Of a DNA stretch of 64,000 nt, positions 1 to 64,000 are shown piece after piece (within the stretch, counting starts at the first letter, position 1; each line of letters starts with the position of its first letter). Below the pieces are notes generated by a model, which ran no database searches, had not been told where the DNA came from, and saw only the letters and a program-made list of their open reading frames with translations. The translations under genes and the position numbers were made by a program. Location: the NCBI GenBank assembly GCA_041490825.1, contig JBGPTW010000011.1, positions 2,903 to 66,902 on the forward strand, given 5' to 3'. The stretch is from Candidatus Methylomirabilia bacterium (GTDB taxonomy: Bacteria > Methylomirabilota > Methylomirabilia > Rokubacteriales > CSP1-6).

Positions 1-44
1 CGCGTGACGATGGCGCGCGTGCTCAGAGGCTCACGCGAGGCGGC

Positions 45-73
45 TTGACAATGCCCCGCGGGCCATTTGTAAT
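45..73 (+). promoter_or_regulatory. sigma70-like promoter of the Liv-type ABC operon
   Basis: TTGACA (45-50), 17-bp spacer, TGTAAT (68-73), upstream of SD GGAGG and ATG 121. Confidence 0.6.
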
Positions 74-120
74 CGCCCGCACTCGGGATTTCCGATCGAG
101 GCTGCCAAGGGGAGGACACC

Positions 121-1440
121 ATGTTCCATCGTAGATTGACGCGCCTTGCGTCCGGGCTGATCGCGGCAACGTTGGTGCTGGGCCTGTCGTTCGTTCCGCA
201 GGCCCCCGCCCAGACGAAGAAGCTCAAGATCGGAGTGGTCTACGACTATACCGGGCCCCTGGCCGGGGGCGGCTCGGACCTGCACGCGCTCGGCGCCAAG
301 ATCATGATCGACCACTTCATCAAGAAGGGCGGCGTCGAGGGCTATCAGATCGAGGCGCTCTATTCCGACGCGCAGAGCAAGCCCGAGGTCGCGATCAACG
401 AAGCGGTGCGCCTGATCGAGCAGGAGAAGGTCGACATGCTGCTCGGCTTCTACTCTTCGGCGCAGTGCGTCCCCGCGGCGGCGCGCATCGAGCAGCTCCA
501 CAAGTTCATGTGGATCACCACGTGCATCTCCTCGGCCGTGCTCGAAAACCGACATCTGAAGTACGTCTTCCGTTCGCAGCCGAGCGGCCGTCAGTTCGGT
601 CTGATGTCGATGGACTTCCTCGCGCAGAACGCGAAGGCCAAGCTCGGCAAGGAGCCGAAGGATCTCCGCGTCGCGATCATCCACGAGGACGGCGCCTACG
701 GCGTCGACGTCTCGAAGGGCAACGAGGAAGGCGCGAAGAAAGCCGGCTTCAACGTCGTGCTGAAGGAAGGGTACTCCGCGACGGCGCCCGATCTGTCGTC
801 GCTGGTGACGAAGCTGAAGCGCGGGCGTCCGGACGTCATCTTCCACACCGGCTACAACCCCGACATCACGCTCTTCCTGCGACAGGCCCGCGAGCTGGGG
901 CTGCGCTTCAGCGCGTTGATCGGCCACGGCGCAGGCTACGGGGTCTACGACAAGCTGAAGGAGGCGCTCGGCAAGGACGTGAACTACTTCTTCAACGTCG
1001 ATCCGATCTCGATCTGGCTGGTCAACGAGAAGGCCCTCAAGCCCGGGCTGCCGGCCATGATCAAGATGGTCGGCGACGAGTACGAGAAGGCGCGGCCGGG
1101 GACCGTCATCAAATCCGCGCACGTCGGCATGGCCGCCAGCAACACCTACGTGTTCATGACGGAAGTGCTCCCTCGCGCGATCAAGAAGTACGGCGGGGTC
1201 GACGCGGATGCCCTCCGCAAGGCCGCGCTCGAGGTCGATCTGCCGGAAGGCGGCACGATGCTCGGCTTCGGCGTCAAGTTCGAGCCGGAGTCTGGCCCGA
1301 TGGCCGGCCAGAACGATCGCGCCTTCCCCGTCATCGTGCAGTACATCGACGACAAGGCGAACGTCGTGTGGCCGAAGAGCCTGCAGCATCGCGAGCCGGT
1401 GCTGCCGCTGCCGTCCTCGTCGCCCTACTCAGCGCAGTGA
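121..1440 (+). CDS. livK: branched-chain amino acid-type ABC substrate-binding protein (LivK/Peripla_BP_6 family)
   Basis: Signal peptide, LKIGVVYDYTGPLA N-terminus; first gene of a complete Liv-type operon; true substrate unknown. Confidence 0.85.
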   Translation: MFHRRLTRLASGLIAATLVLGLSFVPQAPAQTKKLKIGVVYDYTGPLAGGGSDLHALGAKIMIDHFIKKGGVEGYQIEALYSDAQSKPEVAINEAVRLIEQEKVDMLLGFYSSAQCVPAAARIEQLHKFMWITTCISSAVLENRHLKYVFRSQPSGRQFGLMSMDFLAQNAKAKLGKEPKDLRVAIIHEDGAYGVDVSKGNEEGAKKAGFNVVLKEGYSATAPDLSSLVTKLKRGRPDVIFHTGYNPDITLFLRQARELGLRFSALIGHGAGYGVYDKLKEALGKDVNYFFNVDPISIWLVNEKALKPGLPAMIKMVGDEYEKARPGTVIKSAHVGMAASNTYVFMTEVLPRAIKKYGGVDADALRKAALEVDLPEGGTMLGFGVKFEPESGPMAGQNDRAFPVIVQYIDDKANVVWPKSLQHREPVLPLPSSSPYSAQ

Positions 1441-1447
1441 TCGGCTC

Positions 1448-2191
1448 TTGCTCAGCGTCGAAGGGCTGACGAAGCGCTTCGGCGGCTTCACGGCCGTCAA
1501 CGATGTGTCGTTCGAGGTCGAGAAGGGCGAGATTCTCGGCCTCATCGGTCCCAACGGGTCCGGCAAGAGCACGATCTTCAACGTGCTCTCCGGGACCTTG
1601 ATGCCGAATCGCGGCTCGATCCGTTTCGAGGGACGCGAGATCGCCGGTCAGGCGCCGCATCGGATCGTCAATCTCGGCATCGGTCGAACGTTTCAGATCC
1701 CGCGGCCGTTCCGCCGGCTCTCGCTCGTCGACAACGTGGTGCTGGCAGGGTTCTTCGGGCAGGGCCGACATTCGCGTATTCGAGCGTTCGAGGCGGCCGA
1801 GCGCGCGCTCGGTCTGGTGGGGCTGCCGATCGATCGCGCCGTCACGGTCGACGGACTCGGCGCAGCCGCGCTGAAGAAGCTGGAGCTCGCCAAGGCGCTG
1901 GCCACGGCCCCGAAGCTGCTGCTCGCCGACGAGAGCCTGAGCGGTCTGGACGAGCACGAGATGGATCAGGCTGCCGACTTGCTGCGCCGGATTCGCCAGG
2001 AGCTCGGCATCACGATCATCTGGGTCGAGCACATCATGGGCGTCCTGATGCGCGTGGTGGACCGGGTCATGGTGCTCGATCACGGCGAGAAGATTGCCGA
2101 GGGCCTCCCCGCTCGGGTCGCGACGGATCCGCGCGTGATCGAGGTGTACCTCGGGACCGAGGCCGCGCGCACGGTCGCATGCTCGAGCTGA
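1448..2191 (+). CDS. livG: Liv-type ABC ATP-binding protein
   Basis: Walker A GPNGSGKST, LLLADES, IIWVEH; start inferred at TTG 1448 within ORF 1208-2191. Confidence 0.88.
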   Translation: MLSVEGLTKRFGGFTAVNDVSFEVEKGEILGLIGPNGSGKSTIFNVLSGTLMPNRGSIRFEGREIAGQAPHRIVNLGIGRTFQIPRPFRRLSLVDNVVLAGFFGQGRHSRIRAFEAAERALGLVGLPIDRAVTVDGLGAAALKKLELAKALATAPKLLLADESLSGLDEHEMDQAADLLRRIRQELGITIIWVEHIMGVLMRVVDRVMVLDHGEKIAEGLPARVATDPRVIEVYLGTEAARTVACSS

Positions 2192-2883
2192 CGTCCGTCT
2201 GCGCTGGGTACGGCAGCTTTCAGGCACTGTTCGACGTCTCGCTCGAGGTGCGTCCCGGCGAGGCCGTCGGCGTCATCGGTCCGAACGGTGCCGGCAAGAC
2301 CACGCTGATGCGGGTGATCTCCGGTCTGATCCGCCCGACGTCCGGCGCGATCGTGATGGAAGGCGTCGACCTCGTGAAGACGGCGGCGCACCGGATCGTG
2401 GAAGTCGGGGTCGCCCACGTGCCGGAGAGTCGCCGGCTCTTCCCGCGCATGACCGTCGAGGACAATCTCAAGATCGGCGGTTTCATGCCGGCGGCGCGTT
2501 CGAAATTCCGCGCACGGCTCGACGTCGTCTACGAGCTCTTTCCGCGGCTGCGCGAGCGCAAGAAGCAGCTCGCGGGCACCATGTCCGGCGGCGAGCAGCA
2601 GATGTGCGCGATCGGTCGCGCGCTGATGTCCGAGCCCAAGCTGCTGCTGCTGGACGAGCCGTCGGCCGGTCTCGCGCCGGTCGTCGTGCAGCAGCTCTTC
2701 GAGCTCCTGAAGCGGATCCGCGCCGGCGGCCTCACCGTGCTGATCGTCGAGCAGAACGTCCGGCAAGTGCTGCGGGTGGTCGATCGGGCCTACCTGCTGA
2801 AGACGGGAAGCATCCGCGCCGCCGGCACCGCCGGGGAGCTCCTGGAGAGTGAAGCCATCCGCGAGGCCTATCTCGGCGTCTGA
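2179..2883 (+). CDS. livF: Liv-type ABC ATP-binding protein
   Basis: GPNGAGKTT, MSGGEQQM, LLLDEPSAGL. Confidence 0.92.
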   Translation: MLELTSVCAGYGSFQALFDVSLEVRPGEAVGVIGPNGAGKTTLMRVISGLIRPTSGAIVMEGVDLVKTAAHRIVEVGVAHVPESRRLFPRMTVEDNLKIGGFMPAARSKFRARLDVVYELFPRLRERKKQLAGTMSGGEQQMCAIGRALMSEPKLLLLDEPSAGLAPVVVQQLFELLKRIRAGGLTVLIVEQNVRQVLRVVDRAYLLKTGSIRAAGTAGELLESEAIREAYLGV

Positions 2884-2903
2884 GCCGAGGGGGACGAGGT
2901 CAG

Positions 2904-3773
2904 ATGGGCATCTTCGACATCTTCCTGCTCGAAGCGCTGATCAACGGCATCCTGCTGGGTGGCGTCCTGGCCTTGCTGTCGCTTGGCCTCAACCTGGTCT
3001 TCGGCGTCATCGACGTCGTCTGGATCTGCTACGCCGAGCTGATCATGCTCGGGATGTACGGCATGTATTTCCTGTACAGCCGCTTCCACGTGTCGATCCT
3101 GATATCGGCGGCAATCTGTATCGTCGGCGTCGGCATCCTGGGTCTCATCCTGCATGCGCTGGTGATCGCTCCGCTGCTCGGAACCGCACCGATCAATCAG
3201 CTCCTGGCCACCGGCGGTGTTCTCTTCTTCCTGCAGTCCGCGGCGACGGTGCTGTTCGGCATCGAGTTCAAGAACCTGGGCCTGCGCCTGCCCGTGCTCA
3301 AGCTGTCGGGGATCTTCATCAGCTACTCGCGTCTTCTGGCCTTTGGCGCGGCGCTCTCCGGCATGGTGCTGGTCTATCTGTTCCTGACGCGTACCTACAC
3401 GGGGATCGCGATCCGGGCCATCGCCCAGGACCGTCAGATCATGACGCTGATGGGCGTCGACAGCCGCCGGATGTACCTCATCACCTCCGCGATCGGCGGC
3501 GCGCTGGCCGGGCTGGCCGCCTGCCTCCTGGTGCTGCAATACGACGTCCATCCCTTCGTGGGCCTGTCGTTCGGTCCGATCATCTTCCTCGTCTGCGTGC
3601 TGGGCGGCCTCGGGAATTTCGTCGGCGGTTTCGTCGCCGCCTTCGTGTTCGCCGAGATCATCTCCGTGGGCGGGCTCTACCTCGATCTCGAATGGGGCTA
3701 CGTGTTCGCCTTCGCGTTCTTCATCGTGATGATGTTCGTGCGGCCCGAGGGGCTGCTGACACGGCGACCATGA
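2904..3773 (+). CDS. livH: Liv-type ABC permease
   Basis: Hydrophobic; NGILLGG...GLNLVFGV and GIAIRAIAQD motifs. Confidence 0.9.
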   Translation: MGIFDIFLLEALINGILLGGVLALLSLGLNLVFGVIDVVWICYAELIMLGMYGMYFLYSRFHVSILISAAICIVGVGILGLILHALVIAPLLGTAPINQLLATGGVLFFLQSAATVLFGIEFKNLGLRLPVLKLSGIFISYSRLLAFGAALSGMVLVYLFLTRTYTGIAIRAIAQDRQIMTLMGVDSRRMYLITSAIGGALAGLAACLLVLQYDVHPFVGLSFGPIIFLVCVLGGLGNFVGGFVAAFVFAEIISVGGLYLDLEWGYVFAFAFFIVMMFVRPEGLLTRRP

Positions 3774-4729
3774 CGCGGCCTCTGCCCTGGATCGCGGGCG
3801 CGGCCCTCATCGCGCTGCCGTTCGTCTACCGGTCGCCGTATCCGCTTCACATCCTGATCATCATCCTGATCTGGTCGTTCGCCTACACGTCCTGGTCGAT
3901 GATGGGACGGTTCGGCCTGGTGTCGCTCGGCCACGGAGGGTTCATGGGGACCGGCGCCTACGTGACGGCGCTGCTGTGGAACTCCAGGGGTGTGAGCCCA
4001 TGGATCGGCATTCCGCTCGCCCTGGTCGCCGGCGGGGCACTGGCGGTCCTGGTGGCGTACCCCTGCTTTCGCTTCCGCATCAAAGGCCATTACTTCGCGC
4101 TGGTCACGCTCGCGCTGAGCGGCATCGTCCTCCAGGTGATCACCGCCACTCGCGACTACACCGGTGGCTCGCTCGGCTACACGCCGGAACGGTACCAGGG
4201 CGGCAGCTCGATCTACGCGCTGCAGTTCAGCGGGAAGACGACGTGGTACCTGATCGCGCTCGCGGTCTGGGCGGCCGGGCTCTACGTGTGGTATCGCGTC
4301 GATCGCAGCATGCTGCGCTATGCGCTCGAGGCGATCTCCGAGGACGAGGACGCCGCCGCCGCGACGGGCGTCCACGTGACCGCCGAAAAGCTCAAGATCA
4401 CCGTGCTGAGCGCGGTCATGACGGCGCTCGCCGGCGCGCTCTATTGCCAGTATCAGATGTTCATCTCGCCCGACACGGTGAGCGGCATCTCGATCTCGCT
4501 GCAGATGGTGTTCGCGGTGGTCGTCGGCGGGATCTACGTGTCGCTCGGCCCCACGGTCGGAGCGGTGATCACGATCTCGCTGGCCGAGGTGCTGCGTATC
4601 TCGTTCGGCACTGCTGCGGTCGGCTGGGACAACCTGATCTACGGCGCCCTCCTGGTGGTCTTCATCATCTTCCTGCCGAAGGGCATCCTGGGAAGTCTGC
4701 TCGGCCTGCGCCGGGCCCGCGCGATCTGA
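3770..4729 (+). CDS. livM: Liv-type ABC permease
   Basis: ATGA overlap with livH; GLVSLGHGGF, AISEDEDAA, PKGILG motifs. Confidence 0.9.
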   Translation: MTRPLPWIAGAALIALPFVYRSPYPLHILIIILIWSFAYTSWSMMGRFGLVSLGHGGFMGTGAYVTALLWNSRGVSPWIGIPLALVAGGALAVLVAYPCFRFRIKGHYFALVTLALSGIVLQVITATRDYTGGSLGYTPERYQGGSSIYALQFSGKTTWYLIALAVWAAGLYVWYRVDRSMLRYALEAISEDEDAAAATGVHVTAEKLKITVLSAVMTALAGALYCQYQMFISPDTVSGISISLQMVFAVVVGGIYVSLGPTVGAVITISLAEVLRISFGTAAVGWDNLIYGALLVVFIIFLPKGILGSLLGLRRARAI

Positions 4730-4788
4730 GCCATGGCGCTCCGCATCCTGCGCGCCGTCTCGGAAGGCCCGGCCGGCGCGCCCACGTC

Positions 4789-5724
4789 ATGATCCAGGGA
4801 TCCAGATCGCCGGCCGATCGATTCGGGATGATCGCGATCACCGGCATCGGCCTGCTCATGGCTCTCGCCGCGACCATCGATCCGCTCGCGCCATCGGTAG
4901 GCGAGCCGGGCGCCCGCCTCATGGTCCGACTGCCCGATCGAGTCCGAATCGTCGCCTTTGCGTTGTTCGCGCTGTCCGCGATGATCTTCCTTGCGCTGCA
5001 ACGCCCGCGACGCCGGAACGCCCAGGCCCCGTTCTCGCCGCACCGCGAGCCCCGGCGGCTTTCGCCCTGGGCCGCGGCGCTCCTGTCCCTCCCGGTTCTG
5101 GTATCGCTCACCGCGGTTGCGTATCTCGTCTGGTATCGATGGTCCACCGGGGGCGGCCAGCCGATCGGCGCCGGCTTCGCGGCCATCTCGCAACTCCTGG
5201 AGCTTCTGTCCAGCTCACGCAAGCCGACGGCTTCGGCGCCGCTCTTCAACGCCGCGCTCGCGGCTCTCGTCCTGATGGCCGCTGTCGCGACGCTGGCGCT
5301 CATGCTCTTGATCACGTTCGCCGAGCGGCTGCACACGTGGTGGGCCGGCCAGATTTTCGACGACGCGGCCCCGCAGCTTCACGGGGCGATCGTGGACAGC
5401 CTCGACGACCTCCGAGCGGAGCCCGACGCGCGAGCCGCCATCGTCCGCGTGTATCGCCGCTTCGAGCACGCGCTGTCCACGGCTCGCACGCCGCGCGCGC
5501 CGTGGCAGACACCGTCAGAGTTCATGGGCGCCGCGCTCGCGCGGCTACCAGTGCCGCGCCCGCCGGTCGAGCGCCTCACCGCGCTGTTCGAGATCGCGCG
5601 GTTCAGCAACCGGCAGATGGGGACCGAGGCACGTGACTCCGCCTGCGACTGCCTGGACGAAATCAACATCGCGCTGGACGACATCGCCCCCGCGCTCGGA
5701 CGCGAGACCCGGCATGCACTCTGA
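4789..5724 (+). CDS. DUF4129 domain membrane protein
   Basis: TM segments then DARAAIVRVYRRFEHAL...WQTPSEF...LTALFEIARFS; lies in a MoxR/DUF58 cluster. Confidence 0.75.
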   Translation: MIQGSRSPADRFGMIAITGIGLLMALAATIDPLAPSVGEPGARLMVRLPDRVRIVAFALFALSAMIFLALQRPRRRNAQAPFSPHREPRRLSPWAAALLSLPVLVSLTAVAYLVWYRWSTGGGQPIGAGFAAISQLLELLSSSRKPTASAPLFNAALAALVLMAAVATLALMLLITFAERLHTWWAGQIFDDAAPQLHGAIVDSLDDLRAEPDARAAIVRVYRRFEHALSTARTPRAPWQTPSEFMGAALARLPVPRPPVERLTALFEIARFSNRQMGTEARDSACDCLDEINIALDDIAPALGRETRHAL

Positions 5725-6166
5725 ACAGCATCCGGGGCCAATCGCCGTCCGCTATGCCGTGCTCGTGGGCTTCGTGACCCTCGTCGCGGTCCCGGTGTAC
5801 GTCTTCGTCGAGCCGCCGTGGCGCGGCCTCGTGATGCGTCTCGCCTCGGCGCTCGTTCTCGGTGTCGCGATTCTCGAGCTGCGCGGCACGCTGGCGCGAG
5901 CGCTCACGGAGATCGGAAGATCTCCGCTCGACGACGCGCGCGCTCCTGCCGTGACCCGGCCGGACGTCCCGCCGCGCTTCCTGGCGCTGATCGACGACGT
6001 CCGCGCCGCCGTCCGGAGCCGGCGCTACTTCGAGCAGGGCCTGTGGCCGCGGCTGGTGGCGCTCGCGTCGCGCCCGCTCGCGCGGCCCGCGCCGAGGTCT
6101 CTCGGCCGCGGTCCGAGCCTGGCGAGCCTCCGCAACGTGATCGCCGCCATCGAGAAGCAGCCGTGA
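5714..6166 (+). CDS. hypothetical membrane protein (MoxR cluster)
   Basis: Two TM helices; overlaps both neighbours. Confidence 0.65.
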   Translation: MHSEQHPGPIAVRYAVLVGFVTLVAVPVYVFVEPPWRGLVMRLASALVLGVAILELRGTLARALTEIGRSPLDDARAPAVTRPDVPPRFLALIDDVRAAVRSRRYFEQGLWPRLVALASRPLARPAPRSLGRGPSLASLRNVIAAIEKQP

Positions 6167-7119
6167 AGATCGCCGTCGTCGCCGAGCGGGCCCGCGAGGT
6201 CGTGCATGCGCTCGGCCGTGTCGTGGTGGGCAAGGACAAAGTGCTCGAGCAAGTCCTCGCCGGCATTCTCGCCAATGGTCACGTCCTGATCGAGGATTAT
6301 CCCGGCCTCGCCAAGACGCTCATTGCCAGGCTCCTGGCCCAGGCGCTGGACCTCGGCTTCCGCCGCATCCAGTTCACGCCCGACCTGCTTCCGAGCGACA
6401 TCACCGGCAGCTTCCTCTACGACCAGCGCGAGGGCCGATTCGAGTTTCGTCCGGGCCCGGTCTTCACCAACCTTCTCCTTGGCGACGAGATCAATCGCGC
6501 CACGCCGAAGACGCAGTCGGCGCTGCTGGAGGCCATGCAGGAGTCGCAGGTGACCGTGGAGGGACAGTCGTTCCCGCTGGCGCCGCCGTTCCTGGTCGTC
6601 GCGACGCAGAACCCGATCGAGCTGGAAGGCACCTATCCGCTACCGGAGGCGCAGCTCGACCGGTTCCTGATGCGGGTCAGCGTTGGCTATCCGGACCCGG
6701 AGGCGGAGCGCGAAATCTTGAGGAAACGGCGCGAGCGACGCACGGACGCCGCAACACTTGCCACGATCGTCTCCCGGGAGGATTTGCTGGCCATGCAGCA
6801 AGCGCTCGAGGAAGTGTTCGTGAGCGACGCGCTCGAGCGCTACATCGTCGACCTCGTACAGGCGACGCGCGCCGACCACCGCGTGGCGCTCGGCGCCTCG
6901 CCCCGCGGCAGCCTCGCTGTCCTCAAGCTCGCCCGGGCGGAGGCGGCGCTGCGCGGCCGCGACTTCGTTCTTCCGGACGACGCCAAGGCCGTTGCGGTCG
7001 CGGCGCTGGCCCATCGTCTCCTCCTCAAGCCGGAGCTGTGGATCTCGAAGATCACTCCGGTCCAGGTCGTGGAGGATCTCCTCCGGCAGGTCCCGACGCC
7101 GACGGCGGAGTCGTCGTGA
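6163..7119 (+). CDS. moxR: MoxR family AAA+ ATPase
   Basis: DYPGLAKT, RIQFTPDLLPSDITG, DEINRATPKTQSALLEAM, ATQNPIE. Confidence 0.95.
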   Translation: MKIAVVAERAREVVHALGRVVVGKDKVLEQVLAGILANGHVLIEDYPGLAKTLIARLLAQALDLGFRRIQFTPDLLPSDITGSFLYDQREGRFEFRPGPVFTNLLLGDEINRATPKTQSALLEAMQESQVTVEGQSFPLAPPFLVVATQNPIELEGTYPLPEAQLDRFLMRVSVGYPDPEAEREILRKRRERRTDAATLATIVSREDLLAMQQALEEVFVSDALERYIVDLVQATRADHRVALGASPRGSLAVLKLARAEAALRGRDFVLPDDAKAVAVAALAHRLLLKPELWISKITPVQVVEDLLRQVPTPTAESS

Positions 7120-8393
7120 TCTGGCGGCCGACGCCGCTGAACATCTCGTTCATGACTCTCGTCGGATGGGCGCTCTTTCTCGGTGTCCTCACCGGCCGCG
7201 CCGATGTGATCGTCGCTGCCGTTCCCCTGATCGTCGCCCTCATGGCCGCGCGACGTGCGATGGCGCCGCCGGAGTGGCAGCTCACCCACGAGGTCTCCTC
7301 GGATCGGGTGTTCGAGGACGACCGGGTGACCGTCACCGTCACGCTCTCCGCTCGCACGTCGATGCCGCTGGTGGAGCTACTGGAGCCGCTGCCGCCGCTG
7401 GTCCATCTCGAGCAGGGGTGCAATCACGCCTTCTTCACGCTGCGGCCGGGAGAGGACGTCCGCTGGACGTTCGAGCTCCGCTGCGCCGGTCGCCAACGTC
7501 TGCGGCTCGGCGATGCTCACGTACGGCTGTGGGAGCCGCTGGGTCTCGTCGCGGCAGAGACGCGCGACCACCAGCGCACGACGGTCGCCGTCTACCCCCG
7601 CGTCACCAGGGTGCAACGCCTGCCGCGCCCCGCGCGGACGCAGACGTTCGTCGGCAACCACGTGTCGGCGGTGCAGGGGGAAGGCATCGAGCCCGGCGAG
7701 ATCCGTCCGTTCACGTCCGGTGATCAGATCCGCCACGTGAACTGGCGCGCGACCCTGCGGCGCGGCGAGCTCCACGTGACGCAGCATCACCCGGAGCGGA
7801 ACGCCGACGTGATCCTGATGCTGGACACGCTGTCCGCGGTGGGTCCGGACGGTGGGACAGCCATCGACCTCGCCGCGCGCGGTGCCGCCTCCCTCGCGGC
7901 GGCCTACCTCGCCCGCCGGGACCGCGTCGGCCTGATCGAGTACGGCGGTGTGCTCCGCTGGGTGAAGCCGGGCTCCGGTCGCGCGCAACGGGAGCGCCTG
8001 CTGGACACGCTGCTCCGGGCGTCGGTCGTCTTCACGCATGTGGCCAAGGATCTCGACCTCGTCCCGCGACGCGTGCTGCCGCCCCAGGCTCTGATCATCG
8101 CGCTGAGCCCGCTGCTCGACGCGCGCTTCGTGAAGGCGGCGACGGATCTCGCCGCCCGCCGCTTCGACCTCATCATCGTCGCCATCTCGCCGATCGCCCC
8201 GGCGAAGGCCTCCGTGGCTCGCTCGCCTGTCGCCGACGTGGCCGCGGGACTCTGGGCGCTCGACCGGCGCATCGAGCTCGACGACTTGCGTCGCCGAGGG
8301 CTCACGATCGTCGAGTGGAACGGCGCCGACCCGCTCGAGACGGCCCTCGGCGCGCTGCGCCGGCCGCGGTTTCGCTCGGTGGTCGCCGGCTGA
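7116..8393 (+). CDS. DUF58 domain protein
   Basis: EIRPFTSGDQIRHVNWRAT, RDRVGLI; follows moxR with GTGA overlap. Confidence 0.88.
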   Translation: MIWRPTPLNISFMTLVGWALFLGVLTGRADVIVAAVPLIVALMAARRAMAPPEWQLTHEVSSDRVFEDDRVTVTVTLSARTSMPLVELLEPLPPLVHLEQGCNHAFFTLRPGEDVRWTFELRCAGRQRLRLGDAHVRLWEPLGLVAAETRDHQRTTVAVYPRVTRVQRLPRPARTQTFVGNHVSAVQGEGIEPGEIRPFTSGDQIRHVNWRATLRRGELHVTQHHPERNADVILMLDTLSAVGPDGGTAIDLAARGAASLAAAYLARRDRVGLIEYGGVLRWVKPGSGRAQRERLLDTLLRASVVFTHVAKDLDLVPRRVLPPQALIIALSPLLDARFVKAATDLAARRFDLIIVAISPIAPAKASVARSPVADVAAGLWALDRRIELDDLRRRGLTIVEWNGADPLETALGALRRPRFRSVVAG

Positions 8394-8893
8394 TGCGCTT
8401 CGTCGCGTTCGCCCTTCTCCTTGCGCTCGTCGCGCTTCCGCTGGCCGTTCTGCCGTCGCTGCCGCTCGCCTGGCTCGCCGTTCCGGGGTTCATCATCGGC
8501 GTCGTGGGAGTGATTGCGCTGTCCGTGCCCCTGGTGACGGCGGGCGCCGCGCTCGCGTTGATCGAATACACGCTCGCGCTCACGATCACCAAAACCCCCG
8601 TTGACGTCGTCACCGCAGCCGGATTCGGCGCGGCGGTCTTCCTTCTCCTCCAGCTCGTTCACTTCGCCGGCCGCGTTCACGGCGCTACGATCGGCTCCGC
8701 CGTCATCGCCTCGCAGATCCGCCACTGGCTGGCGATCGTGGGTATCGCTTCCGCGGTCACGATCGTGCTGACCATCGGCGCGCCGGCGGTCCGGCTCGCG
8801 CTGACGGGCGTGCCGCTGCCGCTCGTCGTCGTCGCCGGCGCGCTGGGCGCTCTGGTGACGATCGGCGGCGTCATCGCACTCGCGAGGCGATGA
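8393..8893 (+). CDS. hypothetical membrane protein
   Basis: Highly hydrophobic ORF; ATG 8393 overlaps the upstream stop. Confidence 0.65.
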   Translation: MRFVAFALLLALVALPLAVLPSLPLAWLAVPGFIIGVVGVIALSVPLVTAGAALALIEYTLALTITKTPVDVVTAAGFGAAVFLLLQLVHFAGRVHGATIGSAVIASQIRHWLAIVGIASAVTIVLTIGAPAVRLALTGVPLPLVVVAGALGALVTIGGVIALARR

Positions 8894-8899
8894 ACCGCG

Positions 8900-10396
8900 A
8901 TGCCCTTGCCGGCCGGCCTCAGGGCGTTGAGCCATCGCGATTTCCGCGTTTTCTGGAGCGGGCAGATCGTGTCGCTGGTCGGAACGTGGATGCAGCGCGT
9001 GGGACAAGCGTGGCTGGTCCTGGAGCTCACGAATTCGGCGTTCAAGCTTGGCATCATCAGCGCGCTCCAGTTCGCGCCCGTGCTGCTCTTCTCCGTCCCC
9101 GCGGGAGCCATCGTGGATCGCGTGCCCAAGCGCCGGCTTCTCGTCGCCACGCAAAGCGTTCTCATGCTGCAGGCGTTCGTGTTGACGGCTCTGGTCTGGA
9201 CGGCCCGTGTGCGCTACTGGCATGTCGCGGTCCTGGCGACCGTCTACGGGCTGGCCAATGCCTTCGACATTCCGACGCGGCAAGCGTTCGTGGCCGACAT
9301 GGTGACGAAGCGGGATCTCATGAACGCGATCGCGCTCAATTCTGCGATGTTCAACGCGGCGCGACTCATCGGTCCCGCCGTGGCCGGCCTGCTCATCGCC
9401 CGGTACGGGCTGGCCCAAGCCTTCTTGCTCAATGCCGTGAGCTTCATCGCGGTCATCGTGGCCCTGTCCTTCCTCCGGGCCGACGGCGCGCCTCATCCAT
9501 CTCCCGGCACGACGATGTTCGAGAAGATCCGGGGCGGCTTGCAGTACGTGGGTGCGACGCCCGTCATCGGGTTCGTCCTCGCCCTGTTGCTGTCGGTCGG
9601 ATTCTTCGTGATCAACTTCAACGTGCTGGTCCCGCTGATCACGAAGCAGGTGCTTCACGCGGGCGCGAGGGAGTTCGGGTGGCTGATGGCGTCACTCGGC
9701 GGTGGAGCGATCGCTGGTGCCCTGTCGCTGGCGTACCTGATCCAGGGGCGGCCGCCGATCGCACTGCCGGTCGCCGCGGGGCTCGCCGTCTCGGCCGGGA
9801 CCATCGTCCTGGCGGCCGTGGAGCGGTTTCCGACTGCGGTCGGCCTGCTCATCGTGATCGGGTTCTCGCAGATCGTGTTCCAGGCGAGCTGCAACACGAT
9901 GCTTCAGGTGACCGTCCCCGATGCGCTCCGGGGACGCATCATGAGCTTCTATGCTCTCGTTTTTGCCGGGGCGACGCCGCTGGGTTCTCTGGCGGTCGGC
10001 TCGATCGCCGAGAAATTCGGAGTTTCGGGGGCGTGTGCGCTTGGCGGCGCGGGCGGCGTGCTCTCCGTGGCGATTCTCACGAGTTTGTGGACATGGGGGC
10101 CCCGACATGGCCCCCATACCCCCCGACGCTCGGGGCGTCCCGGGAAACCCGTGACGCCCCTCGAAAGTGATCGACATGGGGGCCTTGACATACCCCCGAC
10201 GGCTTTGCACAACAAGGCCGGTCACGCCGGGCTTTGTTGTGCAGCCGCCGATCCTGCCGAGAAAATGGCACAGGACCTTGCAGAGCGTCTCATTCACCAT
10301 TGCGGTGTCGCGCTTGCTCCGCAGCGAGTCGCCAAATTTCCGCTTGATCATGCTGAACGCGCTCTCCACGTTCGATCGCTTGTGGTAGTGCTCTAG
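8900..10396 (+). CDS. MFS transporter (MFS_3/DUF894-like) with aberrant repeat-derived C-terminal extension
   Basis: ALSHRDFRVFWSGQIVSLVGTWMQ and DRVPKRRL motifs, ~12 TMs up to ~10090; the frame then reads through a repeat and an IS remnant. Confidence 0.85.
   Translation: MPLPAGLRALSHRDFRVFWSGQIVSLVGTWMQRVGQAWLVLELTNSAFKLGIISALQFAPVLLFSVPAGAIVDRVPKRRLLVATQSVLMLQAFVLTALVWTARVRYWHVAVLATVYGLANAFDIPTRQAFVADMVTKRDLMNAIALNSAMFNAARLIGPAVAGLLIARYGLAQAFLLNAVSFIAVIVALSFLRADGAPHPSPGTTMFEKIRGGLQYVGATPVIGFVLALLLSVGFFVINFNVLVPLITKQVLHAGAREFGWLMASLGGGAIAGALSLAYLIQGRPPIALPVAAGLAVSAGTIVLAAVERFPTAVGLLIVIGFSQIVFQASCNTMLQVTVPDALRGRIMSFYALVFAGATPLGSLAVGSIAEKFGVSGACALGGAGGVLSVAILTSLWTWGPRHGPHTPRRSGRPGKPVTPLESDRHGGLDIPPTALHNKAGHAGLCCAAADPAEKMAQDLAERLIHHCGVALAPQRVAKFPLDHAERALHVRSLVVVL
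10091..10200 (+). repeat. two-hairpin REP-like element, copy 1 plus a truncated second head
   Basis: TGGGGGCC-CCGACAT-GGCCCCCA, then CTCGGGGCGTCCCGGGAAACCCGTGACGCCCCTCGA; partial head at 10167-10200. Confidence 0.9.
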
Positions 10397-10408
10397 AAAT
10401 TCCGCGCG
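10265..10408 (-). pseudogene. C-terminal fragment of an IS4/IS5-superfamily DDE transposase
   Basis: RAEFLEHYHKRSNVESAFSMIKRKFGDSLRSKRDTAMVNETLCKVLCH contains the Y-x2-R-x3-E-x6-K signature; the rest of the gene is absent. Confidence 0.8.
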
Positions 10409-10410
10409 TT

Positions 10411-10660
10411 AAAACATGGCGTCTTCGGAAAGACCGAATTCTTCCAGCGCGATCCCGAGGCGACGGCAGAGATACCACAAAGGTGATCCTAGTCAAACGG
10501 TCTCCGTCTTTAGCTCCCGAGAGGTCGACAAATTCGTCACCGCGAAACAGGTACCTGATTTTTGCGATGCCTCGTGGACCACGTACGCCAGGAGTGGTGC
10601 CAATTTTCCAGCGGTATAGGTCCCCGGTGGCCACTCGGATAAGCGAGGCGAAGAACCTTC
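10411..10660 (-). pseudogene. small frameshifted gene, possible HicA-like partner of the HicB-like gene
   Basis: One frame gives VATGDLYRWKIGTTPGVRGPRGIAKIRYLFRGDEFVDLSGAKDGDRLT; a shifted frame continues SPLWYLCRRLGIALEEFGLSEDAMF*. Confidence 0.4.
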
Positions 10661-10661
10661 T

Positions 10662-11027
10662 CTAGGCAGCCTTGTCGGCGGCTACTCGCAATTCGGGCAT
10701 CTTGATCCTACGAAAGGTAGCTGCCTTCGGTGGGACGAGAGGGATCTTCGATCGCTCAAACATGTCCCAGAATTTCTGCGGCGCTTTCGGTATTCCCTCA
10801 AAGGGGCGCTTACCGAGTTTCTTGCTCGTCGCGAAGTGCCCAACGAGGATCCTCTGGAGTTCGTATGCGAGTTCAGGCACGCTTCTAGCCTGAGCCGCAA
10901 TATCGTACTCCAGGAATTGAGCCGAAAGCCACTCTCCCTCCTGAAAGACGACAGCTCGCAAAGACTTAATGGTGCTCACGCGCGTCGCCTTCCGTCCTTT
11001 CTGCCGCCTCGAGCGGCGTTTCTTCAT
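10662..11027 (-). CDS. HicB-like protein
   Basis: LRAVVFQEGEWLSAQFLEYDIAAQARSVPELAYELQRIL resembles the HicB N-terminal partial RNase H fold. Confidence 0.6.
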   Translation of the reverse strand: MKKRRSRRQKGRKATRVSTIKSLRAVVFQEGEWLSAQFLEYDIAAQARSVPELAYELQRILVGHFATSKKLGKRPFEGIPKAPQKFWDMFERSKIPLVPPKAATFRRIKMPELRVAADKAA

Positions 11028-11081
11028 CCTGCTTCCGGAGACCGGCTTCGGGCACGGCCAACTCCGTCATCCGTTGGACGT

Positions 11082-11132
11082 GCAATGGAGCACGGTGACA
11101 TCACGCTATCGCTCCATGTTGCCATGTGTCAA
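11082..11132 (-). promoter_or_regulatory. sigma70-like promoter with overlapping inverted repeat (operator candidate)
   Basis: Minus strand TTGACA (11132-11127), 18 bp, TAGCGT (11108-11103); inverted repeat GCAATGGAGC ... GCTCCATGTTGC (11082-11122). Confidence 0.5.
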
Positions 11133-11260
11133 CCTTCCCGGGTTAGCGAACATCGCGCCGTTTCGAGCATTTAGGCTGGCACCGCACGCCTTTTTGTCGT
11201 CGAAACCTTCAGCACAGGATCTCTAGGCCGCCGCATCTGACTTTTTGTGCAGCTGCCTGA

Positions 11261-11339
11261 GTGATCGACATGGGGGCCTCGACATGGCCCCCATACCCCC
11301 GACGCTCGGGGCGTACCGGGAAACCCGTGACGCCCCTCG
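11261..11339 (+). repeat. two-hairpin REP-like element, copy 2
   Basis: Near-identical to the copy at 10091-10163. Confidence 0.9.
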
Positions 11340-11352
11340 GTATTCCGAACTT

Positions 11353-12492
11353 TTACCGCCAGAGCTGCGCGGATGCCAGCCTTGCGCCCTCGGCCATCGA
11401 CTTGAACTTGGCCCACGCGATCTCCGGCTCGACCTGAAGATTGGACCGGGCGAACGTTGCGAAGCCGCAGTCGGTGCCCGCGATCACGCGCTCGCGCCCC
11501 ACCACCTCGGCGTAGCGCACGAGGCGCTGCGCCACCAGCTCCGGATGCTCGATGAAGTTCGTCGTGGAGTCGAGCACGCCGGGGATGATCACCTTGTCGT
11601 CCGGTAGACGCACCTCCCGGAACACGGCCCATTCGTGCTCGTGGCGCGGATTGGCGCCTTCGAACGAGATTGCCTGCGGTCGAGCCTTGAGCGCGACGCC
11701 GATGATCTCCCTCAGCGGAATGTCGCGGTGATGCGGACCTTCGTAGTTGCCCCAGCAGAGGTGCATGCGGAGACGGTCGGCCGGAATGTCGCGCAGCGCG
11801 TGATTGAGCGCCTCGACGTTGGCCTCGGCGATCTTCACGAATTCGGCGTTGCTCAACGTCGGAAACGCAAGGTGCCGCCCCATGGCCAGGTCCGGGCAAT
11901 CGACCTGGAGCACGAACCCCGCCCGGTGAATGGCGTCGTACTCGTCCTTCATGACGTCGACGAGGCGCGCGAGATAGGCCTCGCGGCTCGGGTAATGCTC
12001 GTTGCGCAAGAAGTGCGCGATCACGCCCGGCGAGGCGGCCGTCATGAACGCTTCCGTCGCCTGGACTCCCTCGAGCGCTGCGCGAAGGTTCGCGACGTCC
12101 TTCTGCACCGCCGTCCTGTCCTTCCAGTCGATGGCGCCGTTGCACGACGGCCGTGCGACCGCCGAGCGCCGTTCGGCGCGGGCCGCCGCCTCGGGAAAGT
12201 CCGCCCAGTCCGCTCTCATCGGCACCGCGCTCTGTCCGCCGAACCCGGTGAGTCGATGTCGCACGTACGTGGAGTAGCCGACTTTGCCTTGCTCGCCGTC
12301 GTTGACGATATCCACGCCGGCTTCCACCTGCTGCCGGACGACGTCGGCGACGGCGCGGCGCACGCGGGCTTCGAAGCCCGCTGTGTCAGACACGGTCCCG
12401 GCGTCGAGCGCTTCGAGCATCGCGGTCAAATCGTGGGGGCGAGGCAAGCTGCCTGTGTGCGTCGTGAGGATCCGCTCGGTGCTCCGCTTCAT
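11353..12492 (-). CDS. cobalamin-independent methionine synthase II family (MetE C-terminal-like) protein
   Basis: ERILTTHTGSLPRP, VNDGEQGK, Zn ligands MHLCWGN, ISFE, GTDCGF; start ATG 12492. Confidence 0.9.
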   Translation of the reverse strand: MKRSTERILTTHTGSLPRPHDLTAMLEALDAGTVSDTAGFEARVRRAVADVVRQQVEAGVDIVNDGEQGKVGYSTYVRHRLTGFGGQSAVPMRADWADFPEAAARAERRSAVARPSCNGAIDWKDRTAVQKDVANLRAALEGVQATEAFMTAASPGVIAHFLRNEHYPSREAYLARLVDVMKDEYDAIHRAGFVLQVDCPDLAMGRHLAFPTLSNAEFVKIAEANVEALNHALRDIPADRLRMHLCWGNYEGPHHRDIPLREIIGVALKARPQAISFEGANPRHEHEWAVFREVRLPDDKVIIPGVLDSTTNFIEHPELVAQRLVRYAEVVGRERVIAGTDCGFATFARSNLQVEPEIAWAKFKSMAEGARLASAQLWR

Positions 12493-13715
12493 GGCGCCCT
12501 CCGCACCTTCCGCCCTACCGGCGTGTTCTCGAGACCGAAGTACGACAGCATGTTGCCCGCCGCGATCTTGAAGGTCTCGTCCGCCGGCACGCCGGCGAAC
12601 AGCCGTTCGGCGAACGGCCGGGTGTTCGGCCAGTCGCACTCGATGTGCGGAAAGTCCGTCGCGAACATGACGTGATCGACGCCCATGTGGTGACGCAGCT
12701 CGATCGCCACGCGTTCCACGTGCTGCACGCTGAAGTAGATGTGCTGCCGGACGTAGTCGCTGGGTCGCTGCTTCAGCGGCTTGAAGTTGAGCAGACGCTC
12801 GGCCCAGTGGCGATGCCGCTCGTACCAGTAGTCCGCTTCCTCCATCCAGAACGGCACCCAGCCGAGGCGCGTCTCGGCGAAGAAGATCTTCAGATCCGGA
12901 AGGCGATCGAAGACGCCGGACAGGATCATCTGGGCCAGGCTCAGCGATGCCTGCGTGTTCATGAACGGCAGCGCCACCCACTCGACGAGCTTTCGCGGCC
13001 CGAGCTTCGCCAGCACTTGCGGATCCGCGCCCGGGTACTCGAACGTGGGCTGGGCCGCGCGCGGCCCCAGGCGATCGAACCCGACGTGCACGGTGAGCGG
13101 CATCTTCATGTCGATCGCAGTCGTCCAGAAGCGATCGTCTACGGGTGTCGGATAGGACTTGCCGCTGGGGAACACGCCGAGCACGGCGCCCTTCAGGCCG
13201 AGCTTCGCGCAGTGATGGAGCTCGGCGATGGCGTCGTCCAGATTGGTCCACGGGATGACGCCGAGACCGACGAGACGATCGCGCGAGACCGCGCAGTACT
13301 CCTCGCCCAGCCAGTCGTTGTACGCGCGGACCGCGGCGCGGTACGCGGCGTCGTCGGCCATCGAGCGCCAGAGCCGCGGACCGACCTGCATGTTCGGGAA
13401 GAGCACCTCGGCGTCGATGCCGTCGACGTCCTGCTCCTTGATGCGCTGCTCCGGCGGGCCGACGCCGGCGGTGCCCTCGACCGTGACGCCGAACGGTTGC
13501 CAGCTCTCGTTGGTCCGGCCGGCCCGGAGATCGAGAAATGGCACCGGGTATGGCGCCTGTCCCTCGATCAGGATCGCGTCGCCGCCGTCAGGGAGCTTGA
13601 TCGTGCGCGGCGCCGTGTCGCGATACTGCGCCGGCATCCGTCCCGTCCAGCGCTCGGGGCGGACTTCGAGATGGCCGTCGCTGGAGAGCAATGGAGGAAG
13701 CTGAGAGGTCGCCAT
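12489..13715 (-). CDS. amidohydrolase family protein (Amidohydro_2)
   Basis: LSSDGHLEV, QDVDGIDAEVLFP, LTVHVG, FFAETRLGW, MFATDFPHIE. Confidence 0.9.
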   Translation of the reverse strand: MATSQLPPLLSSDGHLEVRPERWTGRMPAQYRDTAPRTIKLPDGGDAILIEGQAPYPVPFLDLRAGRTNESWQPFGVTVEGTAGVGPPEQRIKEQDVDGIDAEVLFPNMQVGPRLWRSMADDAAYRAAVRAYNDWLGEEYCAVSRDRLVGLGVIPWTNLDDAIAELHHCAKLGLKGAVLGVFPSGKSYPTPVDDRFWTTAIDMKMPLTVHVGFDRLGPRAAQPTFEYPGADPQVLAKLGPRKLVEWVALPFMNTQASLSLAQMILSGVFDRLPDLKIFFAETRLGWVPFWMEEADYWYERHRHWAERLLNFKPLKQRPSDYVRQHIYFSVQHVERVAIELRHHMGVDHVMFATDFPHIECDWPNTRPFAERLFAGVPADETFKIAAGNMLSYFGLENTPVGRKVRRAP

Positions 13716-13875
13716 GATGGTTCTCCTGGCTCGCGCCGCGAGGTCGCATCCTCACATTCACGATGCGTCCTGTGGTGACTGTCGACGCCAGGGCGATGGT
13801 CGCGTGGGCCGGCCGGGAGAGTCAAGGGCCATGGTCGAGGCTGCAGCCGACGAAGGCCGGTCTTGTCTCGGCTGG

Positions 13876-14322
13876 CTACAAGTCCCAGGTCATCCGCTGG
13901 CGATGCACGTTGCGGAAGCCGCGCCTGCGATAGAGGGCGAAAGCGGCGGTCTGCGTGGGCGCGACCTCGAGCTCGACCGCGCGCACGCCGCGGCGCCGCC
14001 CTTCTGCGGCGATGTAGTCGAGGAAGGCGGTGGCGACACGGCGGCGCCGCGCCTCTGGGACGACGTAGAGCTCCTCGACCCACAGCGTGTAGCCGCATTT
14101 TTCGACGCTGACGATCTGGTTGGCAAGGACGATTCCGACGGGCACGCCATCCAGCTCCGCCAGCAGTAGCCAGGCGGGCGAATGCGGCGCGAACGCGAGG
14201 TCCACGCCGCCGGCGATGCCGGCCGGATCGGCGGGGAGGGTGTGCTCGACGAGTTGCGCGATCAGGAGGCGAATGCAGGTCTCGCGATCTGCCGGGCCGG
14301 CGACGCGAACGGAGATCGACAT
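13876..14322 (-). CDS. GNAT family N-acetyltransferase
   Basis: WVEELYVVPEARRRRVA motif A; AFALYRRRGF. Confidence 0.85.
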   Translation of the reverse strand: MSISVRVAGPADRETCIRLLIAQLVEHTLPADPAGIAGGVDLAFAPHSPAWLLLAELDGVPVGIVLANQIVSVEKCGYTLWVEELYVVPEARRRRVATAFLDYIAAEGRRRGVRAVELEVAPTQTAAFALYRRRGFRNVHRQRMTWDL

Positions 14323-14423
14323 GCGGGGGAGGATAAATCAAGAAGGTCGGCGGGCGAAGCTGTTGACTTGGTCTGTGGGCGAGTACACGATGCATCACCG
14401 ACACGCGGCGAGGAGGAGAAGTC

Positions 14424-15473
14424 ATGGGAGCAATTCTCGGTCTCGGCCTGACGCACTTCCCGCCTCTGACTGGGCCCGACGAAGACATGGCGCGCATTCT
14501 CCGGCGCGTTCTCCAAGATCCGGATCTCCCGCAGCAATACCGTCAACCGGATGGATGGCCGGAGCCGATGCGGCGACAGTGGGGCACCGACGAAGGGCTC
14601 GGCGCAGCCCGCCGCCATCGTGAAACCCTCGTGGCTGGCTTCCGGAAGGCGCGACGGCTGCTGGACGACTTCGCGCCGGACTTCGTCTTGATCTGGGGCG
14701 ACGACCAGTACGAGAATTTCAAGGAAGACATCATCCCGCCGTTCTGCGCGCTGGCCTACGAGTCGATCGAGCACCGGCCGTGGGCGGAGTTGCAGCGGCG
14801 GAACGTGTGGGACGAAACCAAGGACACGACCTTCGTGTACAAGGGGCATCGCGGCGCCGCCAAGTCGCTCGTCACCGGGCTCCTCGAAGAGGGGTTCGAC
14901 CTGTCGTATGCGTACCAGCCGTTGCATCACCCGCTCGGTCACGCGTTCATGAACACGCTGCTCTTCCTCGACTACGACCGCCAGGGCTTTCCGTATCCGG
15001 TCCTGCCGTTCCAGGTCAACTGCTACGGTCGCCGCGTGATCTCACAGCACGGCGGTGCCAGCACCGTGGCGGACGCACCGACGGAGGAGCGGCTCGACCC
15101 GCCGTCGCCCGCGCCGTGGCGTTGCTTCGATCTCGGCAAGGCGTGCGCGCGAGTGACGTCGCGCAGCCCGTGGCGGGTCGCGCTAATCGCTTCATCGAGC
15201 TGGTCCCACGCGTTTCTTACGCCGAAAAATCATCTGCTCTATCCCGACGTGGCCGCCGACCGGGCGCTGTACGAGACGCTGCGGGCCGCTGACTACCCGG
15301 CGTGGCGTCAAACGCCGCTCGCGGCGCTGGAGGAGAGTGGCCAGCAGGAGATGCTGAACTGGATGTGCCTGGTGGGCGCGATGGCGGAACTGGGACGGCG
15401 GCCGACGGACACGGAGTTCGTCGAGAGCTACATCTTCAACTCGAACAAGTGCTTCGCGTTCTTCAATCCGTGA
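14424..15473 (+). CDS. LigB-like class III extradiol ring-cleavage dioxygenase
   Basis: LGLGLTHFPPL, PDFVLIWGDDQYENF, LGHAF, IASSSWSHAF; SD AGGAGGAG. Confidence 0.8.
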   Translation: MGAILGLGLTHFPPLTGPDEDMARILRRVLQDPDLPQQYRQPDGWPEPMRRQWGTDEGLGAARRHRETLVAGFRKARRLLDDFAPDFVLIWGDDQYENFKEDIIPPFCALAYESIEHRPWAELQRRNVWDETKDTTFVYKGHRGAAKSLVTGLLEEGFDLSYAYQPLHHPLGHAFMNTLLFLDYDRQGFPYPVLPFQVNCYGRRVISQHGGASTVADAPTEERLDPPSPAPWRCFDLGKACARVTSRSPWRVALIASSSWSHAFLTPKNHLLYPDVAADRALYETLRAADYPAWRQTPLAALEESGQQEMLNWMCLVGAMAELGRRPTDTEFVESYIFNSNKCFAFFNP

Positions 15474-16617
15474 GCGAGCGCACCACCCACGTGTGCGAAG
15501 CATCGACGCCGAGCACGATCTCGGCGCCTGGGGCCAGCGGCTGGTCAGGTGGCGCATCGACGTTGAAACGTAGCGAGCCGACGTCGACCGTATAGAGATT
15601 GCGCGTTCCGCGGAAGAATCGCTGGCGCACGACGCCGGTCCACGCGATCCCCGGCGCTGATCCGCGGCTGGCGGCACGGCCGAGCTGGATCACTTCAGGC
15701 CTGACGATCACCGTAACGGCCTCACCCGCCTGAATATCGACGGGCACCGAGCACCAGCCGTCCCAGCCCTCGCCCTCGACGCGCGCCAGCGTCGCCTCGC
15801 CCTCTCGGGCGAGCGGCGTCTCGCCCTCTCGGGCGAGCGGCGTCTCGCCCTCTCGGGCGACCTCCCGCACCTTCGCATCCAGGAGATTCGGCGTGCCGAA
15901 GAACGCGGCGACCGTCCTGTTGGCGGGGCGGGCGTAGATGGCCTCCGGCGCCGCGATCTGCAGCACCCGCCCGTCGTGCATGACGGCGATCTCGTCGGAG
16001 AGGACCATCGCTTCTTCCTGGTCGTGCGTGACGTAGACGGTCGTGATGCCGAGCCGCTGCTGGAGCGCGCGGATCTCCACCCGCATCTGCTCGCGTAATT
16101 TCGCGTCGAGGTTCGACAGAGGCTCGTCCATCAGGAGCACGCGGGGGTGGAACACGAGGGCGCGGGCGATCGCGACCCGCTGCTGCTGACCGCCGGAAAG
16201 CGCCGTCGCCGGGCGGGTGGCGAGGTGCTCCATCTCCATGAGCTGAAGCGATGCGAGGACGCGTTCGCGCACCTCGGCGGAGGGGCGCCGGCGGACCTCG
16301 AGCGGGTAGGCGACGTTCTCGAAGACCGTCATGTGCGGCCAGATCGCGTACGACTGGAAGACCATGCCGATCTCGCGGCGCTCCGGCGGCACGAACAGGC
16401 CCGCCGCGGCGTCGCTCACCACCCGGTCGCCGATCTCGATGTAGCCGGTGTCGTTCTGCTCGAGGCCGGCGATCATGCGGAGCGTCGTCGTCTTGCCGCA
16501 GCCCGACGGACCGAGCAGCGTCATGAGGCGGCCGTCAGCAACGGCGAGAGTCACATCCTCGACGGCGCGCACGCCGCCGAAGCGCTTGCTGACGCCCTGG
16601 ACGATCACGCCCGGCAT
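15463..16617 (-). CDS. ABC ATP-binding protein (FbpC/PotA-like)
   Basis: GPSGCGKTT, LSGGQQQRV, MDEPLSNLDAKLR; TOBE tail contains a tandem repeat. Confidence 0.93.
   Translation of the reverse strand: MPGVIVQGVSKRFGGVRAVEDVTLAVADGRLMTLLGPSGCGKTTTLRMIAGLEQNDTGYIEIGDRVVSDAAAGLFVPPERREIGMVFQSYAIWPHMTVFENVAYPLEVRRRPSAEVRERVLASLQLMEMEHLATRPATALSGGQQQRVAIARALVFHPRVLLMDEPLSNLDAKLREQMRVEIRALQQRLGITTVYVTHDQEEAMVLSDEIAVMHDGRVLQIAAPEAIYARPANRTVAAFFGTPNLLDAKVREVAREGETPLAREGETPLAREGEATLARVEGEGWDGWCSVPVDIQAGEAVTVIVRPEVIQLGRAASRGSAPGIAWTGVVRQRFFRGTRNLYTVDVGSLRFNVDAPPDQPLAPGAEIVLGVDASHTWVVRSLTD
15797..15860. repeat. 24-bp in-frame tandem repeat (2.7 copies)
   Basis: TCGCCCTCTCGGGCGAGCGGCGTC repeated; encodes AREGETPL-AREGETPL-AREGEATL. 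Confidence 0.9.
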
Positions 16618-16649
16618 CGTCGTTTCCTCCGCTGGGTCTACTTATTAGC

Positions 16650-16718
16650 TGGGGGCCTCGAAGGCCCCCAGACCCCCAGCCGCTCGCCGGTCGCCGGGAC
16701 ACCCGGCGCCCACCTCGA
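16650..16718 (+). repeat. two-hairpin REP-like element, copy 3 (diverged)
   Basis: TGGGGGCC-TCGAA-GGCCCCCA, GACCCCC, CGCCGGG-ACA-CCCGGCG, CCTCGA. Confidence 0.8.
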
Positions 16719-16756
16719 GACCCCCTACTGATCGTGTTGTGCGACGCGTTCCAGAC

Positions 16757-17518
16757 TCAGAATTGTCCGTGCCGGCCGGCGCCGGCCGCGAAACGACGGG
16801 CGCCGTCCTGGCTCTCGCCCGAATCGTGGGTCGCCTTGCCGAGCGCGAACTCGTTGCCGAGCGCATCCGGGAGCGGAACCCCGAGGCTCTCCCACGCCGA
16901 GCGGCGGTCGCTGCGGACGCAGCGCGGAGGAAAGTTCGCGATGGTCCGCGCCAGCGCCTCCGCCTCTTCGCGCGTCCGGCCCGCCGGGACCACGCGGTTG
17001 GCGAGCCCGAACGCGAGCGCTTCGTGGGCGCCGACCGGGCGGCCCGTCAGCACCATGTCGAGCGCTCGGGAGAGGCCGATCAGACGCGGCAGCCGAACCG
17101 TCCCTCCGTCGACGAGCGGGACGCCCCAGCGCCGGCAGAAGACGCCGAAGACCGCGGTCTCCCCGGCGATTCGAAGATCACACATCAGCGCCAGCTCGAG
17201 ACCGCCTGCCACCGCGTAACCCTCGACGGCGGCGATCGTCGGTTTGGTGAATGCCATGCGCGTCGGTCCCATCGGTCCGTCGCCGTCGGGAGCGAGACGG
17301 AGTCCGCGCTCGGTCCCTCTGGCCTTCAGGTCCGCGCCGGCGCAGAACACACCTCCGCTTCCCCAGAGCACCGCCACGCGCAGCTCGTCGTCCTGCTCGA
17401 ATTCGCGGAACGCATCGGCCAGCGCGCGCGCGGCGGGGCCGTCGACGGCATTGCGTGCTTCGGGGCGATCGATCACGATCGTCGCCACCGCCTCACTCCG
17501 CTCGAGTTGGATGGACAT
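16757..17518 (-). CDS. enoyl-CoA hydratase/isomerase (crotonase) family protein
   Basis: FCAGADLK, AVAGGLELALMCDLRIA, GVPLVDGGTVRLPRLIG. Confidence 0.92.
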   Translation of the reverse strand: MSIQLERSEAVATIVIDRPEARNAVDGPAARALADAFREFEQDDELRVAVLWGSGGVFCAGADLKARGTERGLRLAPDGDGPMGPTRMAFTKPTIAAVEGYAVAGGLELALMCDLRIAGETAVFGVFCRRWGVPLVDGGTVRLPRLIGLSRALDMVLTGRPVGAHEALAFGLANRVVPAGRTREEAEALARTIANFPPRCVRSDRRSAWESLGVPLPDALGNEFALGKATHDSGESQDGARRFAAGAGRHGQF

Positions 17519-17560
17519 CTCAGCGCTCCTCGACGGCCGGCATGACGTCGCCGGACCGAT

Positions 17561-18589
17561 CTACTTGTAGATCTGCTTGGCGAGCTTCAGCATCTCTTCC
17601 TGGAGCTTGGGGTCCGTGGTGCCCAGGAGCTTCGCCTGCGCGAGTGGCCGCGCCTCGGCGGTCATTTTCGCGTCCAGTCCACCGATCACCGGCGGGAAAC
17701 CCAGGTTCGCAAAGATCGTCTGGACCTCGTCGCTCATGAAGAAGTCGAGGAGCAGCCGGGCCGCGTTCGGATGCGGCGCGTTCTTGAAGACGGCGCCGTC
17801 GAAGCGCACGTACGGCGCGCCTTCGGCCGCGATGACGACTTTCACGGGCAGCCCCTTCAGCTCGAGGATGTCGGCGAGGCCGAATGGCAGGTAGACCGGA
17901 TACTCGCCGCGCGCGATGCGTCGATAGTTCCCGCGGAGCTCGCGGTTCATGTGCGGTTGCTGCTGCGCGAGCTTCTCGTGGAACTCGCGGCCGAACTTCT
18001 GGTAGGTGACCATGAAGAACACGGCGCCGCCGCCGAGCGCCCGCATGTCGTCGGCGAGGATCTGCCCCTTCCATCGGGGATCGAGCACGTCTTTCCAGCT
18101 CTTCGGCTCCTCGGCCGGCTTCACCATCTCGGAGTTGACGAGGATGCCGTACGGAATGACGTAGATCGGCACACGGATCTCGTCGACACGGAACGGTGCG
18201 GCCGGCTTCCCCGCGTTCGGGAGCGGCCCGTGGGGCTGGAACGTGCCGTCGGCGAGCTGGAGCGCCGTGGTCGTCGAGCCGTTGTGCGAGACGTCGCCGA
18301 GGACTTTGCCTGAAGCCTGCTCGGTCCGGATACGCTCCCTGAGCTCGCTGGCGCGCGCCTCGAGAAGCTCCATGCGGATGCCGTACCGCGCCTCGAACGC
18401 CGCGGCGATCTTCGGAAGCGTCGGCGTACCGACGGCGCCGTTGTACACCACGACCTTGCCTTCCTTCTTCGCCGCATCGACGAGCTTCTTCCATTCGGCG
18501 TCCATGGGCGCCTGGGCCGCCGCCGGGCCGGCGGCGAAGGCGAGCGGCGTCAGCGCAGCGAGACGGAGGACCGATCGACGTGTCAGCAT
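17561..18589 (-). CDS. ABC substrate-binding protein (Fe3+/polyamine cluster) with Tat-like signal
   Basis: MLTRRSVL signal; AAKKEGKVVVY, PKSWKDVLDPRWKG, APHPNAARLLLDF. Confidence 0.88.
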   Translation of the reverse strand: MLTRRSVLRLAALTPLAFAAGPAAAQAPMDAEWKKLVDAAKKEGKVVVYNGAVGTPTLPKIAAAFEARYGIRMELLEARASELRERIRTEQASGKVLGDVSHNGSTTTALQLADGTFQPHGPLPNAGKPAAPFRVDEIRVPIYVIPYGILVNSEMVKPAEEPKSWKDVLDPRWKGQILADDMRALGGGAVFFMVTYQKFGREFHEKLAQQQPHMNRELRGNYRRIARGEYPVYLPFGLADILELKGLPVKVVIAAEGAPYVRFDGAVFKNAPHPNAARLLLDFFMSDEVQTIFANLGFPPVIGGLDAKMTAEARPLAQAKLLGTTDPKLQEEMLKLAKQIYK

Positions 18590-18614
18590 GTTTCTCCTCC
18601 CGGACGGCCGGATG

Positions 18615-20339
18615 TCAGGACCAGTTCAGATGCGTGCGCACGAGCCGGCGCTCGACGAATCGGAAGAGGAACACGAGCGCCAGCATCCCGAGCGCGATCA
18701 CGCTCACTTGCTCCGCTTTGCCCTCGCTCCAGAGCTGCATCACGACGACCGGCAGCACCTCGTTGCCGACGGTGTAGAGCAGCACGGAGGCGGACAGCTC
18801 GCGCAGGATGATGAAGAAGATGAGGATCCAGCCCACGGCGAACGACGGCCAGGCCAGCGCCATCAGGATGCGCCGGAACGTCGTCCACCAGGGAGCGCCG
18901 TGGACGCGCGAGCACTCCTCGAGGTCGTGGGCGAGCTGCGCGAACGCGCCCGACATGGTTCGCACCGCGAGCGGCGTGCCCAGCGTGACGTACGCGACGA
19001 GGAGCGCCCACAGCGTGCCGTAGAGCTGGATCGGACCGGGCAGGAGCGCATAGGCCCACAGGAACCCGATTCCCAGCACCATGCCCGGCATCATCCACGG
19101 GAGCCACGCCAGAAGCTCCAGTGCGCGCCGTATCCGGGAACGGGTGCGGATGATCACGTAGGCGACGATGCCGCCGAGCAGCATCGTGGCCGTCGCGCCG
19201 AGAAGGCCGAGGAGCAGCGTATTGCCGAGCGCGCGCCAGACGAGACGGTTCTGCCAGACGGCCTGGTAGTGCTCCATCGTGAGCATGCTGACCCGGTAGA
19301 AGCCGACGTACTTGAAGAACGAGCCGATCAAGAGCTGGCCGACGGGCAGGCCGACAGTCACCGCGCAGAAGAGGACGCAGACGGCGAACGTGACCCAGCG
19401 CCAGCGGCCGAGCCGCGCCACGCGTGGCGTGTAGCCCTTCCCCGTCACCGTGAAGAAGCTTCGCCCGCCGAGGAGCCGCCATTGCCAGATGACGAGGCCG
19501 AACATGAGCACCATGATGCCGAAGGCCAGCGCGGTGGCCTGCTGGTAGTCCGGCCGGTTCCTGTGGTTGATCAGGCTGTAGATCTGCGTGGTGATCACGT
19601 CGATGCCGACGGGCGCCCCGAAGATCAGCGCCGACTCGAAGCTCTCCACGCCGCGGATGAACGACAAGATGAACGCGCTGGTCGTGACCGGGAGCATGAG
19701 ACCGAGCGTCACCCGTCGGAACGTCGTCCACGCAGAGGCGCCGGACATGCGGCTCGATTCCTCGAGCGACGGGTCCATCGACTTGAAGGCGCCGACGATC
19801 AGCAGGAAGAGGAACGGCGTCGAGTACTGCATCATGTGCCACACCACGCCGCCGTAGGAATAGACGTTGACGAGCGGCGCGCGGATTCCGGTGAGCCCGG
19901 TCCACGCCAGGTTGATGAGGCCGCCTTTCGGGGTGGCGAGCATGCCCCACGCCATCGCGGTGAGAATCGGCGGGATGTAGAACGGCAGCGTGATCAGGAC
20001 CTCCAGCGTGTCGCGGTACGGCGTGTCCGTGCGCGCCACGATCCACGCGAGGAAGAGCGCCAGCGTCATCGCCAGGACGGTTTTCACGAGCGAGATGCCG
20101 ATCGTGTTGAGCAGCACGATCGTGTTCTCGCGCCCGAGCATCGCGCGGTAGCCATCGAGGCTGAACGTCCCGGGCTCTCCGGGCGGCGTCGTGTGAAGGC
20201 TCCCGTACAGCAGCATCGCCATCGGATACGCGGTCAGGACCAGAAGGGTTGCGAGGAGCACCGCGAGCCCGATTCTGCGTCCGAGCGCCACCGCGTCGAA
20301 CGTCGCCACGGGTCGCACGACGCCTTCGAGCGTGATCAT
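18615..20339 (-). CDS. ABC permease (FbpB-like, duplicated TM domain)
   Basis: Two EAA-like loops (DPSLEESSRMSGAS, DLEECSRVHGA). Confidence 0.9.
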   Translation of the reverse strand: MITLEGVVRPVATFDAVALGRRIGLAVLLATLLVLTAYPMAMLLYGSLHTTPPGEPGTFSLDGYRAMLGRENTIVLLNTIGISLVKTVLAMTLALFLAWIVARTDTPYRDTLEVLITLPFYIPPILTAMAWGMLATPKGGLINLAWTGLTGIRAPLVNVYSYGGVVWHMMQYSTPFLFLLIVGAFKSMDPSLEESSRMSGASAWTTFRRVTLGLMLPVTTSAFILSFIRGVESFESALIFGAPVGIDVITTQIYSLINHRNRPDYQQATALAFGIMVLMFGLVIWQWRLLGGRSFFTVTGKGYTPRVARLGRWRWVTFAVCVLFCAVTVGLPVGQLLIGSFFKYVGFYRVSMLTMEHYQAVWQNRLVWRALGNTLLLGLLGATATMLLGGIVAYVIIRTRSRIRRALELLAWLPWMMPGMVLGIGFLWAYALLPGPIQLYGTLWALLVAYVTLGTPLAVRTMSGAFAQLAHDLEECSRVHGAPWWTTFRRILMALAWPSFAVGWILIFFIILRELSASVLLYTVGNEVLPVVVMQLWSEGKAEQVSVIALGMLALVFLFRFVERRLVRTHLNWS

Positions 20340-20378
20340 CGCGTCTCAGTTAGCTCGAGTCTCGACAGGACATCACGG

Positions 20379-21491
20379 CTAAAGTGTTCCGAGAAACTCC
20401 AGCATCGCGGCATTGACGTCGGCGGGCCGTTCCTGCTGCGTCCAGTGTCCGCATCCCGGAAGGATGATCGTCCGCCGGAGATTGGGGATGAACTGCTTCA
20501 GAGTCGGGAGGAGCTTGTCCATTCCGCGGAACGCGAGCACGAGGTCGCGGTCGCCGGCGACGTAGAGCGCGGGCACGGTCACGTTGGCGTCCGCCCACGG
20601 GGCCATCAGCTCCCAGTTCCGGTCGATGTTGCGGTACCAGTTGAGCCCACCGCGAAATCCCGAGCGCGTGAACTCGCCCGCGTAGAAGTCGACGTCCGCC
20701 TCGGTGAGCCACGCGGGAAGCGTGGCCGGACCGGCGCCGCCCCTGAGGAAGCCGCCGCCGCGGGGGACCATTGGTAGCGGGGGCCGCGTGCTCGGGACCG
20801 GCGCAGGTGGGCTGGATCGAGATGCGCGTGGCTCCGTGGTTCCCGCGGCCGGCACCGGCGCAGGTGGGCTGTATCCAGATGCGCGTGGCTCCGTGGTTCC
20901 CGTGCTCGGGACGACCGATACGGGTGGCTCCGTGCGGCCGCCACGAGGCGCATCGCCGGAGCCCCAGAACAGCATGCTGCGGATGGTGGCACGCGGGTCG
21001 CGCTCGAACTCCGCTTCTGCGACGCCCGGCTCCTGGAAGTAGAGCTGATAGAAGATCGCGTCCTCGGTCCGCGGCATGACGGTCGTGGGCCGTGCCGCGC
21101 GGCGGAGATGGTACGGGACGCTGAGACCGATCACGCCGCGGAAGCGATCGGGACGGAGCAGCGCGGCGTGCCAGGCGACCGGCGCGCCCCAGTCGTGTCC
21201 CGCGATCACCGCGGTCTCGGCCCCGAGCGCGTCCAGCAGGCCGACCATGTCGCCGACGAGATGAAAAAGCGTGTACTGGTCGATAGCGTCCGGACGATCC
21301 GTCTGTCCATAGCCGCGCTGATCGGGTGCGACGGCGTGAAAGCCAGCCTCGGCGAGCACGACGAGCTGATGCCGCCAGGAGTACCAGGATTCGGGGAACC
21401 CGTGGCAGAGGATGACGAGCGGGCCGTCGCCCGCCTCGGCCACGTGCATGCGGATGCCATTGGTCTCGACGAAGCGGTGCTCGATCTCCAT
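20379..21491 (-). CDS. alpha/beta hydrolase, epoxide hydrolase-like
   Basis: HGFPESWYSWRHQ, GHDWGA, GGLNWYRN, GCGHWTQQE; SD GGAGGA before ATG 21491. Confidence 0.9.
   Translation of the reverse strand: MEIEHRFVETNGIRMHVAEAGDGPLVILCHGFPESWYSWRHQLVVLAEAGFHAVAPDQRGYGQTDRPDAIDQYTLFHLVGDMVGLLDALGAETAVIAGHDWGAPVAWHAALLRPDRFRGVIGLSVPYHLRRAARPTTVMPRTEDAIFYQLYFQEPGVAEAEFERDPRATIRSMLFWGSGDAPRGGRTEPPVSVVPSTGTTEPRASGYSPPAPVPAAGTTEPRASRSSPPAPVPSTRPPLPMVPRGGGFLRGGAGPATLPAWLTEADVDFYAGEFTRSGFRGGLNWYRNIDRNWELMAPWADANVTVPALYVAGDRDLVLAFRGMDKLLPTLKQFIPNLRRTIILPGCGHWTQQERPADVNAAMLEFLGTL
20788..20935. repeat. 57-bp in-frame tandem repeat (2 full copies plus a partial)
   Basis: Units 20788-20844 and 20845-20901; encode TTEPRASGYSPPAPVPAAG / TTEPRASRSSPPAPVPSTR. 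Confidence 0.88.
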
Positions 21492-21614
21492 GCGTCCTCC
21501 TGCATGCCCATTGTCGAGGCGCGTCGATGATGAGCCCCGACACGCTCCGGAGCAAGCTGCGATGCGCGGTCGGGCTGAGCCGGGACTCACGGAAAACGGT
21601 ATACTTTACCGACG

Positions 21615-23090
21615 ATGGCGACCTTGACTGACACGCGGAAGCAGCAGGTGCGCCGCGAGCTGGACTCCATGCTCGGCCGCGGTGGCGTGCTGAGCGATCC
21701 CGACGAGCTGCTCGTCTACGAATCCGACGGGCTGACGCTCTTCCGGGCGCTCGCGGACTTCGTGGTGTTTCCGACCTCGACCGAGCAGGTGGCCGCGATC
21801 GTGAAGCTGGCCAATCGCGAGAATCTGCCGTTCGTCGCGCGCGGCGCCGGCACCGGGCTCTCGGGCGGCTGCCTGCCGTCCGAGGGCGGCATCGTGATCT
21901 CGTTGATGCGCATGAATCGCGTCCTGGAGGTCGATTACGACAACCAGATCGCGGTGGTCGAGCCCGGTCTCGTGAATCTCCATCTGTCGTGGAAGGTCGG
22001 CCCGCGCGGCTACTACTACGCGCCCGATCCGTCCAGCCAGCAGGCGTGCACGATCGGCGGCAACATCGCCAACAACTCCGGTGGCCCGCACACGCTGAAG
22101 TACGGGGTGACGACGAACCACGTCCTCGGGCTGGAAGTCGTCATGCCCGACGGTGAGATCGTGTGGCTCGGCGGCAAAACGCGCGAGACCCCGGGCTACG
22201 ACGTCGTCGGCGTGTTCGTCGGGTCGGAGGGGACGTTCGGGATCGCCACGAAGATCGTCGTCAGGATCTTGAAGAAGCCGCAGGCCGTGAAGACGGTGCT
22301 CGCTGTCTTCAACGAGGTGAATCGGGCGTCCGCCGCGGTGTCGGCGATCATCGCGCGGGGCCTGGTGCCGGCGGCGGTGGAGATGATCGATCAGCTCACG
22401 ATGCAGGCCGTCGAGGACGCGTTCGGGTGCGGCTATCCCCGGGACGCGGCGGCCGCGCTGCTGATCGAGATCGACGGGCTGGCGGTCGGCATGGAGACGC
22501 TAGCCGATCGGATCGTCGAGGCGTGCCGCGAATGCGGCGCGCGCGACGTGCGAACCGCGCGGGACGAGACCGAGCGGCAACTTCTCTGGAAAGGACGCAA
22601 GTCCGCGTTCGGTGCCTACGGCCGCATCTCCCCAGCGTACATGGTGATGGACGGCGTGATCCCGAGGACCAAGTTGCCGTACGTGCTCGGGCGCGTGAAC
22701 GAGATCGTCGGCGCTCATGGGCTCCGGGTCGGCAACGTCTTCCACGCCGGCGACGGCAACCTGCATCCGAACATCCTGTACGATCCGCGCATCGAAGGCG
22801 AAGAAGCGCGGGTCGTCGCCGCCGGTGCCGAGATCATGAAGGTCTGTGCCGAGGTGGGCGGATCGATCTCGGGCGAGCATGGGATCGGGCTCGAGAAGGC
22901 CGATTTCATGCCGTTCATCTTCTCCGCCGCCGATCTCGAGCTGATGACCCGACTCAAGGCCGCGTTCAATCCGACGAACCTTTGCAATCCAGGCAAGATC
23001 TTCCCGACCAAGAAGTCCTGCGTCGAGGTCGGTCCCGTCGCGTATCGCCCGCACGCCATCGAAGCGAAGGGTCTGGCCCAGCGCTTCTAG
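21615..23090 (+). CDS. glcD: glycolate oxidase-type FAD-linked subunit
   Basis: RGAGTGLSGG, PDPSSQQACTIGGN, FHAGDGNLHP, SGEHGIG. Confidence 0.92.
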   Translation: MATLTDTRKQQVRRELDSMLGRGGVLSDPDELLVYESDGLTLFRALADFVVFPTSTEQVAAIVKLANRENLPFVARGAGTGLSGGCLPSEGGIVISLMRMNRVLEVDYDNQIAVVEPGLVNLHLSWKVGPRGYYYAPDPSSQQACTIGGNIANNSGGPHTLKYGVTTNHVLGLEVVMPDGEIVWLGGKTRETPGYDVVGVFVGSEGTFGIATKIVVRILKKPQAVKTVLAVFNEVNRASAAVSAIIARGLVPAAVEMIDQLTMQAVEDAFGCGYPRDAAAALLIEIDGLAVGMETLADRIVEACRECGARDVRTARDETERQLLWKGRKSAFGAYGRISPAYMVMDGVIPRTKLPYVLGRVNEIVGAHGLRVGNVFHAGDGNLHPNILYDPRIEGEEARVVAAGAEIMKVCAEVGGSISGEHGIGLEKADFMPFIFSAADLELMTRLKAAFNPTNLCNPGKIFPTKKSCVEVGPVAYRPHAIEAKGLAQRF

Positions 23091-23112
23091 GCGCCGGGCC
23101 GGGACGGACGGC

Positions 23113-24423
23113 ATGGAAGCCGCACTGCTCGACAAGGTTCGCTCTGTCGTCGGCGCCGATCACGTGCTGACCGGTGTCGATCTCTCGCCGTTCGTCATCG
23201 AAGGACGAACGCCGGACGCCGCGGTGTTTCCCGGATCGACCGAGGAAGCGCGCGCCGTCGTCGCGCTCGCCGCCGAGCATGCCGTACCGATCATGCCCTG
23301 GGGCGGAGGAACGGCGGCAGCGGTCGGGCTGCCCGTCGCGTGGTCCGGGCTCGTGCTGGGCCTCACGCGGCTCAACCGGATCGTCGAGCACGAGCCTGGC
23401 GATTTGACGGTGACGGTGGAAGCCGGCCTCACGCTCGGCGCGCTGCAGGCGGCGCTGCACGCGCGAGGCCAGTGGCTGTCGCTGGATCCGCCGGAGCCGG
23501 ACCGCGCCACGCTGGGCGGCATCATCGCCGTGAACGCGGCAGGCCCGCGGCGCCATCTGTACGGGACCGCTCGTGACCTCTTGATCGGGGTGACGGTCGT
23601 CACCGGGAATGGCGCCGTCGTCCGTGGCGGCGGCAAGGTCGTGAAGAACGTCGCCGGCTATGATCTCCCAAAGCTCTTCATCGGCTCGTACGGCACGCTC
23701 GGCGTGATCACCGAGATGACGCTCAAGCTCCGGCCGGTGCCGGATCACGAACGATTCGTGGCGGTCAGCTTCGAGCGCATGAAGGAAGCGGGCGGCTGTG
23801 TCCGCGCGATCATGGCCTCGGATCTCATTCCGGCGGTGATCGACCTTCTTGACAGCGAGGCCATGCGGGCGCTCGCGCTCAGGGGGCCGGCGCTCGTGGT
23901 GGGCTTCGATGGGCTTGCCGAGCAGGTCGACTGGCAATGTCGTGAGCTCGTGCGTATAGCATCCGGTTTCAGTGGCCGCGACGCGGGGCCGCTCACACCC
24001 GAGGTCGCCGCTCGCCTCGGGACGGCGGCGCGCGACGCGTTCCCGCAGCCGGCATCGGTGATGCACTTTTCCGTGCTGCCGACGCACGTGGCCGACACGA
24101 TCGAGCAGGCGACGAGCGCCGCGCGCTCCCGCGGGCTCGTCTCGGCATGGGCCGCGCATGCCGGCGTCGGCGTCGTGACCGGCGCACTGGCGTCCACGCG
24201 CACGCAGGCGACGGGCCCTGTCGTCTCCGCGCTCGATGACTGGCGCACGATCGCGCACGCCAACAGCGGTTTCGCCACGCTGGAATCGGCCCCACTCGCG
24301 GTGAAGGCGGCGGTCCCGGTGTGGGACGACATGGGGGCAGTCGCGCGCGTCATGCAGCGCATCAAGGCGCAGCTCGATCCCACCAACATCTTGAATCCTG
24401 GTCGCTTCGTGGCAGGAATCTGA
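23113..24423 (+). CDS. glcE: glycolate oxidase-type FAD-binding subunit
   Basis: GGGKVVKNVAGYDLPKLF, DPTNILNPGR. Confidence 0.9.
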   Translation: MEAALLDKVRSVVGADHVLTGVDLSPFVIEGRTPDAAVFPGSTEEARAVVALAAEHAVPIMPWGGGTAAAVGLPVAWSGLVLGLTRLNRIVEHEPGDLTVTVEAGLTLGALQAALHARGQWLSLDPPEPDRATLGGIIAVNAAGPRRHLYGTARDLLIGVTVVTGNGAVVRGGGKVVKNVAGYDLPKLFIGSYGTLGVITEMTLKLRPVPDHERFVAVSFERMKEAGGCVRAIMASDLIPAVIDLLDSEAMRALALRGPALVVGFDGLAEQVDWQCRELVRIASGFSGRDAGPLTPEVAARLGTAARDAFPQPASVMHFSVLPTHVADTIEQATSAARSRGLVSAWAAHAGVGVVTGALASTRTQATGPVVSALDDWRTIAHANSGFATLESAPLAVKAAVPVWDDMGAVARVMQRIKAQLDPTNILNPGRFVAGI

Positions 24424-24429
24424 GAGCAG

Positions 24430-25836
24430 ATGACGCAGACCATCTCTGAACGCTCGACCACGACGCCACGCCCGCTCCAGCTTCACGGTCTCTCGGTCGA
24501 GGGCGTCAATCAGTGCGTGCACTGCGGGCTGTGCCTGGCGTACTGTCCGACCTTTTCCGAGCTGGGCACGGAGATGGACTCGCCGCGCGGCCGGATCTTC
24601 CTCATCAAGTCGCTGGCCGAGGGGCGCATCGCGCTGACGGACTCGACCGTCGACCATCTCTCGCTCTGCCTCGACTGCCGCGCGTGCGAGACCGTGTGCC
24701 CGGCCGGCGTGCCGTACGGCCGGCTGATCGAGGCCGCGAAGGCGGAGATCGAGACGCAGCGCCCCGGATCGATGGTGCGTCGTGTGTTCCGCTGGCTGAA
24801 TTTTGGGCTGCTGCTCGAGCATCCCGCGATGCTGCGTGTTGCCGCGACCGCGCTGCGCCTGTATCAGGCGAGCGGGTTGCAGAGCGTCGCGCGTCGGACC
24901 GGCCTCACGCGCCTGCTCCCGGGAACACTGCCCGCGTGGGAGGCGCTGCTGCCGCGCATGCCGTCACGCGCCGAGCGCGCGCCGCTGCCGCCCGTGATGC
25001 CTGCCGACGGGCCCCGACGCTCTCGCGTCGCGATGCTGACCGGCTGCGTGCAGTCCATCGTCTTCGGCGATCACAACCGCGCGACCGCGCGAGTGCTCGC
25101 GAAGAACGGCCTCGAGGTGGTGGTGCCACAGAGCCAGGGCTGCTGCGGCGCGCTCAACGCGCACGGCGGCGATCACGCGCGCGCGGTCGACATGGCGCGG
25201 CGCCTCATCGACGCGTTCGAAAACACGGGCGCCGAGGCGGTCATCGTGAACACGTCCGGTTGCGGCGCGCACATGAAAGCGTATGGCACGCTGCTGGCGG
25301 ACGACCCGCGTTATGCCGCGCGGGCCCAGCGCTTCGCAGCGTCGGTCAAGGACGTCGCGGAGTTCCTCGCGCGCGAACCGTTACGTGGCCCACTCCAGCC
25401 CGTGCCCATGACCGTGACGTATCACGATCCCTGCCACGTCGTGCATGGTCAGAAGATCCAGACGCAGCCACGGCAGCTCCTCGCACAGATTCCGGGACTG
25501 TGTGTCGTCGATCTTCCGGAATCGGACTGGTGTTGCGGCTCGGCGGGCATCTACAACCTCACGCAGCCCGAGATGGCGGGCCGGCTGCTGCACCGAAAGA
25601 TCGGCCACGTGCTCGAGACCGGAGCCGAGGCCGTCGTCACCGCCAACCCCGGCTGCATCTTGCAGATCCAGCAAGGGTTGCAAGCGCACGGCTCGTCCGT
25701 CCGCGTGCTGCACATCGTCGAGATTCTCGATCGGGCTTATCGTCGTGCTGGGGGCCCCGAAATGGCCCCCAGACCCCCAACCCTCGGAGCGCTCCGGGGA
25801 ACCCGTAGCGCTCCTCGACTCCTCCCCCAGCGATGA
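24430..25836 (+). CDS. glcF: glycolate oxidase-type iron-sulfur subunit
   Basis: Two CxxCxxCxxxC motifs, CCG domains (GCCGAL, YHDPCH, CCGSAGIYN); C-terminus derived from a repeat. Confidence 0.92.
   Translation: MTQTISERSTTTPRPLQLHGLSVEGVNQCVHCGLCLAYCPTFSELGTEMDSPRGRIFLIKSLAEGRIALTDSTVDHLSLCLDCRACETVCPAGVPYGRLIEAAKAEIETQRPGSMVRRVFRWLNFGLLLEHPAMLRVAATALRLYQASGLQSVARRTGLTRLLPGTLPAWEALLPRMPSRAERAPLPPVMPADGPRRSRVAMLTGCVQSIVFGDHNRATARVLAKNGLEVVVPQSQGCCGALNAHGGDHARAVDMARRLIDAFENTGAEAVIVNTSGCGAHMKAYGTLLADDPRYAARAQRFAASVKDVAEFLAREPLRGPLQPVPMTVTYHDPCHVVHGQKIQTQPRQLLAQIPGLCVVDLPESDWCCGSAGIYNLTQPEMAGRLLHRKIGHVLETGAEAVVTANPGCILQIQQGLQAHGSSVRVLHIVEILDRAYRRAGGPEMAPRPPTLGALRGTRSAPRLLPQR
25749..25818 (+). 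repeat. two-hairpin REP-like element, copy 4 (inside the glcF coding frame)
   Basis: TGGGGGCC-CCGAAAT-GGCCCCCA; GGAGCGCT...AGCGCTCC; CCTCGA. Confidence 0.9.
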
Positions 25837-26351
25837 CGGATCCAGCGTCCACCCCACGCGAGCACAAGGCGCACGCGCCACAAGCGATCGGCTGTTACGT
25901 CCTCACGATCTCCGATTCGAAGACCCCCGACACCGATACGAGCGGCGCCGCGATTCGCGAGCTCCTCACCGCCGCCGGTCACCCTGTCCTCGGGTCGACG
26001 ATCGTCCGTGACGAGCCGGACGCGGTCCGCCGCGTGATCGCAGAGGCGTGTGCCCGGGCCGAGATCCAGGCGATCATCCTGACGGGAGGCACCGGCATCA
26101 CGTCGCGCGACTCCACGTTCGAAGCGGTCGAAGGCTTGCTCGACAAGCGGCTGCCCGGGTTCGGTGAGCTGTTCCGCATGCTCTCCTACCAGGAGATCGG
26201 CGCGGCCGCGATGTTGTCGCGGGCCCAGATGGGAATCCACCAGCGCCGCATCGTCGTGTCGCTCCCGGGCTCACCGAACGCGTGCCGGCTGGCGCTCGAG
26301 AAGCTCCTCATCCCCGAGCTGCCGCACCTGGTGCGCGAAGTGAGCCGATAG
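25833..26351 (+). CDS. moaB: molybdenum cofactor biosynthesis protein B (MoaB/Mog family)
   Basis: VLTISDS, ILTGGTGITSRDST, PGFGELFRMLSY, SLPGSPNA. Confidence 0.9.
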   Translation: MTDPASTPREHKAHAPQAIGCYVLTISDSKTPDTDTSGAAIRELLTAAGHPVLGSTIVRDEPDAVRRVIAEACARAEIQAIILTGGTGITSRDSTFEAVEGLLDKRLPGFGELFRMLSYQEIGAAAMLSRAQMGIHQRRIVVSLPGSPNACRLALEKLLIPELPHLVREVSR

Positions 26352-26395
26352 ACGGCGGCGCTATACTGGTCGGCGCGACTTCCAAGGAGGTCTCG

Positions 26396-27499
26396 ATGAT
26401 CCGCTCGCCCTTCCGCGTGCTCGTCGCTCTCGCCATTTTCGGCGTTTCGGTCATCGGTTGCGCCGGCCCCGTTCGGGCCCAGAACGGCGGGGCTCAGCAA
26501 GCCGATGCCGTTCACTGGAAGGAAAGCCCGACCAGTGAGCCGGCGCCGGAGCTGGCTCGATTCAACGAGCTGCTCGCCGGACTCGCCGATAGCTTGAAGC
26601 CGGGTCTCGTCAACATCCGCGTGCGCCGGACAGCGGCCAAGGGCGACGCTGACGAGCCCGTGGAAGGCCGGCGCAGCACCGGGTCAGGCTTCGTCATCGA
26701 CGAGAGCGGGTTGATCGTCACGAACGCCCACGTCGTCGACAGTGCCGAGACCATCGAGGTCCGGCTGGCCGACGGCCGGCGCTTTCCCGGGAAGGTCATC
26801 GGCAAGGACAACCGCGTCGACCTGGCGCTGCTCAAGATCGAGGGCGCCGCGAACCTCAGCGCGCTGCCGATCGGCGATTCGAACCGGCTGCGCGTGGGGG
26901 AGTTCGTGATGGCGCTCGGGCATCCCTTCGGGCTCGAGCACAGCGTGTCGTTCGGCATCGTCAGTCGCAAGGGCGCGCCGCTGACCGTGGCCGCTCCGGG
27001 ATTCGATTTCATCCAGACCGACGCCGCGATCAATCCCGGAAACTCCGGCGGGCCGCTCGTCAACATGGCGGGTCAGGTCGTCGGCGTGAACAGCATGGCG
27101 GCGCGGAACGGCTCGATCGGGTTCGCGATTCCGGCGAACCTCGTGAAGCTCCTCGTGCCGCAGCTCGCCGCGAAAGGCAAGGTCGAGTGGGGCTGGCTCG
27201 GCGTCAGCATCGCGGAGGTCACCGACGACGATCTCGGCCGATTGAAGCTCAACGAGGCCAAGGGCGTCCTCATCCGGTCCGTCATGCCCGGCGAGCCCGC
27301 GGACAAGGGTGGAGTCAAGGCCGACGACGTCGTCGTGAAGGTGGACGGCACGCCGATGGCCACGCCGCGCGATCTGCAGCGCGTCGTGTCATCGGCCCCG
27401 GTTGGCAAGCGCGTGCGGCTGGTCGTCGTGCGCGAGGGCCAGGAGCACGAGGTCGACGTGACGGTTGGCGCCTACAAGGAGCCCCCGGCCGAGAAATAA
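26396..27499 (+). CDS. HtrA/DegP-like serine protease with PDZ domain
   Basis: Signal peptide; intact triad (TNAHVV, VDLAL, NPGNSGGPL); one PDZ. Confidence 0.92.
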   Translation: MIRSPFRVLVALAIFGVSVIGCAGPVRAQNGGAQQADAVHWKESPTSEPAPELARFNELLAGLADSLKPGLVNIRVRRTAAKGDADEPVEGRRSTGSGFVIDESGLIVTNAHVVDSAETIEVRLADGRRFPGKVIGKDNRVDLALLKIEGAANLSALPIGDSNRLRVGEFVMALGHPFGLEHSVSFGIVSRKGAPLTVAAPGFDFIQTDAAINPGNSGGPLVNMAGQVVGVNSMAARNGSIGFAIPANLVKLLVPQLAAKGKVEWGWLGVSIAEVTDDDLGRLKLNEAKGVLIRSVMPGEPADKGGVKADDVVVKVDGTPMATPRDLQRVVSSAPVGKRVRLVVVREGQEHEVDVTVGAYKEPPAEK

Positions 27500-27529
27500 C
27501 ACCGGGGGCCAGATCCGCGGCGGCCACGT

Positions 27530-27632
27530 TCAGTGCCTGGGATGTTGGCCGACGCGATTGTTCATGAGCGCGCTGCAGGTCGCAACCGAGAACGGCACGA
27601 AGTAGGTCAGGAGGAGCTTCAGGACCGTATCA
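27530..27632 (-). pseudogene. 3' remnant resembling the C-terminus of the NrtS small nitrate/nitrite transporter
   Basis: VLKLLLTYFVPFSVATCSAL matches the recalled K-x-x-LTY-x-VP-x-x-V-x-T-x-x-A pattern; no matching N-terminal half. Confidence 0.35.
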
Positions 27633-29341
27633 CGCGCCGTCGTGGCGGCTGGGGTGGTCACGCCGTCTTGCTCGCTCTCGCCGCTCTGCTGGCGGCGAGT
27701 CCGCCCGCGCGAGCCGCCGAGCCGCTCGTGCCGCTCGCGCGTCCGGGGCCGTGGTCGGCGGTCTCCGGCCTCATCGGCTACGGCGATCGTCTCTGGTTCG
27801 TCAACAGCGTGAAGTTCGTCGATCACAACTCCGCCGATGTCTACAGCTACGATCCCGTGACGGGTCACGCTCGCTACGAGCGCCATCTGTTCAGTCAGGA
27901 TGCCGGCGATCCGGCCCAAAGCGATGGACTGCTCTACTGGCCGTTCGAAGACGCGCGGTTCTCCGTGGGGCACGGCGAGTTCATGGTCACGAACGGTCGT
28001 GAGTGGCAGTGGCGGAGGATGTCACAGACTCGCCTCGAACGGGCTCCGCCTGCGGCTCCGCCGACGTTCTGCGGCTCGCCCTGCTCGTCACAGACTGACG
28101 TGTTTCACGTCCACGCGATGGTGGCCGATCGCGGCTTGCTCTACGCCGCGACGTCGGCGTGGCGCGGGCTCATTCAGCGATCGGACGACGGCGGGCTGAC
28201 GTGGCGCGTGGTCTCCGAGTATCCGTCGGCTCCAGGCTCCGTCAGTCGGCTGACCACGCTGGCCGTGCTCGATGGGGCGTTGTATGCGGGGCTGACGTCC
28301 AGCGAAGACGGCGTGAAGCTCCGGCGGCTGGTCGGCGAGACGATGACCCCGGTGCCTGGCTGGCCGCGGGGCCGGAGCGTCTGGACCGTGAAGACGTATC
28401 GCGGTTGGCTCTACGGCGTCAACCGCGGCGGCGCCGGCTCGGCCGTGTGGCGTACGAACGGAGAACGCGTCGAGCGCGTGAAAGATCTCGACCGTGAGCC
28501 GGTTCGCGCGTTCGCGGCAGGCGCCGACACGATCTGGGCCGTGAGCGCGAGCGACGACCGGGGAACACTCTGGCGGAGCGGAGACGGTATCTCCTGGATC
28601 GCGGTGCAGTTCTTCAGGGGTGCCGAGCCCGTGGATGTTGCCGTGTATGGCGGCCACGTCTACGTCGGAACGATCGGTCCCCGCGACCGCGGAACGCTCT
28701 GGGGACCACCGGCACCGGCTGCCGCGGAGCCGGCGGTCGACGCGTCGGTTCCGCAACCGCCAGCTCGCGCGCCGCTTGAACGCCGTGCAACCGATGCGGC
28801 GCTTGCCACGCTCGATCGGGTGCTGGCAGAGAGCGCGAGCTACGCCGCGCATGGTGCTCGGCTGCGTGACGTGCTCGAGCCGCTCGCACTGGGTCGCGAT
28901 CCCGACGTCGGGCTCCAGCTCGCTCGGCGGCTCGATGGCCCGTTTCCGGAGTCGTCCGTCAGCATGTTTGGCGGCGCGCTCCGCATCCCGGCCGCGAAGC
29001 TTGCCCGCTGGTATCTCCTCTGGGCGCTCGCGCTGAATGGTCATGGTCGAGTGCCGCCGCGGCTGCTCGCCGTGGCGTGGCAGGCCCAACCCAATCGCGC
29101 CGAGAAATATCTCGAGCCGGCGCCAGCCGCCGCGTGGGCCATCGCGCAGCTGGGTCAAGCCGATGATGAAACTCTCGGCGCGCTCATCAGCCGGCTCGGG
29201 GCCCGAGATCAGCCGCGATGGCTCGACGGCGATCTCGTCGGCGCGCTCAGCGCGGTCACCGGCAAGCGCTTTGGGTACGACATCTCGGCCTGGCGGGCCT
29301 GGCACTGCCGGCGAGACCAGCGCGCGTGCGATCGGCGCTAG
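27533..29341 (+). CDS. secreted beta-propeller-like protein with Asp-box motifs; true start probably near 27630-27670
   Basis: Signal-like LLALAALLAASPPARA; QRSDDGGLTW and WRSGDGISW Asp-boxes; helical C-terminus. Confidence 0.7.
   Translation: MPGMLADAIVHERAAGRNRERHEVGQEELQDRITRRRGGWGGHAVLLALAALLAASPPARAAEPLVPLARPGPWSAVSGLIGYGDRLWFVNSVKFVDHNSADVYSYDPVTGHARYERHLFSQDAGDPAQSDGLLYWPFEDARFSVGHGEFMVTNGREWQWRRMSQTRLERAPPAAPPTFCGSPCSSQTDVFHVHAMVADRGLLYAATSAWRGLIQRSDDGGLTWRVVSEYPSAPGSVSRLTTLAVLDGALYAGLTSSEDGVKLRRLVGETMTPVPGWPRGRSVWTVKTYRGWLYGVNRGGAGSAVWRTNGERVERVKDLDREPVRAFAAGADTIWAVSASDDRGTLWRSGDGISWIAVQFFRGAEPVDVAVYGGHVYVGTIGPRDRGTLWGPPAPAAAEPAVDASVPQPPARAPLERRATDAALATLDRVLAESASYAAHGARLRDVLEPLALGRDPDVGLQLARRLDGPFPESSVSMFGGALRIPAAKLARWYLLWALALNGHGRVPPRLLAVAWQAQPNRAEKYLEPAPAAAWAIAQLGQADDETLGALISRLGARDQPRWLDGDLVGALSAVTGKRFGYDISAWRAWHCRRDQRACDRR
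28021..28096 (+). repeat. 66-bp in-frame insertion bounded by a 10-bp direct repeat
   Basis: GTCACAGACT at 28021-28030 and 28087-28096; internal GGCTCCGCC repeats. Confidence 0.75.
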
Positions 29342-30156
29342 TCGCCGTCCTCCTCGCCACCGTCGTGGTCGCGGGCGAAGCCGCCGACATGACGTGGGTC
29401 TCGAGCGGCAGCGTGCTGATGGGTTCCGACCGGGGTGAGCCTGCCGAGCGCCCGATCCACCGTGTCGTCGTATCCGGGTTCGCGATCGACCGGCTCGAAA
29501 CCACGAACGCCGAGTTCGCTGCGTTCGTCGCGGCGACCGGTCATCGCACCGATCCGGAGCGATCGGGTGTCGGCTGGCACTGGGATGGCGAATGGCGTGA
29601 GATCCGTGGCGCCGACTGGCGTCATCCTCACGGTCCGGGCTCGTCGATTGCCTCCCTCGATCGCCATCCGGTCGTCCAGGTCAGCTGGAACGACGCCGTC
29701 GCGTATTGCCGCTGGCGTGGCGCGCGCTTGCCGACCGAGGCGGAGTGGGAGCGTGCGGCGCGCGGCGACGGGGCCGGCGTGTATCCGTGGGGCGACGAGC
29801 TGCCGCGGATCGGCGCCCGCTATCGCGCCTCGTACGGGAGCGACGATTGCTGTCGCGCCGATGCGGGCGATGGTCATCGGTTCACCGCGCCGGTGGGCAG
29901 CTTCCCGCTCGGTCGGTCGCCGTTCGGCGCCGACGACATGGCGGGCAACGTGTGGGAGTGGGTCGAGGACTGGTTCGACGCCGGCTTCTATGCTCGCTCG
30001 GCGACGGAGAACCCCGTGAACCGGACACCGAGCGGACGCAAAGTCATCAGGGGCGGTGGGTGGGGCAACGATGCCCGGGGACTGCGGTCGACGCTACGCC
30101 ACGCCAATCCTCCGGACATCGGTCTCTCGATGGTCGGCATCCGCTGCGCGAATTGA
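29326..30156 (+). CDS. formylglycine-generating enzyme (FGE/SUMF1) family protein
   Basis: FAIDRLETTNAEFAAFV, HPVVQVSWNDAVAYC, RLPTEAEWERAARG, DMAGNVWEW, VIRGGGW. Confidence 0.92.
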   Translation: MRSALVAVLLATVVVAGEAADMTWVSSGSVLMGSDRGEPAERPIHRVVVSGFAIDRLETTNAEFAAFVAATGHRTDPERSGVGWHWDGEWREIRGADWRHPHGPGSSIASLDRHPVVQVSWNDAVAYCRWRGARLPTEAEWERAARGDGAGVYPWGDELPRIGARYRASYGSDDCCRADAGDGHRFTAPVGSFPLGRSPFGADDMAGNVWEWVEDWFDAGFYARSATENPVNRTPSGRKVIRGGGWGNDARGLRSTLRHANPPDIGLSMVGIRCAN

Positions 30157-30161
30157 TCTCA

Positions 30162-30233
30162 TGAGGGGCCCCAAATTGGCCCCTCAAACTCCCCAACGTT
30201 CGGAGCGCCCCGGCGAAGCCGTGGCGCTCCTCG
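30162..30233 (+). repeat. two-hairpin REP-like element, copy 5, between convergent genes
   Basis: TGAGGGGCC-CCAAATT-GGCCCCTCA; GGAGCGCC-CCGGC-GAA-GCCGT-GGCGCTCC. Confidence 0.9.
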
Positions 30234-30236
30234 GGT

Positions 30237-31601
30237 TCAAGCCGGCTTCACGGCGTCCATCAGCGCGTAGAAGCCCTCGGCCAGCGTCGGGTGAATGTAG
30301 ACGGCGCCCTCGAGCACCGTGTACGGCAAGCCGGCGCGCATGACGATCGCGAGCGCCTGGATGAGCTCACCGCCCTCGACGGCGACGATACCGGCTCCGA
30401 GGATCTTGTCGCTGGCCGCATCGACGACGACTTTCATCAGCCCCATCGTCTCGTCGCGCTCGATGGCCCGCGCCACCCACGACATCGGGATCGTACCGAT
30501 CTTCAGCCGGTGGCCCGCCGCGCGCGCCTGCTTCTCCGTCATTCCGACGCGGCCGACTTGCGGGTCGGTGAAGACGGCATACGGAACGATGCGGTCCTCG
30601 GTCGTGAGGTTCGCACCGTCGAGGTTGGCGTGGAGGATCTGGTAGTCGTTGTACGAGATGTGCGTGAAGGCGGGTCCGCCCTTCACGTCGCCGATCGCCC
30701 AGATTCCTGGCACGCTCGTCTCCAGGCGACCGTTCACCTTGATGAACCCGCGGTCGTCGACGGCGACGCCGGCCTTGTCGAGTCCGAGGTCGTCGGTATT
30801 CGGTCGTCGTCCCGTCGCGACGAGGAGGTGGGTTCCGGAGATCGTCCGGGTCCCGCGGGGACTCTTCACCCGCAGCGCGATGCCGCCCGTGCGGGGCTCC
30901 ACGCGCGTCGTGGTCGCATCGAGGACGAAGGCGATGTCCTCGGCCTCGAGCGCCTTCTGCAGCGCGCCGGCGACGTCGGGATCTTCGAGCGGAAGGATCT
31001 GCGAGCCACGGTGCACGACGGTGACGCGGCTCCCGAAGCGACGGAACATCTGTCCGAATTCCAGCCCGATGTAGCCGCCGCCGAGAACGACGAGGTGCCG
31101 CGGCACCTCGGTCAGCTCCATGATGGTTGCGTTCGTGAGATAGCGGGCTCCCTCGAGTCCCTCGATCGACGGGACCTGGGGCCGCGTGCCGGTGTCGATG
31201 ACGATCGTCTCGCTCTCGAGCGTCTGGCCGTTCACTTCGATCGCGTGCGGTGCGACGAAGCGCGCATGACCGCGGTGGAGCTCGAGACTCGGGCGCTGAT
31301 CGATTTTCTGCTGCTGGCCCGAGCGAAACTGCTCGACGATCGCCCGCTTGCGCTCGACGACACGGCCGAGGTCGACCGCGACCCGCCCGGTCACCACGCC
31401 CCATCGACGGGCGGCGCGGGCGTAGTGCGCGACCTGCGCCGAGGCGACCATCGTCTTCGTCGGCGTGCAGCCGGTGTTGATGCAGGTGCCGCCGAGGTGT
31501 TCACGCTCGATCAGGGCGACCCGCCCGCCCCGATCCGCCAGGGCGTGCGACAGCGGGTTGCCGCCCTGGCCCGAGCCGATCACGATCGCGTCGTACTTCA
31601 G
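30237..31601 (-). CDS. flavoprotein disulfide oxidoreductase (mercuric reductase-like family)
   Basis: YDAIVIGSGQGG, GGTCINTGCTPTK, GGGYIGLE, HPTLAE; start uncertain (CTG 31601 or GTG 31583). Confidence 0.88.
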   Translation of the reverse strand: MKYDAIVIGSGQGGNPLSHALADRGGRVALIEREHLGGTCINTGCTPTKTMVASAQVAHYARAARRWGVVTGRVAVDLGRVVERKRAIVEQFRSGQQQKIDQRPSLELHRGHARFVAPHAIEVNGQTLESETIVIDTGTRPQVPSIEGLEGARYLTNATIMELTEVPRHLVVLGGGYIGLEFGQMFRRFGSRVTVVHRGSQILPLEDPDVAGALQKALEAEDIAFVLDATTTRVEPRTGGIALRVKSPRGTRTISGTHLLVATGRRPNTDDLGLDKAGVAVDDRGFIKVNGRLETSVPGIWAIGDVKGGPAFTHISYNDYQILHANLDGANLTTEDRIVPYAVFTDPQVGRVGMTEKQARAAGHRLKIGTIPMSWVARAIERDETMGLMKVVVDAASDKILGAGIVAVEGGELIQALAIVMRAGLPYTVLEGAVYIHPTLAEGFYALMDAVKPA

Positions 31602-32227
31602 GAGGGACGCTTCGATGTCGAGCCCACCGGCGGGGGCGCGAACTCCTTGGCGCGCATCTTCGCGACCAAGTCGTCATACGAGGACGTGCGGATGATCTTG
31701 TTGAACTGGGTCCGGTAGTTCGAGATGAGGCTCATGCCCTCGATCACGACGTCGTAGACGACCCAGCGGTCGCCCTTGTGCTCCATGCGGTAATCGATCG
31801 GGACCTCCGTGCCCTTCTTCGTGAGGATCTTCGTGTGCACGGTGGCCTGCTCGCCTTCGAGCGCATCGCCCGTGTACGCGACCTTCTCACCGGTGTACTG
31901 CTCGATCCTCGAGATGTAGCTCTGCTCGAGGAGATCGGCGAAGAGCCGCGTGAACTCTTCGCGCTGCGCGGGCGTGCGCTGCTGCCAGTGCGGCCCGAGG
32001 CTGCGCTTGGCGGTCTCCTGAAAATCGAAGATCTTGCCGACCACTTCGCGGATGGCTTGCCGTTCGGCGGGGCTGCCGCGGTCGGGACGATCGAGGATCC
32101 GGATCACTTCGTCGACCTGCTGTCGCAGTTGATTGCTCGGAGCTCCCGCGCGCGCGTCGCGAGGCGCCACGAGCAGCAACGCGAGCGCTGCGAAGAGCAG
32201 GCAGGTCCATCGACGTTCGAGCATCAT
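31598..32227 (-). CDS. mlaC: MlaC/Ttg2D family periplasmic lipid-binding protein
   Basis: FDFQETAKRSLGPHW, YDVVIEGMSLISNYRTQF; SD AGGAGGAG. Confidence 0.88.
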   Translation of the reverse strand: MMLERRWTCLLFAALALLLVAPRDARAGAPSNQLRQQVDEVIRILDRPDRGSPAERQAIREVVGKIFDFQETAKRSLGPHWQQRTPAQREEFTRLFADLLEQSYISRIEQYTGEKVAYTGDALEGEQATVHTKILTKKGTEVPIDYRMEHKGDRWVVYDVVIEGMSLISNYRTQFNKIIRTSSYDDLVAKMRAKEFAPPPVGSTSKRPS

Positions 32228-32267
32228 GTGGACTCCTCCTGGCCGACTCGGGTTTCTCATTCGTACG

Positions 32268-32282
32268 GCAATGCGTATGCCA
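32268..32282 (-). promoter_or_regulatory. sigma54 (-24/-12) promoter candidate for mlaC
   Basis: Minus strand TGGCATACGCATTGC matches TGGCAC-N5-TTGC, 40 bp upstream of the ATG. Confidence 0.6.
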
Positions 32283-32305
32283 GCCAGCCAGGCGTTGTAG
32301 CTAAT

Positions 32306-33328
32306 TCAACGAGCGGGAGGAGAGGCCATCGGGGACGCTTCCGGTTGGTCGGATCTGATCCGTAACGCCCCGATCGCAATGGAGAGCACGCCGCCGACGA
32401 CGATTCCGATCGTCGCGATGCCACTGTTCACGGCAAGGACTGATAGTCCCGTCAGGGCGTTTCCTATGTTGCAGCCGAGTGCGAAGGTGCCGCCCACGCC
32501 CATGAGCAGGCCGCCGCCGAGTCTGCGCGCACCTTCCGTCCGGGACGGCAGGCGCCAGGACACCGGGCCTCGCACACGCGCGCTCAGAAACGTCCCGACC
32601 GGCAACCCGATCAGCATGACCGTCCCCCAGTTCAATGCAGTGGGGCGGGCGAAGATGACGACGTTGACCAGCGACCGGGCGGGACCGGTGATGGAGAGGC
32701 CCCAGTTCCACCCCGCAAAAGCACCCGTGAGCCAGGCGAGAACGCCAACGGCGCCGAGCGCCAGGCCGGTCACTGCCCATGGCCAGTGCGTCGTCTGCTC
32801 ACTCGGCCGGCGCAGGAGCGTCAGGAGCGCGATGATCAACGCCACGCCGGCGGCGACGGCGATCCAGGTCGAGACCCCGAACAACTCGGGGAGCGACGCG
32901 CTGATGTCCGGCGCGCCTTCGGATGGACTCAGCCACTCATTCACCGCGGCAAGCGGCCATCGCGCCGTGAGCGTAGCGCCTGCCGCAAAGCCCACCGCGG
33001 CGACCGTCGCTCCGCCGCTTCCGGTTCCGACGCGGGACCATATGGACGTCGCGCAGCCTTTCGCGAGGACCATCCCGATTCCGAACACGAGGCCCCCGAT
33101 GAATGCCGCGGCGACCGCGACCGGTGGCATCGGGATCTCGAGCCATCCGAGCTCGCCGAGCGTGTTCACGATGGCGAGCTGCACGCCAAGGGCGACCAGG
33201 TAGGCGCGGAGCGACGCGCCCGGTCGCCGCGCCACGATTTCTCGGAGCGCGGAGTGCATGCAGAAGTCGCCGCGGTGCACGACGACGCCGAGGAGCACGC
33301 CAACGAGGAAGCCGGGAAAGATCAGCAC
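32306..33328 (-). CDS. YeeE/YedE family sulfur/thiosulfate transporter
   Basis: HRGDFCMH, GMVLAKGC, GGTFALGCNIGNALTG conserved Cys motifs; start approximate. Confidence 0.85.
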   Translation of the reverse strand: MLIFPGFLVGVLLGVVVHRGDFCMHSALREIVARRPGASLRAYLVALGVQLAIVNTLGELGWLEIPMPPVAVAAAFIGGLVFGIGMVLAKGCATSIWSRVGTGSGGATVAAVGFAAGATLTARWPLAAVNEWLSPSEGAPDISASLPELFGVSTWIAVAAGVALIIALLTLLRRPSEQTTHWPWAVTGLALGAVGVLAWLTGAFAGWNWGLSITGPARSLVNVVIFARPTALNWGTVMLIGLPVGTFLSARVRGPVSWRLPSRTEGARRLGGGLLMGVGGTFALGCNIGNALTGLSVLAVNSGIATIGIVVGGVLSIAIGALRIRSDQPEASPMASPPAR

Positions 33329-33338
33329 GTCGGTTCCA

Positions 33339-33953
33339 TCAGCGCGGACCCTGATCGAGCCAGCCCTGGAAGATGTCCGCAGCGAGCTCAACCACCTTCG
33401 TGTCGGTCTCCACGCCGTTCGAGGCCGACAGCGTCATCCGCAACGCGCCCGCCGGCCGGCGGTTCAGCAGTCTCAAGAGCGGCGCGATCCTGACAGAGAT
33501 CCGGCCATCGCGATCGGAAGCGAGCTGACTCTGCCCTACACCGTCGATGTCGAGGGTCGCTCTGGCCGAGGGCCACGCTTCCTCGACCTCCTCCACGTCC
33601 TTGATCTTGCGTGGCAGGCTGCGGACGATCGTCTTGCCCTCCGTCGTCGTGAAATTGATGATGCCGCCACTGACGGTGGCCAGAGCGATGACCGCGATGC
33701 GGCGGACGTCCACCGCGCGCGCTTGCTCCTCGGTCACGTCGACTTCGTAGAGCGGCCCGTGCACCTTGCGCGTCAGCCGTAGCGTCAGCTCGTCGTCGGC
33801 CTGGGTCGGGGCGGTGAGGATCGTGACCACGGGCTGGAGACGTACCGCTTCCGCTTCGTTCACGAACCGGATGGTCTCGTGCTTGACTGTCGTGGTGGCG
33901 CACGCCGATACGACCCCGAGCGAGACGACGAGGAGCGACGCGAGGAGTCTCAT
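33339..33953 (-). CDS. hypothetical lipoprotein
   Basis: MRLLASLLVVSLGVVSAC lipobox. Confidence 0.65.
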   Translation of the reverse strand: MRLLASLLVVSLGVVSACATTTVKHETIRFVNEAEAVRLQPVVTILTAPTQADDELTLRLTRKVHGPLYEVDVTEEQARAVDVRRIAVIALATVSGGIINFTTTEGKTIVRSLPRKIKDVEEVEEAWPSARATLDIDGVGQSQLASDRDGRISVRIAPLLRLLNRRPAGALRMTLSASNGVETDTKVVELAADIFQGWLDQGPR

Positions 33954-33966
33954 CGACCGGTGTCCG

Positions 33967-34467
33967 TCACGCCCGGGCGCGCGACTGCGCCAGCGCCGCG
34001 AAGGTCGCGCGCGCCCAGGGCTCATCGAGCGTCGGCGGGGGCTCGTACCGGATCGGTTCGGTGATTCGCATGCCCGCTTCCCATTCGGCCGCGGAGTCCT
34101 CCAGGACTTCGTCGACCTCCAGCAGGAAGTACCCGAGTCCGTGTTCGCTGCCACCGGCCACGGGCAAGGGACCGTCGACGATCCGCGTTTTCACATAGAC
34201 CGTCGTGTCGGGCTCCACGATGAGAAGCGTTCCGGTGCCGCGCTCCACGAGATTGCGCGCGCTCTGACTCCGCGCCTGGATCACGAGGCCGAGCGTGCCG
34301 GAGTCGTAGGCCTTCAACTCGAGATACGAGAGCAGCATCGGATGCGGCCGCCCCTCGTGATCGACGGTGACGAACGGTACGGCGACGCCGAGGCGCCGGC
34401 GAAGGTCGCGCTGCGACAGTCGCTCGACGAGAAGCGGGGGAAGAGCGGTACCGACCTGGCGTGTCAT
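33967..34467 (-). CDS. pyridoxamine 5'-phosphate oxidase-like FMN-binding protein
   Basis: PFVTVDHEGRPHPMLLS, SQSARNLVERG; start ATG 34467 (the ORF finder extends it into the repeat array). Confidence 0.75.
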   Translation of the reverse strand: MTRQVGTALPPLLVERLSQRDLRRRLGVAVPFVTVDHEGRPHPMLLSYLELKAYDSGTLGLVIQARSQSARNLVERGTGTLLIVEPDTTVYVKTRIVDGPLPVAGGSEHGLGYFLLEVDEVLEDSAAEWEAGMRITEPIRYEPPPTLDEPWARATFAALAQSRARA

Positions 34468-34473
34468 TCTAAC

Positions 34474-34640
34474 TGGGGGCCCCGACATGGCCCCCAGACC
34501 CCCAACGCTCGTCACGCCCCGGCACAGCCGTGGCGCGCCTCGATATCCCCCAACGCTCGTCACGCCCCGGCACAGCCGTGGCGCGCCTCGATATCCCCCA
34601 ACGCTCGTCACGCCCCGGCACAGCCGTGGCGCGCCTCGAT
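34474..34640 (+). repeat. REP-like element, copy 6: one head plus three tandem 48-bp second hairpins
   Basis: CCCCCAACGCTCGTCACGCCCCGGCACAGCCGTGGCGCGCCTCGATAT repeated three times with no spacers. Confidence 0.93.
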
Positions 34641-34706
34641 CCCCCGAAATGGCGTGCCGCTCCTAGAGACATCGAATAGATCATACCGTCGCGTTGCGCC
34701 GGCCGC

Positions 34707-35471
34707 TCACTTCGGAGTCTCGAACCCGGCGGCGCGGAACCGCGCTCGACCTGTCGGAGACGTGAGGAGCCGCAGGAACGCGCCCGCCGCTTCGGGCGAC
34801 TGCGCGCGGGTCAGGATCGCCGCCGAGTAGGTGAGACGGGCCTGGAGCGGATCTGGCAAGGGCCCCGCAAGCGCGACGCCCGGCACCGATACGATCTCGC
34901 TGATCGGCGACACGGCGAGCTCGATTTCACCCGCGGCGACGCGTTCCAGCGCCGCGAGCCCCTCGGGAAAGAGCGTGGTCTTCGCCTTCATCGTGTCCGC
35001 GAGACCGAGCTGTTCGAGGACGCGAGCGAAGTGGGTGCCGCCCTGGCCACCGCGCGCGGGATCGGCATACCCGAGCGAGCGTGCCGCAAGAATGGCCTGC
35101 CGCAATGACGCCGGCGTGCCGACGTCGGGCAGTACCGCGCCGGCCCGGACCGCGACGCCGATCATGACCGTTCCGAGCTCCACTCGGCTCTCCTGCGTCA
35201 CCGTGCCGGCGCGCGCAAGCTGGTCGATGCCGCTGGCGCCTCCAATGATCAGATCGCCCGGCTCTCCGGCAGCGGCCTTCGCGCGCAGCCCGCCCGCGGT
35301 TCCGAACGTCAGCTTCACGTCAGTGCCGGTCTCGCGCTTGAACTCGGCGGCGAGCGCGCTGACCGGCGTCTGCGTCGCGCGCGGGCACAGCACCGCGAGC
35401 TGAGCCGAGACGGAGACTGGCGTGACGACAACGAGCGCCACGACGGCAGCGAGCACGAGGGAGCCGAACAT
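34707..35471 (-). CDS. ModA-like ABC substrate-binding protein
   Basis: Signal peptide; LTFGTAGGL, LGYADPARGGQGG, GVALAGPLP; no permease nearby. Confidence 0.8.
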   Translation of the reverse strand: MFGSLVLAAVVALVVVTPVSVSAQLAVLCPRATQTPVSALAAEFKRETGTDVKLTFGTAGGLRAKAAAGEPGDLIIGGASGIDQLARAGTVTQESRVELGTVMIGVAVRAGAVLPDVGTPASLRQAILAARSLGYADPARGGQGGTHFARVLEQLGLADTMKAKTTLFPEGLAALERVAAGEIELAVSPISEIVSVPGVALAGPLPDPLQARLTYSAAILTRAQSPEAAGAFLRLLTSPTGRARFRAAGFETPK

Positions 35472-35491
35472 GTCCTGACGTCCGCGACGGC

Positions 35492-36391
35492 TCAGTAGCC
35501 GCGCGCTCGGTCCACCACCTGCACGAGCGGCCGGCCGCCGACGAATCGGCGGAGATTGTCCACGAACAGCTCGGCGACGAACACGTCGCGCTCGGGATGG
35601 AGACCGCCGACGTGCGGCAGCACCACGATGCCCTCGGTCGTCCAGAACGCGTGGTCTTGCGGCAGCGGTTCGACGCGAAACACGTCGAGCACCGCGCCCG
35701 CGATGCGGCCCGTCTTCACGGCGTCGACGAGGTCGTCGTCGACCACGAGATCGCCGCGCGCGAAGTTCAGCACGTGTGCGCTCGGCTTCATGCGCGCGAG
35801 GGTTCGCGCGTTCAGCAGGCCGCGCGTCGCAGTCGTCGAAGGAAGCAAGAGCAGCACGAAATCGGATTCGCCGAGCACCGCGTCGGTCCCGTCAGGTCCG
35901 AAGACGCGCTCCACGCCCGGCACCGGACGCGGGTTCCACCGGGTGCCGATCACCCGCATCTCGAGCGCGGCGGCTTTGCGCGCGACTTCAGCGCCGACGG
36001 CGCCGAGCCCGAGGATACCGAGTGTCGTGCCCGCGAGCGTGGGATTCACGCGCCGGCGCCAGCGACGCTCGCGCTGATCGAGGACGATCGCGGGGATCTG
36101 CTTGGCGATCATGAAGAGCGTGGCCAGGATGTGCTCCGGCATCTGGAGCCGATGGGTGCCGCGCGCGCACGTGAGCGTCACGCCCGGGGGCAGATCGGGC
36201 GAGGCCAGCCACTGATCGCAGCCGCCGGTGAGCGACTGGATCCAGCGAAGGCGCGGCGCTCCCGCTGCCAGTCCGGCAGGCGGGCGCCACGCCAGCAGTC
36301 CTTCGCAGCGCGCGAGGGCATCAGCGGGCGGATGGGTCTTGAGCGAGGCGGTGATGAGCTCGACGTCTCCGGCGAGGCCGGCAGCCTTCAC
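35492..36391 (-). CDS. D-2-hydroxyacid dehydrogenase family protein
   Basis: GILGLGAVG, NFARGDLV, AVLDVFRVEPL, PHVGG; frame stays open upstream of GTG 36391, so the start is uncertain. Confidence 0.88.
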   Translation of the reverse strand: MKAAGLAGDVELITASLKTHPPADALARCEGLLAWRPPAGLAAGAPRLRWIQSLTGGCDQWLASPDLPPGVTLTCARGTHRLQMPEHILATLFMIAKQIPAIVLDQRERRWRRRVNPTLAGTTLGILGLGAVGAEVARKAAALEMRVIGTRWNPRPVPGVERVFGPDGTDAVLGESDFVLLLLPSTTATRGLLNARTLARMKPSAHVLNFARGDLVVDDDLVDAVKTGRIAGAVLDVFRVEPLPQDHAFWTTEGIVVLPHVGGLHPERDVFVAELFVDNLRRFVGGRPLVQVVDRARGY

Positions 36392-36446
36392 GGCGTCGAT
36401 GTACGGCCCCGGCTCGTCGGTCCAGAGCAGGACGGTAGCCGTTCGG

Positions 36447-37703
36447 TCAGCTCCGGGCGGGCGTGGTCGCGAGCACCGGCGTCGCCGGCGTCCCCGCTGT
36501 CGCGGGCTCCTGGCGCTCGCCGTGACCGTTCGATCCTGTCTCGCAGGCGCCGCCGGCGCCCTGGCGGTGGATCGACAGATCTGTGATCGTCGGGGACTTG
36601 CCGCAGAGCGGGCAGTTCGGATCGCGGCGCAGCTTCACTTCGCGGAACCGCATGCCGAGGGCGTCGTAGGTCAGCAGACGTCCGATCAACGGGTCACCGA
36701 TGCCGAGCACCAGCTTCACGGTTTCCGTCGCCTGCACCATCCCGACCACTCCTGGGAGCACGCCCAGGACGCCAGCCTCGCTTCAGCTGGGGACGAGCCC
36801 CGGCGGCGGTGGCGTGGGATAGAGGCAGCGATAGCAGGGACCCTGGTTCGGCGCAAAGACCGTCGCCATGCCTTCGAACTGGAAGATCGAGCCGTGGACG
36901 TTCGTCTTGCCCGCCAGGTAGCACGCGTCGTTGACGAGGTAGCGCGTCTCGAAGTTGTCCGAGCCGTCGACGATGAGATCGTAGTCACGGATGACGTCCA
37001 TCACGTTGTCGACGTCGATGCGCATCGGCAGCGGAATCACCGTCACGTCCGGGTTCAGCGCGCGAATCGTCCGCGCGCCCGACTCCACCTTCGGTTTGCC
37101 GACGTCGGCCGTCGTGTGGAGGACCTGTCGCTGCAGATTCGTGATGTCGACGACGTCGCCGTCCATGAGCCCCAGCGTGCCGACACCGGCCGCGGCGAGA
37201 TAGAGGGCCGTCGGCGAGCCGAGCCCCCCGGCGCCGATCAGCAAGACCTTCGAGCGCAGGAGCTTGCGCTGGCCCTTGTCGCCGACTTGCGGCAGCAGGA
37301 AGTGCCGGCTGTAGCGCTGGATCTGGTCCGGCGTCATCGGGATCTCGCGAACGACCGGGAGCCCCGACTGCAGCCACTTCTGGTAACCGCCCCGGAGGTT
37401 GATGACGTTCTGGTAGCCGAGCTCCTTCAACTGCGTGGCCGCCAGCACTGACCGCAAGCCCGTCTGGCAGTAGAGAACGATGGTCGTCGCAGGATCGCTG
37501 ACGGCCGTGCCGATCCTGAACTCGAGGAATCCGCGACTGATGTTGGACGCGGCCTCGATGTGGCCGTCCCGGTACTCGTCCGGGTCGCGGACATCGATCA
37601 CGGTGACCGGCTCGCCCGACTGGAGGCGCCGCTGCAGATCCGCCGGGCCTTCCTCGGGCACGACCTGGCGAGCTTCCGCCAGCATTTCCTTCAACGTTTT
37701 CAT
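36447..37703 (-). CDS. moeB: rhodanese-MoeB/ThiF fusion, predicted selenoprotein (in-frame TGA at 36785-36783)
   Basis: Rhodanese YCQTGLRS, GAGGLGS, DITNLQRQ, CYRC, PPPPGLVPS-TGA-SEAGVLGVLPG, CPLC; both halves are in one frame; 418 aa with Sec307. Confidence 0.85.
36750..36769 (-). promoter_or_regulatory. bacterial SECIS-like hairpin of moeB
   Basis: TCCTGGG-CGTGCT-CCCAGGA, a perfect 7-bp stem starting 13 nt after TGA, with G at loop position 2. Confidence 0.6.
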
Positions 37704-37710
37704 GCGGCCG

Positions 37711-37738
37711 ATATTACCCCCATTCCCGGTCGAGTCAA
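37711..37738 (-). promoter_or_regulatory. sigma70-like promoter of moeB (leaderless transcript predicted)
   Basis: TTGACT, 16 bp, TAATAT, 7 nt, ATG; no SD. Confidence 0.6.
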
Positions 37739-37842
37739 ACGAGACGCCGCCCAGTTCAGCAGCCTTCCGCGGCTCGGAGGGGCTTGCTATACTGGCGAAA
37801 CTTCCGCCGACTCGTTCGCATACTCGTGAGGGGATTGTCTCA

Positions 37843-38907
37843 GTGAAAGGCTTGATTCTATCCGGAGGGCGCGGCACCCGCCTCAGACCGATCACGTTCA
37901 CCTCCGCGAAGCAGCTCGTCCCGGTCGCGAACAAGCCCATCCTCTTCTACGGGATCGAGGCGCTGGCAGCGTCGGGCATTCGGGACATCGGCATCGTGGT
38001 CGGCGATACGCATCAGGAGATCCGTGATGCGGTCGGGGACGGCTCTCGCTTCGGGATCCGCGCGACCTATCTGCAGCAGGAAGCGCCGCTCGGCCTGGCG
38101 CACGCGGTGCTCATCTCCGAAGCGTTCATGGCGGGCGAACCGTTCGTCATGTACCTCGGCGACAACGTGATCCGGGAATCCCTCGGTCCGCTGGTCGAGC
38201 GCTTCAGCCGCGAGGCGCCGAACGCCCAGATCTTCCTGGCGCGCGTGCCGAATCCCCAGCAGTTCGGTGTCGCCGAGCTCGGTCCCGACGATCGCATCGT
38301 CAGGCTCGTCGAGAAGCCGGCCAAGCCACCGTCGGATCTGGCGCTCGTCGGCGTGTACATGTTCGATCGAAGCGTCTTCGACGCCGTCAAGGCCATCAAG
38401 CCGTCGGCTCGCGGTGAGCTCGAGATCACCGACGCCATCCAGTGGCTGATCGATCACGGCAAGACCGTGCGCCCGTTCGTGATCAGCGGCTGGTGGAAGG
38501 ACACCGGGAAGCTCGAAGACATGCTCGAGGCGAACCGGATCATCCTCGACGCCATGGAGCGTCGCATCGACGGCGACGTGGTCGCGTCCGAGATCGTCGG
38601 CAAGGTGACGATCGAAAGCGGCGCCAAGGTCGTCGAGAGCACGATCCGGGGCCCCGCGATCATCGGCCGCGGCGCCACGATCGAGCACGCCTACATCGGG
38701 CCGTTCACGTCGATCGGCGACGGTGTCGTCGTGCGCGGAAGCGAGATCGAGCACTCGATCGTGCTGGAAGGCTCGAGCCTCACGGACATCGACGCGCGCA
38801 TCGAGTCGAGCTTGATCGGTCGCAACGTCACCATCTACCGATCCGACGCGAAGCCGAAGTCCTACAAGCTCATGATCGGCGACCGCTCGGATATCGGGCT
38901 TATTTAA
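37843..38907 (+). CDS. rfbA: glucose-1-phosphate thymidylyltransferase (long form)
   Basis: KGLILSGGRGTRLRPIT, KQLVPVANKP, SARGELEITDA, GWWKDTG; hexapeptide-like tail. Confidence 0.93.
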   Translation: MKGLILSGGRGTRLRPITFTSAKQLVPVANKPILFYGIEALAASGIRDIGIVVGDTHQEIRDAVGDGSRFGIRATYLQQEAPLGLAHAVLISEAFMAGEPFVMYLGDNVIRESLGPLVERFSREAPNAQIFLARVPNPQQFGVAELGPDDRIVRLVEKPAKPPSDLALVGVYMFDRSVFDAVKAIKPSARGELEITDAIQWLIDHGKTVRPFVISGWWKDTGKLEDMLEANRIILDAMERRIDGDVVASEIVGKVTIESGAKVVESTIRGPAIIGRGATIEHAYIGPFTSIGDGVVVRGSEIEHSIVLEGSSLTDIDARIESSLIGRNVTIYRSDAKPKSYKLMIGDRSDIGLI

Positions 38908-38910
38908 AGG

Positions 38911-39072
38911 TGGGGGACCCCGAGATGGCCCCCACACCCCCCAGCGCTCGTCGCGTCCCGGCCAAGCCGTGCCGCGCCTCGATGTTCCGAGAGTCGTCAT
39001 GAGGGACCCCGAGATGGCCCCCCGCCTCGATAGTCCGAGGGTTGTCATGGGGGACTCCGAGATGATCCCCCA
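38911..39072 (+). repeat. REP-like element, copy 7: full copy plus two further head hairpins
   Basis: Heads at 38911, ~39000 and ~39048, separated by TGTTCCGAGAGTCGTCA and TAGTCCGAGGGTTGTCA linkers. Confidence 0.85.
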
Positions 39073-39099
39073 CATCCCGCAATCTCGCGGAGATTGCTC

Positions 39100-39636
39100 A
39101 TGGACCTGAGCCCCGACGCCAAGCTCCGGTTCGATCTGCAGTCCTACGGTCCGCCGGCGGACATCGACGGCGTCGAGCTCATCGAGCTGAAGAGGTTTCA
39201 CGACGATGGCGGCGCGATGACCGAGCTGGCGCGGCTGGTGGACGGCTGCCCGCAGGCGCTCCAGGGATTCACGGTCCGGCAGATCAACTACAGCGAGGTC
39301 GAGCCGGGCGCGATCAAGGCGTTCCACGTTCACCTGCGACAGACCGACGTCTGGTACGTGCCGCCGTCCGACCGCATGCTGGTGGTCTTGCTCGACGTAC
39401 GGAAGGGCTTGCGGACTGAAGGCGCGCGCCGCCGCGTGCTGCTCGGCGGCGGGACGTCGCGCCTGCTCCGCATCCCGCCCGGCGTTGCTCACGGCGCGCG
39501 CAATCTTGCCGCCGCCACCGGCCGGATCATTTACTTCACCGATCTCCACTTCTCGCCCGAGCCGGCGACGTGCGACGAGGGCCGGCTGCCGTGGGACTAC
39601 GCGGGCCCGGGGATCTGGGAAGTCTCGCGAGGCTGA
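39100..39636 (+). CDS. rfbC: dTDP-4-dehydrorhamnose 3,5-epimerase family
   Basis: IDGVELIELKRFHDDGG, IKAFHVH, IPPGVAHG. Confidence 0.85.
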   Translation: MDLSPDAKLRFDLQSYGPPADIDGVELIELKRFHDDGGAMTELARLVDGCPQALQGFTVRQINYSEVEPGAIKAFHVHLRQTDVWYVPPSDRMLVVLLDVRKGLRTEGARRRVLLGGGTSRLLRIPPGVAHGARNLAAATGRIIYFTDLHFSPEPATCDEGRLPWDYAGPGIWEVSRG

Positions 39637-39643
39637 TGCCGTC

Positions 39644-40654
39644 GTGAAGCTGCTCGTCACCGGCGGTGCGGGATTCATCGGCTCCAACTTCATCCGGCAC
39701 GTGCTGACGACGCATTCCGACGACTCCGTCATCAACCTCGACAAGCTGACCTACGCCGGCAATCCGGCAAACCTGGCTGACATCGCCGGCGACGCGCGGT
39801 ACAGCTTCATCCAGGGCGACATTTGCGACGGCAAGCTGGTGCGCGACGTCGCGCCCGGGGTGGACGCGGTCGTGAATTTCGCCGCGTCCACTCATGTCGA
39901 CCGTTCCCTCATGGAGCCGGATGAGTTCCTCCGCACCGACGTGTTCGGCGTCTTCACGCTGCTCGAAGTCGTACGTGAGCTGCGCATCCCGAGGCTGCTC
40001 CACGTCAGCACCGACGAGGTGTACGGGAGCGTCGCGCGCGGGTCGTCCCGCGAGACGGATCCGCTGGCGCCGAGCAATCCGTACTCCGCGTCGAAGGCGA
40101 GCGGCGATCTGATGGCGCTGGCCTACTGGCACACGCACCGTGTGCCAGTGGTGATCACCCGGTCGTCGAACAACTTCGGGCCGTACCAGTACCCGGAAAA
40201 AGTGATTCCGCTCTTCATCACCAACGCGCTCGAGGAGCGACCGCTCCCGCTCTACGGCGACGGCAAGAACGTGCGCGACTGGCTCTACGTCCTCGACAAC
40301 TGTGCGGCAATCGATCTCGTCCTGCGCGCGGGCCGCGACGGGCAGGTGTACAACATCGGCGGCAGCCACGAGGTCGAGAACATCGTGCTCACGCGTGAGA
40401 TCTTGCGACTGGCGGGCAAGCGGGAAACGCTGATTCAGCCCGTCAAGGATCGCCCCGGCCATGACCGGCGGTACTCGGTCGACTCCATGAAGGTCCACCA
40501 GCTCGGCTGGAAGCCACGTCACGCGTTCGGCGCGGCGCTCGCCGCGACCGTCCAGTGGTACCGCGATCACGAGGCCTGGTGGCGACCGCTGAAGTCCGGC
40601 GAGTTCCGGACGTATTACGAGCGGCAATACGGCTCGGCCACCCGGGCCGTCTGA
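39644..40654 (+). CDS. rfbB: dTDP-glucose 4,6-dehydratase
   Basis: LVTGGAGFIGSNF, DKLTYAGN, STDEVYG, PYSASKA, RPGHDRRY. Confidence 0.95.
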   Translation: MKLLVTGGAGFIGSNFIRHVLTTHSDDSVINLDKLTYAGNPANLADIAGDARYSFIQGDICDGKLVRDVAPGVDAVVNFAASTHVDRSLMEPDEFLRTDVFGVFTLLEVVRELRIPRLLHVSTDEVYGSVARGSSRETDPLAPSNPYSASKASGDLMALAYWHTHRVPVVITRSSNNFGPYQYPEKVIPLFITNALEERPLPLYGDGKNVRDWLYVLDNCAAIDLVLRAGRDGQVYNIGGSHEVENIVLTREILRLAGKRETLIQPVKDRPGHDRRYSVDSMKVHQLGWKPRHAFGAALAATVQWYRDHEAWWRPLKSGEFRTYYERQYGSATRAV

Positions 40655-40680
40655 ACCGAACGCCCACGCCTGGAGGGGTC

Positions 40681-41697
40681 ATGAAACGAGCTGTCTTCGG
40701 GGCCGTCGCCGTCCTCCTTCTGCTTCCCGCGCTCACGGCTGCCGTTCCGCGGCCGCCGGCGCGGCGGCTCGACCCGAACAAGATCTCGGAAGCGCCGTCC
40801 TACGTCGGCCGCGTGAGGCCCTCGATCGTGGGGCTGAAGGTGCGAGCGGCCGACGATGCGCCGTCGTCGGCGCGGCTCGGCGTGCATCGGTTCGCCAGCG
40901 GCGTGCTGTTCGACGCGCGCGGGTATGTGGTGACCGTGAGCTACGCCGTCATGGACGCCGTCGCCCTCGAAGCCGAGACAAGCGACCGCGGGACGGTGCC
41001 GGCCCGTCTCGTCGCCATCGATTTCGACACAGGTCTCGCGGTGGTGAAGCTGGACGCCGACGGGCCGTGGCCCGCGGCGACGCTCGGTTACTCACGCGAC
41101 GTCAAGCTCGGCGAGCTCACGGGCACGGTCGGTGTCGACGAGGAGAACGACCTGGTGTACGTGACGGGGGAGCTGCGGGCCGTCCGGCGCTTCTCCGCGT
41201 ACTGGGAGTACATGCTCGATCGCGCGCTCTTCGTGTCTCCGTCGAGCCCGTCGTGGGGCGGCAGCGCCGTCGTGGACGCGTCGGGACGGGTCATCGGCCT
41301 CGCCTCGCTCCGGCTCGGCGAGCCGCCATACGTCAATGTCGCCATCCCGGTCGAAAGGCTGCAGGCGGTGAAGGACGAGTTGATCGCGGCCGGTCGCGTC
41401 GTCAGCCATCCACCGCGCCCGTGGCTCGGTCTCTACACGATCGGCGGTGACGACAGCGTGGTCGTGGACGGCTTCGCGGCGAGCGGGCCCGCGCGGGTCG
41501 CTGGATTCAAGCGCGGTGATCGCATCGTGCGCGTGAATGGCGTTGCGGTCACGTCACAGGAGGACTTCTACGAACAGCTCTGGCGTGCTCGGGCCGGAGA
41601 CCTGGTCGAGGTTGCGGTCGAGCGGGCCAACGCGCTCCACGTGATCCGAGTACGTTCTGTCGATCGGTACGATGTGATCGTGCGGCCCAAGCGCTGA
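40681..41697 (+). CDS. S1C/HtrA-like PDZ protein with degenerate catalytic triad
   Basis: SGVLFDARGYVVTVSYAV (His position is Tyr), SPSWGGSAV (no GNSGG); PDZ at the C-terminus. Confidence 0.8.
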   Translation: MKRAVFGAVAVLLLLPALTAAVPRPPARRLDPNKISEAPSYVGRVRPSIVGLKVRAADDAPSSARLGVHRFASGVLFDARGYVVTVSYAVMDAVALEAETSDRGTVPARLVAIDFDTGLAVVKLDADGPWPAATLGYSRDVKLGELTGTVGVDEENDLVYVTGELRAVRRFSAYWEYMLDRALFVSPSSPSWGGSAVVDASGRVIGLASLRLGEPPYVNVAIPVERLQAVKDELIAAGRVVSHPPRPWLGLYTIGGDDSVVVDGFAASGPARVAGFKRGDRIVRVNGVAVTSQEDFYEQLWRARAGDLVEVAVERANALHVIRVRSVDRYDVIVRPKR

Positions 41698-41771
41698 CGG
41701 GGCCTCCCCCAGGTCCAGGCGTCTATCGTCATGCTCAGGCGCCGGCGCCCCGGGAGGAGAAGGAACTTCTC

Positions 41772-44700
41772 ATGACGTGCCAGCAGTGCCGGTTCGAGAA
41801 TCCCGCCGGGATGCGCTTTTGCGGGCAGTGCGGCGCCCCGCTCGCGCTCCGTTGCCCGCAGTGCGGAGGAGAGGTCCCGCCTCAGTTCAAATTCTGCGGG
41901 CAGTGTGGCGCGAGTCTCGCGCCCGCGCCGGCGCCAGCCGCGCCGGCGCCAGCCGCGCCGGCGCCAGCCGCAACGGCGGCGACCGTCCCGACCGTGTCAC
42001 CGGCGTCACGCCCGGCCGTCACGGCGGTCGCTCCGTCGCCCGGCATCGCCAGCTATACGCCGAAGCACCTGGCCGACAAGATTCTCAAATCGCGATCGGC
42101 GCTCGAAGGGGAACGGCGGCAGGTGACCGTGCTCTTCGGCGACGTCGCCGGCTTCACCACGCTCGCCGAGAAGCTCGATCCCGAAGAGGTCCACCGGATC
42201 ATCAACCATTGCTTCGAGCTGATCACCGCCGAGGTGCATCGCTTCGAGGGCACGATCAATCAGTACACGGGCGACGGGATCATGGCGCTGTTCGGAGCGC
42301 CGATCGCCCACGAGGACAGCCCGCGGCGCGCCGTCCACGCCGCGCTGGGAATCCAGCGCGCGCTGCGCGACTACGCCAAGGAGCTCGAGGCGGAGCGCGG
42401 GCTGACAGTGCAGATGCGCATCGGACTCAACACCGGGCCCGTGGTCGTCGGCAGGATCGGCGACGACTTGCGCATGGACTACACCGCGGTCGGTGACACC
42501 ACGAACCTCGCGGCCCGGATGCAGCAGATCGCGCGGCCGGGCAGCGTGCTGGTGAGCGACGCGACGCACCGGGTGATCGGCGGGTTCTTCGAGACGCTCG
42601 ATCTCGGCGAAGTCCCGATCAAGGGGCACACGCCCGTGCGCGCCTGGGAAGTGTTGCGGGCGCGCGGCATGCGCTCGCGCCTCGACATCGCCGCCGAGCG
42701 TGGACTTACGCCGCTCATCGGTCGCGACCGTGAAGTCTCGACGCTGCTCGACCGTTTCCGCGACGCGAAGGCCGGCCGCGGCCAGGTCGTGTTTCTCGCC
42801 GGCGAGGCCGGGATCGGCAAGTCGCGGCTGCTGCTGGAGTTCCGTCGCCGCCTGGCGGAGGCCGGTGAAAGCGTCACGTGGCTCGAAGGCCAGTGCGTGT
42901 CGTTCGGCCAGTCCATCCCCTTCCTGCCCGTCGTCGATCAGCTGCGCAGGAACTTTGCGATCGAGGAGCTCGACGGCGAGCCCGAGATCATCGCGAAGAT
43001 CGAGCACGGGATGCGGCGCATGGGGCAGCTCGAGCCGCACATTCCGTACGTGCGGTTTCTTCTGTCGGTGGACCCGGGCGACCCGGCCATCGCGGCGATG
43101 GATCCGCTCGCGCGCCGGCGCAAGGTGTTCGATGCGGTCCGCGCGCTGGCCGTAAGAGGCGCTACTCTCAAGCCCGTCGTCTTCGTGTTCGAGGATCTGC
43201 ACTGGGTGGACACGAGCAGCGAGGAGTATCTCGGTGCGCTGATGGACTCCGTCGCGGGGGCGGCGATCGTGCTGGTGATGACGTATCGCGTCGGTTACGC
43301 GCCCCCGTTCGGTGGCCGCAGCTTCCACACGACGCTGACCCTGCAGAACCTCACCGCGGAGGAGACGCTCGCGATGGCGGGGCGGATCCTCGGGACGGAC
43401 CAGTTCCCCGAGCAGGTCAAGGCTGCGCTGATGGACAAGGCCGAGGGCGTCCCGCTGTTCGTCGAGGAAGTGACCAAGACGCTTCTCGATCTCGGCGTGC
43501 TCCGGCGAGAGGGCGCGGGGCTGGCCGTCGCGAAGGGACTCAGCGAGGTGAGCGTGCCCGACACGATGCAGGGCATCATCATGGCGCGGCTCGATCGCCT
43601 CGGCGACGCCGGCAAGCGCACCGTGCAGCTCGCGTCGGTGATCGGCCGGCGATTCCTCGTGCGCCTGCTCGACCGCATCGGCGGCATGCGCGAGCAGCTC
43701 CACGGCCTGCTGGCCGAGCTGAAGGCGCTGGAGATCATCTACGAGCAGGGGCTCCTGCCCGAGCCCGCGTACATCTTCAAGCACGCCGTCATTCAAGACG
43801 TCGCGTACAACAGCCTCCTGAAGGAGCGACGGCGTGAGCTGCATCGCGCCGTCGGTGACGCGATCGAGGAGCTGTACGCCGACCGGCTCTCCGAGCACCA
43901 CGAGGAGCTGGCCCACCACTACGTCAACGGCGAGCAGTGGGCCAAGGCCTTCGACTACCTCGTGAAATCGGGCGACCGCGCCAAGGACGCCTACGCCAAC
44001 CAGCTGGCGCTCGACTTCTACGCCCGCGCCCTCGACGTCGCGTCGCGCACCTCGCCCGCGCTGACGCCCTGGCAAGTGATGGACGTCCATCAGCGGCGCG
44101 GGCGCGTCTGGCTGTTGCTCGCAAAGTACCAGGAGGCGATCGCCGAGTCCCAGCGGATGCTCGAGGTCGCCCGCGCCGCCGGCGATCGGCACGGTGAGGG
44201 CGAAGCGCTGGTGGACCTGGCGCTCGAGCATTACATGACGTTCGCGTCCGAGAACATGCCGCTCACGAAGCGCCTGGCGGAGGAAGCGCTCGCGATCGCC
44301 GAGCAGACCGGCGACCATCCCGTGCTGGCGAAGGCGCGCACCTATCTGGCCTTCCTCGATCAGGTCGAGGGAAATCTCGTCAGCGCGGACCGATTCCTGG
44401 AGGAATCGCTCAGGATCAGCGAGGCGGAGGGGCTGAAGGAATCGATCGCGCAGAACGTGATGTGGCTGAGCGCGCACGCCGAGTGGCGTGGAGACTTTCC
44501 GAGGGCGATCCAGCTCGCGCAGAAAGCCTCGGCGGCGGCGGCGGAAATCCACGACGGCTTCTTCGAGCTCATGGCGATCGCCTTCGGCTGCCTGGCGGAG
44601 GGAGGTGCCGGACATTACGCCGAGGCGCTCGAGCTGATCAACGACGGCTTGACGAAGGCCCGTGACCGGAATGCCGCGTTCTTCCAGGGCCGGCTCGGCA

Positions 44701-45380
44701 ACAGCCTCGGGTGGGTGTACCAGGAGCTCGGGGATTTCCGGCGGGCGCACGAGCACGACCGCGAGAGCGTCGACCTCGGCCAGCGGATCAAGAACGCGAA
44801 CGTCGAGGTGAGCGCAACGATCAATCTGGGTCTGGATTATTTGAACCTTGGCGAGCCGCGCAAAGCCCTGGCGTTGCTCGAAGCGACCCAGACCCGCGTC
44901 GACAAGCTGGCGTTCGGGGCCCATCGCTGGCGCTGGTCCATCCACACGGCCGTCTATCTCGCCGAAGTGCTCCGAGCGCTCGACGAGCCGGAGCGGGCTC
45001 TCGTGCAGGTGGAGCCGGCGCTGCTCGAGGCTCGTCGGACGGGGTCGATGAAGTACGTGGGAATGTGCCACGCGCTTCGCGGCGAGCTGCAGATGACGGG
45101 ACGGCAGTGGAGCGACGCCGAGGGCGGCTTGCGCGAAGCGCTCGAGATCGCTCAGCGCATCGGCTATCCGAAGCTCCTCTGGCAAGCCGCCGACGGTCTG
45201 GCGCGCGCGCTCGCCGCCCAGGGACGGATGCAGGACGCGTTCGAGGCTTCTCGAGTGGCCGTCAGCGCGATCGAGGCCACCGCGGCACGCGCGCCCGAGC
45301 CGGCGCTCCGCGACTCCTTCATGAACTGGCCGCGCGTGCAGGCCGCGCTCGAGACCGCCGAGCGGCTGCGCCGGGCCTGA
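41772..45380 (+). CDS. double zinc ribbon + class III adenylate/guanylate cyclase + AAA ATPase + TPR protein
   Basis: CxxC pairs; ERRQVTVLFGDVAGFT, YTGDGIMALFGAP, TAVGDTTNLAARM; GEAGIGKS; FEDLHW; TPR-like tail. Confidence 0.93.
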   Translation: MTCQQCRFENPAGMRFCGQCGAPLALRCPQCGGEVPPQFKFCGQCGASLAPAPAPAAPAPAAPAPAATAATVPTVSPASRPAVTAVAPSPGIASYTPKHLADKILKSRSALEGERRQVTVLFGDVAGFTTLAEKLDPEEVHRIINHCFELITAEVHRFEGTINQYTGDGIMALFGAPIAHEDSPRRAVHAALGIQRALRDYAKELEAERGLTVQMRIGLNTGPVVVGRIGDDLRMDYTAVGDTTNLAARMQQIARPGSVLVSDATHRVIGGFFETLDLGEVPIKGHTPVRAWEVLRARGMRSRLDIAAERGLTPLIGRDREVSTLLDRFRDAKAGRGQVVFLAGEAGIGKSRLLLEFRRRLAEAGESVTWLEGQCVSFGQSIPFLPVVDQLRRNFAIEELDGEPEIIAKIEHGMRRMGQLEPHIPYVRFLLSVDPGDPAIAAMDPLARRRKVFDAVRALAVRGATLKPVVFVFEDLHWVDTSSEEYLGALMDSVAGAAIVLVMTYRVGYAPPFGGRSFHTTLTLQNLTAEETLAMAGRILGTDQFPEQVKAALMDKAEGVPLFVEEVTKTLLDLGVLRREGAGLAVAKGLSEVSVPDTMQGIIMARLDRLGDAGKRTVQLASVIGRRFLVRLLDRIGGMREQLHGLLAELKALEIIYEQGLLPEPAYIFKHAVIQDVAYNSLLKERRRELHRAVGDAIEELYADRLSEHHEELAHHYVNGEQWAKAFDYLVKSGDRAKDAYANQLALDFYARALDVASRTSPALTPWQVMDVHQRRGRVWLLLAKYQEAIAESQRMLEVARAAGDRHGEGEALVDLALEHYMTFASENMPLTKRLAEEALAIAEQTGDHPVLAKARTYLAFLDQVEGNLVSADRFLEESLRISEAEGLKESIAQNVMWLSAHAEWRGDFPRAIQLAQKASAAAAEIHDGFFELMAIAFGCLAEGGAGHYAEALELINDGLTKARDRNAAFFQGRLGNSLGWVYQELGDFRRAHEHDRESVDLGQRIKNANVEVSATINLGLDYLNLGEPRKALALLEATQTRVDKLAFGAHRWRWSIHTAVYLAEVLRALDEPERALVQVEPALLEARRTGSMKYVGMCHALRGELQMTGRQWSDAEGGLREALEIAQRIGYPKLLWQAADGLARALAAQGRMQDAFEASRVAVSAIEATAARAPEPALRDSFMNWPRVQAALETAERLRRA
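41925..41969 (+). repeat. 15-bp in-frame tandem repeat (3 copies) in the linker
   Basis: GCGCCGGCGCCAGCC repeated three times, encoding APAPA. Confidence 0.85.
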
Positions 45381-45482
45381 TCGGTTGGCTGCGCTGCGCG
45401 ACAGCGAGGCGGACGTGAGCCGTGGCCGTCCCGGCTTCGAGCGCACGCGGGAGAGGAGACTCGCGTGATGTGACATCGCCGC

Positions 45483-45575
45483 GTGGCGGTCACGATCATG
45501 GTGACGGTGCTCGGACTGAATCTGCTCGGCGACGGCTGGCGGGACGTGCTGGATCCCAGCATGCGGTTAACCTGA
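45483..45575 (+). pseudogene. 3' remnant of an Opp/Dpp (DppC-like) permease
   Basis: VAVTIMVTVLGLNLLGDGWRDVLDPSMRLT* matches the DppC C-terminal NLLGDGLRDALDP motif. Confidence 0.75.
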
Positions 45576-45593
45576 CCGCAGGAGATCAATCCC

Positions 45594-46418
45594 ATGGCGG
45601 CTCCGGTGAAGTGGAAGAACGGCGCGCGGTGCGCCGTGATGCTGTCGTTCGACGTCGACGGCGAGACCCTCTGGATGGCGCGCGATCCGGCGCTGGCCGA
45701 GCGGCCCATCCACATGTCGATGGGCGCGTACGGGCCGAAGACCGGCGTGCCTCGCATCTTGAAGCTGCTCGACCGCTACGGCATCAAGGCGGGCTTCTTC
45801 ATCCCGGGCTGGACGATGGAGCACTATCCCGAGATGACGAAGGAGATCGTGCGTCGCGGTCACGAGCTCGGACACCACGGCTACCTGCACGAGAAGCCGT
45901 TCTTCCTGCCGGGACCGAAGGAAGAGGAAGCGCTGATCGTCAAGACGCTCGACATCTTCAAGAAGATCGCGGGCGTCGCGCCCAGGGGATCGCGCACGCC
46001 GTCCGCTGACCCGAGCAAGCACACGATGGATCTCTTGCGGAAGCACGGCATGATCTATCACAGCAACATGATGGACGCCGATCTGCCGTACCGGGTGAAG
46101 ACCGCGCATGGCGAGCTGATCGAGCTCCCGACCACGTGGGTCAACGACGACTGGATGTACTTCGGCTTCAGCGCCAACCCGCCGGCGGGCAACGGCATCT
46201 GGAGTCAGGAGGACGTCTTCGAGATCTGGAAGGAAGAGTTCGAGGGCGCGTACGAGGAGGGCGGCTTCTTCAATCTGATGGGTCACCCGCAAGTCATCGG
46301 CCGGCCGTCGCGCATGCGGATGGTCGAGCGGCTGATCCAGCACATCCTGGGCAAGAAGGACGTCTGGTTCGCGCAACCGCTGGAGCTCGCGGAGTTCTGG
46401 CTCGAGCACGGCGCGTGA
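45594..46418 (+). CDS. polysaccharide deacetylase family (CE4, PuuE/PgdA-like)
   Basis: LSFDVDGE, YGPKTGVPRILKLL, HELGHHGYLHE, MGHPQVIGRPSR. Confidence 0.9.
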   Translation: MAAPVKWKNGARCAVMLSFDVDGETLWMARDPALAERPIHMSMGAYGPKTGVPRILKLLDRYGIKAGFFIPGWTMEHYPEMTKEIVRRGHELGHHGYLHEKPFFLPGPKEEEALIVKTLDIFKKIAGVAPRGSRTPSADPSKHTMDLLRKHGMIYHSNMMDADLPYRVKTAHGELIELPTTWVNDDWMYFGFSANPPAGNGIWSQEDVFEIWKEEFEGAYEEGGFFNLMGHPQVIGRPSRMRMVERLIQHILGKKDVWFAQPLELAEFWLEHGA

Positions 46419-46478
46419 GTCGCGAGAACGCCTTTTCAGCGCGGTTCTCATCGCGTACGCTCCCATAGGGAGACCGAA

Positions 46479-46715
46479 ATGGGTGATTCACCAATTCAGG
46501 GCTATGAATATCTCGTCACGAATCCCGAACGCCTAGGCGGAAAACCAGCGATCAAGGGAACGCGCTTTTCCGTCTCCTTCATTCTTGCTTGCCTCGCCGA
46601 GGGAATGTCGTACGACGACATCGTGCGTGACTACTCAGAATTTCCGCGTGAGAGCCTCGCCGAGGCGCTTCGCTATGCGGCCGAAGTGACCGACCGGCGT
46701 GATGTGGCTGCTTGA
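46479..46715 (+). CDS. DUF433 family antitoxin
   Basis: NPERLGGKPAIKGTRFSVSFIL, GMSYDDIVRDY. Confidence 0.9.
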   Translation: MGDSPIQGYEYLVTNPERLGGKPAIKGTRFSVSFILACLAEGMSYDDIVRDYSEFPRESLAEALRYAAEVTDRRDVAA

Positions 46716-47037
46716 TGTCAACCTCCCGAATGGTTTGCTGCCCCTGCTCCAGAGCCTTGGGATTTCGTGTGACACGACGATCCGACGCGGCTGGCGCGGG
46801 CTGACCAACGGGGAGCTCGGGAGGGCGGCATACGAAGGGGGCTTCCGGGTCATTCTCACGCGGGATCGTGACTTCGGAGGCACAGCGGGAAGCGTCTTGA
46901 TGCGGTTGCCCGACCTGGCGGTTGTTGTGGTGACGATCCCTCAGGCCCGTGAAGCCGCATATCTGGAAGCCTTTGAAGCGCGTTGGCGCGAGCATGCGAT
47001 CGCTCCGGTAGCGGGATCCATTATCGAGTGGCCGTGA
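46699..47037 (+). CDS. DUF5615 PIN-like toxin
   Basis: WLLDVNLP, RVILTRDRDFG; overlaps the DUF433 gene. Confidence 0.85.
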   Translation: MMWLLDVNLPNGLLPLLQSLGISCDTTIRRGWRGLTNGELGRAAYEGGFRVILTRDRDFGGTAGSVLMRLPDLAVVVVTIPQAREAAYLEAFEARWREHAIAPVAGSIIEWP

Positions 47038-47206
47038 ATACGGGGCGATCGAACACCCTCTCGGACCCGGCGGCGCTCGACACGCGCCGCAGATGATCTG
47101 CCGACTTCACCTCGTCGGGATCGTCCCATCTGGTCGATAGGCTGTCAACGTCACCGATCGCATTCATACGAGGTGAACATCGAGGCGCTGAGGTATCCTC
47201 CATCTC

Positions 47207-48613
47207 ATGAAGGGCGCCGCCGACACGTATCAGGGCCGCGGGCTCATCGCCGACCCGATCCATCGGTACATCCTCTACACGCGCCCCGGGGGGATGGCCG
47301 GGGAGGCGACCGAGCAGGACCTGATCGATACGTCGTGGGTGCAGCGGCTGCGGCGCATCCCGCAGCTCCAGTCGGCGCGCTGGGTGTTTCCGGCGGCCGA
47401 GCACAGCCGTTTCCAGCACTCGCTCGGCGCCATGCACCTCGCCGGGCGGTTTGGCCAGCAGTTGTATCCGTCGTTGCGCGCGCACTTCGACGACGCGCCG
47501 TCGCCGGCGCTGATCGAGGAGCTGCTGCGCGTGTCTGGCCTGCTCCACGACGTCGGCCACGGGCCGTTCGGCCATTTCTTCGACGACAACTTTCTCGTCG
47601 ACTACGACCTGACGCACGAGCTGGTGGGGCAGCGCATCATCCGCGAAGAGCTCGCGGACATCCTGCGCGAGCTGCGACGCAGCCCGAGCGGCGCGTTCGC
47701 TGCAGGCGAGGCGGTCGATCCCGAGTGGATCTGCTACCTGATGGGCAAGAGCTACACGCAGCCGCTCGAGTCACACCCGCGGTGGCTGCCGTTCCTCAAG
47801 CCACTGCTCTCGGGCGTCTTCACCGCTGACAACATGGACTACGTGCTGCGTGACGCCTACATGTGCGGGGTGGCGGTGGGACCGATCGACGTCGAGCGCA
47901 TCATCTATTATTCGTTCTTCTCCGAGCACGGGTTAACGCTCGACCGGGGCGGGCTGCAGGCGTTCATCATGTTCCTGAATGCCCGCTTCTACATGTACAC
48001 GAACGTCTACTATCACCGCACGACGCGCGGGATCGACATGCACCTGAAGGAGATCTTCCGCGACACGATGCGGCTCGTGTTCCCGTACGACCTCCGCAAG
48101 GACCTGCACCCGTACCTCCATCTGACCGAATGGACGCTGCTGGAAGAGGTCGGCCGCTGGCACGACAGCGACGACCCCGAGAAGAAGGCGCTCGGAAGCG
48201 AGTGGCGGCAGATCCTGGACCGCAAGCTTCGGTGGCGGATGTCGCACGAGGTCGTGCTCGATCTGTTCGAGCCGCGGCGCGGCCACAGTTTCCTCGACGC
48301 CGACACCGTCGAGCGGAGGGTGCGGACCTTCCTGCCGGCCCACCTCAAGGCCTTCCCCTTCAAGATCGACATGGCGTTGCAGGACCCGCGGCCGCTCAAT
48401 CCGTTGCAGATGGGCGATCGTCAGATCTACGTCTACGACTCCGCGGCCGGCATCGTCGCGAAAGAGCCCCTGACCGAGATCTTGAAATATCTCCCCGGCA
48501 AGGTCGCGCAGTGCCGGATCTTCGCCGCCAGTCACGAGCACGATGCCCAGCTGGCGCGGGCGCTCGAGCGCGCGCTGACCGAAGAGCCGGCGTCGATCGT
48601 CACGAATGTGTAA
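47207..48613 (+). CDS. HD-domain phosphohydrolase (SAMHD1/YdhJ-like dNTPase family)
   Basis: VQRLRRIPQL, HSRFQHSLG, LLHDVGHGPFGH, DNMDYVLRD, VYYHRT. Confidence 0.88.
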   Translation: MKGAADTYQGRGLIADPIHRYILYTRPGGMAGEATEQDLIDTSWVQRLRRIPQLQSARWVFPAAEHSRFQHSLGAMHLAGRFGQQLYPSLRAHFDDAPSPALIEELLRVSGLLHDVGHGPFGHFFDDNFLVDYDLTHELVGQRIIREELADILRELRRSPSGAFAAGEAVDPEWICYLMGKSYTQPLESHPRWLPFLKPLLSGVFTADNMDYVLRDAYMCGVAVGPIDVERIIYYSFFSEHGLTLDRGGLQAFIMFLNARFYMYTNVYYHRTTRGIDMHLKEIFRDTMRLVFPYDLRKDLHPYLHLTEWTLLEEVGRWHDSDDPEKKALGSEWRQILDRKLRWRMSHEVVLDLFEPRRGHSFLDADTVERRVRTFLPAHLKAFPFKIDMALQDPRPLNPLQMGDRQIYVYDSAAGIVAKEPLTEILKYLPGKVAQCRIFAASHEHDAQLARALERALTEEPASIVTNV

Positions 48614-48630
48614 GAGTGCCTCGACCCAGA

Positions 48631-48659
48631 TTGACAGGCGTGACACCCCCGGGGACAAT
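48631..48659 (+). promoter_or_regulatory. sigma70-like promoter of the TlpA-peroxiredoxin pair
   Basis: TTGACA, 17 bp, GACAAT, 9 nt before ATG 48669. Confidence 0.6.
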
Positions 48660-48668
48660 GCCTCACTC

Positions 48669-49196
48669 ATGAGGTTGCCACTCTCGCGACTCGTGCTCGT
48701 CCTCGCGGCATGCGCCTTCGCCTTCACCGGCCAGCGTGCCGTGGCGCAAGACTCCGACGTCTTCATCTTGAAGGAGAAGACGCCGGCACCCGCGTTCTCG
48801 CTCCCCGACCTCTCGGGCCAGACCGTCAAGTCCACGGCATTCGCCGGGAAGGTCGCGGTGCTGAGCTTCGGCGCGACCTGGTGCCCCACCTGCACCAGCG
48901 AGCTCAAGAGCCTCGAGAATCTCCAGGCGAAGTTTCCGAAAGATCTCGTGGTCTACTTCGTGGCGCTGGACGGTCGCGGCGACAAGGACGTCAAGCCGTA
49001 CATGGAAAAGAACGGGCACAGGATCCCGACGCTGATCGACCCGAAGATGGCGGTGGCGCGCGAGCACGGGATCCGCTGGATCCCGGTCACCGTGGTGCTC
49101 GACCGTACCGGCGTGATCGTCGGCCGGGCGATCGGCCCGCGTGAATGGGACGGCAAAGAAGCGCTCGACTTCATCCAGCCGCTGATCAAGCGATGA
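48669..49196 (+). CDS. secreted TlpA-like thiol:disulfide oxidoreductase
   Basis: Signal peptide; APAFSLPDL; SFGATWCPTCTSE; IPVTVVLDRTG. Confidence 0.88.
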   Translation: MRLPLSRLVLVLAACAFAFTGQRAVAQDSDVFILKEKTPAPAFSLPDLSGQTVKSTAFAGKVAVLSFGATWCPTCTSELKSLENLQAKFPKDLVVYFVALDGRGDKDVKPYMEKNGHRIPTLIDPKMAVAREHGIRWIPVTVVLDRTGVIVGRAIGPREWDGKEALDFIQPLIKR

Positions 49197-49224
49197 GGAT
49201 TCGATCCGTCACAGGAGGATGCGC

Positions 49225-49779
49225 ATGAGACCTATGCGGTTCGCGATGACCCTGCTCGTGGTGAGCATCATGTTCGCGCTGGCGCTTGCCTCGGCGCTCC
49301 CGGCCGCGGCGCTCGAGGTCGGTGACAAGGCGCCCGACTTCAAGCTGCCGGCGACGACGAAGCCGGAGCTGACGCTGTCCGAATTCGCCGGAAAGAAGAA
49401 CGTCGTGCTCTTCGGCTTCATCGGAGCGTTTACCCCGACGTGAACGCGCGAGGTCGCGGCTTTCCAGCTTGATCTCCCCAAGTTCGAAAGCCGTAACGCC
49501 CAGGTCGTGGGCATCAGCTCGGATTTCCAGCCCGCCAGCGCCGCGTGGAGCGAGAAGATGGGACTCACGTTCCCGCTCGTGAGTGACATGGCGCGCACCA
49601 CGCTCGACGCGTACGGGTTTCTCGACACCGACCCGAAGAGCCGCCTCTACCGCTACGCGAAACGTGCGTACGTCATCGTCGACAAGACGGGCGTCGTTCG
49701 CTACAAAAAGATCCTGGCGACTCCGCGTGATCTCGTGACGGATGACGAGCTTCTCGCGGAACTCGACAAGCTGAAGTAG
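49225..49779 (+). CDS. secreted peroxiredoxin (AhpC/TSA, BCP-like), predicted selenoprotein (in-frame TGA at 49441-49443)
   Basis: VGDKAPDFKL...GAFTPT-TGA-TREVAAFQ...VVGISSD...FPLVSD...RAYVIVDKTG in one frame; TGA at the peroxidatic Cys position. Confidence 0.85.
49457..49493 (+). promoter_or_regulatory. bacterial SECIS-like hairpin of the peroxiredoxin
   Basis: CGGCTTTC-C-AGCTTG-ATCTCCC-CAAGTT-C-GAAAGCCG; stem starts 13 nt after TGA. Confidence 0.6.
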
Positions 49780-49787
49780 GTCACGGA

Positions 49788-49825
49788 CTGTGGGCTCGTC
49801 GGCTGAGCGGCCGATGAGCTCACAG
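49788..49825. terminator. hairpin between convergent genes (terminator candidate)
   Basis: CTGTGGGCTC-GTCGGC-TGAGCG-GCCGAT-GAGCTCACAG; no clear U-tract. Confidence 0.4.
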
Positions 49826-49830
49826 CAGTC

Positions 49831-50820
49831 TCACCGCTTCTCGCGCAGCTTCTCCAGCGATGCTTTGAAGTCCTCGCAGGGGTCCGCGTCGTCGACGCGC
49901 GGGGTGAACCAGACGTAGTCCACCGGCAACGCCGGCCGTCCGAAGCCGGCCGCGTAGTCCTCAGGCTTCCTCGTCTCGCGCTCGACTTCGAGGAATGCCA
50001 TCGTCACCACGATCGCTCCCGGTCGCGCGATCCGCAGATACACCGGAACGCCACGGTCCTTGCGCACGTGACCGAAGCCGGCGATCAGCACGGCGCCGTC
50101 GGGCTCCGACCCCGTGGCCAGGCTGTCCGCGATGTGCGCGTCCCGCACGCGCTGTGTCGTCACCAGGCTGGCGATCGTCGCGTCGCTCCCATGACCACAG
50201 TGCGCGGCCTTGATCTCCTCGGCCATCTCGGCCTGCGTGTCCGCCGCAAGCGGTCGTTCGAGTCCGTAGCGCGCGACGAGCGCTGGATCGAGCGCCGCCA
50301 CGCCGTCGCGCCGCACGGCCGTGACCGTCGATTGCGCCAGGTTCGTCACGATGATGCGCAGCCGCGCCTTGAGCGCCGTGTCCGCGATGGGCTGATAGAG
50401 CGACCAGTCCGGCCAGCCCGAATGCTTCCAGTCCACGGCGTCGGCGAGGCCTGCGGCATCTCCGGGCGCCGTCGCCAGGTACCGCGCGAGCGCCGGTGCC
50501 TGCGCGACGGTCAGCATCTCGAAGCCGATTGCCGGCCGCCGGCCCGCCGCCACCATCCCGACCAGAAGCCACGCCTGAAGCTGGTGATGGTCAGGATTGT
50601 CGTGCTTCTCTCCCAGCAGCACGAACCGGCCGCGCGCGAGTCGGTCGACCAGCGCGGACGGTGAGACGAAGCTCGCCGCCGCGACGTCCCAGATGCGGCC
50701 CGCGAGGACGTGATCACGGCCGAGCGTCGTGCGCCACGACGGAACCGGATCGGTGGCGGCCGCGGCAAGCAGCGCGGGTACGATGAGAACCGCAAGCCAG
50801 CCACGATGGGGGAGCGGCAT
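49831..50820 (-). CDS. ChaN family (heme/iron-regulated, DUF399) protein
   Basis: VLLGEKHDNPDHH, IGFEML, WKHSGWPDWSLYQPI, QRVRDAHIA, LIAGFGHVRKDRGVP; start 50820 or 50835. Confidence 0.85.
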   Translation of the reverse strand: MPLPHRGWLAVLIVPALLAAAATDPVPSWRTTLGRDHVLAGRIWDVAAASFVSPSALVDRLARGRFVLLGEKHDNPDHHQLQAWLLVGMVAAGRRPAIGFEMLTVAQAPALARYLATAPGDAAGLADAVDWKHSGWPDWSLYQPIADTALKARLRIIVTNLAQSTVTAVRRDGVAALDPALVARYGLERPLAADTQAEMAEEIKAAHCGHGSDATIASLVTTQRVRDAHIADSLATGSEPDGAVLIAGFGHVRKDRGVPVYLRIARPGAIVVTMAFLEVERETRKPEDYAAGFGRPALPVDYVWFTPRVDDADPCEDFKASLEKLREKR

Positions 50821-50959
50821 GGAGTCAGGATGCACCGGAAGAGACCTGCGCGCCGGCGGAATAGCTGCGCGCCGTCACCGCCAGGACTAGAATCGGACGT
50901 CGTGCGAATTCGGAGCCGGCGGTCCGGGAGGACTGGCGGTCCGACATGAGGGACTCAGC

Positions 50960-52135
50960 ATGGAGAAATTCCGCGGCGTCGATTACTACGGGATCGAAGA
51001 CCTCCTCTCCGAGGAGGAGCGCATGGTGCGTGACGCCGTGCGCGACTGGGTCGAAGTGGAGTTCTTGCCGGTCGTCATCGAGCACCATCGGGCCGGCACG
51101 TTTCCGACCGAGCTGACGCCAAAGCTCGGCGAGCTCGGCATCTTCGGTGCCACGCTGAAAGGCTACGGGTGCGCCGGGCTCAACAACGTCGCCTACGGTC
51201 TCATCATGCAGGAGCTGGAGCGCGGGGACTCCGGGCTGCGCTCCTTCGCGTCCGTGCAGAGCGGGCTCGTCATGCATCCCATCCACGCCTACGGGTCCGA
51301 CGCGCAGAAGGACCGCTGGCTTCCGCGCCTCGCGACCGGTGAGCAGCTCGGGTGCTTCGGTCTCACCGAGCCCGATTACGGCTCCGATCCGGGCGGGATG
51401 AAGACGCGCGCGAGCAAGAAGGGCGACGCCTACGTGCTGAACGGCACCAAGCTCTGGATCACCAACGGGTCGATCGCCGACGTCGCGGTGGTCTGGGCCA
51501 AGGAAGACGACGGCGAGATCTACGGGTTCCTCGTCGAGCGGGGCACACCAGGATTCTCGACGCTCGACATCCACGGCAAGTTCTCGATGCGCGCCTCGAT
51601 CACCTCCGAGCTGGCGTTCCAGGACTGCAAGATCCCGCTCGAGAACAAGTTGCCCAACGTCAAGGGCCTGCGCGGTCCGCTCGGCTGTCTCAATCAGGCG
51701 AGGTACGGGATCGCGTGGGGCGCCATCGGGGCCGCCATGGCGTGCTACGACTGGTCGCTGCAGTACGCCCAGCAGCGCATCCAGTTCGGCAAGCCGATCG
51801 CCTCGTTCCAGCTCGTGCAGCAGAAGCTCGTGTGGATGATCACCGAGATCACGAAGGCGCAGCTCCTGTGCCTCCAGCTCGGCCGATTGAAGGACGCCGG
51901 CAAGCTGCGTCCCCAGCAGGTCTCGATGGCGAAACGTAACAACGTGCAGATGGCCCTCGACACGGCGCGCCTGGCGCGTGACATCATGGGCGCCGCCGGC
52001 ATCGTGGACGAGCACCCGATCATCCGCCATCTGCTGAACCTCGAGACCGTCAACACTTACGAGGGCACGCACGACATCCACACGCTGATCATCGGCCGGG
52101 ACATCACGGGGCTCGACGCGTTTTCAATTAGCTGA
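50960..52135 (+). CDS. gcdH: acyl-CoA dehydrogenase, glutaryl-CoA dehydrogenase-like
   Basis: ELERGDSGLRSFASVQSGL, FGLTEPDYGSDPGGM, TYEGTHDIH. Confidence 0.88.
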   Translation: MEKFRGVDYYGIEDLLSEEERMVRDAVRDWVEVEFLPVVIEHHRAGTFPTELTPKLGELGIFGATLKGYGCAGLNNVAYGLIMQELERGDSGLRSFASVQSGLVMHPIHAYGSDAQKDRWLPRLATGEQLGCFGLTEPDYGSDPGGMKTRASKKGDAYVLNGTKLWITNGSIADVAVVWAKEDDGEIYGFLVERGTPGFSTLDIHGKFSMRASITSELAFQDCKIPLENKLPNVKGLRGPLGCLNQARYGIAWGAIGAAMACYDWSLQYAQQRIQFGKPIASFQLVQQKLVWMITEITKAQLLCLQLGRLKDAGKLRPQQVSMAKRNNVQMALDTARLARDIMGAAGIVDEHPIIRHLLNLETVNTYEGTHDIHTLIIGRDITGLDAFSIS

Positions 52136-52360
52136 GGGGCCACGAAATGGCCCCTCAGACTCCCCCACGCTCGGGACGCCCCGGGACACCCGTGGCGCCC
52201 CTCGACCCCCCACGCTCGGGGCGTCGCGGGACACCCGCGACGCCCCTCGACCTTTCCCCACGGTCGGGACGCCCCGGGACACCCGCGACGCCCCTCGACA
52301 CTCCCCCACGCTCGGGGCGCCCCGGGACACCCGCGACGCCCCTCGACCCTCCCCCACGGT
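52133..52360 (+). repeat. REP-like element, copy 8: one head plus four tandem second hairpins
   Basis: Units end at 52205, 52250, 52298 and 52346 (periods 45, 48, 48); unit 2 has a perfect 13-bp stem. Confidence 0.93.
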
Positions 52361-52920
52361 CTCGGGCGCGTACGCTGCCCGATTACCTCGCGCCGGGACT
52401 CGGCCTCGTGTTCGTCGGAATCAATCCCGGCGCGTACTCGGTCGCGCGCGGCCACTACTTCGCGCGGCCGACCAGCCGCTTCTGGCCGGCGTTTTCCAGG
52501 TCCCGACTGAGCGAGCGTGCCCGACTCGTCCTGGGCCGCGCCACGCTCGGGCCCGAATGCGATGCCGAGCTCTTACGGGCTGGTATCGGTTTCACCGACG
52601 TCGTCAAGCGCACGACTGCCAATGCGGCCGAGCTGACGCCGGCAGACTTCGAGCTCTGGGCGCCGAAGCTCCTGGCGAAGCTGCGCCGGTATCGGCCGCG
52701 AGTCGCATGCTTCCACGGACTCACCGGGTACCGGCCGTTCGTTCGTCTTGCGCTGCGACGCGTTGACACCGAGCCAGCGCTCGGTCCGCAGCTCGATGTG
52801 ATCGGCGTCACGCGGATCTTCGTCGTCCCGAACCCGAGCCCTGCGAACGCGCACTTCACGCCGGCCGATCAGGCCGCCTGGTACGATCGGCTCGCCGAAT
52901 TCATCGGGGGGGCGGCGTGA
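52147..52920 (+). CDS. mug: mismatch-specific uracil-DNA glycosylase (Mug/TDG family) with a repeat-derived N-terminus
   Basis: TLPDYLAPGLGLVFVGINPG, HYFARPTSRFW, GFTDVVKR, PNPSPAN; the only ATG found upstream lies in the repeat head. Confidence 0.85.
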   Translation: MAPQTPPRSGRPGTPVAPLDPPRSGRRGTPATPLDLSPRSGRPGTPATPLDTPPRSGRPGTPATPLDPPPRSRARTLPDYLAPGLGLVFVGINPGAYSVARGHYFARPTSRFWPAFSRSRLSERARLVLGRATLGPECDAELLRAGIGFTDVVKRTTANAAELTPADFELWAPKLLAKLRRYRPRVACFHGLTGYRPFVRLALRRVDTEPALGPQLDVIGVTRIFVVPNPSPANAHFTPADQAAWYDRLAEFIGGAA

Positions 52921-52971
52921 TGATATGATGAAATCGTCATCCAGCCGAGATCGTCCGGGGAGGCCCCACGA

Positions 52972-53196
52972 ATGGCACGGATCAATCTCGAAATAGACGA
53001 CGACCTGAAGCGCCGGGCAAAAGTGAAAGCTGCGCAGGAGCAGCGGCCCCTCACGCAGGTGATCGAAGAGCTCCTCACCCACTGGGTGGAGGCCGGGGAT
53101 ACGGCCGCCAAGCGACGACGATTGCGGCTCGGAGTGCACAAGCTCGGCACGATCGGGACGCTGTCGCGCCGCGAGCTCTATGAAGATCTTCGTTGA
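52972..53196 (+). CDS. vapB: ribbon-helix-helix antitoxin
   Basis: RINLEIDDDLKRRAKVKAAQE; overlaps a PIN gene. Confidence 0.75.
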   Translation: MARINLEIDDDLKRRAKVKAAQEQRPLTQVIEELLTHWVEAGDTAAKRRRLRLGVHKLGTIGTLSRRELYEDLR

Positions 53197-53665
53197 TACC
53201 AATCTCTTCGTATATGCCGTCGACGCTCTGAGTCCCTTCCATCACGACGCGGGATCGTTCTTCGAATCGGTGGCGGAGCGCAACCTCGAACCGCACTACT
53301 CGAACCAGGTGCTCGGTGAGTTCTTCTCGGCCGTCACCAAGCGGGCTGCCCGTCCGCTGAGCCCCACGGTCGCCGCGCGGGAAGCGCTGCGCATGCTCCA
53401 GGCGACGCAGTTGGTGAGACTGCCGATCGACGATATCGCGATGAAGCTCACACTGGCGCTGGCCGGAAAGCATGGGCTGCGGGGCGTCGAGATTTTCGAC
53501 GCCCAGATCGTGGGGACCATGCTGAGCCACGGCGTCGAGGTCCTGTATACGGCCAATGTTCGGGACTTCGCTCGCTTCGACGAGATCGACGTCGTCAATC
53601 CCCTGTTGCCGGCCGGCCCGGGAACTCCACGCGTCGCCGAGAAACGCCGCCGGTATCGGCGGTGA
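53180..53665 (+). CDS. vapC: PIN-domain toxin
   Basis: IFVDTNLFVY, QVLGEF, IFDAQIVG, TANVRDF. Confidence 0.9.
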   Translation: MKIFVDTNLFVYAVDALSPFHHDAGSFFESVAERNLEPHYSNQVLGEFFSAVTKRAARPLSPTVAAREALRMLQATQLVRLPIDDIAMKLTLALAGKHGLRGVEIFDAQIVGTMLSHGVEVLYTANVRDFARFDEIDVVNPLLPAGPGTPRVAEKRRRYRR

Positions 53666-53701
53666 TAAGATCGGGCCTCACCAGTCTCACGGAGGAGAGC
53701 C

Positions 53702-54448
53702 ATGCCGCTCCCGGTCGCCGAATTCGCCGCCACGCTCCTGAAGGAGGCCCAGGAGACCCACCCCTGGCTCCATCACCCGCTCTTCCGGATGATCGCCGAC
53801 GGCGAGCTCAGCCGCGGCCAGGTCCAGCAGATCCTCCTCCAGCAAGGCTGCTTCTTCCTCGACACGCTCCGGCACGCCGCCTGGAAGATCATCTCGGTCG
53901 GCGGCTACACGCCGACGTACGAGGACCTCGAGCGCCAGCGCGCGCTCATTCCGCTCGTGGTCGAAGAAGGCGGCCACGACACGATCGGCGGCACGCAGAC
54001 GGCCCACGCCTTCTTGTTCGTCCGGCTGTGCGAGGGAATCGGGCTCACGCGCGATCAGGTGTTCAACACGGAGTACCTGCCGACCACGATCATCGAGAAG
54101 AACGAGCTGTTCCTGTTGCAGCGGTCCTCCACGGTCGAGGCGCTCTGCGGCGGTAACATCGCGACCGAGTCGATCAACGCCGGCGTGTGCCAGCGCCTCG
54201 CCGCGGCAATGGAGAAGCACTACGGCGTGCCCGGGAACGCGCTCGACTTCTACCGTGAGCACATGGAGGTCGAAGGCGACCACAGTGACCGCGCGGTGCA
54301 CATCCTGTCGAAGGTGGCCGTGACCGGCGAAGAGCAGAAGCGCGGGCTCCTGGCCTTGCGGCGAGCGATCACCGCCAGGCGCATCTGCGTCGAGGGAATG
54401 TACGAGGCGTTCGTCAGGGATCGCAAGGAGATCGGCCATGGCCGTTGA
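53702..54448 (+). CDS. heme-oxygenase-like diiron oxidase/oxygenase (TenA/PqqC/CADD superfamily)
   Basis: HPWLHHPLF, VVEEGG...TAHAFLF, ATES, FYREHMEVEGDH give a candidate E-H-E-H-E-H ligand set. Confidence 0.75.
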   Translation: MPLPVAEFAATLLKEAQETHPWLHHPLFRMIADGELSRGQVQQILLQQGCFFLDTLRHAAWKIISVGGYTPTYEDLERQRALIPLVVEEGGHDTIGGTQTAHAFLFVRLCEGIGLTRDQVFNTEYLPTTIIEKNELFLLQRSSTVEALCGGNIATESINAGVCQRLAAAMEKHYGVPGNALDFYREHMEVEGDHSDRAVHILSKVAVTGEEQKRGLLALRRAITARRICVEGMYEAFVRDRKEIGHGR

Positions 54449-55484
54449 CGCCCCACGGATCGATCAAGCGCTCGAGCAGTACATTGCCAGCCTGAGAGCC
54501 GCGGGACTCGATGCCCCGTGGACGCGCCCGGGGCCGCTCATCCAGCCGAAGGCGACCGCGGTGCAGCCGCGTCTGTGGCGCTGGAGCGACGTGGAGGCGC
54601 TGGTCCCGCGCAGCGCCGCGTTCATGAAGCCGGGTCGAGGGGCCGAGCGTCGCGTCGTCCGGCTCGACAATCCCGGCGTGCCGGAGCGAACCACGACGCA
54701 CACGATCTCCGTCGCGGTGCAGTATCTGCTGCCCGGTGAAGTGGCGCCGGCTCACCGCCATACCCCGAATGCGATTCGCTTCATGCTGTCGGGTGAGGGG
54801 GCGTACACCACCGTGGAAGGCGACCGCTGCCTCATGCGCCGCGGCGATCTGGTCTTGACGCCGAGCATGACGTGGCACGATCACGGCAACGCCGGCGGCG
54901 ACCCGGTCATGTGGATCGACGGTCTCGATTCGCCGCTCGTGCGCTACCTCGAAAATCTCCACGGCGAGGGCTATCCGGACGACGCTCAGACACCCGGCCG
55001 CGTCGCCGGGATCTCGGAGCGGAAGTTCGGCGCGCCGGGGCTACGCCCGGCGTGGCGATCGGCGGACACCCCGCCGCATCGAAGTCATCTCATTCACTAT
55101 CGCTGGGAGCCGACGCGCGCGGCGCTCTTCCGGCTGGCCGACGTCGACTCGAGTCCGTTCGACGACGTGATCATGGAATACGTCGATCCGGTGACGGGTC
55201 GCTCGGTGACGCCGGTGCTCGGCTGCTACATCCAGCTGCTCAGGCCCGGCGTGAAGACGCGCGCTCACCGCGAATCGAGCAGCGCCGTGTATCACGTCGT
55301 CGAAGGCAGCGGGGTGACGATGATCGACAACGAGCGTTTCGAATGGGGCACGGGCGACTTCTTCGCGATCCCGCCATCGGCGTCTCACCATCACGAGACG
55401 CGCGGCGGCGAGCCCGCGATTCTCTTCTCGTTCCAGGACGTCCCGTTGCTGAAGGCGCTGGGACTCTATCGAGTGGACGTGTGA
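54438..55484 (+). CDS. gentisate 1,2-dioxygenase-like bicupin
   Basis: EVAPAHRHTPNAIRF, TWHDHGN, WIDGLDSP, TRAHRESSSAVYHV. Confidence 0.85.
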   Translation: MAVDAPRIDQALEQYIASLRAAGLDAPWTRPGPLIQPKATAVQPRLWRWSDVEALVPRSAAFMKPGRGAERRVVRLDNPGVPERTTTHTISVAVQYLLPGEVAPAHRHTPNAIRFMLSGEGAYTTVEGDRCLMRRGDLVLTPSMTWHDHGNAGGDPVMWIDGLDSPLVRYLENLHGEGYPDDAQTPGRVAGISERKFGAPGLRPAWRSADTPPHRSHLIHYRWEPTRAALFRLADVDSSPFDDVIMEYVDPVTGRSVTPVLGCYIQLLRPGVKTRAHRESSSAVYHVVEGSGVTMIDNERFEWGTGDFFAIPPSASHHHETRGGEPAILFSFQDVPLLKALGLYRVDV

Positions 55485-55530
55485 GCCACAGAACGTCGCG
55501 GGGCTGGGGCTCCGCCGTCCGAGGCGAACG

Positions 55531-56484
55531 ATGATCAGTCGCCGAGCGTTCCTCGTCACGGCGACGGCGGCGCTGGCGAGGCCTCGGCGCGCCCGCGCGG
55601 CGGAGCCGGCGTCATTCTCGTTCGCGAGCACCTCCAGCGCGCTCGGCCTCACGACGCAAGTGATCCGCCGACTCGATCTCGAGAAGAAGTACGACCTCAA
55701 GCTCGACGTGAAGCTGCTCGACCCGGCGGCGGCGGAGAAGACCGTGCTGCTCCGTCAGGCCGACACCGGGCTCTTCCCGGTGATCACGGCCGCCGACGTC
55801 AGCCTGAAGGGCCAGGCGCTCGTCCTCTATGCGCCGCTGCTCTACATGCACACGTTCATGGTGGTGTGGCAGGACTCGCCGTACCAGAAGTTCGCCGATC
55901 TCCGGGGCAAGCGGATCGCGCTGCTCGACAAGGTGTCGGGCGCCTATCGCGGCATGGAGGTGCTCGCTGGGCGAGCGGGGATGAGCTTCGAGAAGGATTT
56001 CCAGGTCGTGACGGCTCCGCCGCCGGCGGTCATCGTATTCCTCCAGCGCAAACAGGCCGACGCGATCGTCATCCACGAGCCACTGGTCAGCAAGCTGCTG
56101 GCTGAAGGCAAGTTCCGCGTGGTGATGGGATTGAACGACGAGTGGCGGAAGACGTCCAGGCAGAACTGGCTGTTCCTCTGCGCGGCGGCGTATCGCGACT
56201 GGCTCGACCGGAATCGCGCGGCGGCCAAGCGGCTCTGCGACATGCTGGTCGACGCTGCGCGACAGATCAACAAGAATCCCGATCTGATCGAGGCCGAGGC
56301 CGCGTTCCTCGGATTGAAGACCAAGACGGAGATCGACCTGGCGCGCGAGCGGATGCCGCAGTTCTATCCAGGCGAGTGGAACGAGGCGGTCGTCGCCGGT
56401 GTCTTCGAGAGCGTGCGCGAGGCCGCGCGTCTGGGGCAGATCAAGCAGGCGCCGGGACCGGAGCTCGTCGCGCTGCTGCGCTGA
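55531..56484 (+). CDS. NitT/TauT/SsuA-type ABC substrate-binding protein with Tat-like signal
   Basis: MISRRAFL signal; DLRGKRIAL; ADAIVIHEP. Confidence 0.82.
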   Translation: MISRRAFLVTATAALARPRRARAAEPASFSFASTSSALGLTTQVIRRLDLEKKYDLKLDVKLLDPAAAEKTVLLRQADTGLFPVITAADVSLKGQALVLYAPLLYMHTFMVVWQDSPYQKFADLRGKRIALLDKVSGAYRGMEVLAGRAGMSFEKDFQVVTAPPPAVIVFLQRKQADAIVIHEPLVSKLLAEGKFRVVMGLNDEWRKTSRQNWLFLCAAAYRDWLDRNRAAAKRLCDMLVDAARQINKNPDLIEAEAAFLGLKTKTEIDLARERMPQFYPGEWNEAVVAGVFESVREAARLGQIKQAPGPELVALLR

Positions 56485-56490
56485 GCGCCA

Positions 56491-57264
56491 ATGGCCGAGC
56501 CGCGGCGCCGCCTCGGGAGCCGGGTCGCGTGGGTGCTGTCGGTGGGCGCCATCCTTCTGGTGTGGAGCGGCATCGCGGCGTTCTTTCCGCCGACGCTCCT
56601 GCCGAACCCGGCCATCGTCGGCCGGCGTCTCCTCGAATTGATCCGAGACGGCGAGTTCGGGGTCCACCTCGCGGCCACGCTGCGGCGGGTCGTGGCCGGA
56701 TTCGCGATCGCCTTCGTCGTCAGCGTGGCCGCCGGCATGCTGATGGGCGCGCGGCGGATCGCGGAGAGCGTTTTCGAGTCGTGGGTCCTCGTCGGACTCA
56801 CGGTGCCCGGTCTCTGCTGGGCCGTGCTCGCCGTCATGTGGTTCGGCATCACGGAGATCGCGCCGGTCTTCGCGATCGTCGTCGTGGTGCTGCCGATGCT
56901 GACGCTGAACATCTGGCAGGGCACGAAGAGCGTCGATCGCGACCTGATCGAGATGGCCGCGGTGTTCCACGCCTCCCGCTGGACGATGCTGCGCGACGTC
57001 GTGTTGCCGCAGCTGCTGCCGTTCTGCCTGGCCGGCGCGCGCCTCGGCTTCGCGCTCGGCTGGAAAATCGTGGTGCTGTCCGAGATGTTCGGGCTGTCGA
57101 GCGGTGTCGGATACATGATCAACCGTAGCTTCTCGTCGTATTCCATGGACGACGTGCTCGCCTGGACCGTCGGGTTCACGACGGTCATGTTCGCGTTCGA
57201 GTACGCCGTCATGCTTCCGATCGAGCGCCGGCTGCTGCGCTGGCGCCCGGTGGTGGCGTTTTGA
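56491..57264 (+). CDS. NitT/TauT-type ABC permease
   Basis: TLRRVVAGF, DRDLIEMAAVFHAS, LGWKIVVLSEMFG. Confidence 0.9.
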   Translation: MAEPRRRLGSRVAWVLSVGAILLVWSGIAAFFPPTLLPNPAIVGRRLLELIRDGEFGVHLAATLRRVVAGFAIAFVVSVAAGMLMGARRIAESVFESWVLVGLTVPGLCWAVLAVMWFGITEIAPVFAIVVVVLPMLTLNIWQGTKSVDRDLIEMAAVFHASRWTMLRDVVLPQLLPFCLAGARLGFALGWKIVVLSEMFGLSSGVGYMINRSFSSYSMDDVLAWTVGFTTVMFAFEYAVMLPIERRLLRWRPVVAF

Positions 57265-58025
57265 CCGAGCGCGATGCCGCTGGCCTCGAGGTGGCCGGCG
57301 TCCGCAAGACGTTCCGTCGAAGCGACGGCCGGCAGCTCGTCGTGCTGGATCATCTGAGCTTTCAGGTCGAGCCGCGCGGCTTCGTGTGCCTCGTCGGCCC
57401 GTCGGGTTGTGGCAAGTCCACCATCCTGAATCTGCTGGCAGGACTCCTCGCGCCGGACGTGGGACACGTCCTGATCGGCCATGAACCGCTCAGTCGGGTC
57501 AGCCATCGCATCGGGTACGTGTTTCAGAAGCCCCGGCTCCTCAACTGGCGCACGGTGCGGCAGAACGTCGAGTTCGGGCTGCGGGCCGCCGGCGTCGCGG
57601 GCCGTGAAGCGAGCGATCGCGCGCGAGCCGCGCTGGCGCTCGTCGGGCTCGACACGTTCGCCGACGAGTATCCACTGGTGCTCTCGGGCGGAATGCAGCA
57701 GCGCGTGGCCATTGCGCGCGCGCTCGCGATCGAGCCGCAACTGCTCTTGATGGACGAGCCGTTCAGCCATCTGGACGAGCTGACGGCGCGGGCGCAGCGG
57801 CGCGAGCTGCTCCGCTATCGCGAGAAGATCAACGCGACGGTCGTCTTCGTGACCCACAACGCCCTCGAGGCGACGTACCTCGCCGACTCCGTGTACGTGC
57901 TCGCCCCGTGTCCGGCGCGCATCACGGCGACGTTCGCGGTCGACAGCCCGCGCAGCCGCGAGCTCGAGGATCCGTACGTCGTCGACGTGCAGCGCGCCGT
58001 GCTGAAGGCGCTCGGTGTCGAGTAA
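57261..58025 (+). CDS. NitT/TauT-type ABC ATP-binding protein
   Basis: GPSGCGKST, LSGGMQQRV, MDEPFSHLD. Confidence 0.92.
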   Translation: MTERDAAGLEVAGVRKTFRRSDGRQLVVLDHLSFQVEPRGFVCLVGPSGCGKSTILNLLAGLLAPDVGHVLIGHEPLSRVSHRIGYVFQKPRLLNWRTVRQNVEFGLRAAGVAGREASDRARAALALVGLDTFADEYPLVLSGGMQQRVAIARALAIEPQLLLMDEPFSHLDELTARAQRRELLRYREKINATVVFVTHNALEATYLADSVYVLAPCPARITATFAVDSPRSRELEDPYVVDVQRAVLKALGVE

Positions 58026-58027
58026 GC

Positions 58028-58108
58028 TTCACGAAGGGCTGCCCGGTGTCGCGGTCGGCCCCGCGCGGGATCAAGATCGAGTGGGACGGTGAAGTGGAAG
58101 AGGAGTGA
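58028..58108 (+). pseudogene. possible 3' remnant of an OsmC/Ohr-family gene
   Basis: FTKGCPVSRSAPRGIKIEWDGEVEEE* resembles the OsmC C-terminal CPVS motif. Confidence 0.3.
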
Positions 58109-58175
58109 TCAGATACGCTACGATGCCAGACGTCATGACACGGGAATCGGTGAAACCGGTGAGGGAGAGAGTGAG

Positions 58176-59198
58176 ATGACGCCGAACAGCTACTGGCGAA
58201 TGCCTGGGATCGCGTTTGTCGTTCTGGTGTCGCTGGTCGCCACGGTCTTCGCGGCCGACCCGTGCCCGCATCGAGGAAAGCTGGACGCGCTGTACTGTGA
58301 CGAGAACCGTGATCTCGTCGCCGATCCGCCGAAGGACCCCTCGAAGCTCATCAATCCCGACACGCTGGTGTTCTCGTACGTGCCGGTCGAGGACCCCGCC
58401 GTGTACGAAGGCGTGTGGATCGACTTCCTCGAGCATCTCGGCCACGTCACCGGCAAGAAGACGAAGTACTTCGGACTGCAGAACTACGCGGCCGAGATCG
58501 AGGCCATGCGCTCGGGTCGGCTGCACGTCGCCGGCTTTTCGAGCGGCAGCGTGCCGTTCGCCGTCAACGTCGCAGGCGCCGTGCCGTTCGCGATCATGAG
58601 CAGGGGCGCGGTCAAGTCGGGCTACCACCTGGTCGTGATGGTCCAGGCCAAGAACGACAAGATCAACTCGATCGCCGATCTGAAGGGCAAGCGCGTGGCC
58701 CACGTGTCGCAGACATCTAACTCCGGTCATCAGGCGCCCGTGTACCTCTTCTCCAAGATGGGCGTCGTGCCGGGCAAGGACTACCAGATCGTCTTCTCGG
58801 GCAAGCACGACACGAGCGCGCTCGGCGTCGTCAACGGCGACTACGACGCGGCGGCCGTGGCCGACGAGGTGGTCAGGCGGATGGTGGCGCGCGGCGTGAT
58901 CAAGGCCAGCGACTACAAGATCATCTACACGTCGCCGCTGTTCCCGACGACCGGCTATACCTACGCCCACAATCTCGATCCCAAGCTCGTCGACAAGATC
59001 AAGCAAGCCTTCCTGACCTTCAAGTTCGACGGGACGAGCATGGCGAAGGAATTCGGCGTGAGCAGGTACACGGCCTTCCTGCCGATCAACTACGCGAAGG
59101 ACTGGGAGCCGGTGATCGGCATCCAGGACGCGAACGGCGTCGTCTACAGCAAGGACTCGGAAGACTACAAGAAGCTGCACAAGCCGACGAAGGACTGA
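58176..59198 (+). CDS. phnD: phosphate/phosphite/phosphonate ABC substrate-binding protein
   Basis: [33 protein letters not shown]. Confidence 0.9.
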
Positions 59199-59209
59199 TC
59201 GGCGCCGGC

Positions 59210-59965
59210 TTGCTCGAGGTCAAGGATCTCGCCAAGCGGTATCCGACGGGCGACCACGCCCTCCGCGGCGTCTCGCTCACCATCGACGGCAGCGACGCCG
59301 TCTTCATCATCGGGCCGTCGGGCGCCGGCAAATCCACGCTGCTCCGCTGCATCAATCGGCTCGTCGAGCCCGACGCCGGCTCCGTCCGTCTCGACGGACT
59401 GGAGATCACCACGCTGACCGGATCCGAGCTGCGCGCCGCCCGCCGCAAGATGGCGATGATCTTCCAGGAGTTCAACCTCGTCGAGCGGCTCACGGTGATG
59501 GAGAACGTGCTGTCGGGCCGCCTCGGTTACGTCTCGACGTGGCAGGCGTGGCGGCGCCGATTCCCGCCCGACGACGTCGAGACCGCGTTCCGCACGTTGC
59601 AGCGAGTCGGTCTCGAGGGCTTCGAGAACAAGCGCGCCGATGCATTATCGGGGGGCCAGCGCCAGCGCGTCGGCATCGCGCGCGCGCTCGTCCAGCGCCC
59701 GAAGATTCTCCTGGTGGACGAGCCGACCTCGAGCCTCGACCCGCGGACCTCCGACGCGGTGATGCGGCTCATCGTCGAGCTGGCCGCCGAGGCCGGCATC
59801 CCCGCGCTGGTCAACATCCACGACGTGCCGCTGGCGCGCGCGTTCGCCAAACGCATCGTCGGGTTGCGGAACGGCGTTGTCGTCTACGACGGCACGGCCA
59901 GCGAGCTGACGCCCGCGGCCCTCGAGCGCGTGTACGGGGGCACCTCGCTCGCCGCCGAGTCATGA
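59210..59965 (+). CDS. phnC: phosphonate ABC ATP-binding protein
   Basis: [40 protein letters not shown]. Confidence 0.92.
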
Positions 59966-60756
59966 TGGCGGCGGCGCGCGCCTGGCGACCGCCGTCGATC
60001 TGGCCGCGACCGTGGATCGGCCCGACGCTCTGGATCATCATTGCCGGGTTTCTCGTCTGGAACGTCTTCGAGCTCGAGATCGATCCGGTGCGTGTGGCCC
60101 GTGGCGTCGCGCGCTTCAGCACCGTGCTCGCGCGCGCGTTTCCGCCCGACTTCCACCGCGCCGGGCTCATCACGACGGGCGTGCTCGAGAGCGTCGAGAT
60201 GGCAACGCTGTCCACGCTCCTCGGCGTGCTGCTCGGCATTCCGGTGGCGGTGCTCGGCGCGCGCAACGTCGTCCCGCTGCTCGTGTACCTCGGTGGTCGG
60301 GGCACGATCACGATCGGCCGCACGTTCCACGAGCTGATCGTCGCGATTCTCTTCGTGAAGGCGCTCGGCTTCGGCGTCTTCGCCGGCGTGCTGACGCTCA
60401 CGGTCAACTCCGTCGGATTCTTCTCGAAATTGCTGGCCGAAGAGATCGAGACGATCGACCGCGGACAGATCGAGGCGATCCGCGCGACGGGCGCCTCACG
60501 CGGCCAGGTGCTGATCTACGCCGTGCTGCCGCAGGTGCTGCCGCGCATCGTCGGACTCACCGTCTACCAGTGGGACATCCACCTCCGGCAGTCGACCATC
60601 ATCGGCATCGTCGGCGCCGGCGGCATCGGCGCCACGCTCTACAACGCCTTCGCGCGCTACGACTTCGACTTCGTGCTGGCCATCCTCATCGTCATCGTGG
60701 CGATCGTGCTGGTCGGCGAGGCGCTGAGCGCGCTGGCGCGCGCGGCGGTGCAGTGA
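59962..60756 (+). CDS. phnE: phosphonate ABC permease
   Basis: [31 protein letters not shown]. Confidence 0.9.
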
Positions 60757-61550
60757 GCGAATCCGTGGCTCGCGCCTGGCGCCGCTTCACGCCGGCGCAA
60801 ACGATCGCACGGACGCTCGGCCAGCTCGCCGTGGCGGTCCTCGCCGCCTGGATGATCGCGCGGCTCGGCATCCGCTGGGATTACGTGGCCGACGCGCCGG
60901 CGCAAGTTGGCGATCTCCTCCACCGGATGTTTCCACCGGAGTGGCAGTTCGCGGGCACGCTCGTGCGCCCGCTGATCCAGACCGTCAACATCGCGACGCT
61001 CGGCACCGCGGTGTCGGTCGTGCTGTCCATTCCCGTCGCGGTCCTGGCGGCCCGGAACACGACACCGAACATCGTCACGTACGGTCTCGGCCGGGTGCTG
61101 ATGGTCGTGAGCCGCTCGGTGGACACGCTGATCTGGGCGCTGATCTTCATCATCGTCGTCGGGCCGGGCTCGCTGGCCGGCGTGCTCGCCGTCTCGATGC
61201 GCTCGATCGGGTTCGTCTCCAAGCTCTTCGCCGAGGGCATCGAGGAGGTCAACCGGGGCCAGGTCGAGGCCATCGTCGCGACGGGCGCGAGCCGCTGGAA
61301 AGTCCTCCTCTATGCTGTCGCGCCGCAGGTCCGGCCGGTCTTCGCGGGCGTCTCGATCTATCGTTGGGACATCAACATCCGCGAGTCGACCGTGCTCGGC
61401 ATCGTCGGCGCCGGCGGGATCGGCTTCGTCCTGAACGAGGCGATTCTCGGGCTCGAGTGGAGCCGCGTCGGTCTGGTGCTCGTCGTGATCCTCGCCGTCG
61501 TCGTTGCATCCGAAGCCGTCTCCGCGCTGCTTCGAAAGCGCCTGACCTGA
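60753..61550 (+). CDS. phnE: phosphonate ABC permease (second copy)
   Basis: [39 protein letters not shown]. Confidence 0.9.
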   Translation: MSESVARAWRRFTPAQTIARTLGQLAVAVLAAWMIARLGIRWDYVADAPAQVGDLLHRMFPPEWQFAGTLVRPLIQTVNIATLGTAVSVVLSIPVAVLAARNTTPNIVTYGLGRVLMVVSRSVDTLIWALIFIIVVGPGSLAGVLAVSMRSIGFVSKLFAEGIEEVNRGQVEAIVATGASRWKVLLYAVAPQVRPVFAGVSIYRWDINIRESTVLGIVGAGGIGFVLNEAILGLEWSRVGLVLVVILAVVVASEAVSALLRKRLT

Positions 61551-61587
61551 GCGCGTCGCGGGTGGGCTGCCTGCTGCGAGGCCGTCT

Positions 61588-62805
61588 GTGAGCCCGCTCG
61601 ATCGTCGTCTTGCCGGGCGCAGCGTGACGATCGCGGCGCTGACGCTCGCGGTCCAGAACGGCGTCTACATGTCGTTCGCCGTCCTGTACTTGCCGCTCAT
61701 CGACGAATTCCGCGGCACGCGGGCCGAGGTCGCGACGGTGCACTCCGCCGTGCTGCTGCTCGGCGGCCTCGGCTCGCCGATGATCGGCTGGGCTTTCGAT
61801 CGTCTGGGACCACGCCGATTGTTCCAGTACGGCGCGGTCGTGGCTGCGATCGGCTTTCTCCTCGCCAGTCGCGCGCACTCGCTGCCGGAGCTCGTGCTGA
61901 CGTACGGGATCGTCGGCGGCTTCGGTCTGGCGATGCTCGGCAGCCAGGCCAACATGATCGTCGCCGCGCTCTGGTATCCGGCGACGCGCGGGCGCGCCAT
62001 CGCGCTCGTGGATCTGGGCACGGGCGCTGGCGCGTTCGCGTTCTTGCCGCTCGCGCAGGCGCTGGTGGACCGCGTAGGCTGGCGCGGCACGCTGCTGGTG
62101 TGGGTGGCGCTGCTGCTCGCGGTCGTCGTACCGCTCAACGTGTTGCAACGGCTGCCGCCACGATCGCCTGTTGACGTGAGCAACGTCTCGTCTCCCGCGC
62201 GCTGGACGCTCGGCACCGCGCTTCGCTCGCCGGCGTTCTGGTGGCTGGCGGCGATGCGGTTCTGCGGCGCGTGCGCGTTCCCGGTGATGAACACGCACAT
62301 GGTCGCGTACGCGATCGGGCAGGGGATTGCGCCGGAACGCGCGGCCACGGCGCTGGGCGCCGTGAGTCTCGTGAGTCTGGTCGGGAGATTCAGCACCGGC
62401 GCGCTATCCGATCGCATCGGTCGCGCGCCGACGCTGACGCTGGCGTACGCGAGCGCGGCGCTGGGCATCGGATGTCTCTCGATGCTGTCACTTCACGGCG
62501 CGGGGTGGTGGCTCGTGCTCTACGTCGTCTGGTACGGACTGGCGCAGGGCTCGACGGGCATCATCGGCTCGGCGCGTACGGCGGACATCTTCGCGGGCCC
62601 GACCTTCGGCTCGATCTTCGGCTGGGTCGCGCTGGCCATCGGTCCGGGTGAAGCGTTCGGCGCGTGGGTGGGCGGCCGGATCTACGACGGCGCGGGCAGC
62701 TATCTGCCGGCGTTCGCGTTCGTGATCGTCGCGCTCGCGGGTGGGGTGTTCGCGATCTGGCGGGTGCGGGCTGAACCGCGCGCGTCGTCGACGCTGGCGT
62801 CCTGA
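61588..62805 (+). CDS. MFS transporter (OFA/MCT-like)
   Basis: ~12 TMs; GWAFDRLGPRR, ALSDRIGR motifs. Confidence 0.88.
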   Translation: MSPLDRRLAGRSVTIAALTLAVQNGVYMSFAVLYLPLIDEFRGTRAEVATVHSAVLLLGGLGSPMIGWAFDRLGPRRLFQYGAVVAAIGFLLASRAHSLPELVLTYGIVGGFGLAMLGSQANMIVAALWYPATRGRAIALVDLGTGAGAFAFLPLAQALVDRVGWRGTLLVWVALLLAVVVPLNVLQRLPPRSPVDVSNVSSPARWTLGTALRSPAFWWLAAMRFCGACAFPVMNTHMVAYAIGQGIAPERAATALGAVSLVSLVGRFSTGALSDRIGRAPTLTLAYASAALGIGCLSMLSLHGAGWWLVLYVVWYGLAQGSTGIIGSARTADIFAGPTFGSIFGWVALAIGPGEAFGAWVGGRIYDGAGSYLPAFAFVIVALAGGVFAIWRVRAEPRASSTLAS

Positions 62806-63145
62806 GTGCGTCCCTGTTCAGGATTGTCGGCCGAGTGAAGAGCGCCTATGCTTTGCGCGAGAGGAACAAAAGGAGGGCAAGATCGGGTATCTGCCTCGGA
62901 CGCACTCGTTCCTCATCACGCAGGATCACATGGTGTCTCTCCCAGCTGCTCCGGGGGTGTACTCCTGACCGCGCTGTGATACAAGAGCGTTTGAATGGAC
63001 AAGACATTCCTTGCCCTTTGTGCCTTTTCGGGGTCTTCCGTGGGTGACTATAGATCTTTCTCTGGGGGTCCAGAGAGGGCTGGGAGCGAGGGCCCCGGGG
63101 GCGGCTCCTCCGGGCCAGTGGACCCTGGAAGGGACCGACCGACGC

Positions 63146-63955
63146 ATGATCTGCTACATAATCAACCTGGAACGCCACCCCACTCGCCTGCAGTCGTTCC
63201 TGCAGCAGTTCGACAGCAGCGATCTGAGCGCCGCAGAGCTGCGGCGGTTCCGAGCGGTCGACGCCGCGAGCGTCTGGCCGCAGGCCCGGGCCTTCGTGTA
63301 CGCGCCGGCGCTGGCCAGGCTCGCCGCCGTCGAACGCCGCGGGTTCCGCCAGAAGCACGCCGAGATGCCGTCGAAGGGTGGCGTGGGGTGTGCGCTCAGC
63401 CACCTGTGCACCTGGCTCGACATCCTGTCCGACGCGGCTGCCCCCGAAAGCCAGCAATACTTGGTGATGGAAGACGACGCGCGCGTGCCCAGGCGCCTGG
63501 TGGCCTCCGTGCAGAACGCGCTGGAGGGCATGCCGACCGGCTGGGACATCCTACTGCTGGGCTGCCGCACCCCCCAGCCCAGCATGGTCACCAAGCACAC
63601 GACGCACGTGAACATAGGGCTGTTCCAGGGCACACACGCGTACCTGATCAGCAAGGCGGCGGTGCGCAAGATCTTTGCGAACAGCGCGCTGCCCATGAGG
63701 GTGCAGATAGACGCCTACCTGAGTCAGCTGGCGCAGGCCAAAAACCTCAAGATCTACGCGCTGCCGAAGCAACTGGTCGGCGTGCACCTGCAGCACTGGC
63801 GTTCCAGCGTCCAGCTCGACTACGACTTCGAGCACGCGCACGCTAAGCTGACGTACGACCACCCGTTCGAGATGGCGACTGTGTCGACGGGTGTCGAGGA
63901 CCTGGAGAGACTCGGCGCCCTCCGGGTGCAGTGCGGGGTTGAACGCTTGCGATAG
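63146..63955 (+). CDS. glycosyltransferase family 25
   Basis: YIINLERHPTRL, FRAVDA, GGVGCALSH, LVMEDDA, GTHAYLIS, QIDAYL; start ATG 63146. Confidence 0.85.
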   Translation: MICYIINLERHPTRLQSFLQQFDSSDLSAAELRRFRAVDAASVWPQARAFVYAPALARLAAVERRGFRQKHAEMPSKGGVGCALSHLCTWLDILSDAAAPESQQYLVMEDDARVPRRLVASVQNALEGMPTGWDILLLGCRTPQPSMVTKHTTHVNIGLFQGTHAYLISKAAVRKIFANSALPMRVQIDAYLSQLAQAKNLKIYALPKQLVGVHLQHWRSSVQLDYDFEHAHAKLTYDHPFEMATVSTGVEDLERLGALRVQCGVERLR

Positions 63956-63957
63956 GA

Positions 63958-64000
63958 AATCCGGCCGATTGACACGGCCCACAAAAACCAGGGCCGGATT
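63958..64000. repeat. 9-bp inverted repeat directly after the GT25 stop
   Basis: AATCCGGCC (63958-63966) and GGCCGGATT (63992-64000). Confidence 0.6.

Follow-up and report, generated by a model that had tools for sequence, protein, structure and literature searches.

A family of modular two-hairpin repeats in Rokubacteria, probably related in kind to REP and BOX elements

Relation to described repeat families

REP sequences are described as high-copy stem-loops of 20-40 bp that carry GTAG or CGTC at the foot of the stem and lie mainly between unidirectional or convergent ORFs (PMC3733652). The repeat described here, from a 64,000-nt stretch of Rokubacteria DNA (the window), is a new family of this familiar kind, like REP and BOX elements. 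With REPs, BIMEs and REPINs it shares short GC-rich stem-loops in many copies, a placement in co-directional and convergent gaps with avoidance of promoters, the presence of some copies in ORF ends, a lineage-specific and patchy occurrence, and a presumed movement in trans as single strands. Its head hairpin (H1), a stem-loop of 25-31 nt, lies within the size given for REPs (PMC3733652) and is frequent, with 9 in the 64 kb and 170 head matches in about 1 Mb of Rokubacteria DNA; the location is also that of REPs, 90 of the occupied gene junctions being co-directional, 36 convergent and 5 divergent. However, the Rokubacteria unit consists of two unlike hairpins, and it carries no GTAG or CGTC tag: no conserved tag lies beside H1 in the eight window copies or in alignment A1, and of the eight copies E1 and E2 alone have GACG, the complement of CGTC, ahead of the second hairpin (H2), in columns that vary in the alignment. 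Whereas the BIME or REPIN unit is made of two inverted REPs, clusters of the Rokubacteria element are direct head-to-tail arrays; close inverted pairs are rare, and one was seen (locus L046). Because we found neither a RAYT gene in about 1 Mb of Rokubacteria DNA, nor the tag, nor inverted doublets, we describe the element as REP-like in its behavior and not as a member of the REP/BIME group.

The pneumococcal BOX elements (boxA-boxB(n)-boxC) offer a second likeness. They too are modular, with a self-folding internal module of about 45-48 bp in zero to several tandem copies, are enriched downstream of genes, and have a transposase that is likewise unassigned. A head followed by zero to four modules would fit the BOX layout; the only sign of a separate end module on the 3' side is a truncated next unit. 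The differences are that the sequences are not similar, that no terminal inverted repeats pair the ends, and that the element is GC-rich and belongs to a different phylum. The PATEs derived from IS200/IS605 resemble it in being hairpin-based, in leaving no target duplication, and in having a strand-specific structure. Read on its G-rich strand, it closes with a hairpin and then an AT-rich, TCAA-like tail, an arrangement that resembles the right end of IS608. The Rokubacteria hairpins, however, are unlike each other, no TnpA was found, and no fixed target tetranucleotide was established. A MITE is ruled out by the lack of terminal inverted repeats and of any duplication at five filled/empty junctions. 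An integron attC array is ruled out by a spacing of 1-13 kb of housekeeping genes that are syntenic with relatives and by the mixed orientation elsewhere, and CRISPR is ruled out on spacing, content and, again, mixed orientation elsewhere.

Rfam gave no match over the window at the gathering score. Weak matches to Guanidine-II, sucA and BjrC68 were at chance level (E5 and E8 tested, at most 17 bits against cut-offs of 32-114), and no published account of the element was found in the literature searched. This agrees with the sequence-only reading, an earlier look at the same DNA, which had taken the element for an uncharacterised REP-like dispersed hairpin repeat. We think it probable that these are lineage-restricted, small, modular and non-autonomous interspersed repeats of the Rokubacteria (Methylomirabilota), comparable to REP/BIME or pneumococcal BOX elements. 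They are the first interspersed repeat family described for Rokubacteria, a large-genome, uncultured soil phylum.

Copies in the window and architecture of the unit

Eight loci in a single orientation had been reported from the window, and all eight are present at the positions given, on the plus strand, with nine head hairpins (scores are those of covariance model R1):

E1, 10080..10164, plus strand: lead-in, H1 (10093-10117), C-run linker, H2 (10132-10160) and TCGA; 89.9 bits
Partial second unit 3' of E1, 10165..10207, plus strand: lead-in AAGTGATCGAC and a head with a 9-nt deletion (10177-10207)
E2, 11259..11340, plus strand: full unit, 95% identical to E1; 80.2 bits
E3, 16646..16718, plus strand: divergent unit whose head loop has 5 nt; 55.2 bits
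E4, 25746..25818, plus strand: unit within the 3' end of a GlcF-like ORF (24430-25836); 83.6 bits
E5, 30157..30236, plus strand: unit with the head variant TGAGGGGCC/GGCCCCTCA; 82.2 bits
E6, 34471..34640, plus strand: head (34473-34497) and three identical 48-bp linker and H2 modules (34499-34640); 81 bits
E7, 38908..39075, plus strand: head and H2, a second head whose H2 is deleted, and a third, degenerate head (heads at 38910, 38999 and 39047); 76.1 bits
E8, 52132..52358, plus strand: head and 4.2 tandem 48-bp modules with swapped arms; 78.8 bits

With its filters off, R1 finds all eight loci on the plus strand, with scores of 55-90 bits and E-values from 5e-17 to 7e-10; its minus-strand matches (at most 21.6 bits) all fall on the same eight loci and are palindromic shadows. 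No independent minus-strand copy was found in the window by R1 without filters or by nhmmer at E<=10, and the remaining 10 kb of the contig hold no copy. A pattern of head plus linker matches six times in the window and not once in 100 shuffles, and a looser head pattern matches 23 times against 4.2 expected. At 95% identity, E1 and E2 are local duplicates and not independent copies. The stem variants quoted earlier as compensatory are exact in the sequence: GGGGCGTC/GACGCCCC in E1, GGAGCGCT/AGCGCTCC in E4 and GGAGCGCC/GGCGCTCC in E5 for H2, CGGG/CCCG versus CGGC/GCCG for its inner stem, and TGGGGG/CCCCCA versus TGAGGGG/CCCCTCA for the head.

The whole two-hairpin unit measures about 87-90 bp, or 84-90 bp as the unit repeated in arrays, and runs from an AT-rich lead-in through H1, a C-run linker and H2 to CCTCGA. 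The lead-in, about 11 nt long and rich in stop codons, is part of the unit. This lead-in, the modular build, the three heads of E7, the partial head behind E1 and the near-identity of E1 and E2 all go beyond the element of about 72 bp in the sequence-only reading. H1 has the form G5-6CC, loop CCGANAT, GGC5-6, with a near-invariant stem of 9-10 bp and a conserved loop of 7 nt in which one position is free; its core and the majority of loop positions do not vary among about 45 assemblies. H2 occupies 29 nt, with a stem of 13 bp and a loop of 3 nt. At about -43 to -47 kcal/mol per unit, the folds are very stable; a G-quadruplex on the G-rich strand is possible on paper, but it would compete with the head stem. 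Linker and H2 together form the 48-bp module, which is repeated in direct tandem, as is the whole unit, and the array periods are accordingly 48 bp and 84-90 bp. The array types across the family (H, head; m, module) are Hm (73) and H (35), together with HmHm, HmHmHm and Hmmm.

Insertion sites and gene ends

The family is present in about 45 Rokubacteria/Methylomirabilota assemblies and in 115 of 117 retrieved 8-kb blocks, nearly all of which come from Rokubacteria/Methylomirabilota MAGs, whereas 796 kb from other soil taxa gave no match. Metagenome relatives of the Pyr_redox_2 protein beside E5, from other taxa and at most 71% identical, served as a negative control; none has the element. There are also syntenic Rokubacteria relatives without it, and three syntenic lineages have empty sites where the window has E7, E4 and E8. 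Between the glucose-1-P thymidylyltransferase stop at 38907 and the rmlC start at 39094, the gap that E7 fills measures 186 nt in the window and 5-12 nt in the relatives. The GlcF protein, to whose ORF E4 gives a 26-codon tail, has 468 aa with the element and 443 or 417 aa without it. The acyl-CoA dehydrogenase ends in DAFN* in the relatives and in DAFSIS* in the window, where its TGA stop (52133-52135) is part of the 5' arm of the E8 head, CTGAGGGGCC. Two further pairs of filled and empty sites were found between MAGs. Because the sites are empty in syntenic relatives, the E7, E4 and E8 copies are insertions. No target-site duplication was present at the five filled/empty junctions, and none was clear overall; nor are there terminal inverted repeats, the AT-rich lead-in and the CCTCGA/tail not being inverted copies of each other.

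With genes called around the copies by a self-trained codon-usage caller, the element is seen to insert into very short gaps at gene ends, where it often replaces the native stop or lengthens the upstream ORF. E1 lies inside the 3' end of an MFS_3 ORF (8900-10396), and the partial unit behind it stops at the start of a low-GC insert, about 1 kb long, that contains a transposase fragment. E2 ends 13 nt from the stop of a minus-strand MetE-like gene (11353..), and E5 exactly fills the gap between the convergent stops at 30156 and 30237. Both E3 and E6 lie between two minus-strand genes, E3 between an ABC_tran start (16617) and an enoyl-CoA hydratase stop (16757), antisense to transcription. The element rewrites gene 3' ends and operon junctions, and it leads gene callers astray: two ORFs, those of MFS and GlcF, are extended through it, and metagenome annotation places the start of the UDG ORF inside the E8 array. 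It also breaks short-read assemblies, and it could serve as a strain marker.

Junctions without the element number 556 co-directional, 59 convergent and 96 divergent, a distribution different from that of the occupied junctions (p = 1e-10); convergent junctions are enriched 3.3-fold among the latter, and divergent promoter gaps are nearly free of the element. Among 80 copies with an upstream gene in the sense direction, 60 have that gene's stop codon overlapping the head or no more than 15 nt away from it. A target preference for stop codons is inseparable from the shortness of the element-free gaps (medians of 10-14 nt), and the asymmetry between head and tail distances vanishes once a tail of some 25 nt is included in the element. 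The TTGACA-like lead-in is ruled out as a promoter, as it has no -10 element at the right spacing.

Folding strand, orientation and competing explanations

The covariation claimed from the window copies extends to the family. Both stems covary well above shuffled and slid controls, with 231 double-change cells against 76.5 +/- 6.2 in shuffles, a statistic that ignores the kinship of copies, and a covariation score of 0.211 against 0.058 in shuffled and at most 0.042 in slid controls, uncorrected for copy genealogy. The outer head pairs are Watson-Crick in 83, 68 and 47% of the copies, where 39, 40 and 21% are expected. This suggests that base pairing is under selection in both hairpins. On the C-rich strand the mismatches are A.C in 58 cases and G.T in 7, with the same bias in every flank configuration, and G.U pairs occupy 7 of 2386 cells on the strand originally described. 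From the mismatch pattern we infer that the folding strand is the G-rich one, the complement of the strand in the sequence-only reading, although the asymmetry rests on few subfamily-defining positions and the counts are not independent events. In 97-99 of 106 units the G-rich strand also has the greater stability. It is the C-rich strand, however, that carries GNA-type triloops closed by C-G, a loop type of very high stability in DNA, and this is a point against folding of the G-rich strand. With its covarying hairpins and their strand signature, the family is a clean natural data set, which could help in finding the enzyme that moves tag-less REP-like elements.

The sequence-only reading had also proposed that orientation is independent of transcription and follows the replichore, as in a single-stranded DNA element moved at the replication fork by an enzyme of the HUH/RAYT type. 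The first part is borne out by 47 sense and 43 antisense copies in co-directional gaps. The second has some evidence in its favor: eight loci with nine heads are co-oriented over 74.5 kb of contig despite mixed flanking genes, the window copies have an average mutual identity of 74% and are not a recent local burst, the hairpins favor one strand irrespective of transcription, and IS200/IS605 elements are documented as targeting the lagging-strand template (PMC6006769). A GC-skew check over 97 element-oriented blocks likewise gave a weak shift (mean -0.004 to -0.005, p 0.013-0.037, about 60:40); however, the window's own skew (+0.009) has the opposite sign. Elsewhere in Rokubacteria contigs, moreover, adjacent copies have the same orientation in 13 cases and opposite orientations in 13 (9 and 9 in a hand count of robust head-head pairs less than 100 kb apart), and in at least eight opposite pairs the copies are no more than 8 kb apart, among them those at loci L075, L042, L089, L007, L112 and L113. 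As neighbors in these other genomes are opposed as often as they are aligned, orientation there is not tied to the replichore, and the element is at present no evidence for a replication-oriented repeat. Strong leading-strand coupling should also give an excess of sense over antisense copies, which the 47:43 ratio lacks, and the Y1 transposase (sought in about 1 Mb of Rokubacteria DNA), the GTAG/CGTC tag and the inverted doublets are all missing. We regard a replichore-marking element as distinctly improbable. The agreement of all eight window loci is unusual (p about 0.01), and we leave it to chance, about 1/64 to 1/128. A narrower version, in which an unrecognised enzyme specific for single-stranded DNA actively inserts the folded G-rich strand at the fork beside stop codons in the window lineage, receives from us a shade less credence still. 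If it were true, copies would be co-oriented locally, as all eight are here, mixed orientation elsewhere would reflect older, decayed or differently mobilised copies, and an uncultured phylum would hold a REP-like system outside the world of GTAG/CGTC tags and RAYTs.

Another explanation is that the element is chiefly a host-selected RNA hairpin at 3' ends or between cistrons, acting in termination or mRNA protection, with mobility secondary. Such action has been reported for REPs and BOX elements (PMC3733652, PMC3049150), and the enrichment at convergent junctions, the depletion of promoter gaps, the closeness of heads to stop codons and the stability of the folds are all consistent with it. 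However, copies lie sense and antisense about equally and yet their mismatches favor the same DNA strand in both, which is unexpected under selection on mRNA; G.U pairs are nearly missing on the described strand; neither hairpin is followed by a T-run (U-tract) on either strand, which rules out an intrinsic terminator; and the same junctions lack the element in syntenic relatives. We consider this role unlikely. The invariance of the head core and of most loop positions, together with the indifference to transcription, could instead reflect binding of a nucleoid or topology protein to double-stranded DNA or to a cruciform, the site being the palindrome GGGGCC-N7-GGCCCC, as BIMEs are such sites for gyrase and IHF. 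A duplex site would not give rise to strand-asymmetric mismatches, would not call for compensation in H2 and the outer stem, and fits poorly with related lineages that are entirely without the element; this explanation is very unlikely.

Under the preferred reading of a non-autonomous repeat, the invariant head loop, which by its appearance would be a protein recognition site, points to a trans-acting enzyme. Such a putative enzyme would recognise the folded head on single-stranded DNA and spread copies in trans. No RAYT/Y1 homologue was found in the roughly 1 Mb of Rokubacteria DNA, less than 1% of those genomes and a sample that would rarely include a single-copy gene; phmmer with E. coli RayT gave no match among its 7973 ORFs. 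Ordinary genes and no RAYT lie between inverted pairs, and clustering of neighbor proteins gave only large paralogous families and no recurrent one. On this reading orientation is set at insertion; transcription does not govern it and, in relatives, neither does the replication arm. The hairpins, when transcribed, would act incidentally as stable folds between cistrons or at 3' ends. Once inserted, copies expand through direct tandem duplication, either of the 48-bp module or of the whole unit. In modules 3 and 4 of E8 the arms are shuffled within the array and pairing is lost, which suggests that selection on every module is weak.

Copies, modules and hairpins

The element proposed by the sequence-only reading is present at all eight claimed positions, on the plus strand each time, when the sequence is read at every site (loci E1-E8, starting at 10080, 11259, 16646, 25746, 30157, 34471, 38908 and 52132), and every stem pair quoted there proved correct at the eight loci. 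With filters off and both strands of the window searched, these loci score 55-90 bits with R1, the covariance model of the element; no independent minus-strand copy was found in the window, the minus-strand matches of R1 (21.6 bits or less) being palindromic shadows of the same loci. In the window, hidden Markov models from the alignment of copies recover 9 heads together with 10-12 second-hairpin modules, on the plus strand only, and the head-plus-linker pattern matches 6 times versus 0 in shuffles.

The element consists of a (T)G5-6CC head stem, a 7-nt loop, GGC5-6(A), A-N-A, a C-run, (A/G)NCGCTCG, a second hairpin and CCTCGA. The loop is CCGANAT, in which N is the sole free position. The lead-in, about 11 nt 5' of the head, is AT-rich against a genomic GC content of 67-72%; its composition profile is identical with the left-hand gene in sense or antisense, and in E8 it clearly belongs to the inserted DNA. 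The build is modular, a head (H) being combined with varying numbers of a 48-bp module (m) of C-run linker and second hairpin. Architectures counted over all data comprise Hm (73), H (35), HmHm (6), HmH (6) and HmHmHm (4), and Hmmm also occurs; the tandem period of whole units is 84-90 bp. E7 has three heads, a partial second unit directly follows E1, and Tandem Repeats Finder reports two module arrays:

34499-34640, three identical 48-bp modules (C-run linker and second hairpin)
52160-52358, 4.2 modules of 48 bp, the array of E8

The E8 array contains four modules with swapped arms, module 3 joining the 5' arm of module 1 to the 3' arm of module 2, which costs modules 3 and 4 their perfect pairing; the swapped arms point to unequal crossing-over inside arrays. 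A rare close head-to-head inverted pair, about 105 nt apart, occurs in a block from another genome (L046, 4945-5260), and the second hairpin of its minus-oriented copy is enlarged by nested GTGCGTCCGNGCAC repeats. Three coding tandem repeats in the window are unrelated to the element: 15 bp x 3.3 at 100% identity (41923-41971, near the start of a 1202-aa adenylate-cyclase/AAA_16/TPR gene), 24 bp x 3 in an ABC ATPase gene (15788-15860), and 57 bp x 2.2 (20784-20909) in the gene at 20379-21491.

Covariation was tested over the 23 pairs of the two helices in 106 distinct copies, aligned with MAFFT and fitted to no structure. Paired cells make up 89.6% versus 79.6% in shuffles, and 231 cells changed on both sides versus 76.5 +/- 6.2, counts taken over copies related by descent, in which some compensated variants were merely copied. 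Covariation scores 0.211, against 0.058 when shuffled and, with partners slid 1-3 columns along, 0.042 or less. At the inner pair of hairpin 2, 63 copies have C-G and 39 have G-C, and Watson-Crick pairing at the three outer head pairs far exceeds the frequency predicted from marginals. The compensated head variant TGAGGGG/CCCCTCA is confined to E5 and E8 among the 106 copies. The claim of a structured element with covarying stems is thus upheld against both the shuffled and the slid controls.

Insertion at gene ends

Comparison of filled and empty sites indicates that the copies are insertions. Between the thymidylyltransferase stop and the rmlC start, three syntenic lineages have 5-12 nt and the window 186 nt, a gap that E7 fills. 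GlcF-like proteins of relatives have 443 or 417 aa and end in ...DRAYGG(DRG)*, versus 468 aa in the window (ORF 24430-25836), where the final 26 codons are E4 translated in frame. The acyl-CoA dehydrogenase ends in ...DAFSIS* in the window versus ...DAFN* in one relative, a new TGA lying within the E8 head stem CTGAGGGGCC. Two further filled/empty pairs, L092/L024 and L083/L096, come from comparisons between MAGs; at one of them the upstream gene reads through the entire element in antisense. At the junctions of E7, E4, E8 and the two MAG pairs, neither a target duplication nor a terminal inverted repeat was seen. Copies also distort two other window ORFs: the MFS_3 ORF (8900-10396), whose domain ends near 10079, continues through E1 into an IS remnant, and the UDG ORF (52147-52920) has its annotated start inside the E8 array, yet the UDG domain begins near 52408.

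Between the partial second unit of E1 and E2 lies about 1 kb of lower GC with no clear gene (10211-11260), in and around which we note:

10250-10408, minus strand, C-terminal fragment (53 aa, E = 6e-5) of a DDE_Tnp_1 (IS4/IS5-type) transposase
10206-10246, 10-nt inverted repeat TGCACAACAA/TTGTTGTGCA

From these annotations the stretch resembles the remains of an IS that entered an array of elements, as is the case for REP-targeting IS elements.

Gene calls came from a codon-usage caller trained on these data, which agrees with the metagenome annotation where compared. Relative to the element, flanking genes are sense-sense in 47 cases, antisense-antisense in 43, convergent in 38 and divergent in 6, so that its orientation is independent of transcription, as had been proposed. 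Element-free junctions divide into 556 co-directional, 59 convergent and 96 divergent; against this background, convergent gaps are about 3.3-fold enriched and divergent gaps about 3.5-fold depleted (p = 1e-10), although divergent gaps are the longest class. Element-free gaps have medians of 10 nt (co-directional) and 14 nt (convergent), and gaps this short are enough to explain why copies sit so close against stop and start codons and ribosome-binding sites.

Orientation and the candidate folding strand

In the window all eight loci are co-oriented (p of about 0.008-0.016 on 7 independent loci, since E1 and E2 are duplicates). This uniformity does not reflect a recent local burst, because the copies share 74% identity among themselves and have diverged from one another to the same extent as from those of other genomes. 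The sequence-only reading had attributed it to the replichore, and this part of its interpretation finds no support in related genomes, whereas the REP-like, structured and transcription-independent character of the element stands. Adjacent clusters in other contigs are in the same orientation in 13 cases and opposite in 13 (9:9 in a hand count that leaves out module-only clusters, palindromic shadows and any pair separated by over 100 kb), and many opposite pairs lie within 8 kb. When 97 blocks are oriented by the element, mean GC skew is -0.004 to -0.005 (p 0.013-0.037; 57-59 negative), which persists with 200 nt masked around copies and with genes only; the window's skew of +0.009 has the opposite sign. 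The evenly split neighbors and the small skew exclude a strict replichore rule for the family, which may have a weak orientation bias of about 60:40 with the replichore.

On the described, C-rich strand, G.T pairs are almost absent (7), while A.C mismatches (58) and those between two pyrimidines are common; read on the G-rich complement, these two kinds become G.T wobbles and G.A pairs. This bias is alike in sense, antisense and convergent contexts, and the G-rich strand is the more stable fold in 97-99 of the 106 units (RNA or DNA parameters), which together argue against selection on co-transcribed mRNA. The asymmetry is suggestive of a strand-specific role as DNA, or as independently made RNA. 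It is suggestive only, as few subfamily-defining positions carry it and most 3-nt loops of the C-rich strand have a GNA sequence with a closing C-G pair, which is very stable as DNA and speaks against the G-rich strand.

Relation to known repeats and distribution

No Rfam family matches the element, and the papers searched contain nothing on repeats in Rokubacteria. The REP definition covers stem-loop size, copy number, genomic placement and a GTAG/CGTC tag (PMC3733652); the element fits in the first three but lacks the tag, and, unlike BIMEs and REPINs (PMC6006769), it lacks an inverted-doublet organisation. Its earlier description as an uncatalogued REP-like repeat is therefore borne out. 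No RAYT gene was found in the sampled Rokubacteria DNA, a fraction of the genomes far too small to settle the matter. The head with a variable number of 48-bp modules echoes the boxA-boxB(n)-boxC arrangement of pneumococcal BOX (PMC3049150), but the element shows no homology to BOX and no terminal inverted repeats. It is a new family among known small interspersed hairpin repeats, REP- or BOX-like in its working and a member of neither.

A head-plus-linker scan of one genome per species returned at least 117 8-kb blocks from about 45 or more assemblies, those listed being almost all Candidatus Rokubacteria, Rokuibacteriota or Methylomirabilota MAGs; among the matches listed, 115 of 117 blocks hold a bona fide copy. 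The element is absent from 796 kb of other soil taxa (80 metagenome loci) and from about 150 kb of syntenic DNA (63 kb non-redundant) of three Rokubacteria lineages with 81-85% protein identity to the window. These loci (L205-L214) share long synteny with it (glcDEF, MoCF, rml genes, HD, acyl-CoA dehydrogenase), so that element abundance differs sharply between fairly close lineages. Beyond the copy that triggered retrieval, the blocks contain one further cluster per 44 kb versus one per 8 kb in the window, which makes the window lineage unusually element-rich.

The window belongs to a 77.8-kb JGI metagenome contig, in which the 10 kb beyond the window is element-free and carries a defence island (L202 10963-18530, about window 64108-71675) with type I restriction-modification genes (HsdM, HsdS), a DUF1016/YhcG gene, an AAA_13 ATPase and an AbiEi/AbiEii pair. 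Annotated toxin-antitoxin-like genes within the window are a DUF433/DUF5615 pair (46479-47037) and a gene for a PIN-domain protein preceded by a small ORF (53180-53665). Full or partial copies also occur in MAGs labelled Candidatus Acidoferrum, Acidobacteria and Nitrosotalea (L013, L064, L026, L066, L120), which are more likely mis-binned Rokubacteria contigs than true presence in these taxa.

Follow-up and report, generated by a model that had tools for sequence, protein, structure and literature searches.

The two adjacent genes at 48669-49779 in the 64,000-nucleotide stretch of DNA analyzed here (the window) probably form a single transcription unit and encode a periplasmic peroxide-reducing pair, in which a peroxiredoxin (Prx) with a single selenocysteine (Sec) is recycled by a thioredoxin-like protein of the TlpA kind. 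The peroxiredoxin gene is broken by one in-frame TGA codon, which aligns with the peroxidatic Cys of its homologues, and the two proteins are encoded side by side in nearly all of their closest relatives. The features on which this reading draws are the following.

48631..48659, forward strand: promoter-like site, TTGACA-17 nt-GACAAT, 10/12 consensus match
48669..49196, forward strand: tlpA-like gene, 175 aa, with W-C-P-T-C motif (Cys codons 48882-48884 and 48891-48893)
48669..48746, forward strand: predicted TlpA signal peptide MRLPLSRLVLVLAACAFAFTGQRAVA; mature protein begins QDSDVF
49213..49218, forward strand: Shine-Dalgarno AGGAGG, 6 nt 5' of the Prx start, read from the sequence
49225..49779, forward strand: putative Sec-Prx gene, 184-aa Cys-free precursor with Sec as residue 73 (U73), TAG stop at 49777-49779
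49225..49311, forward strand: predicted Sec-type (secretory) signal peptide of Prx MRPMRFAMTLLVVSIMFALALASALPAAA, predicted cleavage between AAA and LEVGDKAPDF
49432..49434, forward strand: active-site Thr (T of T-x-x-U)
49441..49443, forward strand: UGA probably read as Sec, peroxidatic residue, aligned to the Cys of homologues
49456..49494, forward strand: SECIS-like hairpin within the coding sequence, 13-14 bp, beginning 12 nt after the UGA
49663..49665, forward strand: conserved Prx Arg, in K-R-A-Y-V-I-V-D (invariant column R149, alignment A1)
49788..49825, no strand assigned: inverted repeat, 17 bp perfect with a 4-nt loop, -33 kcal/mol, between the convergent prx and chaN-like genes

The UGA codon and the hairpin that follows it

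The ORF list divides the peroxiredoxin into two ORFs of a shared forward frame, 49219..49443 (74 aa, ending at the TGA) and 49507..49779 (90 aa), and translation of 49219-49779 meets a single stop, between GAFTPT and TREVAAFQLDLPKFES. A preliminary description had joined these pieces through the TGA into one 184-aa peroxiredoxin, which holds, with the length of the first piece corrected from 75 aa to 74 aa counted from 49219, or 72 aa from 49225. The ATG at 49225 is the likely start because it follows AGGAGG at a distance of 6 nt and because JGI also calls a product of 72 aa. The joined protein matches the Pfam family AhpC-TSA (PF00578) with 110.5 bits (E 7e-32, cut-off 26) over residues 34-162, a match that spans the TGA.

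The codon aligned with this TGA is likewise TGA in 55 of 80 species-representative genome loci and in 80/80 metagenome loci. It is TGC or TGT in the remaining 25 genome loci, which belong to more distant, cytoplasmic homologues whose products start 3-5 residues before the domain; the alternation of TGA and TGC expected from the preliminary description is thereby found. The TGA-bearing peroxiredoxin loci amount to 135 independent loci from many assemblies, with protein identities of 41-82%. The protein is conserved on both flanks of the TGA, up to the next start codon and beyond, and in the 60 nt 3' of the TGA the entropy is 0.80 at third codon positions vs 0.38 and 0.32 at the other two. Because variation concentrates at third codon positions, these 60 nt appear to be translated. 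Judged by these alignments, the TGA at 49441 is not an error, and its alternation with Cys codons goes far beyond chance.

Reading of TGA as Trp, or a general read-through of this codon, is rejected since TGA ends 30 of the 40 confident ORFs in the window. Six in-frame TGA codons in the window are coding-like on both sides, a count that includes two minus-strand candidates which were set aside. The codon at 49441 is the only credible one of the six, and those at 8891, 24421 and 56482 are ordinary stops after which the next gene follows. Genes for selA, selB, selC (tRNA-Sec) and selD were found neither in the window nor from the contig start to window position 62135 (JGI Pfam calls and Pfam scans), and with ARAGORN the window proved free of tRNA genes and the 86 loci L001-L086 free of tRNA-Sec. 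We infer from the conservation of the codon and its flanks that Sec is inserted at UGA 49441 in the organism from which the window derives.

The long hairpin that had been noticed after the UGA is conserved, with compensatory pairs. Its lower stem pairs 49456-49464 with 49486-49494 and its upper stem 49466-49471 with 49479-49484, leaving bulges at C49465 and C49485 and the loop AUCUCCC (49472-49478). The fold reaches -34.4 kcal/mol in an 86-nt context (z = -2.4), and 3/200 shuffles were equally good. Across the alignment of clades A and B, 96.5% of hairpin cells are paired vs at most 53% in slid controls. Pair 22-48 is compensatory (UA 11, CG 10 and UG 4 among 25 unique clade A sequences), and further compensatory changes are seen at 21-48 (CG/UA) and, in the sister clade, at 30-40 (UA/GC). 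The covariation rests on few pairs because most stem positions are invariant and also encode conserved residues: the hairpin specifies A-A-F-Q-L-D-L-P-K-F-E-S-R, a peptide that varies less than any other block of the family. Acidobacterial relatives carry an unrelated hairpin at an equal offset from the TGA. By one criterion (PMC1088965), a bacterial SECIS directly follows the UGA as a stem-loop whose small apical loop includes a G; the 7-nt loop found here lacks G as folded, and G49471 enters the loop only once the closing G-C pair opens. Rfam holds no family for the hairpin, at the gathering threshold over the whole window or at E up to 10 over 48600-49800. The hairpin may help Sec insertion at UGA 49441, and if so the SECIS element and the best-conserved peptide of the protein (AFQLDLPKFE) would be specified by one and the same piece of coding sequence.

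The peroxiredoxin and its TlpA-like neighbor

The solved structures closest to the peroxiredoxin are Sulfolobus Bcp4 (3hjp, E 1e-21), 2ywn, the A. pernix BCP and M. tuberculosis AhpE, and the TGA aligns with the peroxidatic Cys of these BCP/AhpE structures (replaced by Ser in 3hjp). Every peroxiredoxin model of NCBIfam falls below its cut-off, with the PrxU model NF040737 at 46 bits vs 270; the BCP equivalog PRK09437 gives 55 bits vs 140, and the closest PDB matches are BCPs and AhpE. There is no Cys anywhere in the protein and therefore no resolving residue. By these comparisons, the window peroxiredoxin is BCP/AhpE-like and of the one-Cys (here one-Sec) type. The motif P-x-x-x-T-x-x-C ascribed to it beforehand stands only in part, as the Thr and the distal Arg, the latter aligning with AKRA of BCP structures, are present and the Pro is replaced. 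The window sequence is I-G-A-F-T-P-T-U, with Ile at position -7; clades A-D have Ile or Val there, and Cys forms, other Sec forms and solved structures have Pro. The window's own clade (clade A) keeps the Thr along with the peroxidatic position and the distal Arg; clade B lacks not only the Pro but also the Thr (FGGV-U). The Pro of PxxxTxxC has been described as absolutely conserved in peroxiredoxins (PMC3322552). Downstream of the gene, the inverted repeat at 49788-49825 resembles a terminator without a U tract, and the terminator scan passed over it because it has no T run.

Both proteins are predicted to be exported. The signal peptide of the peroxiredoxin has a best 10-residue Kyte-Doolittle window of 3.0, and its n/h/c layout, with small residues at -3 and -1 before (L/V)xVGDKAPDF, recurs in all clade A, B and C orthologues; n/h/c signal peptides with AxA sites, as judged by heuristics, are likewise kept on the TlpA-like protein and all of its orthologues. 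The mature peroxiredoxin is Cys-free in every member of clades A, B and C, so that the earlier view of a Cys-free protein (FTPT-U-TRE) with a signal peptide is borne out by the sequence and extends to all orthologues. Export by the Tat route is rejected, as the RR motif is missing from both signal peptides.

The upstream gene of the same unit, previously noted as a signal-peptide TlpA with WCPTC, is confirmed at 48669-49196 and ends 28 nt before the prx start. Its product matches the Pfam families Redoxin (75.9 bits) and AhpC-TSA (73.4 bits) as well as Thioredoxin-like models, and SCO1/SenC weakly (33.6 bits). Among solved structures it comes closest to Geobacter 3kcm, ResA and TlpA 1jfu, with CcmG also among the PDB relatives, and the only cysteines of the mature protein are the two of the CxxC motif. 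NCBIfam equivalogs stay below cut-off (ResA 69.5/170 bits, rhizobial TlpA 59.9/230, DsbE 37.7/123). From fold and motif, we regard the protein as a soluble, exported thioredoxin-fold W-C-x-x-C reductase of the TlpA/ResA kind. It shares the thioredoxin fold, the signal peptide and W-C-x-x-C with the TlpA/ResA/CcmG (DsbE) reductases, and differs from those equivalogs in lying below all of their cut-offs and in having no cytochrome-maturation context. Identification as CcmG from WCPTC is rejected on the DsbE score and because orthologues have WCSSC, WCASC or WCTSC. A lipoprotein, suggested by a lipobox-like LAAC, is also rejected: this Cys is missing from most orthologous signal peptides, and the mature proteins all start with QDS[DS]VF. 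The JGI start at 48606 was replaced by 48669, as the extension is unconserved and overlaps the promoter-like site. This site is the sole match in 48400-50000, with 0.1 expected in shuffles, and sits in the 55-nt gap 3' of an HD-domain gene; transcription from it would begin a few nt from the tlpA ATG and give a near-leaderless mRNA.

The pair is conserved, as had been anticipated. A tlpA gene adjoins prx in 34/34 informative loci of clade A and in ~62/65 loci of the sister clade C, and it is the only conserved neighbor when all genes within ~6 kb are clustered, which yielded no further conserved operon member. Two loci (L166 and L167) have tlpA on the opposite, downstream side of prx. In three clade C loci and in clades B and D, tlpA is not adjacent, and the partner is therefore not obligatory in cis. 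The clade C TlpA is itself a selenoprotein, with W-U-x-x-C and its own covarying hairpin, and the window TlpA is the Cys form (TGC) without a hairpin; this Cys/Sec state switches in step with the peroxiredoxin clade. Clades A and C, in which prx is paired with tlpA, group as sisters by neighbor joining, which points to a single origin of the pairing. The cassette occurs under Rokubacteria, Acidobacteriota, Myxococcota, Entotheonella, Planctomycetota and Burkholderiales labels. An exported Cys-Prx was seen once (P0073), with the Pro restored (YPGAFTNAC).

A candidate relay and the alternatives to it

The peroxiredoxin is presumed to have peroxidase activity, given its similarity to known peroxidases, and the cycle could run in four steps. 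The U73 selenolate would reduce H2O2 or an organic hydroperoxide and become a selenenic acid. The Cys-free mature peroxiredoxin cannot resolve this acid by itself; the first Cys of the TlpA motif would attack it instead, forming an intermolecular selenenylsulfide. The second TlpA Cys would resolve this bond, releasing reduced peroxiredoxin and oxidized TlpA. TlpA may in turn be re-reduced by a membrane transporter of the DsbD/CcdA/ScsB type that draws its electrons from cytoplasmic thioredoxin and has its gene in another part of the genome; no DsbD, CcdA or ScsB gene was found in the window or from the contig start to 62135, and none is conserved near the pair in other loci. The part of TlpA as direct reductant is suggested by the conserved adjacency, the single origin of the pairing and a precedent in Caulobacter. 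In this mechanism the window peroxiredoxin would work as AhpE does, a one-Cys enzyme dependent on an outside reductant. Unlike the window protein, AhpE (1xxu/1xvw) and Bcp4 (3hjp), which by sequence come nearest among solved structures (E 1e-21 to 4e-15), reside in the cytoplasm, use Cys and still have the motif Pro.

In Caulobacter crescentus, reduction of a periplasmic PrxQ-type peroxiredoxin by TlpA, in the pathway ScsB to TlpA to PprX, is experimentally established (Cho et al. 2012, PMC3322552). The likeness lies in an exported BCP/PrxQ-type peroxiredoxin joined to an exported TlpA-type thioredoxin-like protein, with electrons in Caulobacter coming ultimately from a DsbD-family transporter. 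Compared by description, PprX is Cys-based, keeps PxxxTxxC and has a resolving Cys, whereas the window peroxiredoxin has Sec and no resolving residue, and no ScsB/DsbD is seen in the window. Caulobacter pprX (CC1673) and tlpA (CC2210) are not adjacent and the DsbD-type genes are unlinked, whereas the window genes form a conserved cassette. By analogy, the window pair is best read as a selenium version of the Caulobacter ScsB-TlpA-PprX pathway.

The same first two steps could also serve the reverse sense, in which the Sec-Prx acts as a peroxide sensor or oxidase, so that H2O2 oxidizes TlpA and through it envelope clients, for disulfide formation or signaling. Peroxide-driven disulfide formation and signaling are exemplified by Orp1-Yap1 and PRDX4. 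A peroxiredoxin without a resolving residue must pass its oxidizing equivalent to a partner, here a TlpA hard-wired in the operon, and no DsbD-type reductant is encoded nearby; deletion of Caulobacter pprX also caused no peroxide sensitivity (PMC3322552). Nevertheless, proteins of the TlpA/ResA/CcmG types are reductants kept reduced by DsbD/ScsB/CcdA (PMC3322552), and no candidate client gene is conserved beside the pair, which leaves this direction improbable.

Loss of the canonical active-site Pro raises another alternative, to which we assign a similarly low likelihood: a peroxiredoxin fold that is not mainly a peroxidase and acts on protein sulfenic acids, peroxynitrite or oxidized selenium or sulfur species. 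The Ile/Val at -7 throughout clades A-D, the missing Thr of clade B and the return of Pro in the exported Cys form P0073 would fit such a change of substrate, as would Caulobacter PrxL, a Prx-like protein of the envelope in which peroxidase activity could not be detected (PMC3322552). Retention of Thr, peroxidatic position and distal Arg in the window's clade argues instead for a peroxidase, together with similarity to true BCP/AhpE peroxidases over the whole domain.

Less likely still, TlpA may serve another envelope pathway, such as maturation of cytochrome c or copper centers, with the peroxiredoxin using a different reductant and adjacency reflecting co-regulation. Maturation of cytochrome oxidase does involve TlpA homologues, CcmG shares the WCPTC motif, and the weak SCO1/SenC match points the same way. 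A Bradyrhizobium TlpA is mentioned in PMC3322552, and PprX can be reduced by the thioredoxin-like domain of DsbD itself (PMC3322552). Such a role is opposed by the CcmG/DsbE, ResA and TlpA equivalog scores, far under their cut-offs, by the finding that no ccm, sco or cox gene is conserved near the pair, by an adjacency kept in two sister clades and also with inverted gene order, and by the coupled Cys/Sec switch of TlpA. Finally, a true stop at the TGA (through sequencing error, a pseudogene or a split gene), leaving a 72-aa signal-peptide fragment with or without a reinitiated 90-aa fragment, would agree with the two ORFs made by gene callers and the lack of Sec machinery in the window, but is scarcely credible given the identical TGA across those 135 divergent loci, the protein-like conservation from the TGA to the next start, the Cys that replaces it in homologues, and the fact that neither half by itself makes a thioredoxin fold.

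The periplasmic peroxide-reducing pair may be part of something broader, although here we lean slightly against: tlpA-prx as a self-contained, horizontally spread, selenium-based envelope antioxidant module, with a one-Sec peroxiredoxin, lacking both a resolving residue and the canonical Pro, recycled by a dedicated TlpA. If so, recycling would proceed via an intermolecular selenenylsulfide, or via a diselenide in the sister clade with W-U-x-x-C TlpA. No selenoprotein redox relay outside the cytoplasm would then have been described before this module, which in many genomes would be an operon for two selenoproteins.

Relation to known selenoproteins and to database annotation

Selenocysteine peroxiredoxins were correctly described beforehand as known from bacterial selenoproteomes: Sec-Prx (TxxU) and UxxC Prx-like or TlpA-like selenoproteins have been catalogued since 2004-2008, and because of this the idea of the pair is less novel than first supposed. 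Like the window protein, the Sec-Prx family (TxxU, PF00578/COG1225) has peroxidatic Sec in T-x-x-U, a UGA followed by a hairpin, and widespread Cys homologues. PrxU of Eubacterium acidaminophilum is its characterized example, and the window peroxiredoxin is not PrxU; a cytoplasmic Sec-Prx from Anaeromyxobacter-type genomes is among the relatives (L070). Unlike known Sec-Prx, the window's clade appears to be exported, is fully Cys-free, has Ile/Val for the motif Pro and is tied to a TlpA gene. Many members of the BCP/PrxQ subfamily have a resolving Cys five residues past the peroxidatic one, which the window protein does not. The sister-clade TlpA, exported and with W-U-x-x-C and a SECIS hairpin, is exactly of the 'Prx-like 1' or 'UGC-containing TlpA' kind in the Gladyshev/Zhang catalogues, where UxxC families are given without a partner; the window TlpA has Cys in place of Sec and no such hairpin.

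The 2026 review and the Sargasso and GOS papers make no mention of a periplasmic location or signal peptides for Sec-Prx, and the Prx-TlpA pair goes unmentioned in the 2026 review and the GOS paper, the latter reporting one read with a neighboring Prx/Prx-like 2 pair and nothing more of such pairing. A full-text search on an exported Sec-Prx with TlpA brought up an algal selenoproteome paper and a review of antimicrobials, and no relevant literature was found on selenocysteine in Rokubacteria. Both protein types are thus known, and the conserved exported pair is not described in the selenoprotein literature searched. The known periplasmic selenoenzymes, formate dehydrogenase and [NiFeSe] hydrogenase, are Tat-exported metalloenzymes. 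With the pair, the range of genetically encoded selenium would come to include an envelope enzyme of soil and freshwater bacteria that is free of cofactors and exported by the Sec pathway. Its variants offer a natural experiment on Sec vs Cys, with Sec-Prx/Cys-TlpA in the window, Sec-Prx/Sec-TlpA in the sister clade and an exported Cys-Prx at least once (P0073). They also hint at a connection, open to test, between Sec and the missing 'invariant' Pro of peroxiredoxins.

The pair is routinely mis-annotated in databases. Among the best 120 database matches to the peroxiredoxin, 62 are ~108-aa fragments beginning directly after the codon and 46 have W at the codon, from TGA called under code 4; Cys and U each stand at this position in 0/120 of the best clusters. 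The W proteins are rejected as true Trp forms, since they share their active-site motifs with genome loci that have a TGA codon. With U absent from the best clusters, and truncated or spurious Trp forms in its place, selenoproteome surveys and annotation pipelines miss this peroxiredoxin family, and the cassette is currently invisible in annotation because both of its genes are truncated or mistranslated.

Reading frame and decoding of the in-frame TGA

On the forward strand, the ORF 49219..49443 terminates at a TGA and the same frame holds a second ORF, 49507..49779; straight translation across both meets one stop only (...VVLFGFIGAFTPT*TREVAAFQLDLPKFESRNAQVVGISS...). Because of the spacing of the sequence AGGAGG, which is immediately followed by the first ATG and sits 6 nt 5' of ATG 49225, and because the JGI gene calls of the metagenome source contig also start there (a 72-aa call), we placed the start at ATG 49225, which gives a 184-aa product that is free of cysteine and in which the TGA is codon 73. 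When the TGA is translated as Cys, Pfam AhpC-TSA matches residues 34-162 with 110.5 bits, spanning the junction; this match and the read-through translation confirm the earlier proposal that two ORFs join through one TGA into a 184-aa peroxiredoxin (Prx). None of the NCBIfam peroxiredoxin models attains its cut-off for this protein, with PrxU, the model of a known seleno-peroxiredoxin, at 46 bits (cut-off 270) and BCP at 55 (cut-off 140). The nearest solved structures are Sulfolobus Bcp4 (3hjp), 2ywn, Aeropyrum BCP, and M. tuberculosis AhpE, a one-Cys enzyme; the Sulfolobus and Aeropyrum alignments place the TGA at the peroxidatic residue, a Cys that is replaced by Ser in the 3hjp mutant.

Features of the locus and its surroundings (window coordinates)
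41772-45380, +: 1202-aa protein with zinc-ribbon (DZR), nucleotide cyclase (Guanylate_cyc), AAA_16 ATPase, and TPR domains
46479-47037 and 52972-53665, +: two small pairs that resemble toxin-antitoxin systems, one of DUF433 and DUF5615 and one of a 74-aa and a PIN-domain protein
47207-48613, +: HD and HD_assoc_2 phosphohydrolase, upstream flank, not conserved beside the pair in other genomes
48631-48659: promoter-like site TTGACA-17-GACAAT, which would leave the TlpA mRNA nearly leaderless
48669-49196, +: TlpA gene
49213-49218, +: Shine-Dalgarno sequence AGGAGG
49225-49779, +: Prx gene
49456-49494, +: stem-loop; lower stem of 9 bp, upper stem of 6 bp, single bulged C's, loop AUCUCCC; z = -2.4
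49788-49825: inverted repeat of 17 bp without mismatch around a 4-nt loop, -33 kcal/mol, in the gap where prx and the chaN-like gene converge; missed by the terminator scan because it has no U tract
49831-50835, -: ChaN/Cofac_haem_bdg protein (haem-binding, Tiki superfamily), convergent downstream flank, not conserved beside the pair elsewhere

A protein search returned 418 relatives, and the codon position was inspected in the best 120 clusters. Fragments of ~108 aa that start directly 3' of the codon make up 62 of the 120, and the NCBI-sourced entries that were inspected (e.g. database matches P0003, P0025, and P0106) are post-UGA fragments of 107-113 aa. A further 46 run full length and carry Trp at the codon (FTPTWTRE, FGGVWTSE, FTGTWTQE), the mark left when a TGA is called under genetic code 4. 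Cys is absent from both groups, a few remoter Cys forms occurring within the other 12, and U is annotated at this position in none of the best 120 clusters of the 418. The alternation of TGA with TGC in orthologs, proposed earlier as a check, was found: of 80 loci from species-representative genomes, 55 have TGA and 25 have TGC/TGT at the aligned codon, and all 80 metagenome loci have TGA. Sec forms stand apart from Cys forms in a neighbour-joining tree. The 60 nt past the TGA change in the manner of coding sequence, since their entropy concentrates at the third codon position (0.38, 0.32, and 0.80 for positions 1, 2, and 3). In this organism of 67% G+C, TGA is the ordinary stop, terminating 30 of the 40 confident ORFs of the window, within which no further credible in-frame TGA was found. 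On these comparative grounds, TGA 49441 is no sequencing error and is taken to be a selenocysteine codon. No selA, selB, selD, or tRNA-Sec was found in the window or in the stretch of its source contig (JGI 3300053057, Ga0534150_0000217; window position 1 corresponds to approximately contig 3299) between the contig start and window position 62135. The closest Prx relatives are labelled Rokubacteria, Acidobacteriota, and Myxococcota/'Deltaproteobacteria'.

The hairpin 3' of the codon and predicted export of the peroxiredoxin

The long hairpin reported after the UGA was borne out at 49456-49494 and is kept in the same register in all members of the three closest clades. When the window's clade is aligned with an exported clade that has no adjacent TlpA (FGGV-U), 96.5% of cells pair, vs at most 53% with the partner strand slid. 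Most pairs are invariant; pair 22-48 varies among the 25 unique sequences of the window's clade (U-A 11, C-G 10, U-G 4), and the sister clade shows switches at 21-48 (C-G/U-A) and 30-40 (U-A/G-C). Covariation lends the predicted hairpin support that is modest in amount, though consistent. Constraints on RNA and protein are confounded here because the hairpin encodes A-A-F-Q-L-D-L-P-K-F-E-S-R, the most invariant block of the family. No Rfam match to the hairpin was obtained. A guanosine in the loop is the feature usually cited for bacterial SECIS elements (PMC1088965); the loop AUCUCCC has none and would gain one only by the opening of its closing G-C pair. In acidobacterial relatives this offset is occupied by an unrelated hairpin, GGCGUAUCAG-GCU-GAUAUCGCC. 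These acidobacterial proteins (loci L034-L037, L040, L043, L045, L047, L050, L052, and L056; motif YVLAFTGG-U-TKEL) hold one Cys in the mature part, often have a long Pro/Ala/Gln-rich low-complexity linker from the N-terminus to the domain, and lack an adjacent TlpA.

The Prx precursor begins MRPMRFAMTLLVVSIMFALALASALPAAA|LEVGDKAPDF, with predicted cleavage at the bar. The signal peptide and lack of Cys first noted for this one protein hold throughout the window's clade, the FGGV-U clade, and the sister clade: all 33 orthologues have basic residues, a hydrophobic core, and small residues at -3 and -1 abutting the domain, and all 33 have zero mature cysteines. Cys homologues start 3-5 residues ahead of the domain and contain 2-4 cysteines each. 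Judged heuristically from their signal peptides, Prx and TlpA are both predicted to be exported; a twin-arginine motif is missing from both signals. P0073, the one exported Cys form found in the sister clade, has the peroxidatic residue as its sole Cys.

The upstream TlpA and conservation of the pair

The upstream gene ends 28 nt 5' of Prx and encodes a thioredoxin-fold protein with W-C-P-T-C, whose closest solved structures are the Geobacter protein 3kcm, ResA, and TlpA; it falls under every cut-off of the TlpA/ResA/DsbE equivalog models. Since QDS[DS]VF comes directly after the signal peptide in all orthologues, its start is taken as ATG 48669, ahead of which no Shine-Dalgarno sequence was found, rather than JGI's 48606, from which the call overlaps the 3' end of the HD-domain gene. 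Motif, structure matches, and orthologue signal peptides all agree with the description of a signal-peptide TlpA. A lipobox (the LAAC Cys within the signal peptide) was rejected, as it is not conserved among orthologues.

When ORFs within ~6 kb were clustered across 31 loci, a TlpA-like gene was the sole conserved neighbour of Prx; flanking genes vary, and no locus compared is syntenic with the window beyond the pair. Conservation of the pair, another proposed check, was evident in the window's clade (FIGAFTPT-U-TRE), where a W-C-x-x-C TlpA lies immediately upstream in 11/11 genome or assembly loci and in 23/23 metagenome loci with upstream DNA. The arrangement is kept in the sister clade (Y[IV]xAFTxx-U-TQE; MAG labels Entotheonella, Burkholderiales, Gammaproteobacteria, and Planctomycetota), with TlpA upstream in 20/20 genome loci and 42 of ~45 informative metagenome loci. 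In the neighbour-joining tree the TlpA-paired clades are sisters and the unpaired exported clade (FVRAFGGV-U) is the outgroup. The sister-clade TlpA has W-TGA-x-x-C (RFWATW-U-x-x-C) in loci L013-L033, L042 (e.g. L013:5107-5964), and L117-L171; as the upstream TlpA is also a selenoprotein, these are two-selenoprotein operons. A conserved, covarying hairpin, UGCCCUC-CGUGCA-GAGGGCA, lies ~22 nt past the UGA of these tlpA genes and is absent from the window's TGC tlpA. The order is inverted in L166/L167, where a W-U-P-T-C TlpA lies downstream of the Sec-Prx (VIQAFTPT-U-TQEI). Two MAGs with the Burkholderiales-type cassette, L022 and L024, have records titled 'Bordetella parapertussis' and 'Chitinophaga pinensis' and look like mislabelled bins.

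Proposed peroxide reduction in the envelope and relation to known families

An envelope peroxide-reduction pair is the reading that fits tlpA-prx best. Sec73 would reduce peroxide, becoming a selenenic acid, which the first TlpA Cys would attack, as Prx has no resolving residue, to form a selenenylsulfide; the second TlpA Cys would then set reduced Prx free, and TlpA would be re-reduced by a DsbD-family transporter encoded elsewhere. No DsbD, CcdA, or ScsB was found in the window or in the source contig between its start and window position 62135. In Caulobacter it is experimentally established that ScsB reduces TlpA and TlpA reduces the exported PrxQ-type peroxiredoxin PprX, and the DsbD thioredoxin-like domain can stand in (PMC3322552). 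The window pair differs in having Sec for Cys, operonic linkage, no resolving Cys, and a lost motif Pro. The observations of the preliminary description are confirmed, and its interpretation of a peroxide relay from TlpA to Sec-Prx is supported. Its P-x-x-x-T-x-x-C motif stands in the Thr and the peroxidatic position but not in the Pro: the active site reads I-G-A-F-T-P-T-U, with Ile at -7, a position that Pro occupies in Cys homologues and in solved structures. The exported Cys form P0073 (YPGAFTNAC) has the Pro and exported Sec forms have Ile/Val; this one sequence is suggestive of a link between Sec and Pro loss.

Both the Sec-peroxiredoxins (TxxU, PF00578/COG1225) and the UxxC 'Prx-like'/TlpA-like selenoproteins have long been established as families: the Sargasso Sea survey has 43 of the former and 22 of the latter, and GOS has 253 and 225, with a neighbouring Prx/Prx-like 2 pair in a single GOS read; Anaeromyxobacter has three Sec-Prx. 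A 2026 review lists both families again. Its operon section covers grdAB, prdBC, frh/hdr, Prx/SelW-like, Prx-like/AhpD-like, SAO, and Tso, the Prx-TlpA pair being absent, and it never mentions the periplasm or signal peptides. A full-text literature search for a periplasmic Sec-Prx with TlpA yielded an algal selenoproteome paper and a review on antimicrobials. The subfamily, predicted to be exported, is a Cys-free, Pro-less, TlpA-coupled variant of the Sec-peroxiredoxin as well as of the TlpA-peroxiredoxin pathway of the envelope, both already known, and no categorical surprise. It is widespread yet systematically mis-annotated, and its annotation merits fixing.

Elsewhere in the window, a YeeE/YedE-type Sulf_transp protein adjoins a pyridine-nucleotide disulfide oxidoreductase, and a rhodanese-ThiF fusion lies at a distance of a few kb (30237-33328 and 36783-37940, both -). 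These genes look like sulfur-trafficking and conceivably selenium-trafficking functions. The 2026 review counts YeeE/YedE (GUxSG) among the selenoprotein families; the window's protein is a Cys form, with a G-C-A-T-S stretch at Cys113.

Follow-up and report, generated by a model that had tools for sequence, protein, structure and literature searches.

Where does translation of mug begin at a locus in which a repeat array precedes the conserved part of the protein? In the 64,000-nt stretch of DNA analyzed here (the window), which derives from an uncultured soil Rokubacteria genome, a gene for a Mug/TDG-family glycosylase follows a gcdH-like gene on the same strand. The preliminary description of this DNA had proposed that one repeat array provides the stop codon of gcdH together with the ribosome binding site, the ATG and a Pro-rich N-terminus of mug. 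The locus comprises the following features:

50960..52135, + strand: gcdH-like acyl-CoA dehydrogenase, 391 aa (ORF; Pfam Acyl-CoA_dh_N, Acyl-CoA_dh_M, Acyl-CoA_dh_1)
52130..52161, + strand: head hairpin, ATG-type subfamily of the repeat element (RNA fold, family model, head subfamilies)
52133-52135, + strand: stop codon TGA of gcdH, within the 5' arm of the head hairpin
52134-52139, + strand: SD-like GAGGGG in the 5' stem arm, overlapping the gcdH stop
52147..52149, + strand: proposed Mug start ATG, at the boundary of loop and 3' arm of the head, 11 nt past the gcdH stop
52160..52368, + strand: tandem array of the second hairpin of the element, four full units and a partial fifth; PPRSGRPGTPATPLD repeats in the mug frame
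52192..52194, + strand: in-frame GTG, alternative start (codon 16), inside array unit 1, no SD 5' of it
52372..52920, + strand: Mug/TDG-family glycosylase domain, homology from T76 (TLPDYL...), with GINPG and NPSPAN; stop codon 52918-52920
52375..52377, + strand: CTG, alternative start, encoding the invariant Leu of TLPD, no SD 5' of it

RNA folding predicts for the head a stem of 13 bp with one bulged position, in which 52130-52142 pair with 52148-52161 around a loop of 5 nt (ΔG -23.5 kcal/mol, z -6.8). The UGA of gcdH, GAGG and the U and G of the AUG are all located inside this stem. The proposed layout was confirmed in this respect: the gcdH stop belongs to the repeat head, and GAGGGG is separated by 7 nt (CCACGAA) from ATG 52147. 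In the whole genome, the motifs GGAG and GAGG are 4-5 fold enriched 5' of starts. The 3' end of gcdH is almost the same as in the relative L012.

For the array, Tandem Repeats Finder reported a period of 48 with 4.2 copies (52160-52358). The unit cores lie at 52163, 52208, 52256 and 52304, corresponding to periods of 45, 48 and 48 nt, and a partial fifth unit extends to about 52368. All four units preserve the frame, as had been described, and the ORF from 52147 to 52920 is open through the array into mug and encodes 257 aa, about 75 of them fused to the Mug domain. The units are 5-10 % diverged from one another; in unit 2, two paired changes, read from the unit sequences, lead to a perfect 13-bp hairpin. 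Because the identical 257-aa ORF and array are present in two other assemblies, the array is no assembly artefact. A single SNP distinguishes it among the assemblies (52188 A>C), which is synonymous and located in a unit loop. Read in the mug frame, the array differs from genes in its codon usage (score -22 for 75 codons). Furthermore, the unit is stop-free in all forward frames, and the minus strand is open at the locus as well. An in-frame ATG at the mug locus alone is therefore about a 1-in-3 chance event, so that any significance has to derive from comparison with relatives and from the counts across the genome.

The glycosylase domain itself is intact. Pfam UDG (PF03167) matches residues 78-246 of the 257-aa ORF with an E-value of 2.1e-18, and G91-I-N-P94 and P228-N-P-S231 are invariant in 56 aligned sequences. 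The GINPG motif with the catalytic Asn and the second NPS motif place the protein, by its sequence, in the UDG superfamily, as expected for a mismatch-specific uracil-DNA glycosylase of the Mug/TDG type (UDG family 2). There is no stop or frameshift in the 182-codon domain, dN/dS against L012 is 0.12 (dS 0.67), one conserved column is violated, and residue changes specific to the window number 8, compared to 10 and 14 in the two closest relatives. These values indicate that the Mug domain is under purifying selection and does not decay.

In contrast, the N-terminus is unusual. The Mug/TDG N-terminus is short, and about 6-12 residues precede the first strand that is conserved; the window ORF deviates from this, with 75 residues before TLPDYL compared to a median of 10 in the best 120 Mug homologues, mostly 185-200 aa in length. 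With a charge of +8 and 22 Pro, the tail is rich in Pro and Arg; AlphaFold assigns it a pLDDT of 47-62 and no secondary structure, compared to values above 90 for the Mug domain. The earlier suggestion of a basic, Pro-rich and disordered tail thus agrees with the composition and with the predicted disorder; any function that such a tail may have is presumed. From the sequence, tryptic peptides of tail and junction would be SGRPGTPVAPLDPPR, GTPATPLDLSPR and TLPDYLAPGLGLVFVGINPGAYSVAR, the last preceded by AR, and the stretch spanning the junction of array and domain reads ARTLPDYLAPGL...

A comparison of orthologue starts, proposed in the preliminary description, revealed short N-termini and no tail. 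The repeat tail occurs in none of the best 120 Mug homologues, and Mug of family relatives starts at GTG with MGYPFPTLPDYL and similar sequences. In L012, the closest relative with DNA available (Mug 84 % identical), the order gcdH, mug, a vapB remnant and a heme-oxygenase-like gene is found, the TTG start of mug overlaps the TGA of gcdH (TTGA) and there is no repeat. As the orthologues lack the tail and L012 shows this overlap without a repeat, the array, by this sequence comparison, took the place of the native mug start and about nine codons. Within 1.5 kb of mug, neither the element nor length variants of the array were detected in 80 metagenome Mug loci and 10 loci of relatives.

These data narrow down the position of the start. 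T76, L77, P78 and D79 do not vary in 116-120 of the 120 homologues, which places the start 5' of 52372. In that region, ATG 52147 and GTG 52192 are the sole canonical start codons of the mug frame. Both lie in the repeat; the GTG, at codon 16 inside the array, had been overlooked in the preliminary description, which saw no other ATG or GTG before TLPDYLAPG, but the broader point holds that the native mug start is gone and that the repeat contains the only canonical starts upstream of TLPD. Since TLPD is invariant and the Mug domain is under purifying selection and not decaying, translation of Mug must, as judged from sequence conservation, begin inside the array. GTG 52408, the start selected by a codon-score gene caller, was rejected, as initiation there would remove 12 conserved residues, the invariant LPD among them.

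In the scenario that we favour, a copy of the element would have settled in the gcdH/mug junction, formerly a stop/start overlap (TTGA), and its second hairpin would have been amplified to 4.2 tandem units. The event would have removed the native start codon and about nine N-terminal codons of mug, which would now be translated from the head ATG 52147 to give 257 aa, a repeat-coded tail fused to an intact domain. We infer coupling to gcdH termination because UGA, GAGG and AUG share one hairpin of -23.5 kcal/mol: ribosomes terminating on gcdH would melt the head stem and thereby allow initiation at the AUG, and the coupling of gcdH and mug that existed before the insertion would be preserved. 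The sequestration of ribosome binding site and start together with the upstream stop, at a distance of 11 nt and within one hairpin, is the arrangement expected for translational coupling. Free initiation at the head AUG is unlikely, and coupling to gcdH termination is more plausible. The repeat copy very probably supplies the Mug start codon and the 75-residue tail; the complete scenario, with insertion, array formation, initiation at ATG 52147 (less likely GTG 52192) and coupling, we consider reasonably probable.

If the repeat can act in this way at mug, the question is how the other copies behave. The element consists of about 72 nt with two hairpins, the head hairpin and a second hairpin, and is represented by 545 matches at about 450 loci in this genome; it was found in 20 of 24 related genera sampled. 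Most copies are intergenic, with only 57 of the 545 matches overlapping predicted genes by more than 20 nt, and in about half of all copies the head begins a median of 6 nt past a same-strand stop codon. Within arrays, the units follow one another as direct repeats, head to tail on the same strand, with periods of 45-48 nt. A family rule that periods are always multiples of 3 was discarded, since it is true of only 36 of 78 arrays and 46 and 47 nt are common. An Rfam search returned no family for the element, only sub-threshold noise.

An ATG is present in 248 of 412 heads in this genome, leaving about 40 % without one. ATG-bearing heads show no orientation bias relative to genes (71 sense versus 73 antisense) and their ATGs no frame bias relative to downstream genes (36:29:29, for about 94 heads with a same-strand gene within 500 nt downstream), and these frame counts rule out a general start cassette. 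Putative start-donating heads account for about 7 of these roughly 94. The term portable translation-start cassette, used in the preliminary description, is therefore overstated for the family as a whole; what stands is that, judged from the reading frames, seven genes here and one orthologue in another genus appear to use a head ATG in frame.

In these seven genes, identified genome-wide, no separate canonical start lies between element and conserved N-terminus, and the head ATG is in frame in every one of them. One out-of-frame counter-example was found, the C5 permease, which has no canonical start, but an SD plus ACG or CTC. With p = 1/3, at least seven of eight in frame would be expected by chance with a probability of about 0.003. 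At all seven fused loci the upstream gene is co-directional and ends 11-40 nt before the head ATG, in one case 112 nt. The fusion to a GMC oxidoreductase (C36) reads MAPQ...APRG|YDYVIVGAGSAG, whereas in another genus the orthologue (90 % identical) lacks the element and has a GTG that overlaps the upstream TGA. An OppD-like ATPase (C9) is preceded by a head ATG and three 45-nt units; the 80 % identical orthologue in genus g15 has a head ATG in frame and a truncated unit (MAPQRSARPGPVLEVSDLQTHF), and an orthologue in a third genus is without the element. Between genomes G000 and G014, the ATPase fusion keeps the head ATG in frame at two different lengths, and in the G013 orthologue a CTG overlapping a TGA is the only start seen. 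A search for proteins with similar tails resulted in one match only, the NUDIX protein P0122, with an N-terminal head and two units. In a second genome (G019; 388-kb sample, 61 heads), the sole candidate was a radical SAM gene with a plausible ATG of its own. At the sequence level, the seven loci here, the one in g15 and P0122 are in line with a putative use of the ribosome binding site and ATG of the repeat as a gene start.

Several observations speak against a start at the head ATG: the hairpin hides both SD and AUG, the array does not have gene-like codon usage, and near-cognate starts seem to occur in the lineage (the CTG/TGA overlap of the G013 ATPase, the C5 permease without canonical start). 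The latter two would fit a Mug start at the near-cognate CTG 52375 or ACG 52372, with the array as an untranslated structured spacer or incidentally translated; initiation at the CTG would yield M-PDYLAPGL, presumably about as long as the N-terminus of E. coli Mug. The preliminary description had named such a CTG (about 52374) as the alternative. Against a near-cognate start, the 20 nt upstream of 52372 and of 52375 contain no SD-like motif, the two codons specify T and L of TLPD, both invariant, and 240 nt of stable hairpins separate the site from the gcdH stop, so that termination-reinitiation cannot reach it. A near-cognate start also predicts a random frame of the head ATG in start-less genes, but seven of eight are in frame, and the ATPase fusion holds its ATG in frame at two lengths. 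We therefore disfavour a start after the array and regard it as unlikely.

The blocked SD and AUG would suit a recently 5'-truncated, untranslated mug pseudogene, whose open array frame would be due to chance in 67 % GC DNA. The unit without stops in any forward frame, the open minus strand and the 1-in-3 event of an in-frame ATG are compatible with this, and mug is dispensable in many relatives, with a match in just 8 of 40 related genomes. However, the domain is free of stops and frameshifts at a dN/dS of 0.12, shows no excess of lineage-specific or conserved-site changes over the two nearest relatives and follows an array that is not brand new, because its units are 5-10 % diverged; in addition, among intact start-less genes just one has the head ATG in another frame, and that one has its own SD. 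A pseudogene is thus improbable. Even less probable is a start at GTG 52192 in unit 1, which would give 242 aa with a slightly shorter tail: it is a canonical in-frame codon outside the head hairpin, but it has no SD upstream, is part of the 3' arm of the hairpin of unit 1 and, unlike the head ATG, which all fused loci share, has no equivalent at most of the others. The start at the head ATG remains our preferred reading.

It is conceivable, as a tentative extension, that the ATG-type element is a self-contained translational coupler. The head would keep SD and AUG locked unless a ribosome ending translation of the upstream gene opened the hairpin; the element could then enter stop/start overlaps, which are very common in this lineage (the genome has 4-nt overlaps in 774 gene pairs), and leave the downstream gene active, and expandable, repeat-coded disordered N-terminal tails on housekeeping enzymes would be a by-product. 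For annotation, our results correct the view of genes beside the element in Rokubacteria/Methylomirabilota, as in-repeat starts are probably real at a subset of loci. They also add a natural example of an abundant hairpin repeat that appears to replace the initiation region of genes, with one fusion conserved across genera and ancestral TTGA, GTGA or CTGA overlaps kept in relatives. If the locked-hairpin coupling is true, it would explain how elements of this type enter operon junctions at little cost, and it would show how tandem amplification of a repeat at the nucleic-acid level can make a disordered tail on a DNA-repair enzyme; the coupler reading, if correct, would be a route from selfish DNA to new intrinsically disordered protein regions.

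Comparable events have been described with other bacterial repeats (Neisseria REP2, MIRU, RPE), but not with the present family. REP2 is a dispersed repeat with stem-loops, located directly 5' of genes, that provides ribosome binding site and ATG. The likeness is one of features: a stem-loop repeat abuts the gene and would supply both. However, REP2 has a promoter and is typically located at gene 5' ends, whereas the present copies lie mostly just past stops in either orientation; the balanced orientation and frame counts given above do not reflect a placement at gene 5' ends. Moreover, unlike in REP2, about 40 % of the heads are without ATG and about seven loci act as putative starts, the hairpin that locks SD and AUG also takes in the upstream stop, and the second module is tandemly amplified and would be translated as a long tail.

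The mycobacterial interspersed repetitive units (MIRU), reportedly described by Supply et al. in 1997, are GC-rich units of 40-100 bp with internal inverted repeats. They occur in tandem between operon genes, have an open frame running the same way as the genes on either side, seem to insert at stop/start junctions and are thought to sustain downstream expression by translational coupling (PMC12548453, PMC3184786). The 45-48 nt units in tandem between the co-directional gcdH and mug match this pattern. The MIRU ORF ends overlapping the downstream start (-4 spacing); in contrast, the repeat ORF at mug is fused in frame and takes the place of the start. Genome-wide, head ORFs ending at the downstream start (bridge ORFs, counted within -25 to +10 nt) amounted to 20 versus 18 and 12 in control frames, the 6 ATGA overlaps are no more than chance would give, and the bridge-ORF reading was rejected. 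MIRU also belong to a different taxon, and the present element has a distinct head module.

In-frame fusion, on the other hand, is known from the Rickettsia palindromic elements (RPE), reportedly from work by Ogata in 2000 and by others. RPE, BOX, BRE and enterobacterial RU are repeats fused in frame to genes (PMC3184786). Like RPE, the present element would be a selfish palindromic repeat that enters a coding frame and adds a peptide while the fold stays intact, but RPEs insert internally, whereas the present element is N-terminal, would give the initiation codon and forms a tandem array. With REP/BIME, found near stop codons in E. coli, it shares hundreds of GC-rich hairpin repeats that are mostly intergenic and follow stops. 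REPINs are mobilised by RAYT transposases; for the present element, no match to Y1/RAYT (PF01797) was detected in its own genome, estimated to be 100 % complete (controls positive), and it has direct tandem arrays instead of inverted doublets, and two modules. At the protein level, a counterpart is human TDG, in which a Mug-fold core carries a long, basic, disordered N-terminal tail that aids non-specific DNA binding. That tail is Lys-rich, conserved and regulatory, whereas the tail of the present Mug would be repeat-derived and lineage-specific.

In the assembly that holds the window (6.44 Mb, 66.8% GC, 261 contigs; window at contig C11:2903-66902), a two-hairpin repeat element joins the end of gcdH to mug, and the junction comprises the following features:

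50960-52135, gcdH-like gene, with its TGA at 52133-52135
52134-52139, GAGGGG directly at the gcdH end, followed by 7 nt and then by ATG 52147
52147-52920, mug open reading frame (257 aa), with a Pfam UDG domain from residue 78
52192, in-frame GTG inside the array

Tandem Repeats Finder placed 4.2 copies of a 48-nt period at 52160-52358. The four unit cores begin at 52163, 52208, 52256 and 52304, resulting in periods of 45, 48 and 48, and a partial fifth unit comes after them. The sequence bears out the preliminary description, in which the repeat head carries the gcdH TGA together with GAGGGG-7 nt-ATG and four frame-preserving units are fused to the Mug domain; it is accurate apart from its statement that no other ATG or GTG precedes TLPD, which overlooked GTG 52192. 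The mug head folds into a 13-bp stem with one bulged position (-23.5 kcal/mol, z -6.8), which takes in the gcdH UGA, the GAGG and the last two bases of the AUG. Two further assemblies have the same reading frame and array (in a contig from GCA_041482695.1 and in the Logan assembly of SRR35962390), with a synonymous SNP at 52188, in a unit loop, as the sole array difference; the mug array is therefore no assembly artefact.

An iterated, genome-wide nhmmer search identified 545 matches at about 450 loci, 380 of them single-copy, with the family consensus TGGGGGCCCCGAAATGGCCCCCACACCCCCCAACGCTCGGAGCGCCCCGGGAAAGCCGTGGCGCTCCTCGATT forming a head hairpin and then a second hairpin. An overlap of more than 20 nt with predicted genes was seen for just 57 matches, and the head of about half the copies starts a median of 6 nt past the stop of a co-directional gene. 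The heads fall into two subfamilies, about 248 with an ATG in the loop and about 164 whose loop is the shorter TCGAA, without an ATG.

ATG-type head loop sequence: GGGGGCCCCGA[A/C/G]ATGGCCCCC
Example family loci in the window: 34474-34640; 38911-39071; 30162-30233

Unit periods range from 45 to 48 nt and are divisible by 3 in only 36 of 78 arrays. Of the other genera of the same taxonomic family, 24 were sampled and 20 carry the repeat, at up to 97% identity to its consensus; outside that family but within the order, 2 of 16 sampled genomes gave a single match each. No Rfam family matched the repeat.

Comparing orthologue starts, as the preliminary description had proposed, partly supported its reading: relatives start at GTG or TTG, with short N-termini and no repeat tail. 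The best 120 database Mug homologues are mostly 185-200 aa long, have a median of 10 residues ahead of TLPDYL and all lack the repeat tail. In same-family relatives, mug starts with GTG and the N-termini are of the type MGYPFPTLPDYL. The closest relative with DNA (locus L012, 84% identical) is syntenic, with gcdH, mug, a vapB remnant and a heme-oxygenase-like gene, and carries no repeat; there, the TTG of mug and the TGA of gcdH share bases as TTGA. In another relative (protein P0001, 88% identical), the N-terminus is MSRVPTRATLPDYL, beginning 13 nt past the upstream gene. Homology of the window Mug to its orthologues begins at T76, possibly R75, and everything before is repeat, indicating that the array replaced the native mug start and about nine codons. 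No mug array of another length was found among 80 metagenome Mug loci and 10 relatives' loci.

Downstream of mug, intact VapB (RHH) and VapC (PIN) genes (52972-53665) precede the heme-oxygenase-like gene; L012 holds only a 32-aa vapB remnant (916-1014, MAQIVLDVDDDLKQRVEAKAACEGRRELYEDR), and vapC is absent. By eye, window positions 52950-52975, up to and including the vapB start (GGGGAGGCCCCACGAATGGCA), resemble a degenerate head of the repeat, and on that reading its ATG is the vapB start. A similar sequence, again by eye, lies ahead of the vapB remnant in L012 (899-925, CTGGGGGTGCGAACATGGCTCAGA).

For a genome-wide view of the head ATG, we took each ATG-bearing head with a same-strand gene at most 500 nt away and recorded in which frame the ATG stands to that gene and whether a canonical start of the gene's own follows the element, using a crude, simple codon-score gene call (5836 genes, 85% coding). 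Frames were distributed 36:29:29 and showed no overall bias, nor did element orientation in tandem gene pairs (71 sense vs 73 antisense), which indicates that the family as such is no start cassette. The portable start cassette of the preliminary description thus fails for the family and finds sequence support at seven start-less genes, all of which have clear coding up to the element, no canonical start of their own and the head ATG in frame:

C63 and C82, ABC permeases; the first downstream start would cut off TM1
C9, OppD-like ATPase; three 45-nt units, then PLLEVSDLQTHF
C7, signal peptide of a solute-binding protein; in frame with the head ATG, own canonical start missing
C36, GMC oxidoreductase; Pfam domain from residue 22, immediately past the element
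C17, HD-GYP protein; a weaker case among the seven
C11, mug; the seventh start-less gene in frame with the head ATG

In all seven, a co-directional upstream gene ends 11-40 nt before the ATG (112 nt in one). A permease on C5 is the counter-example, having no canonical start, a head ATG out of frame and its own GAGGAG followed by ACG/CTC. With an irrelevant head ATG, a 1:2 split of frames (in:out) would be expected; the probability of at least seven of eight in frame is about 0.003, and of five of six, for the five strong cases alone, about 0.02. The C5 permease is DppB-like (G000:C5 ~40900-41133, minus strand), with the ACG 6 nt past GAGGAG. Two heads lie ahead of it, a degenerate one of the ATG type and one of the TCGAA type, and the TGA that closes the head reading frame overlaps the SD. 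In a 388-kb sample of a second genome (61 heads), the one candidate for such a fusion, a radical SAM gene, has a plausible ATG of its own.

Parallels were found in other genera. The GMC oxidoreductase orthologue of genus g15 (90% identical) has no element, and its GTG overlaps the upstream TGA (GTGA; MTYDYVIVGAG), whereas in the own genome the element adjoins codon 3. In the g15 orthologue of the OppD-like ATPase (80% identical), a head also directly follows the permease stop, and its ATG is in frame via a truncated unit (MAPQRSARPGPVLEVSDLQTHF) in place of the three full units of the own genome. No other single piece of evidence speaks as strongly for use of the head ATG as this fusion, in frame at two lengths in two genera. 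The orthologue of a third genus (L100, G013:C12 ~2460-2490, minus strand) has no element; its CTG overlaps the permease stop (CTGA) and no ATG, GTG or TTG lies near the conserved N-terminus, a pattern that hints at near-cognate reinitiation starts in the lineage. In one NUDIX protein from the database (P0122), the N-terminus contains a head and two units.

Upstream of the GMC oxidoreductase, the own genome (L093, G000:C36:31948) and g15 (L094, G014:C17) have different neighbours: one has a small unrelated gene there, the other an ABC permease. This breakpoint coincides exactly with the repeat, so the elements possibly mark rearrangements or mediate them.

Ahead of TLPD, ATG 52147 and GTG 52192 are the only canonical starts in frame, and the residues T76, L77, P78 and D79 are each invariant in 116-120 of the 120 homologues. 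GTG 52408 was rejected as the Mug start because it would remove 12 conserved residues. Judged from the sequence, Mug translation likely begins inside the array, at one of the two upstream codons, and, said slightly less firmly, probably at ATG 52147; GTG 52192 is a very unlikely choice. Near-cognate initiation past the array, at CTG 52375 or ACG 52372, appears unlikely, as both codons lack an SD and a start at either would replace an invariant residue. It is rather improbable that mug is a silent gene, given a dN/dS of 0.12 against L012 (dS 0.67), 8 private residue changes in the window lineage (by parsimony among the three closest sequences, vs 10 and 14 in its two relatives) and one violation of columns conserved to at least 90% (2 and 1 in the relatives). 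The array units differ mutually at 2-5 of 44 positions; the mug array is thus not brand new, and decay would be expected in a silent mug over the time since it arose.

The genome uses SD sequences, with GGAG and GAGG enriched 4-5 fold upstream of starts. In the crude call of about 5800 genes, there are 774 same-strand gene pairs with an overlap of exactly 4 nt (ATGA, GTGA, TTGA type), which is an unusually high number of potential coupled junctions and makes such junctions common targets for the element. Since stop, SD and AUG lie in one very stable hairpin, poor free 30S binding is expected at mug. A ribosome terminating at UGA 52133 would unwind the 5' arm and expose the AUG 11 nt downstream, so that Mug translation may still be coupled to gcdH, as in the TTGA ancestor. 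Unwinding by a terminating ribosome fits both RNA-unfolding and reinitiation coupling models (PMC12548453).

The tail added by the array (22 Pro, 12 Arg, net charge +8) has no predicted secondary structure (pLDDT 47-62) next to a confidently folded Mug domain, consistent with the basic, Pro-rich, disordered tail proposed earlier. Its codon usage is not gene-like, and the units look still selected as hairpins because two paired changes in unit 2 result in a perfect 13-bp stem.

Repeats that donate an RBS and ATG are known from Neisseria (REP2) and Borrelia plasmids, and in-frame repeat-gene fusions from RPE, BOX, BRE and RU elements (PMC3184786). For MIRUs, which are intergenic units in tandem, insertion at start codons and continued expression by coupling have been suggested (PMC12548453, PMC3184786). 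In contrast to REP/RAYT systems, this genome encodes no Y1/RAYT transposase and mug-type arrays are direct, not inverted doublets; the repeat reading frame is fused to the gene, whereas the MIRU type ends in a -4 overlap; and, unlike start-donating REP2 repeats, most copies do not lie at gene starts. The mug case acts like a blend of REP2-, RPE/BOX/BRE/RU- and MIRU-type repeats while being a member of none.
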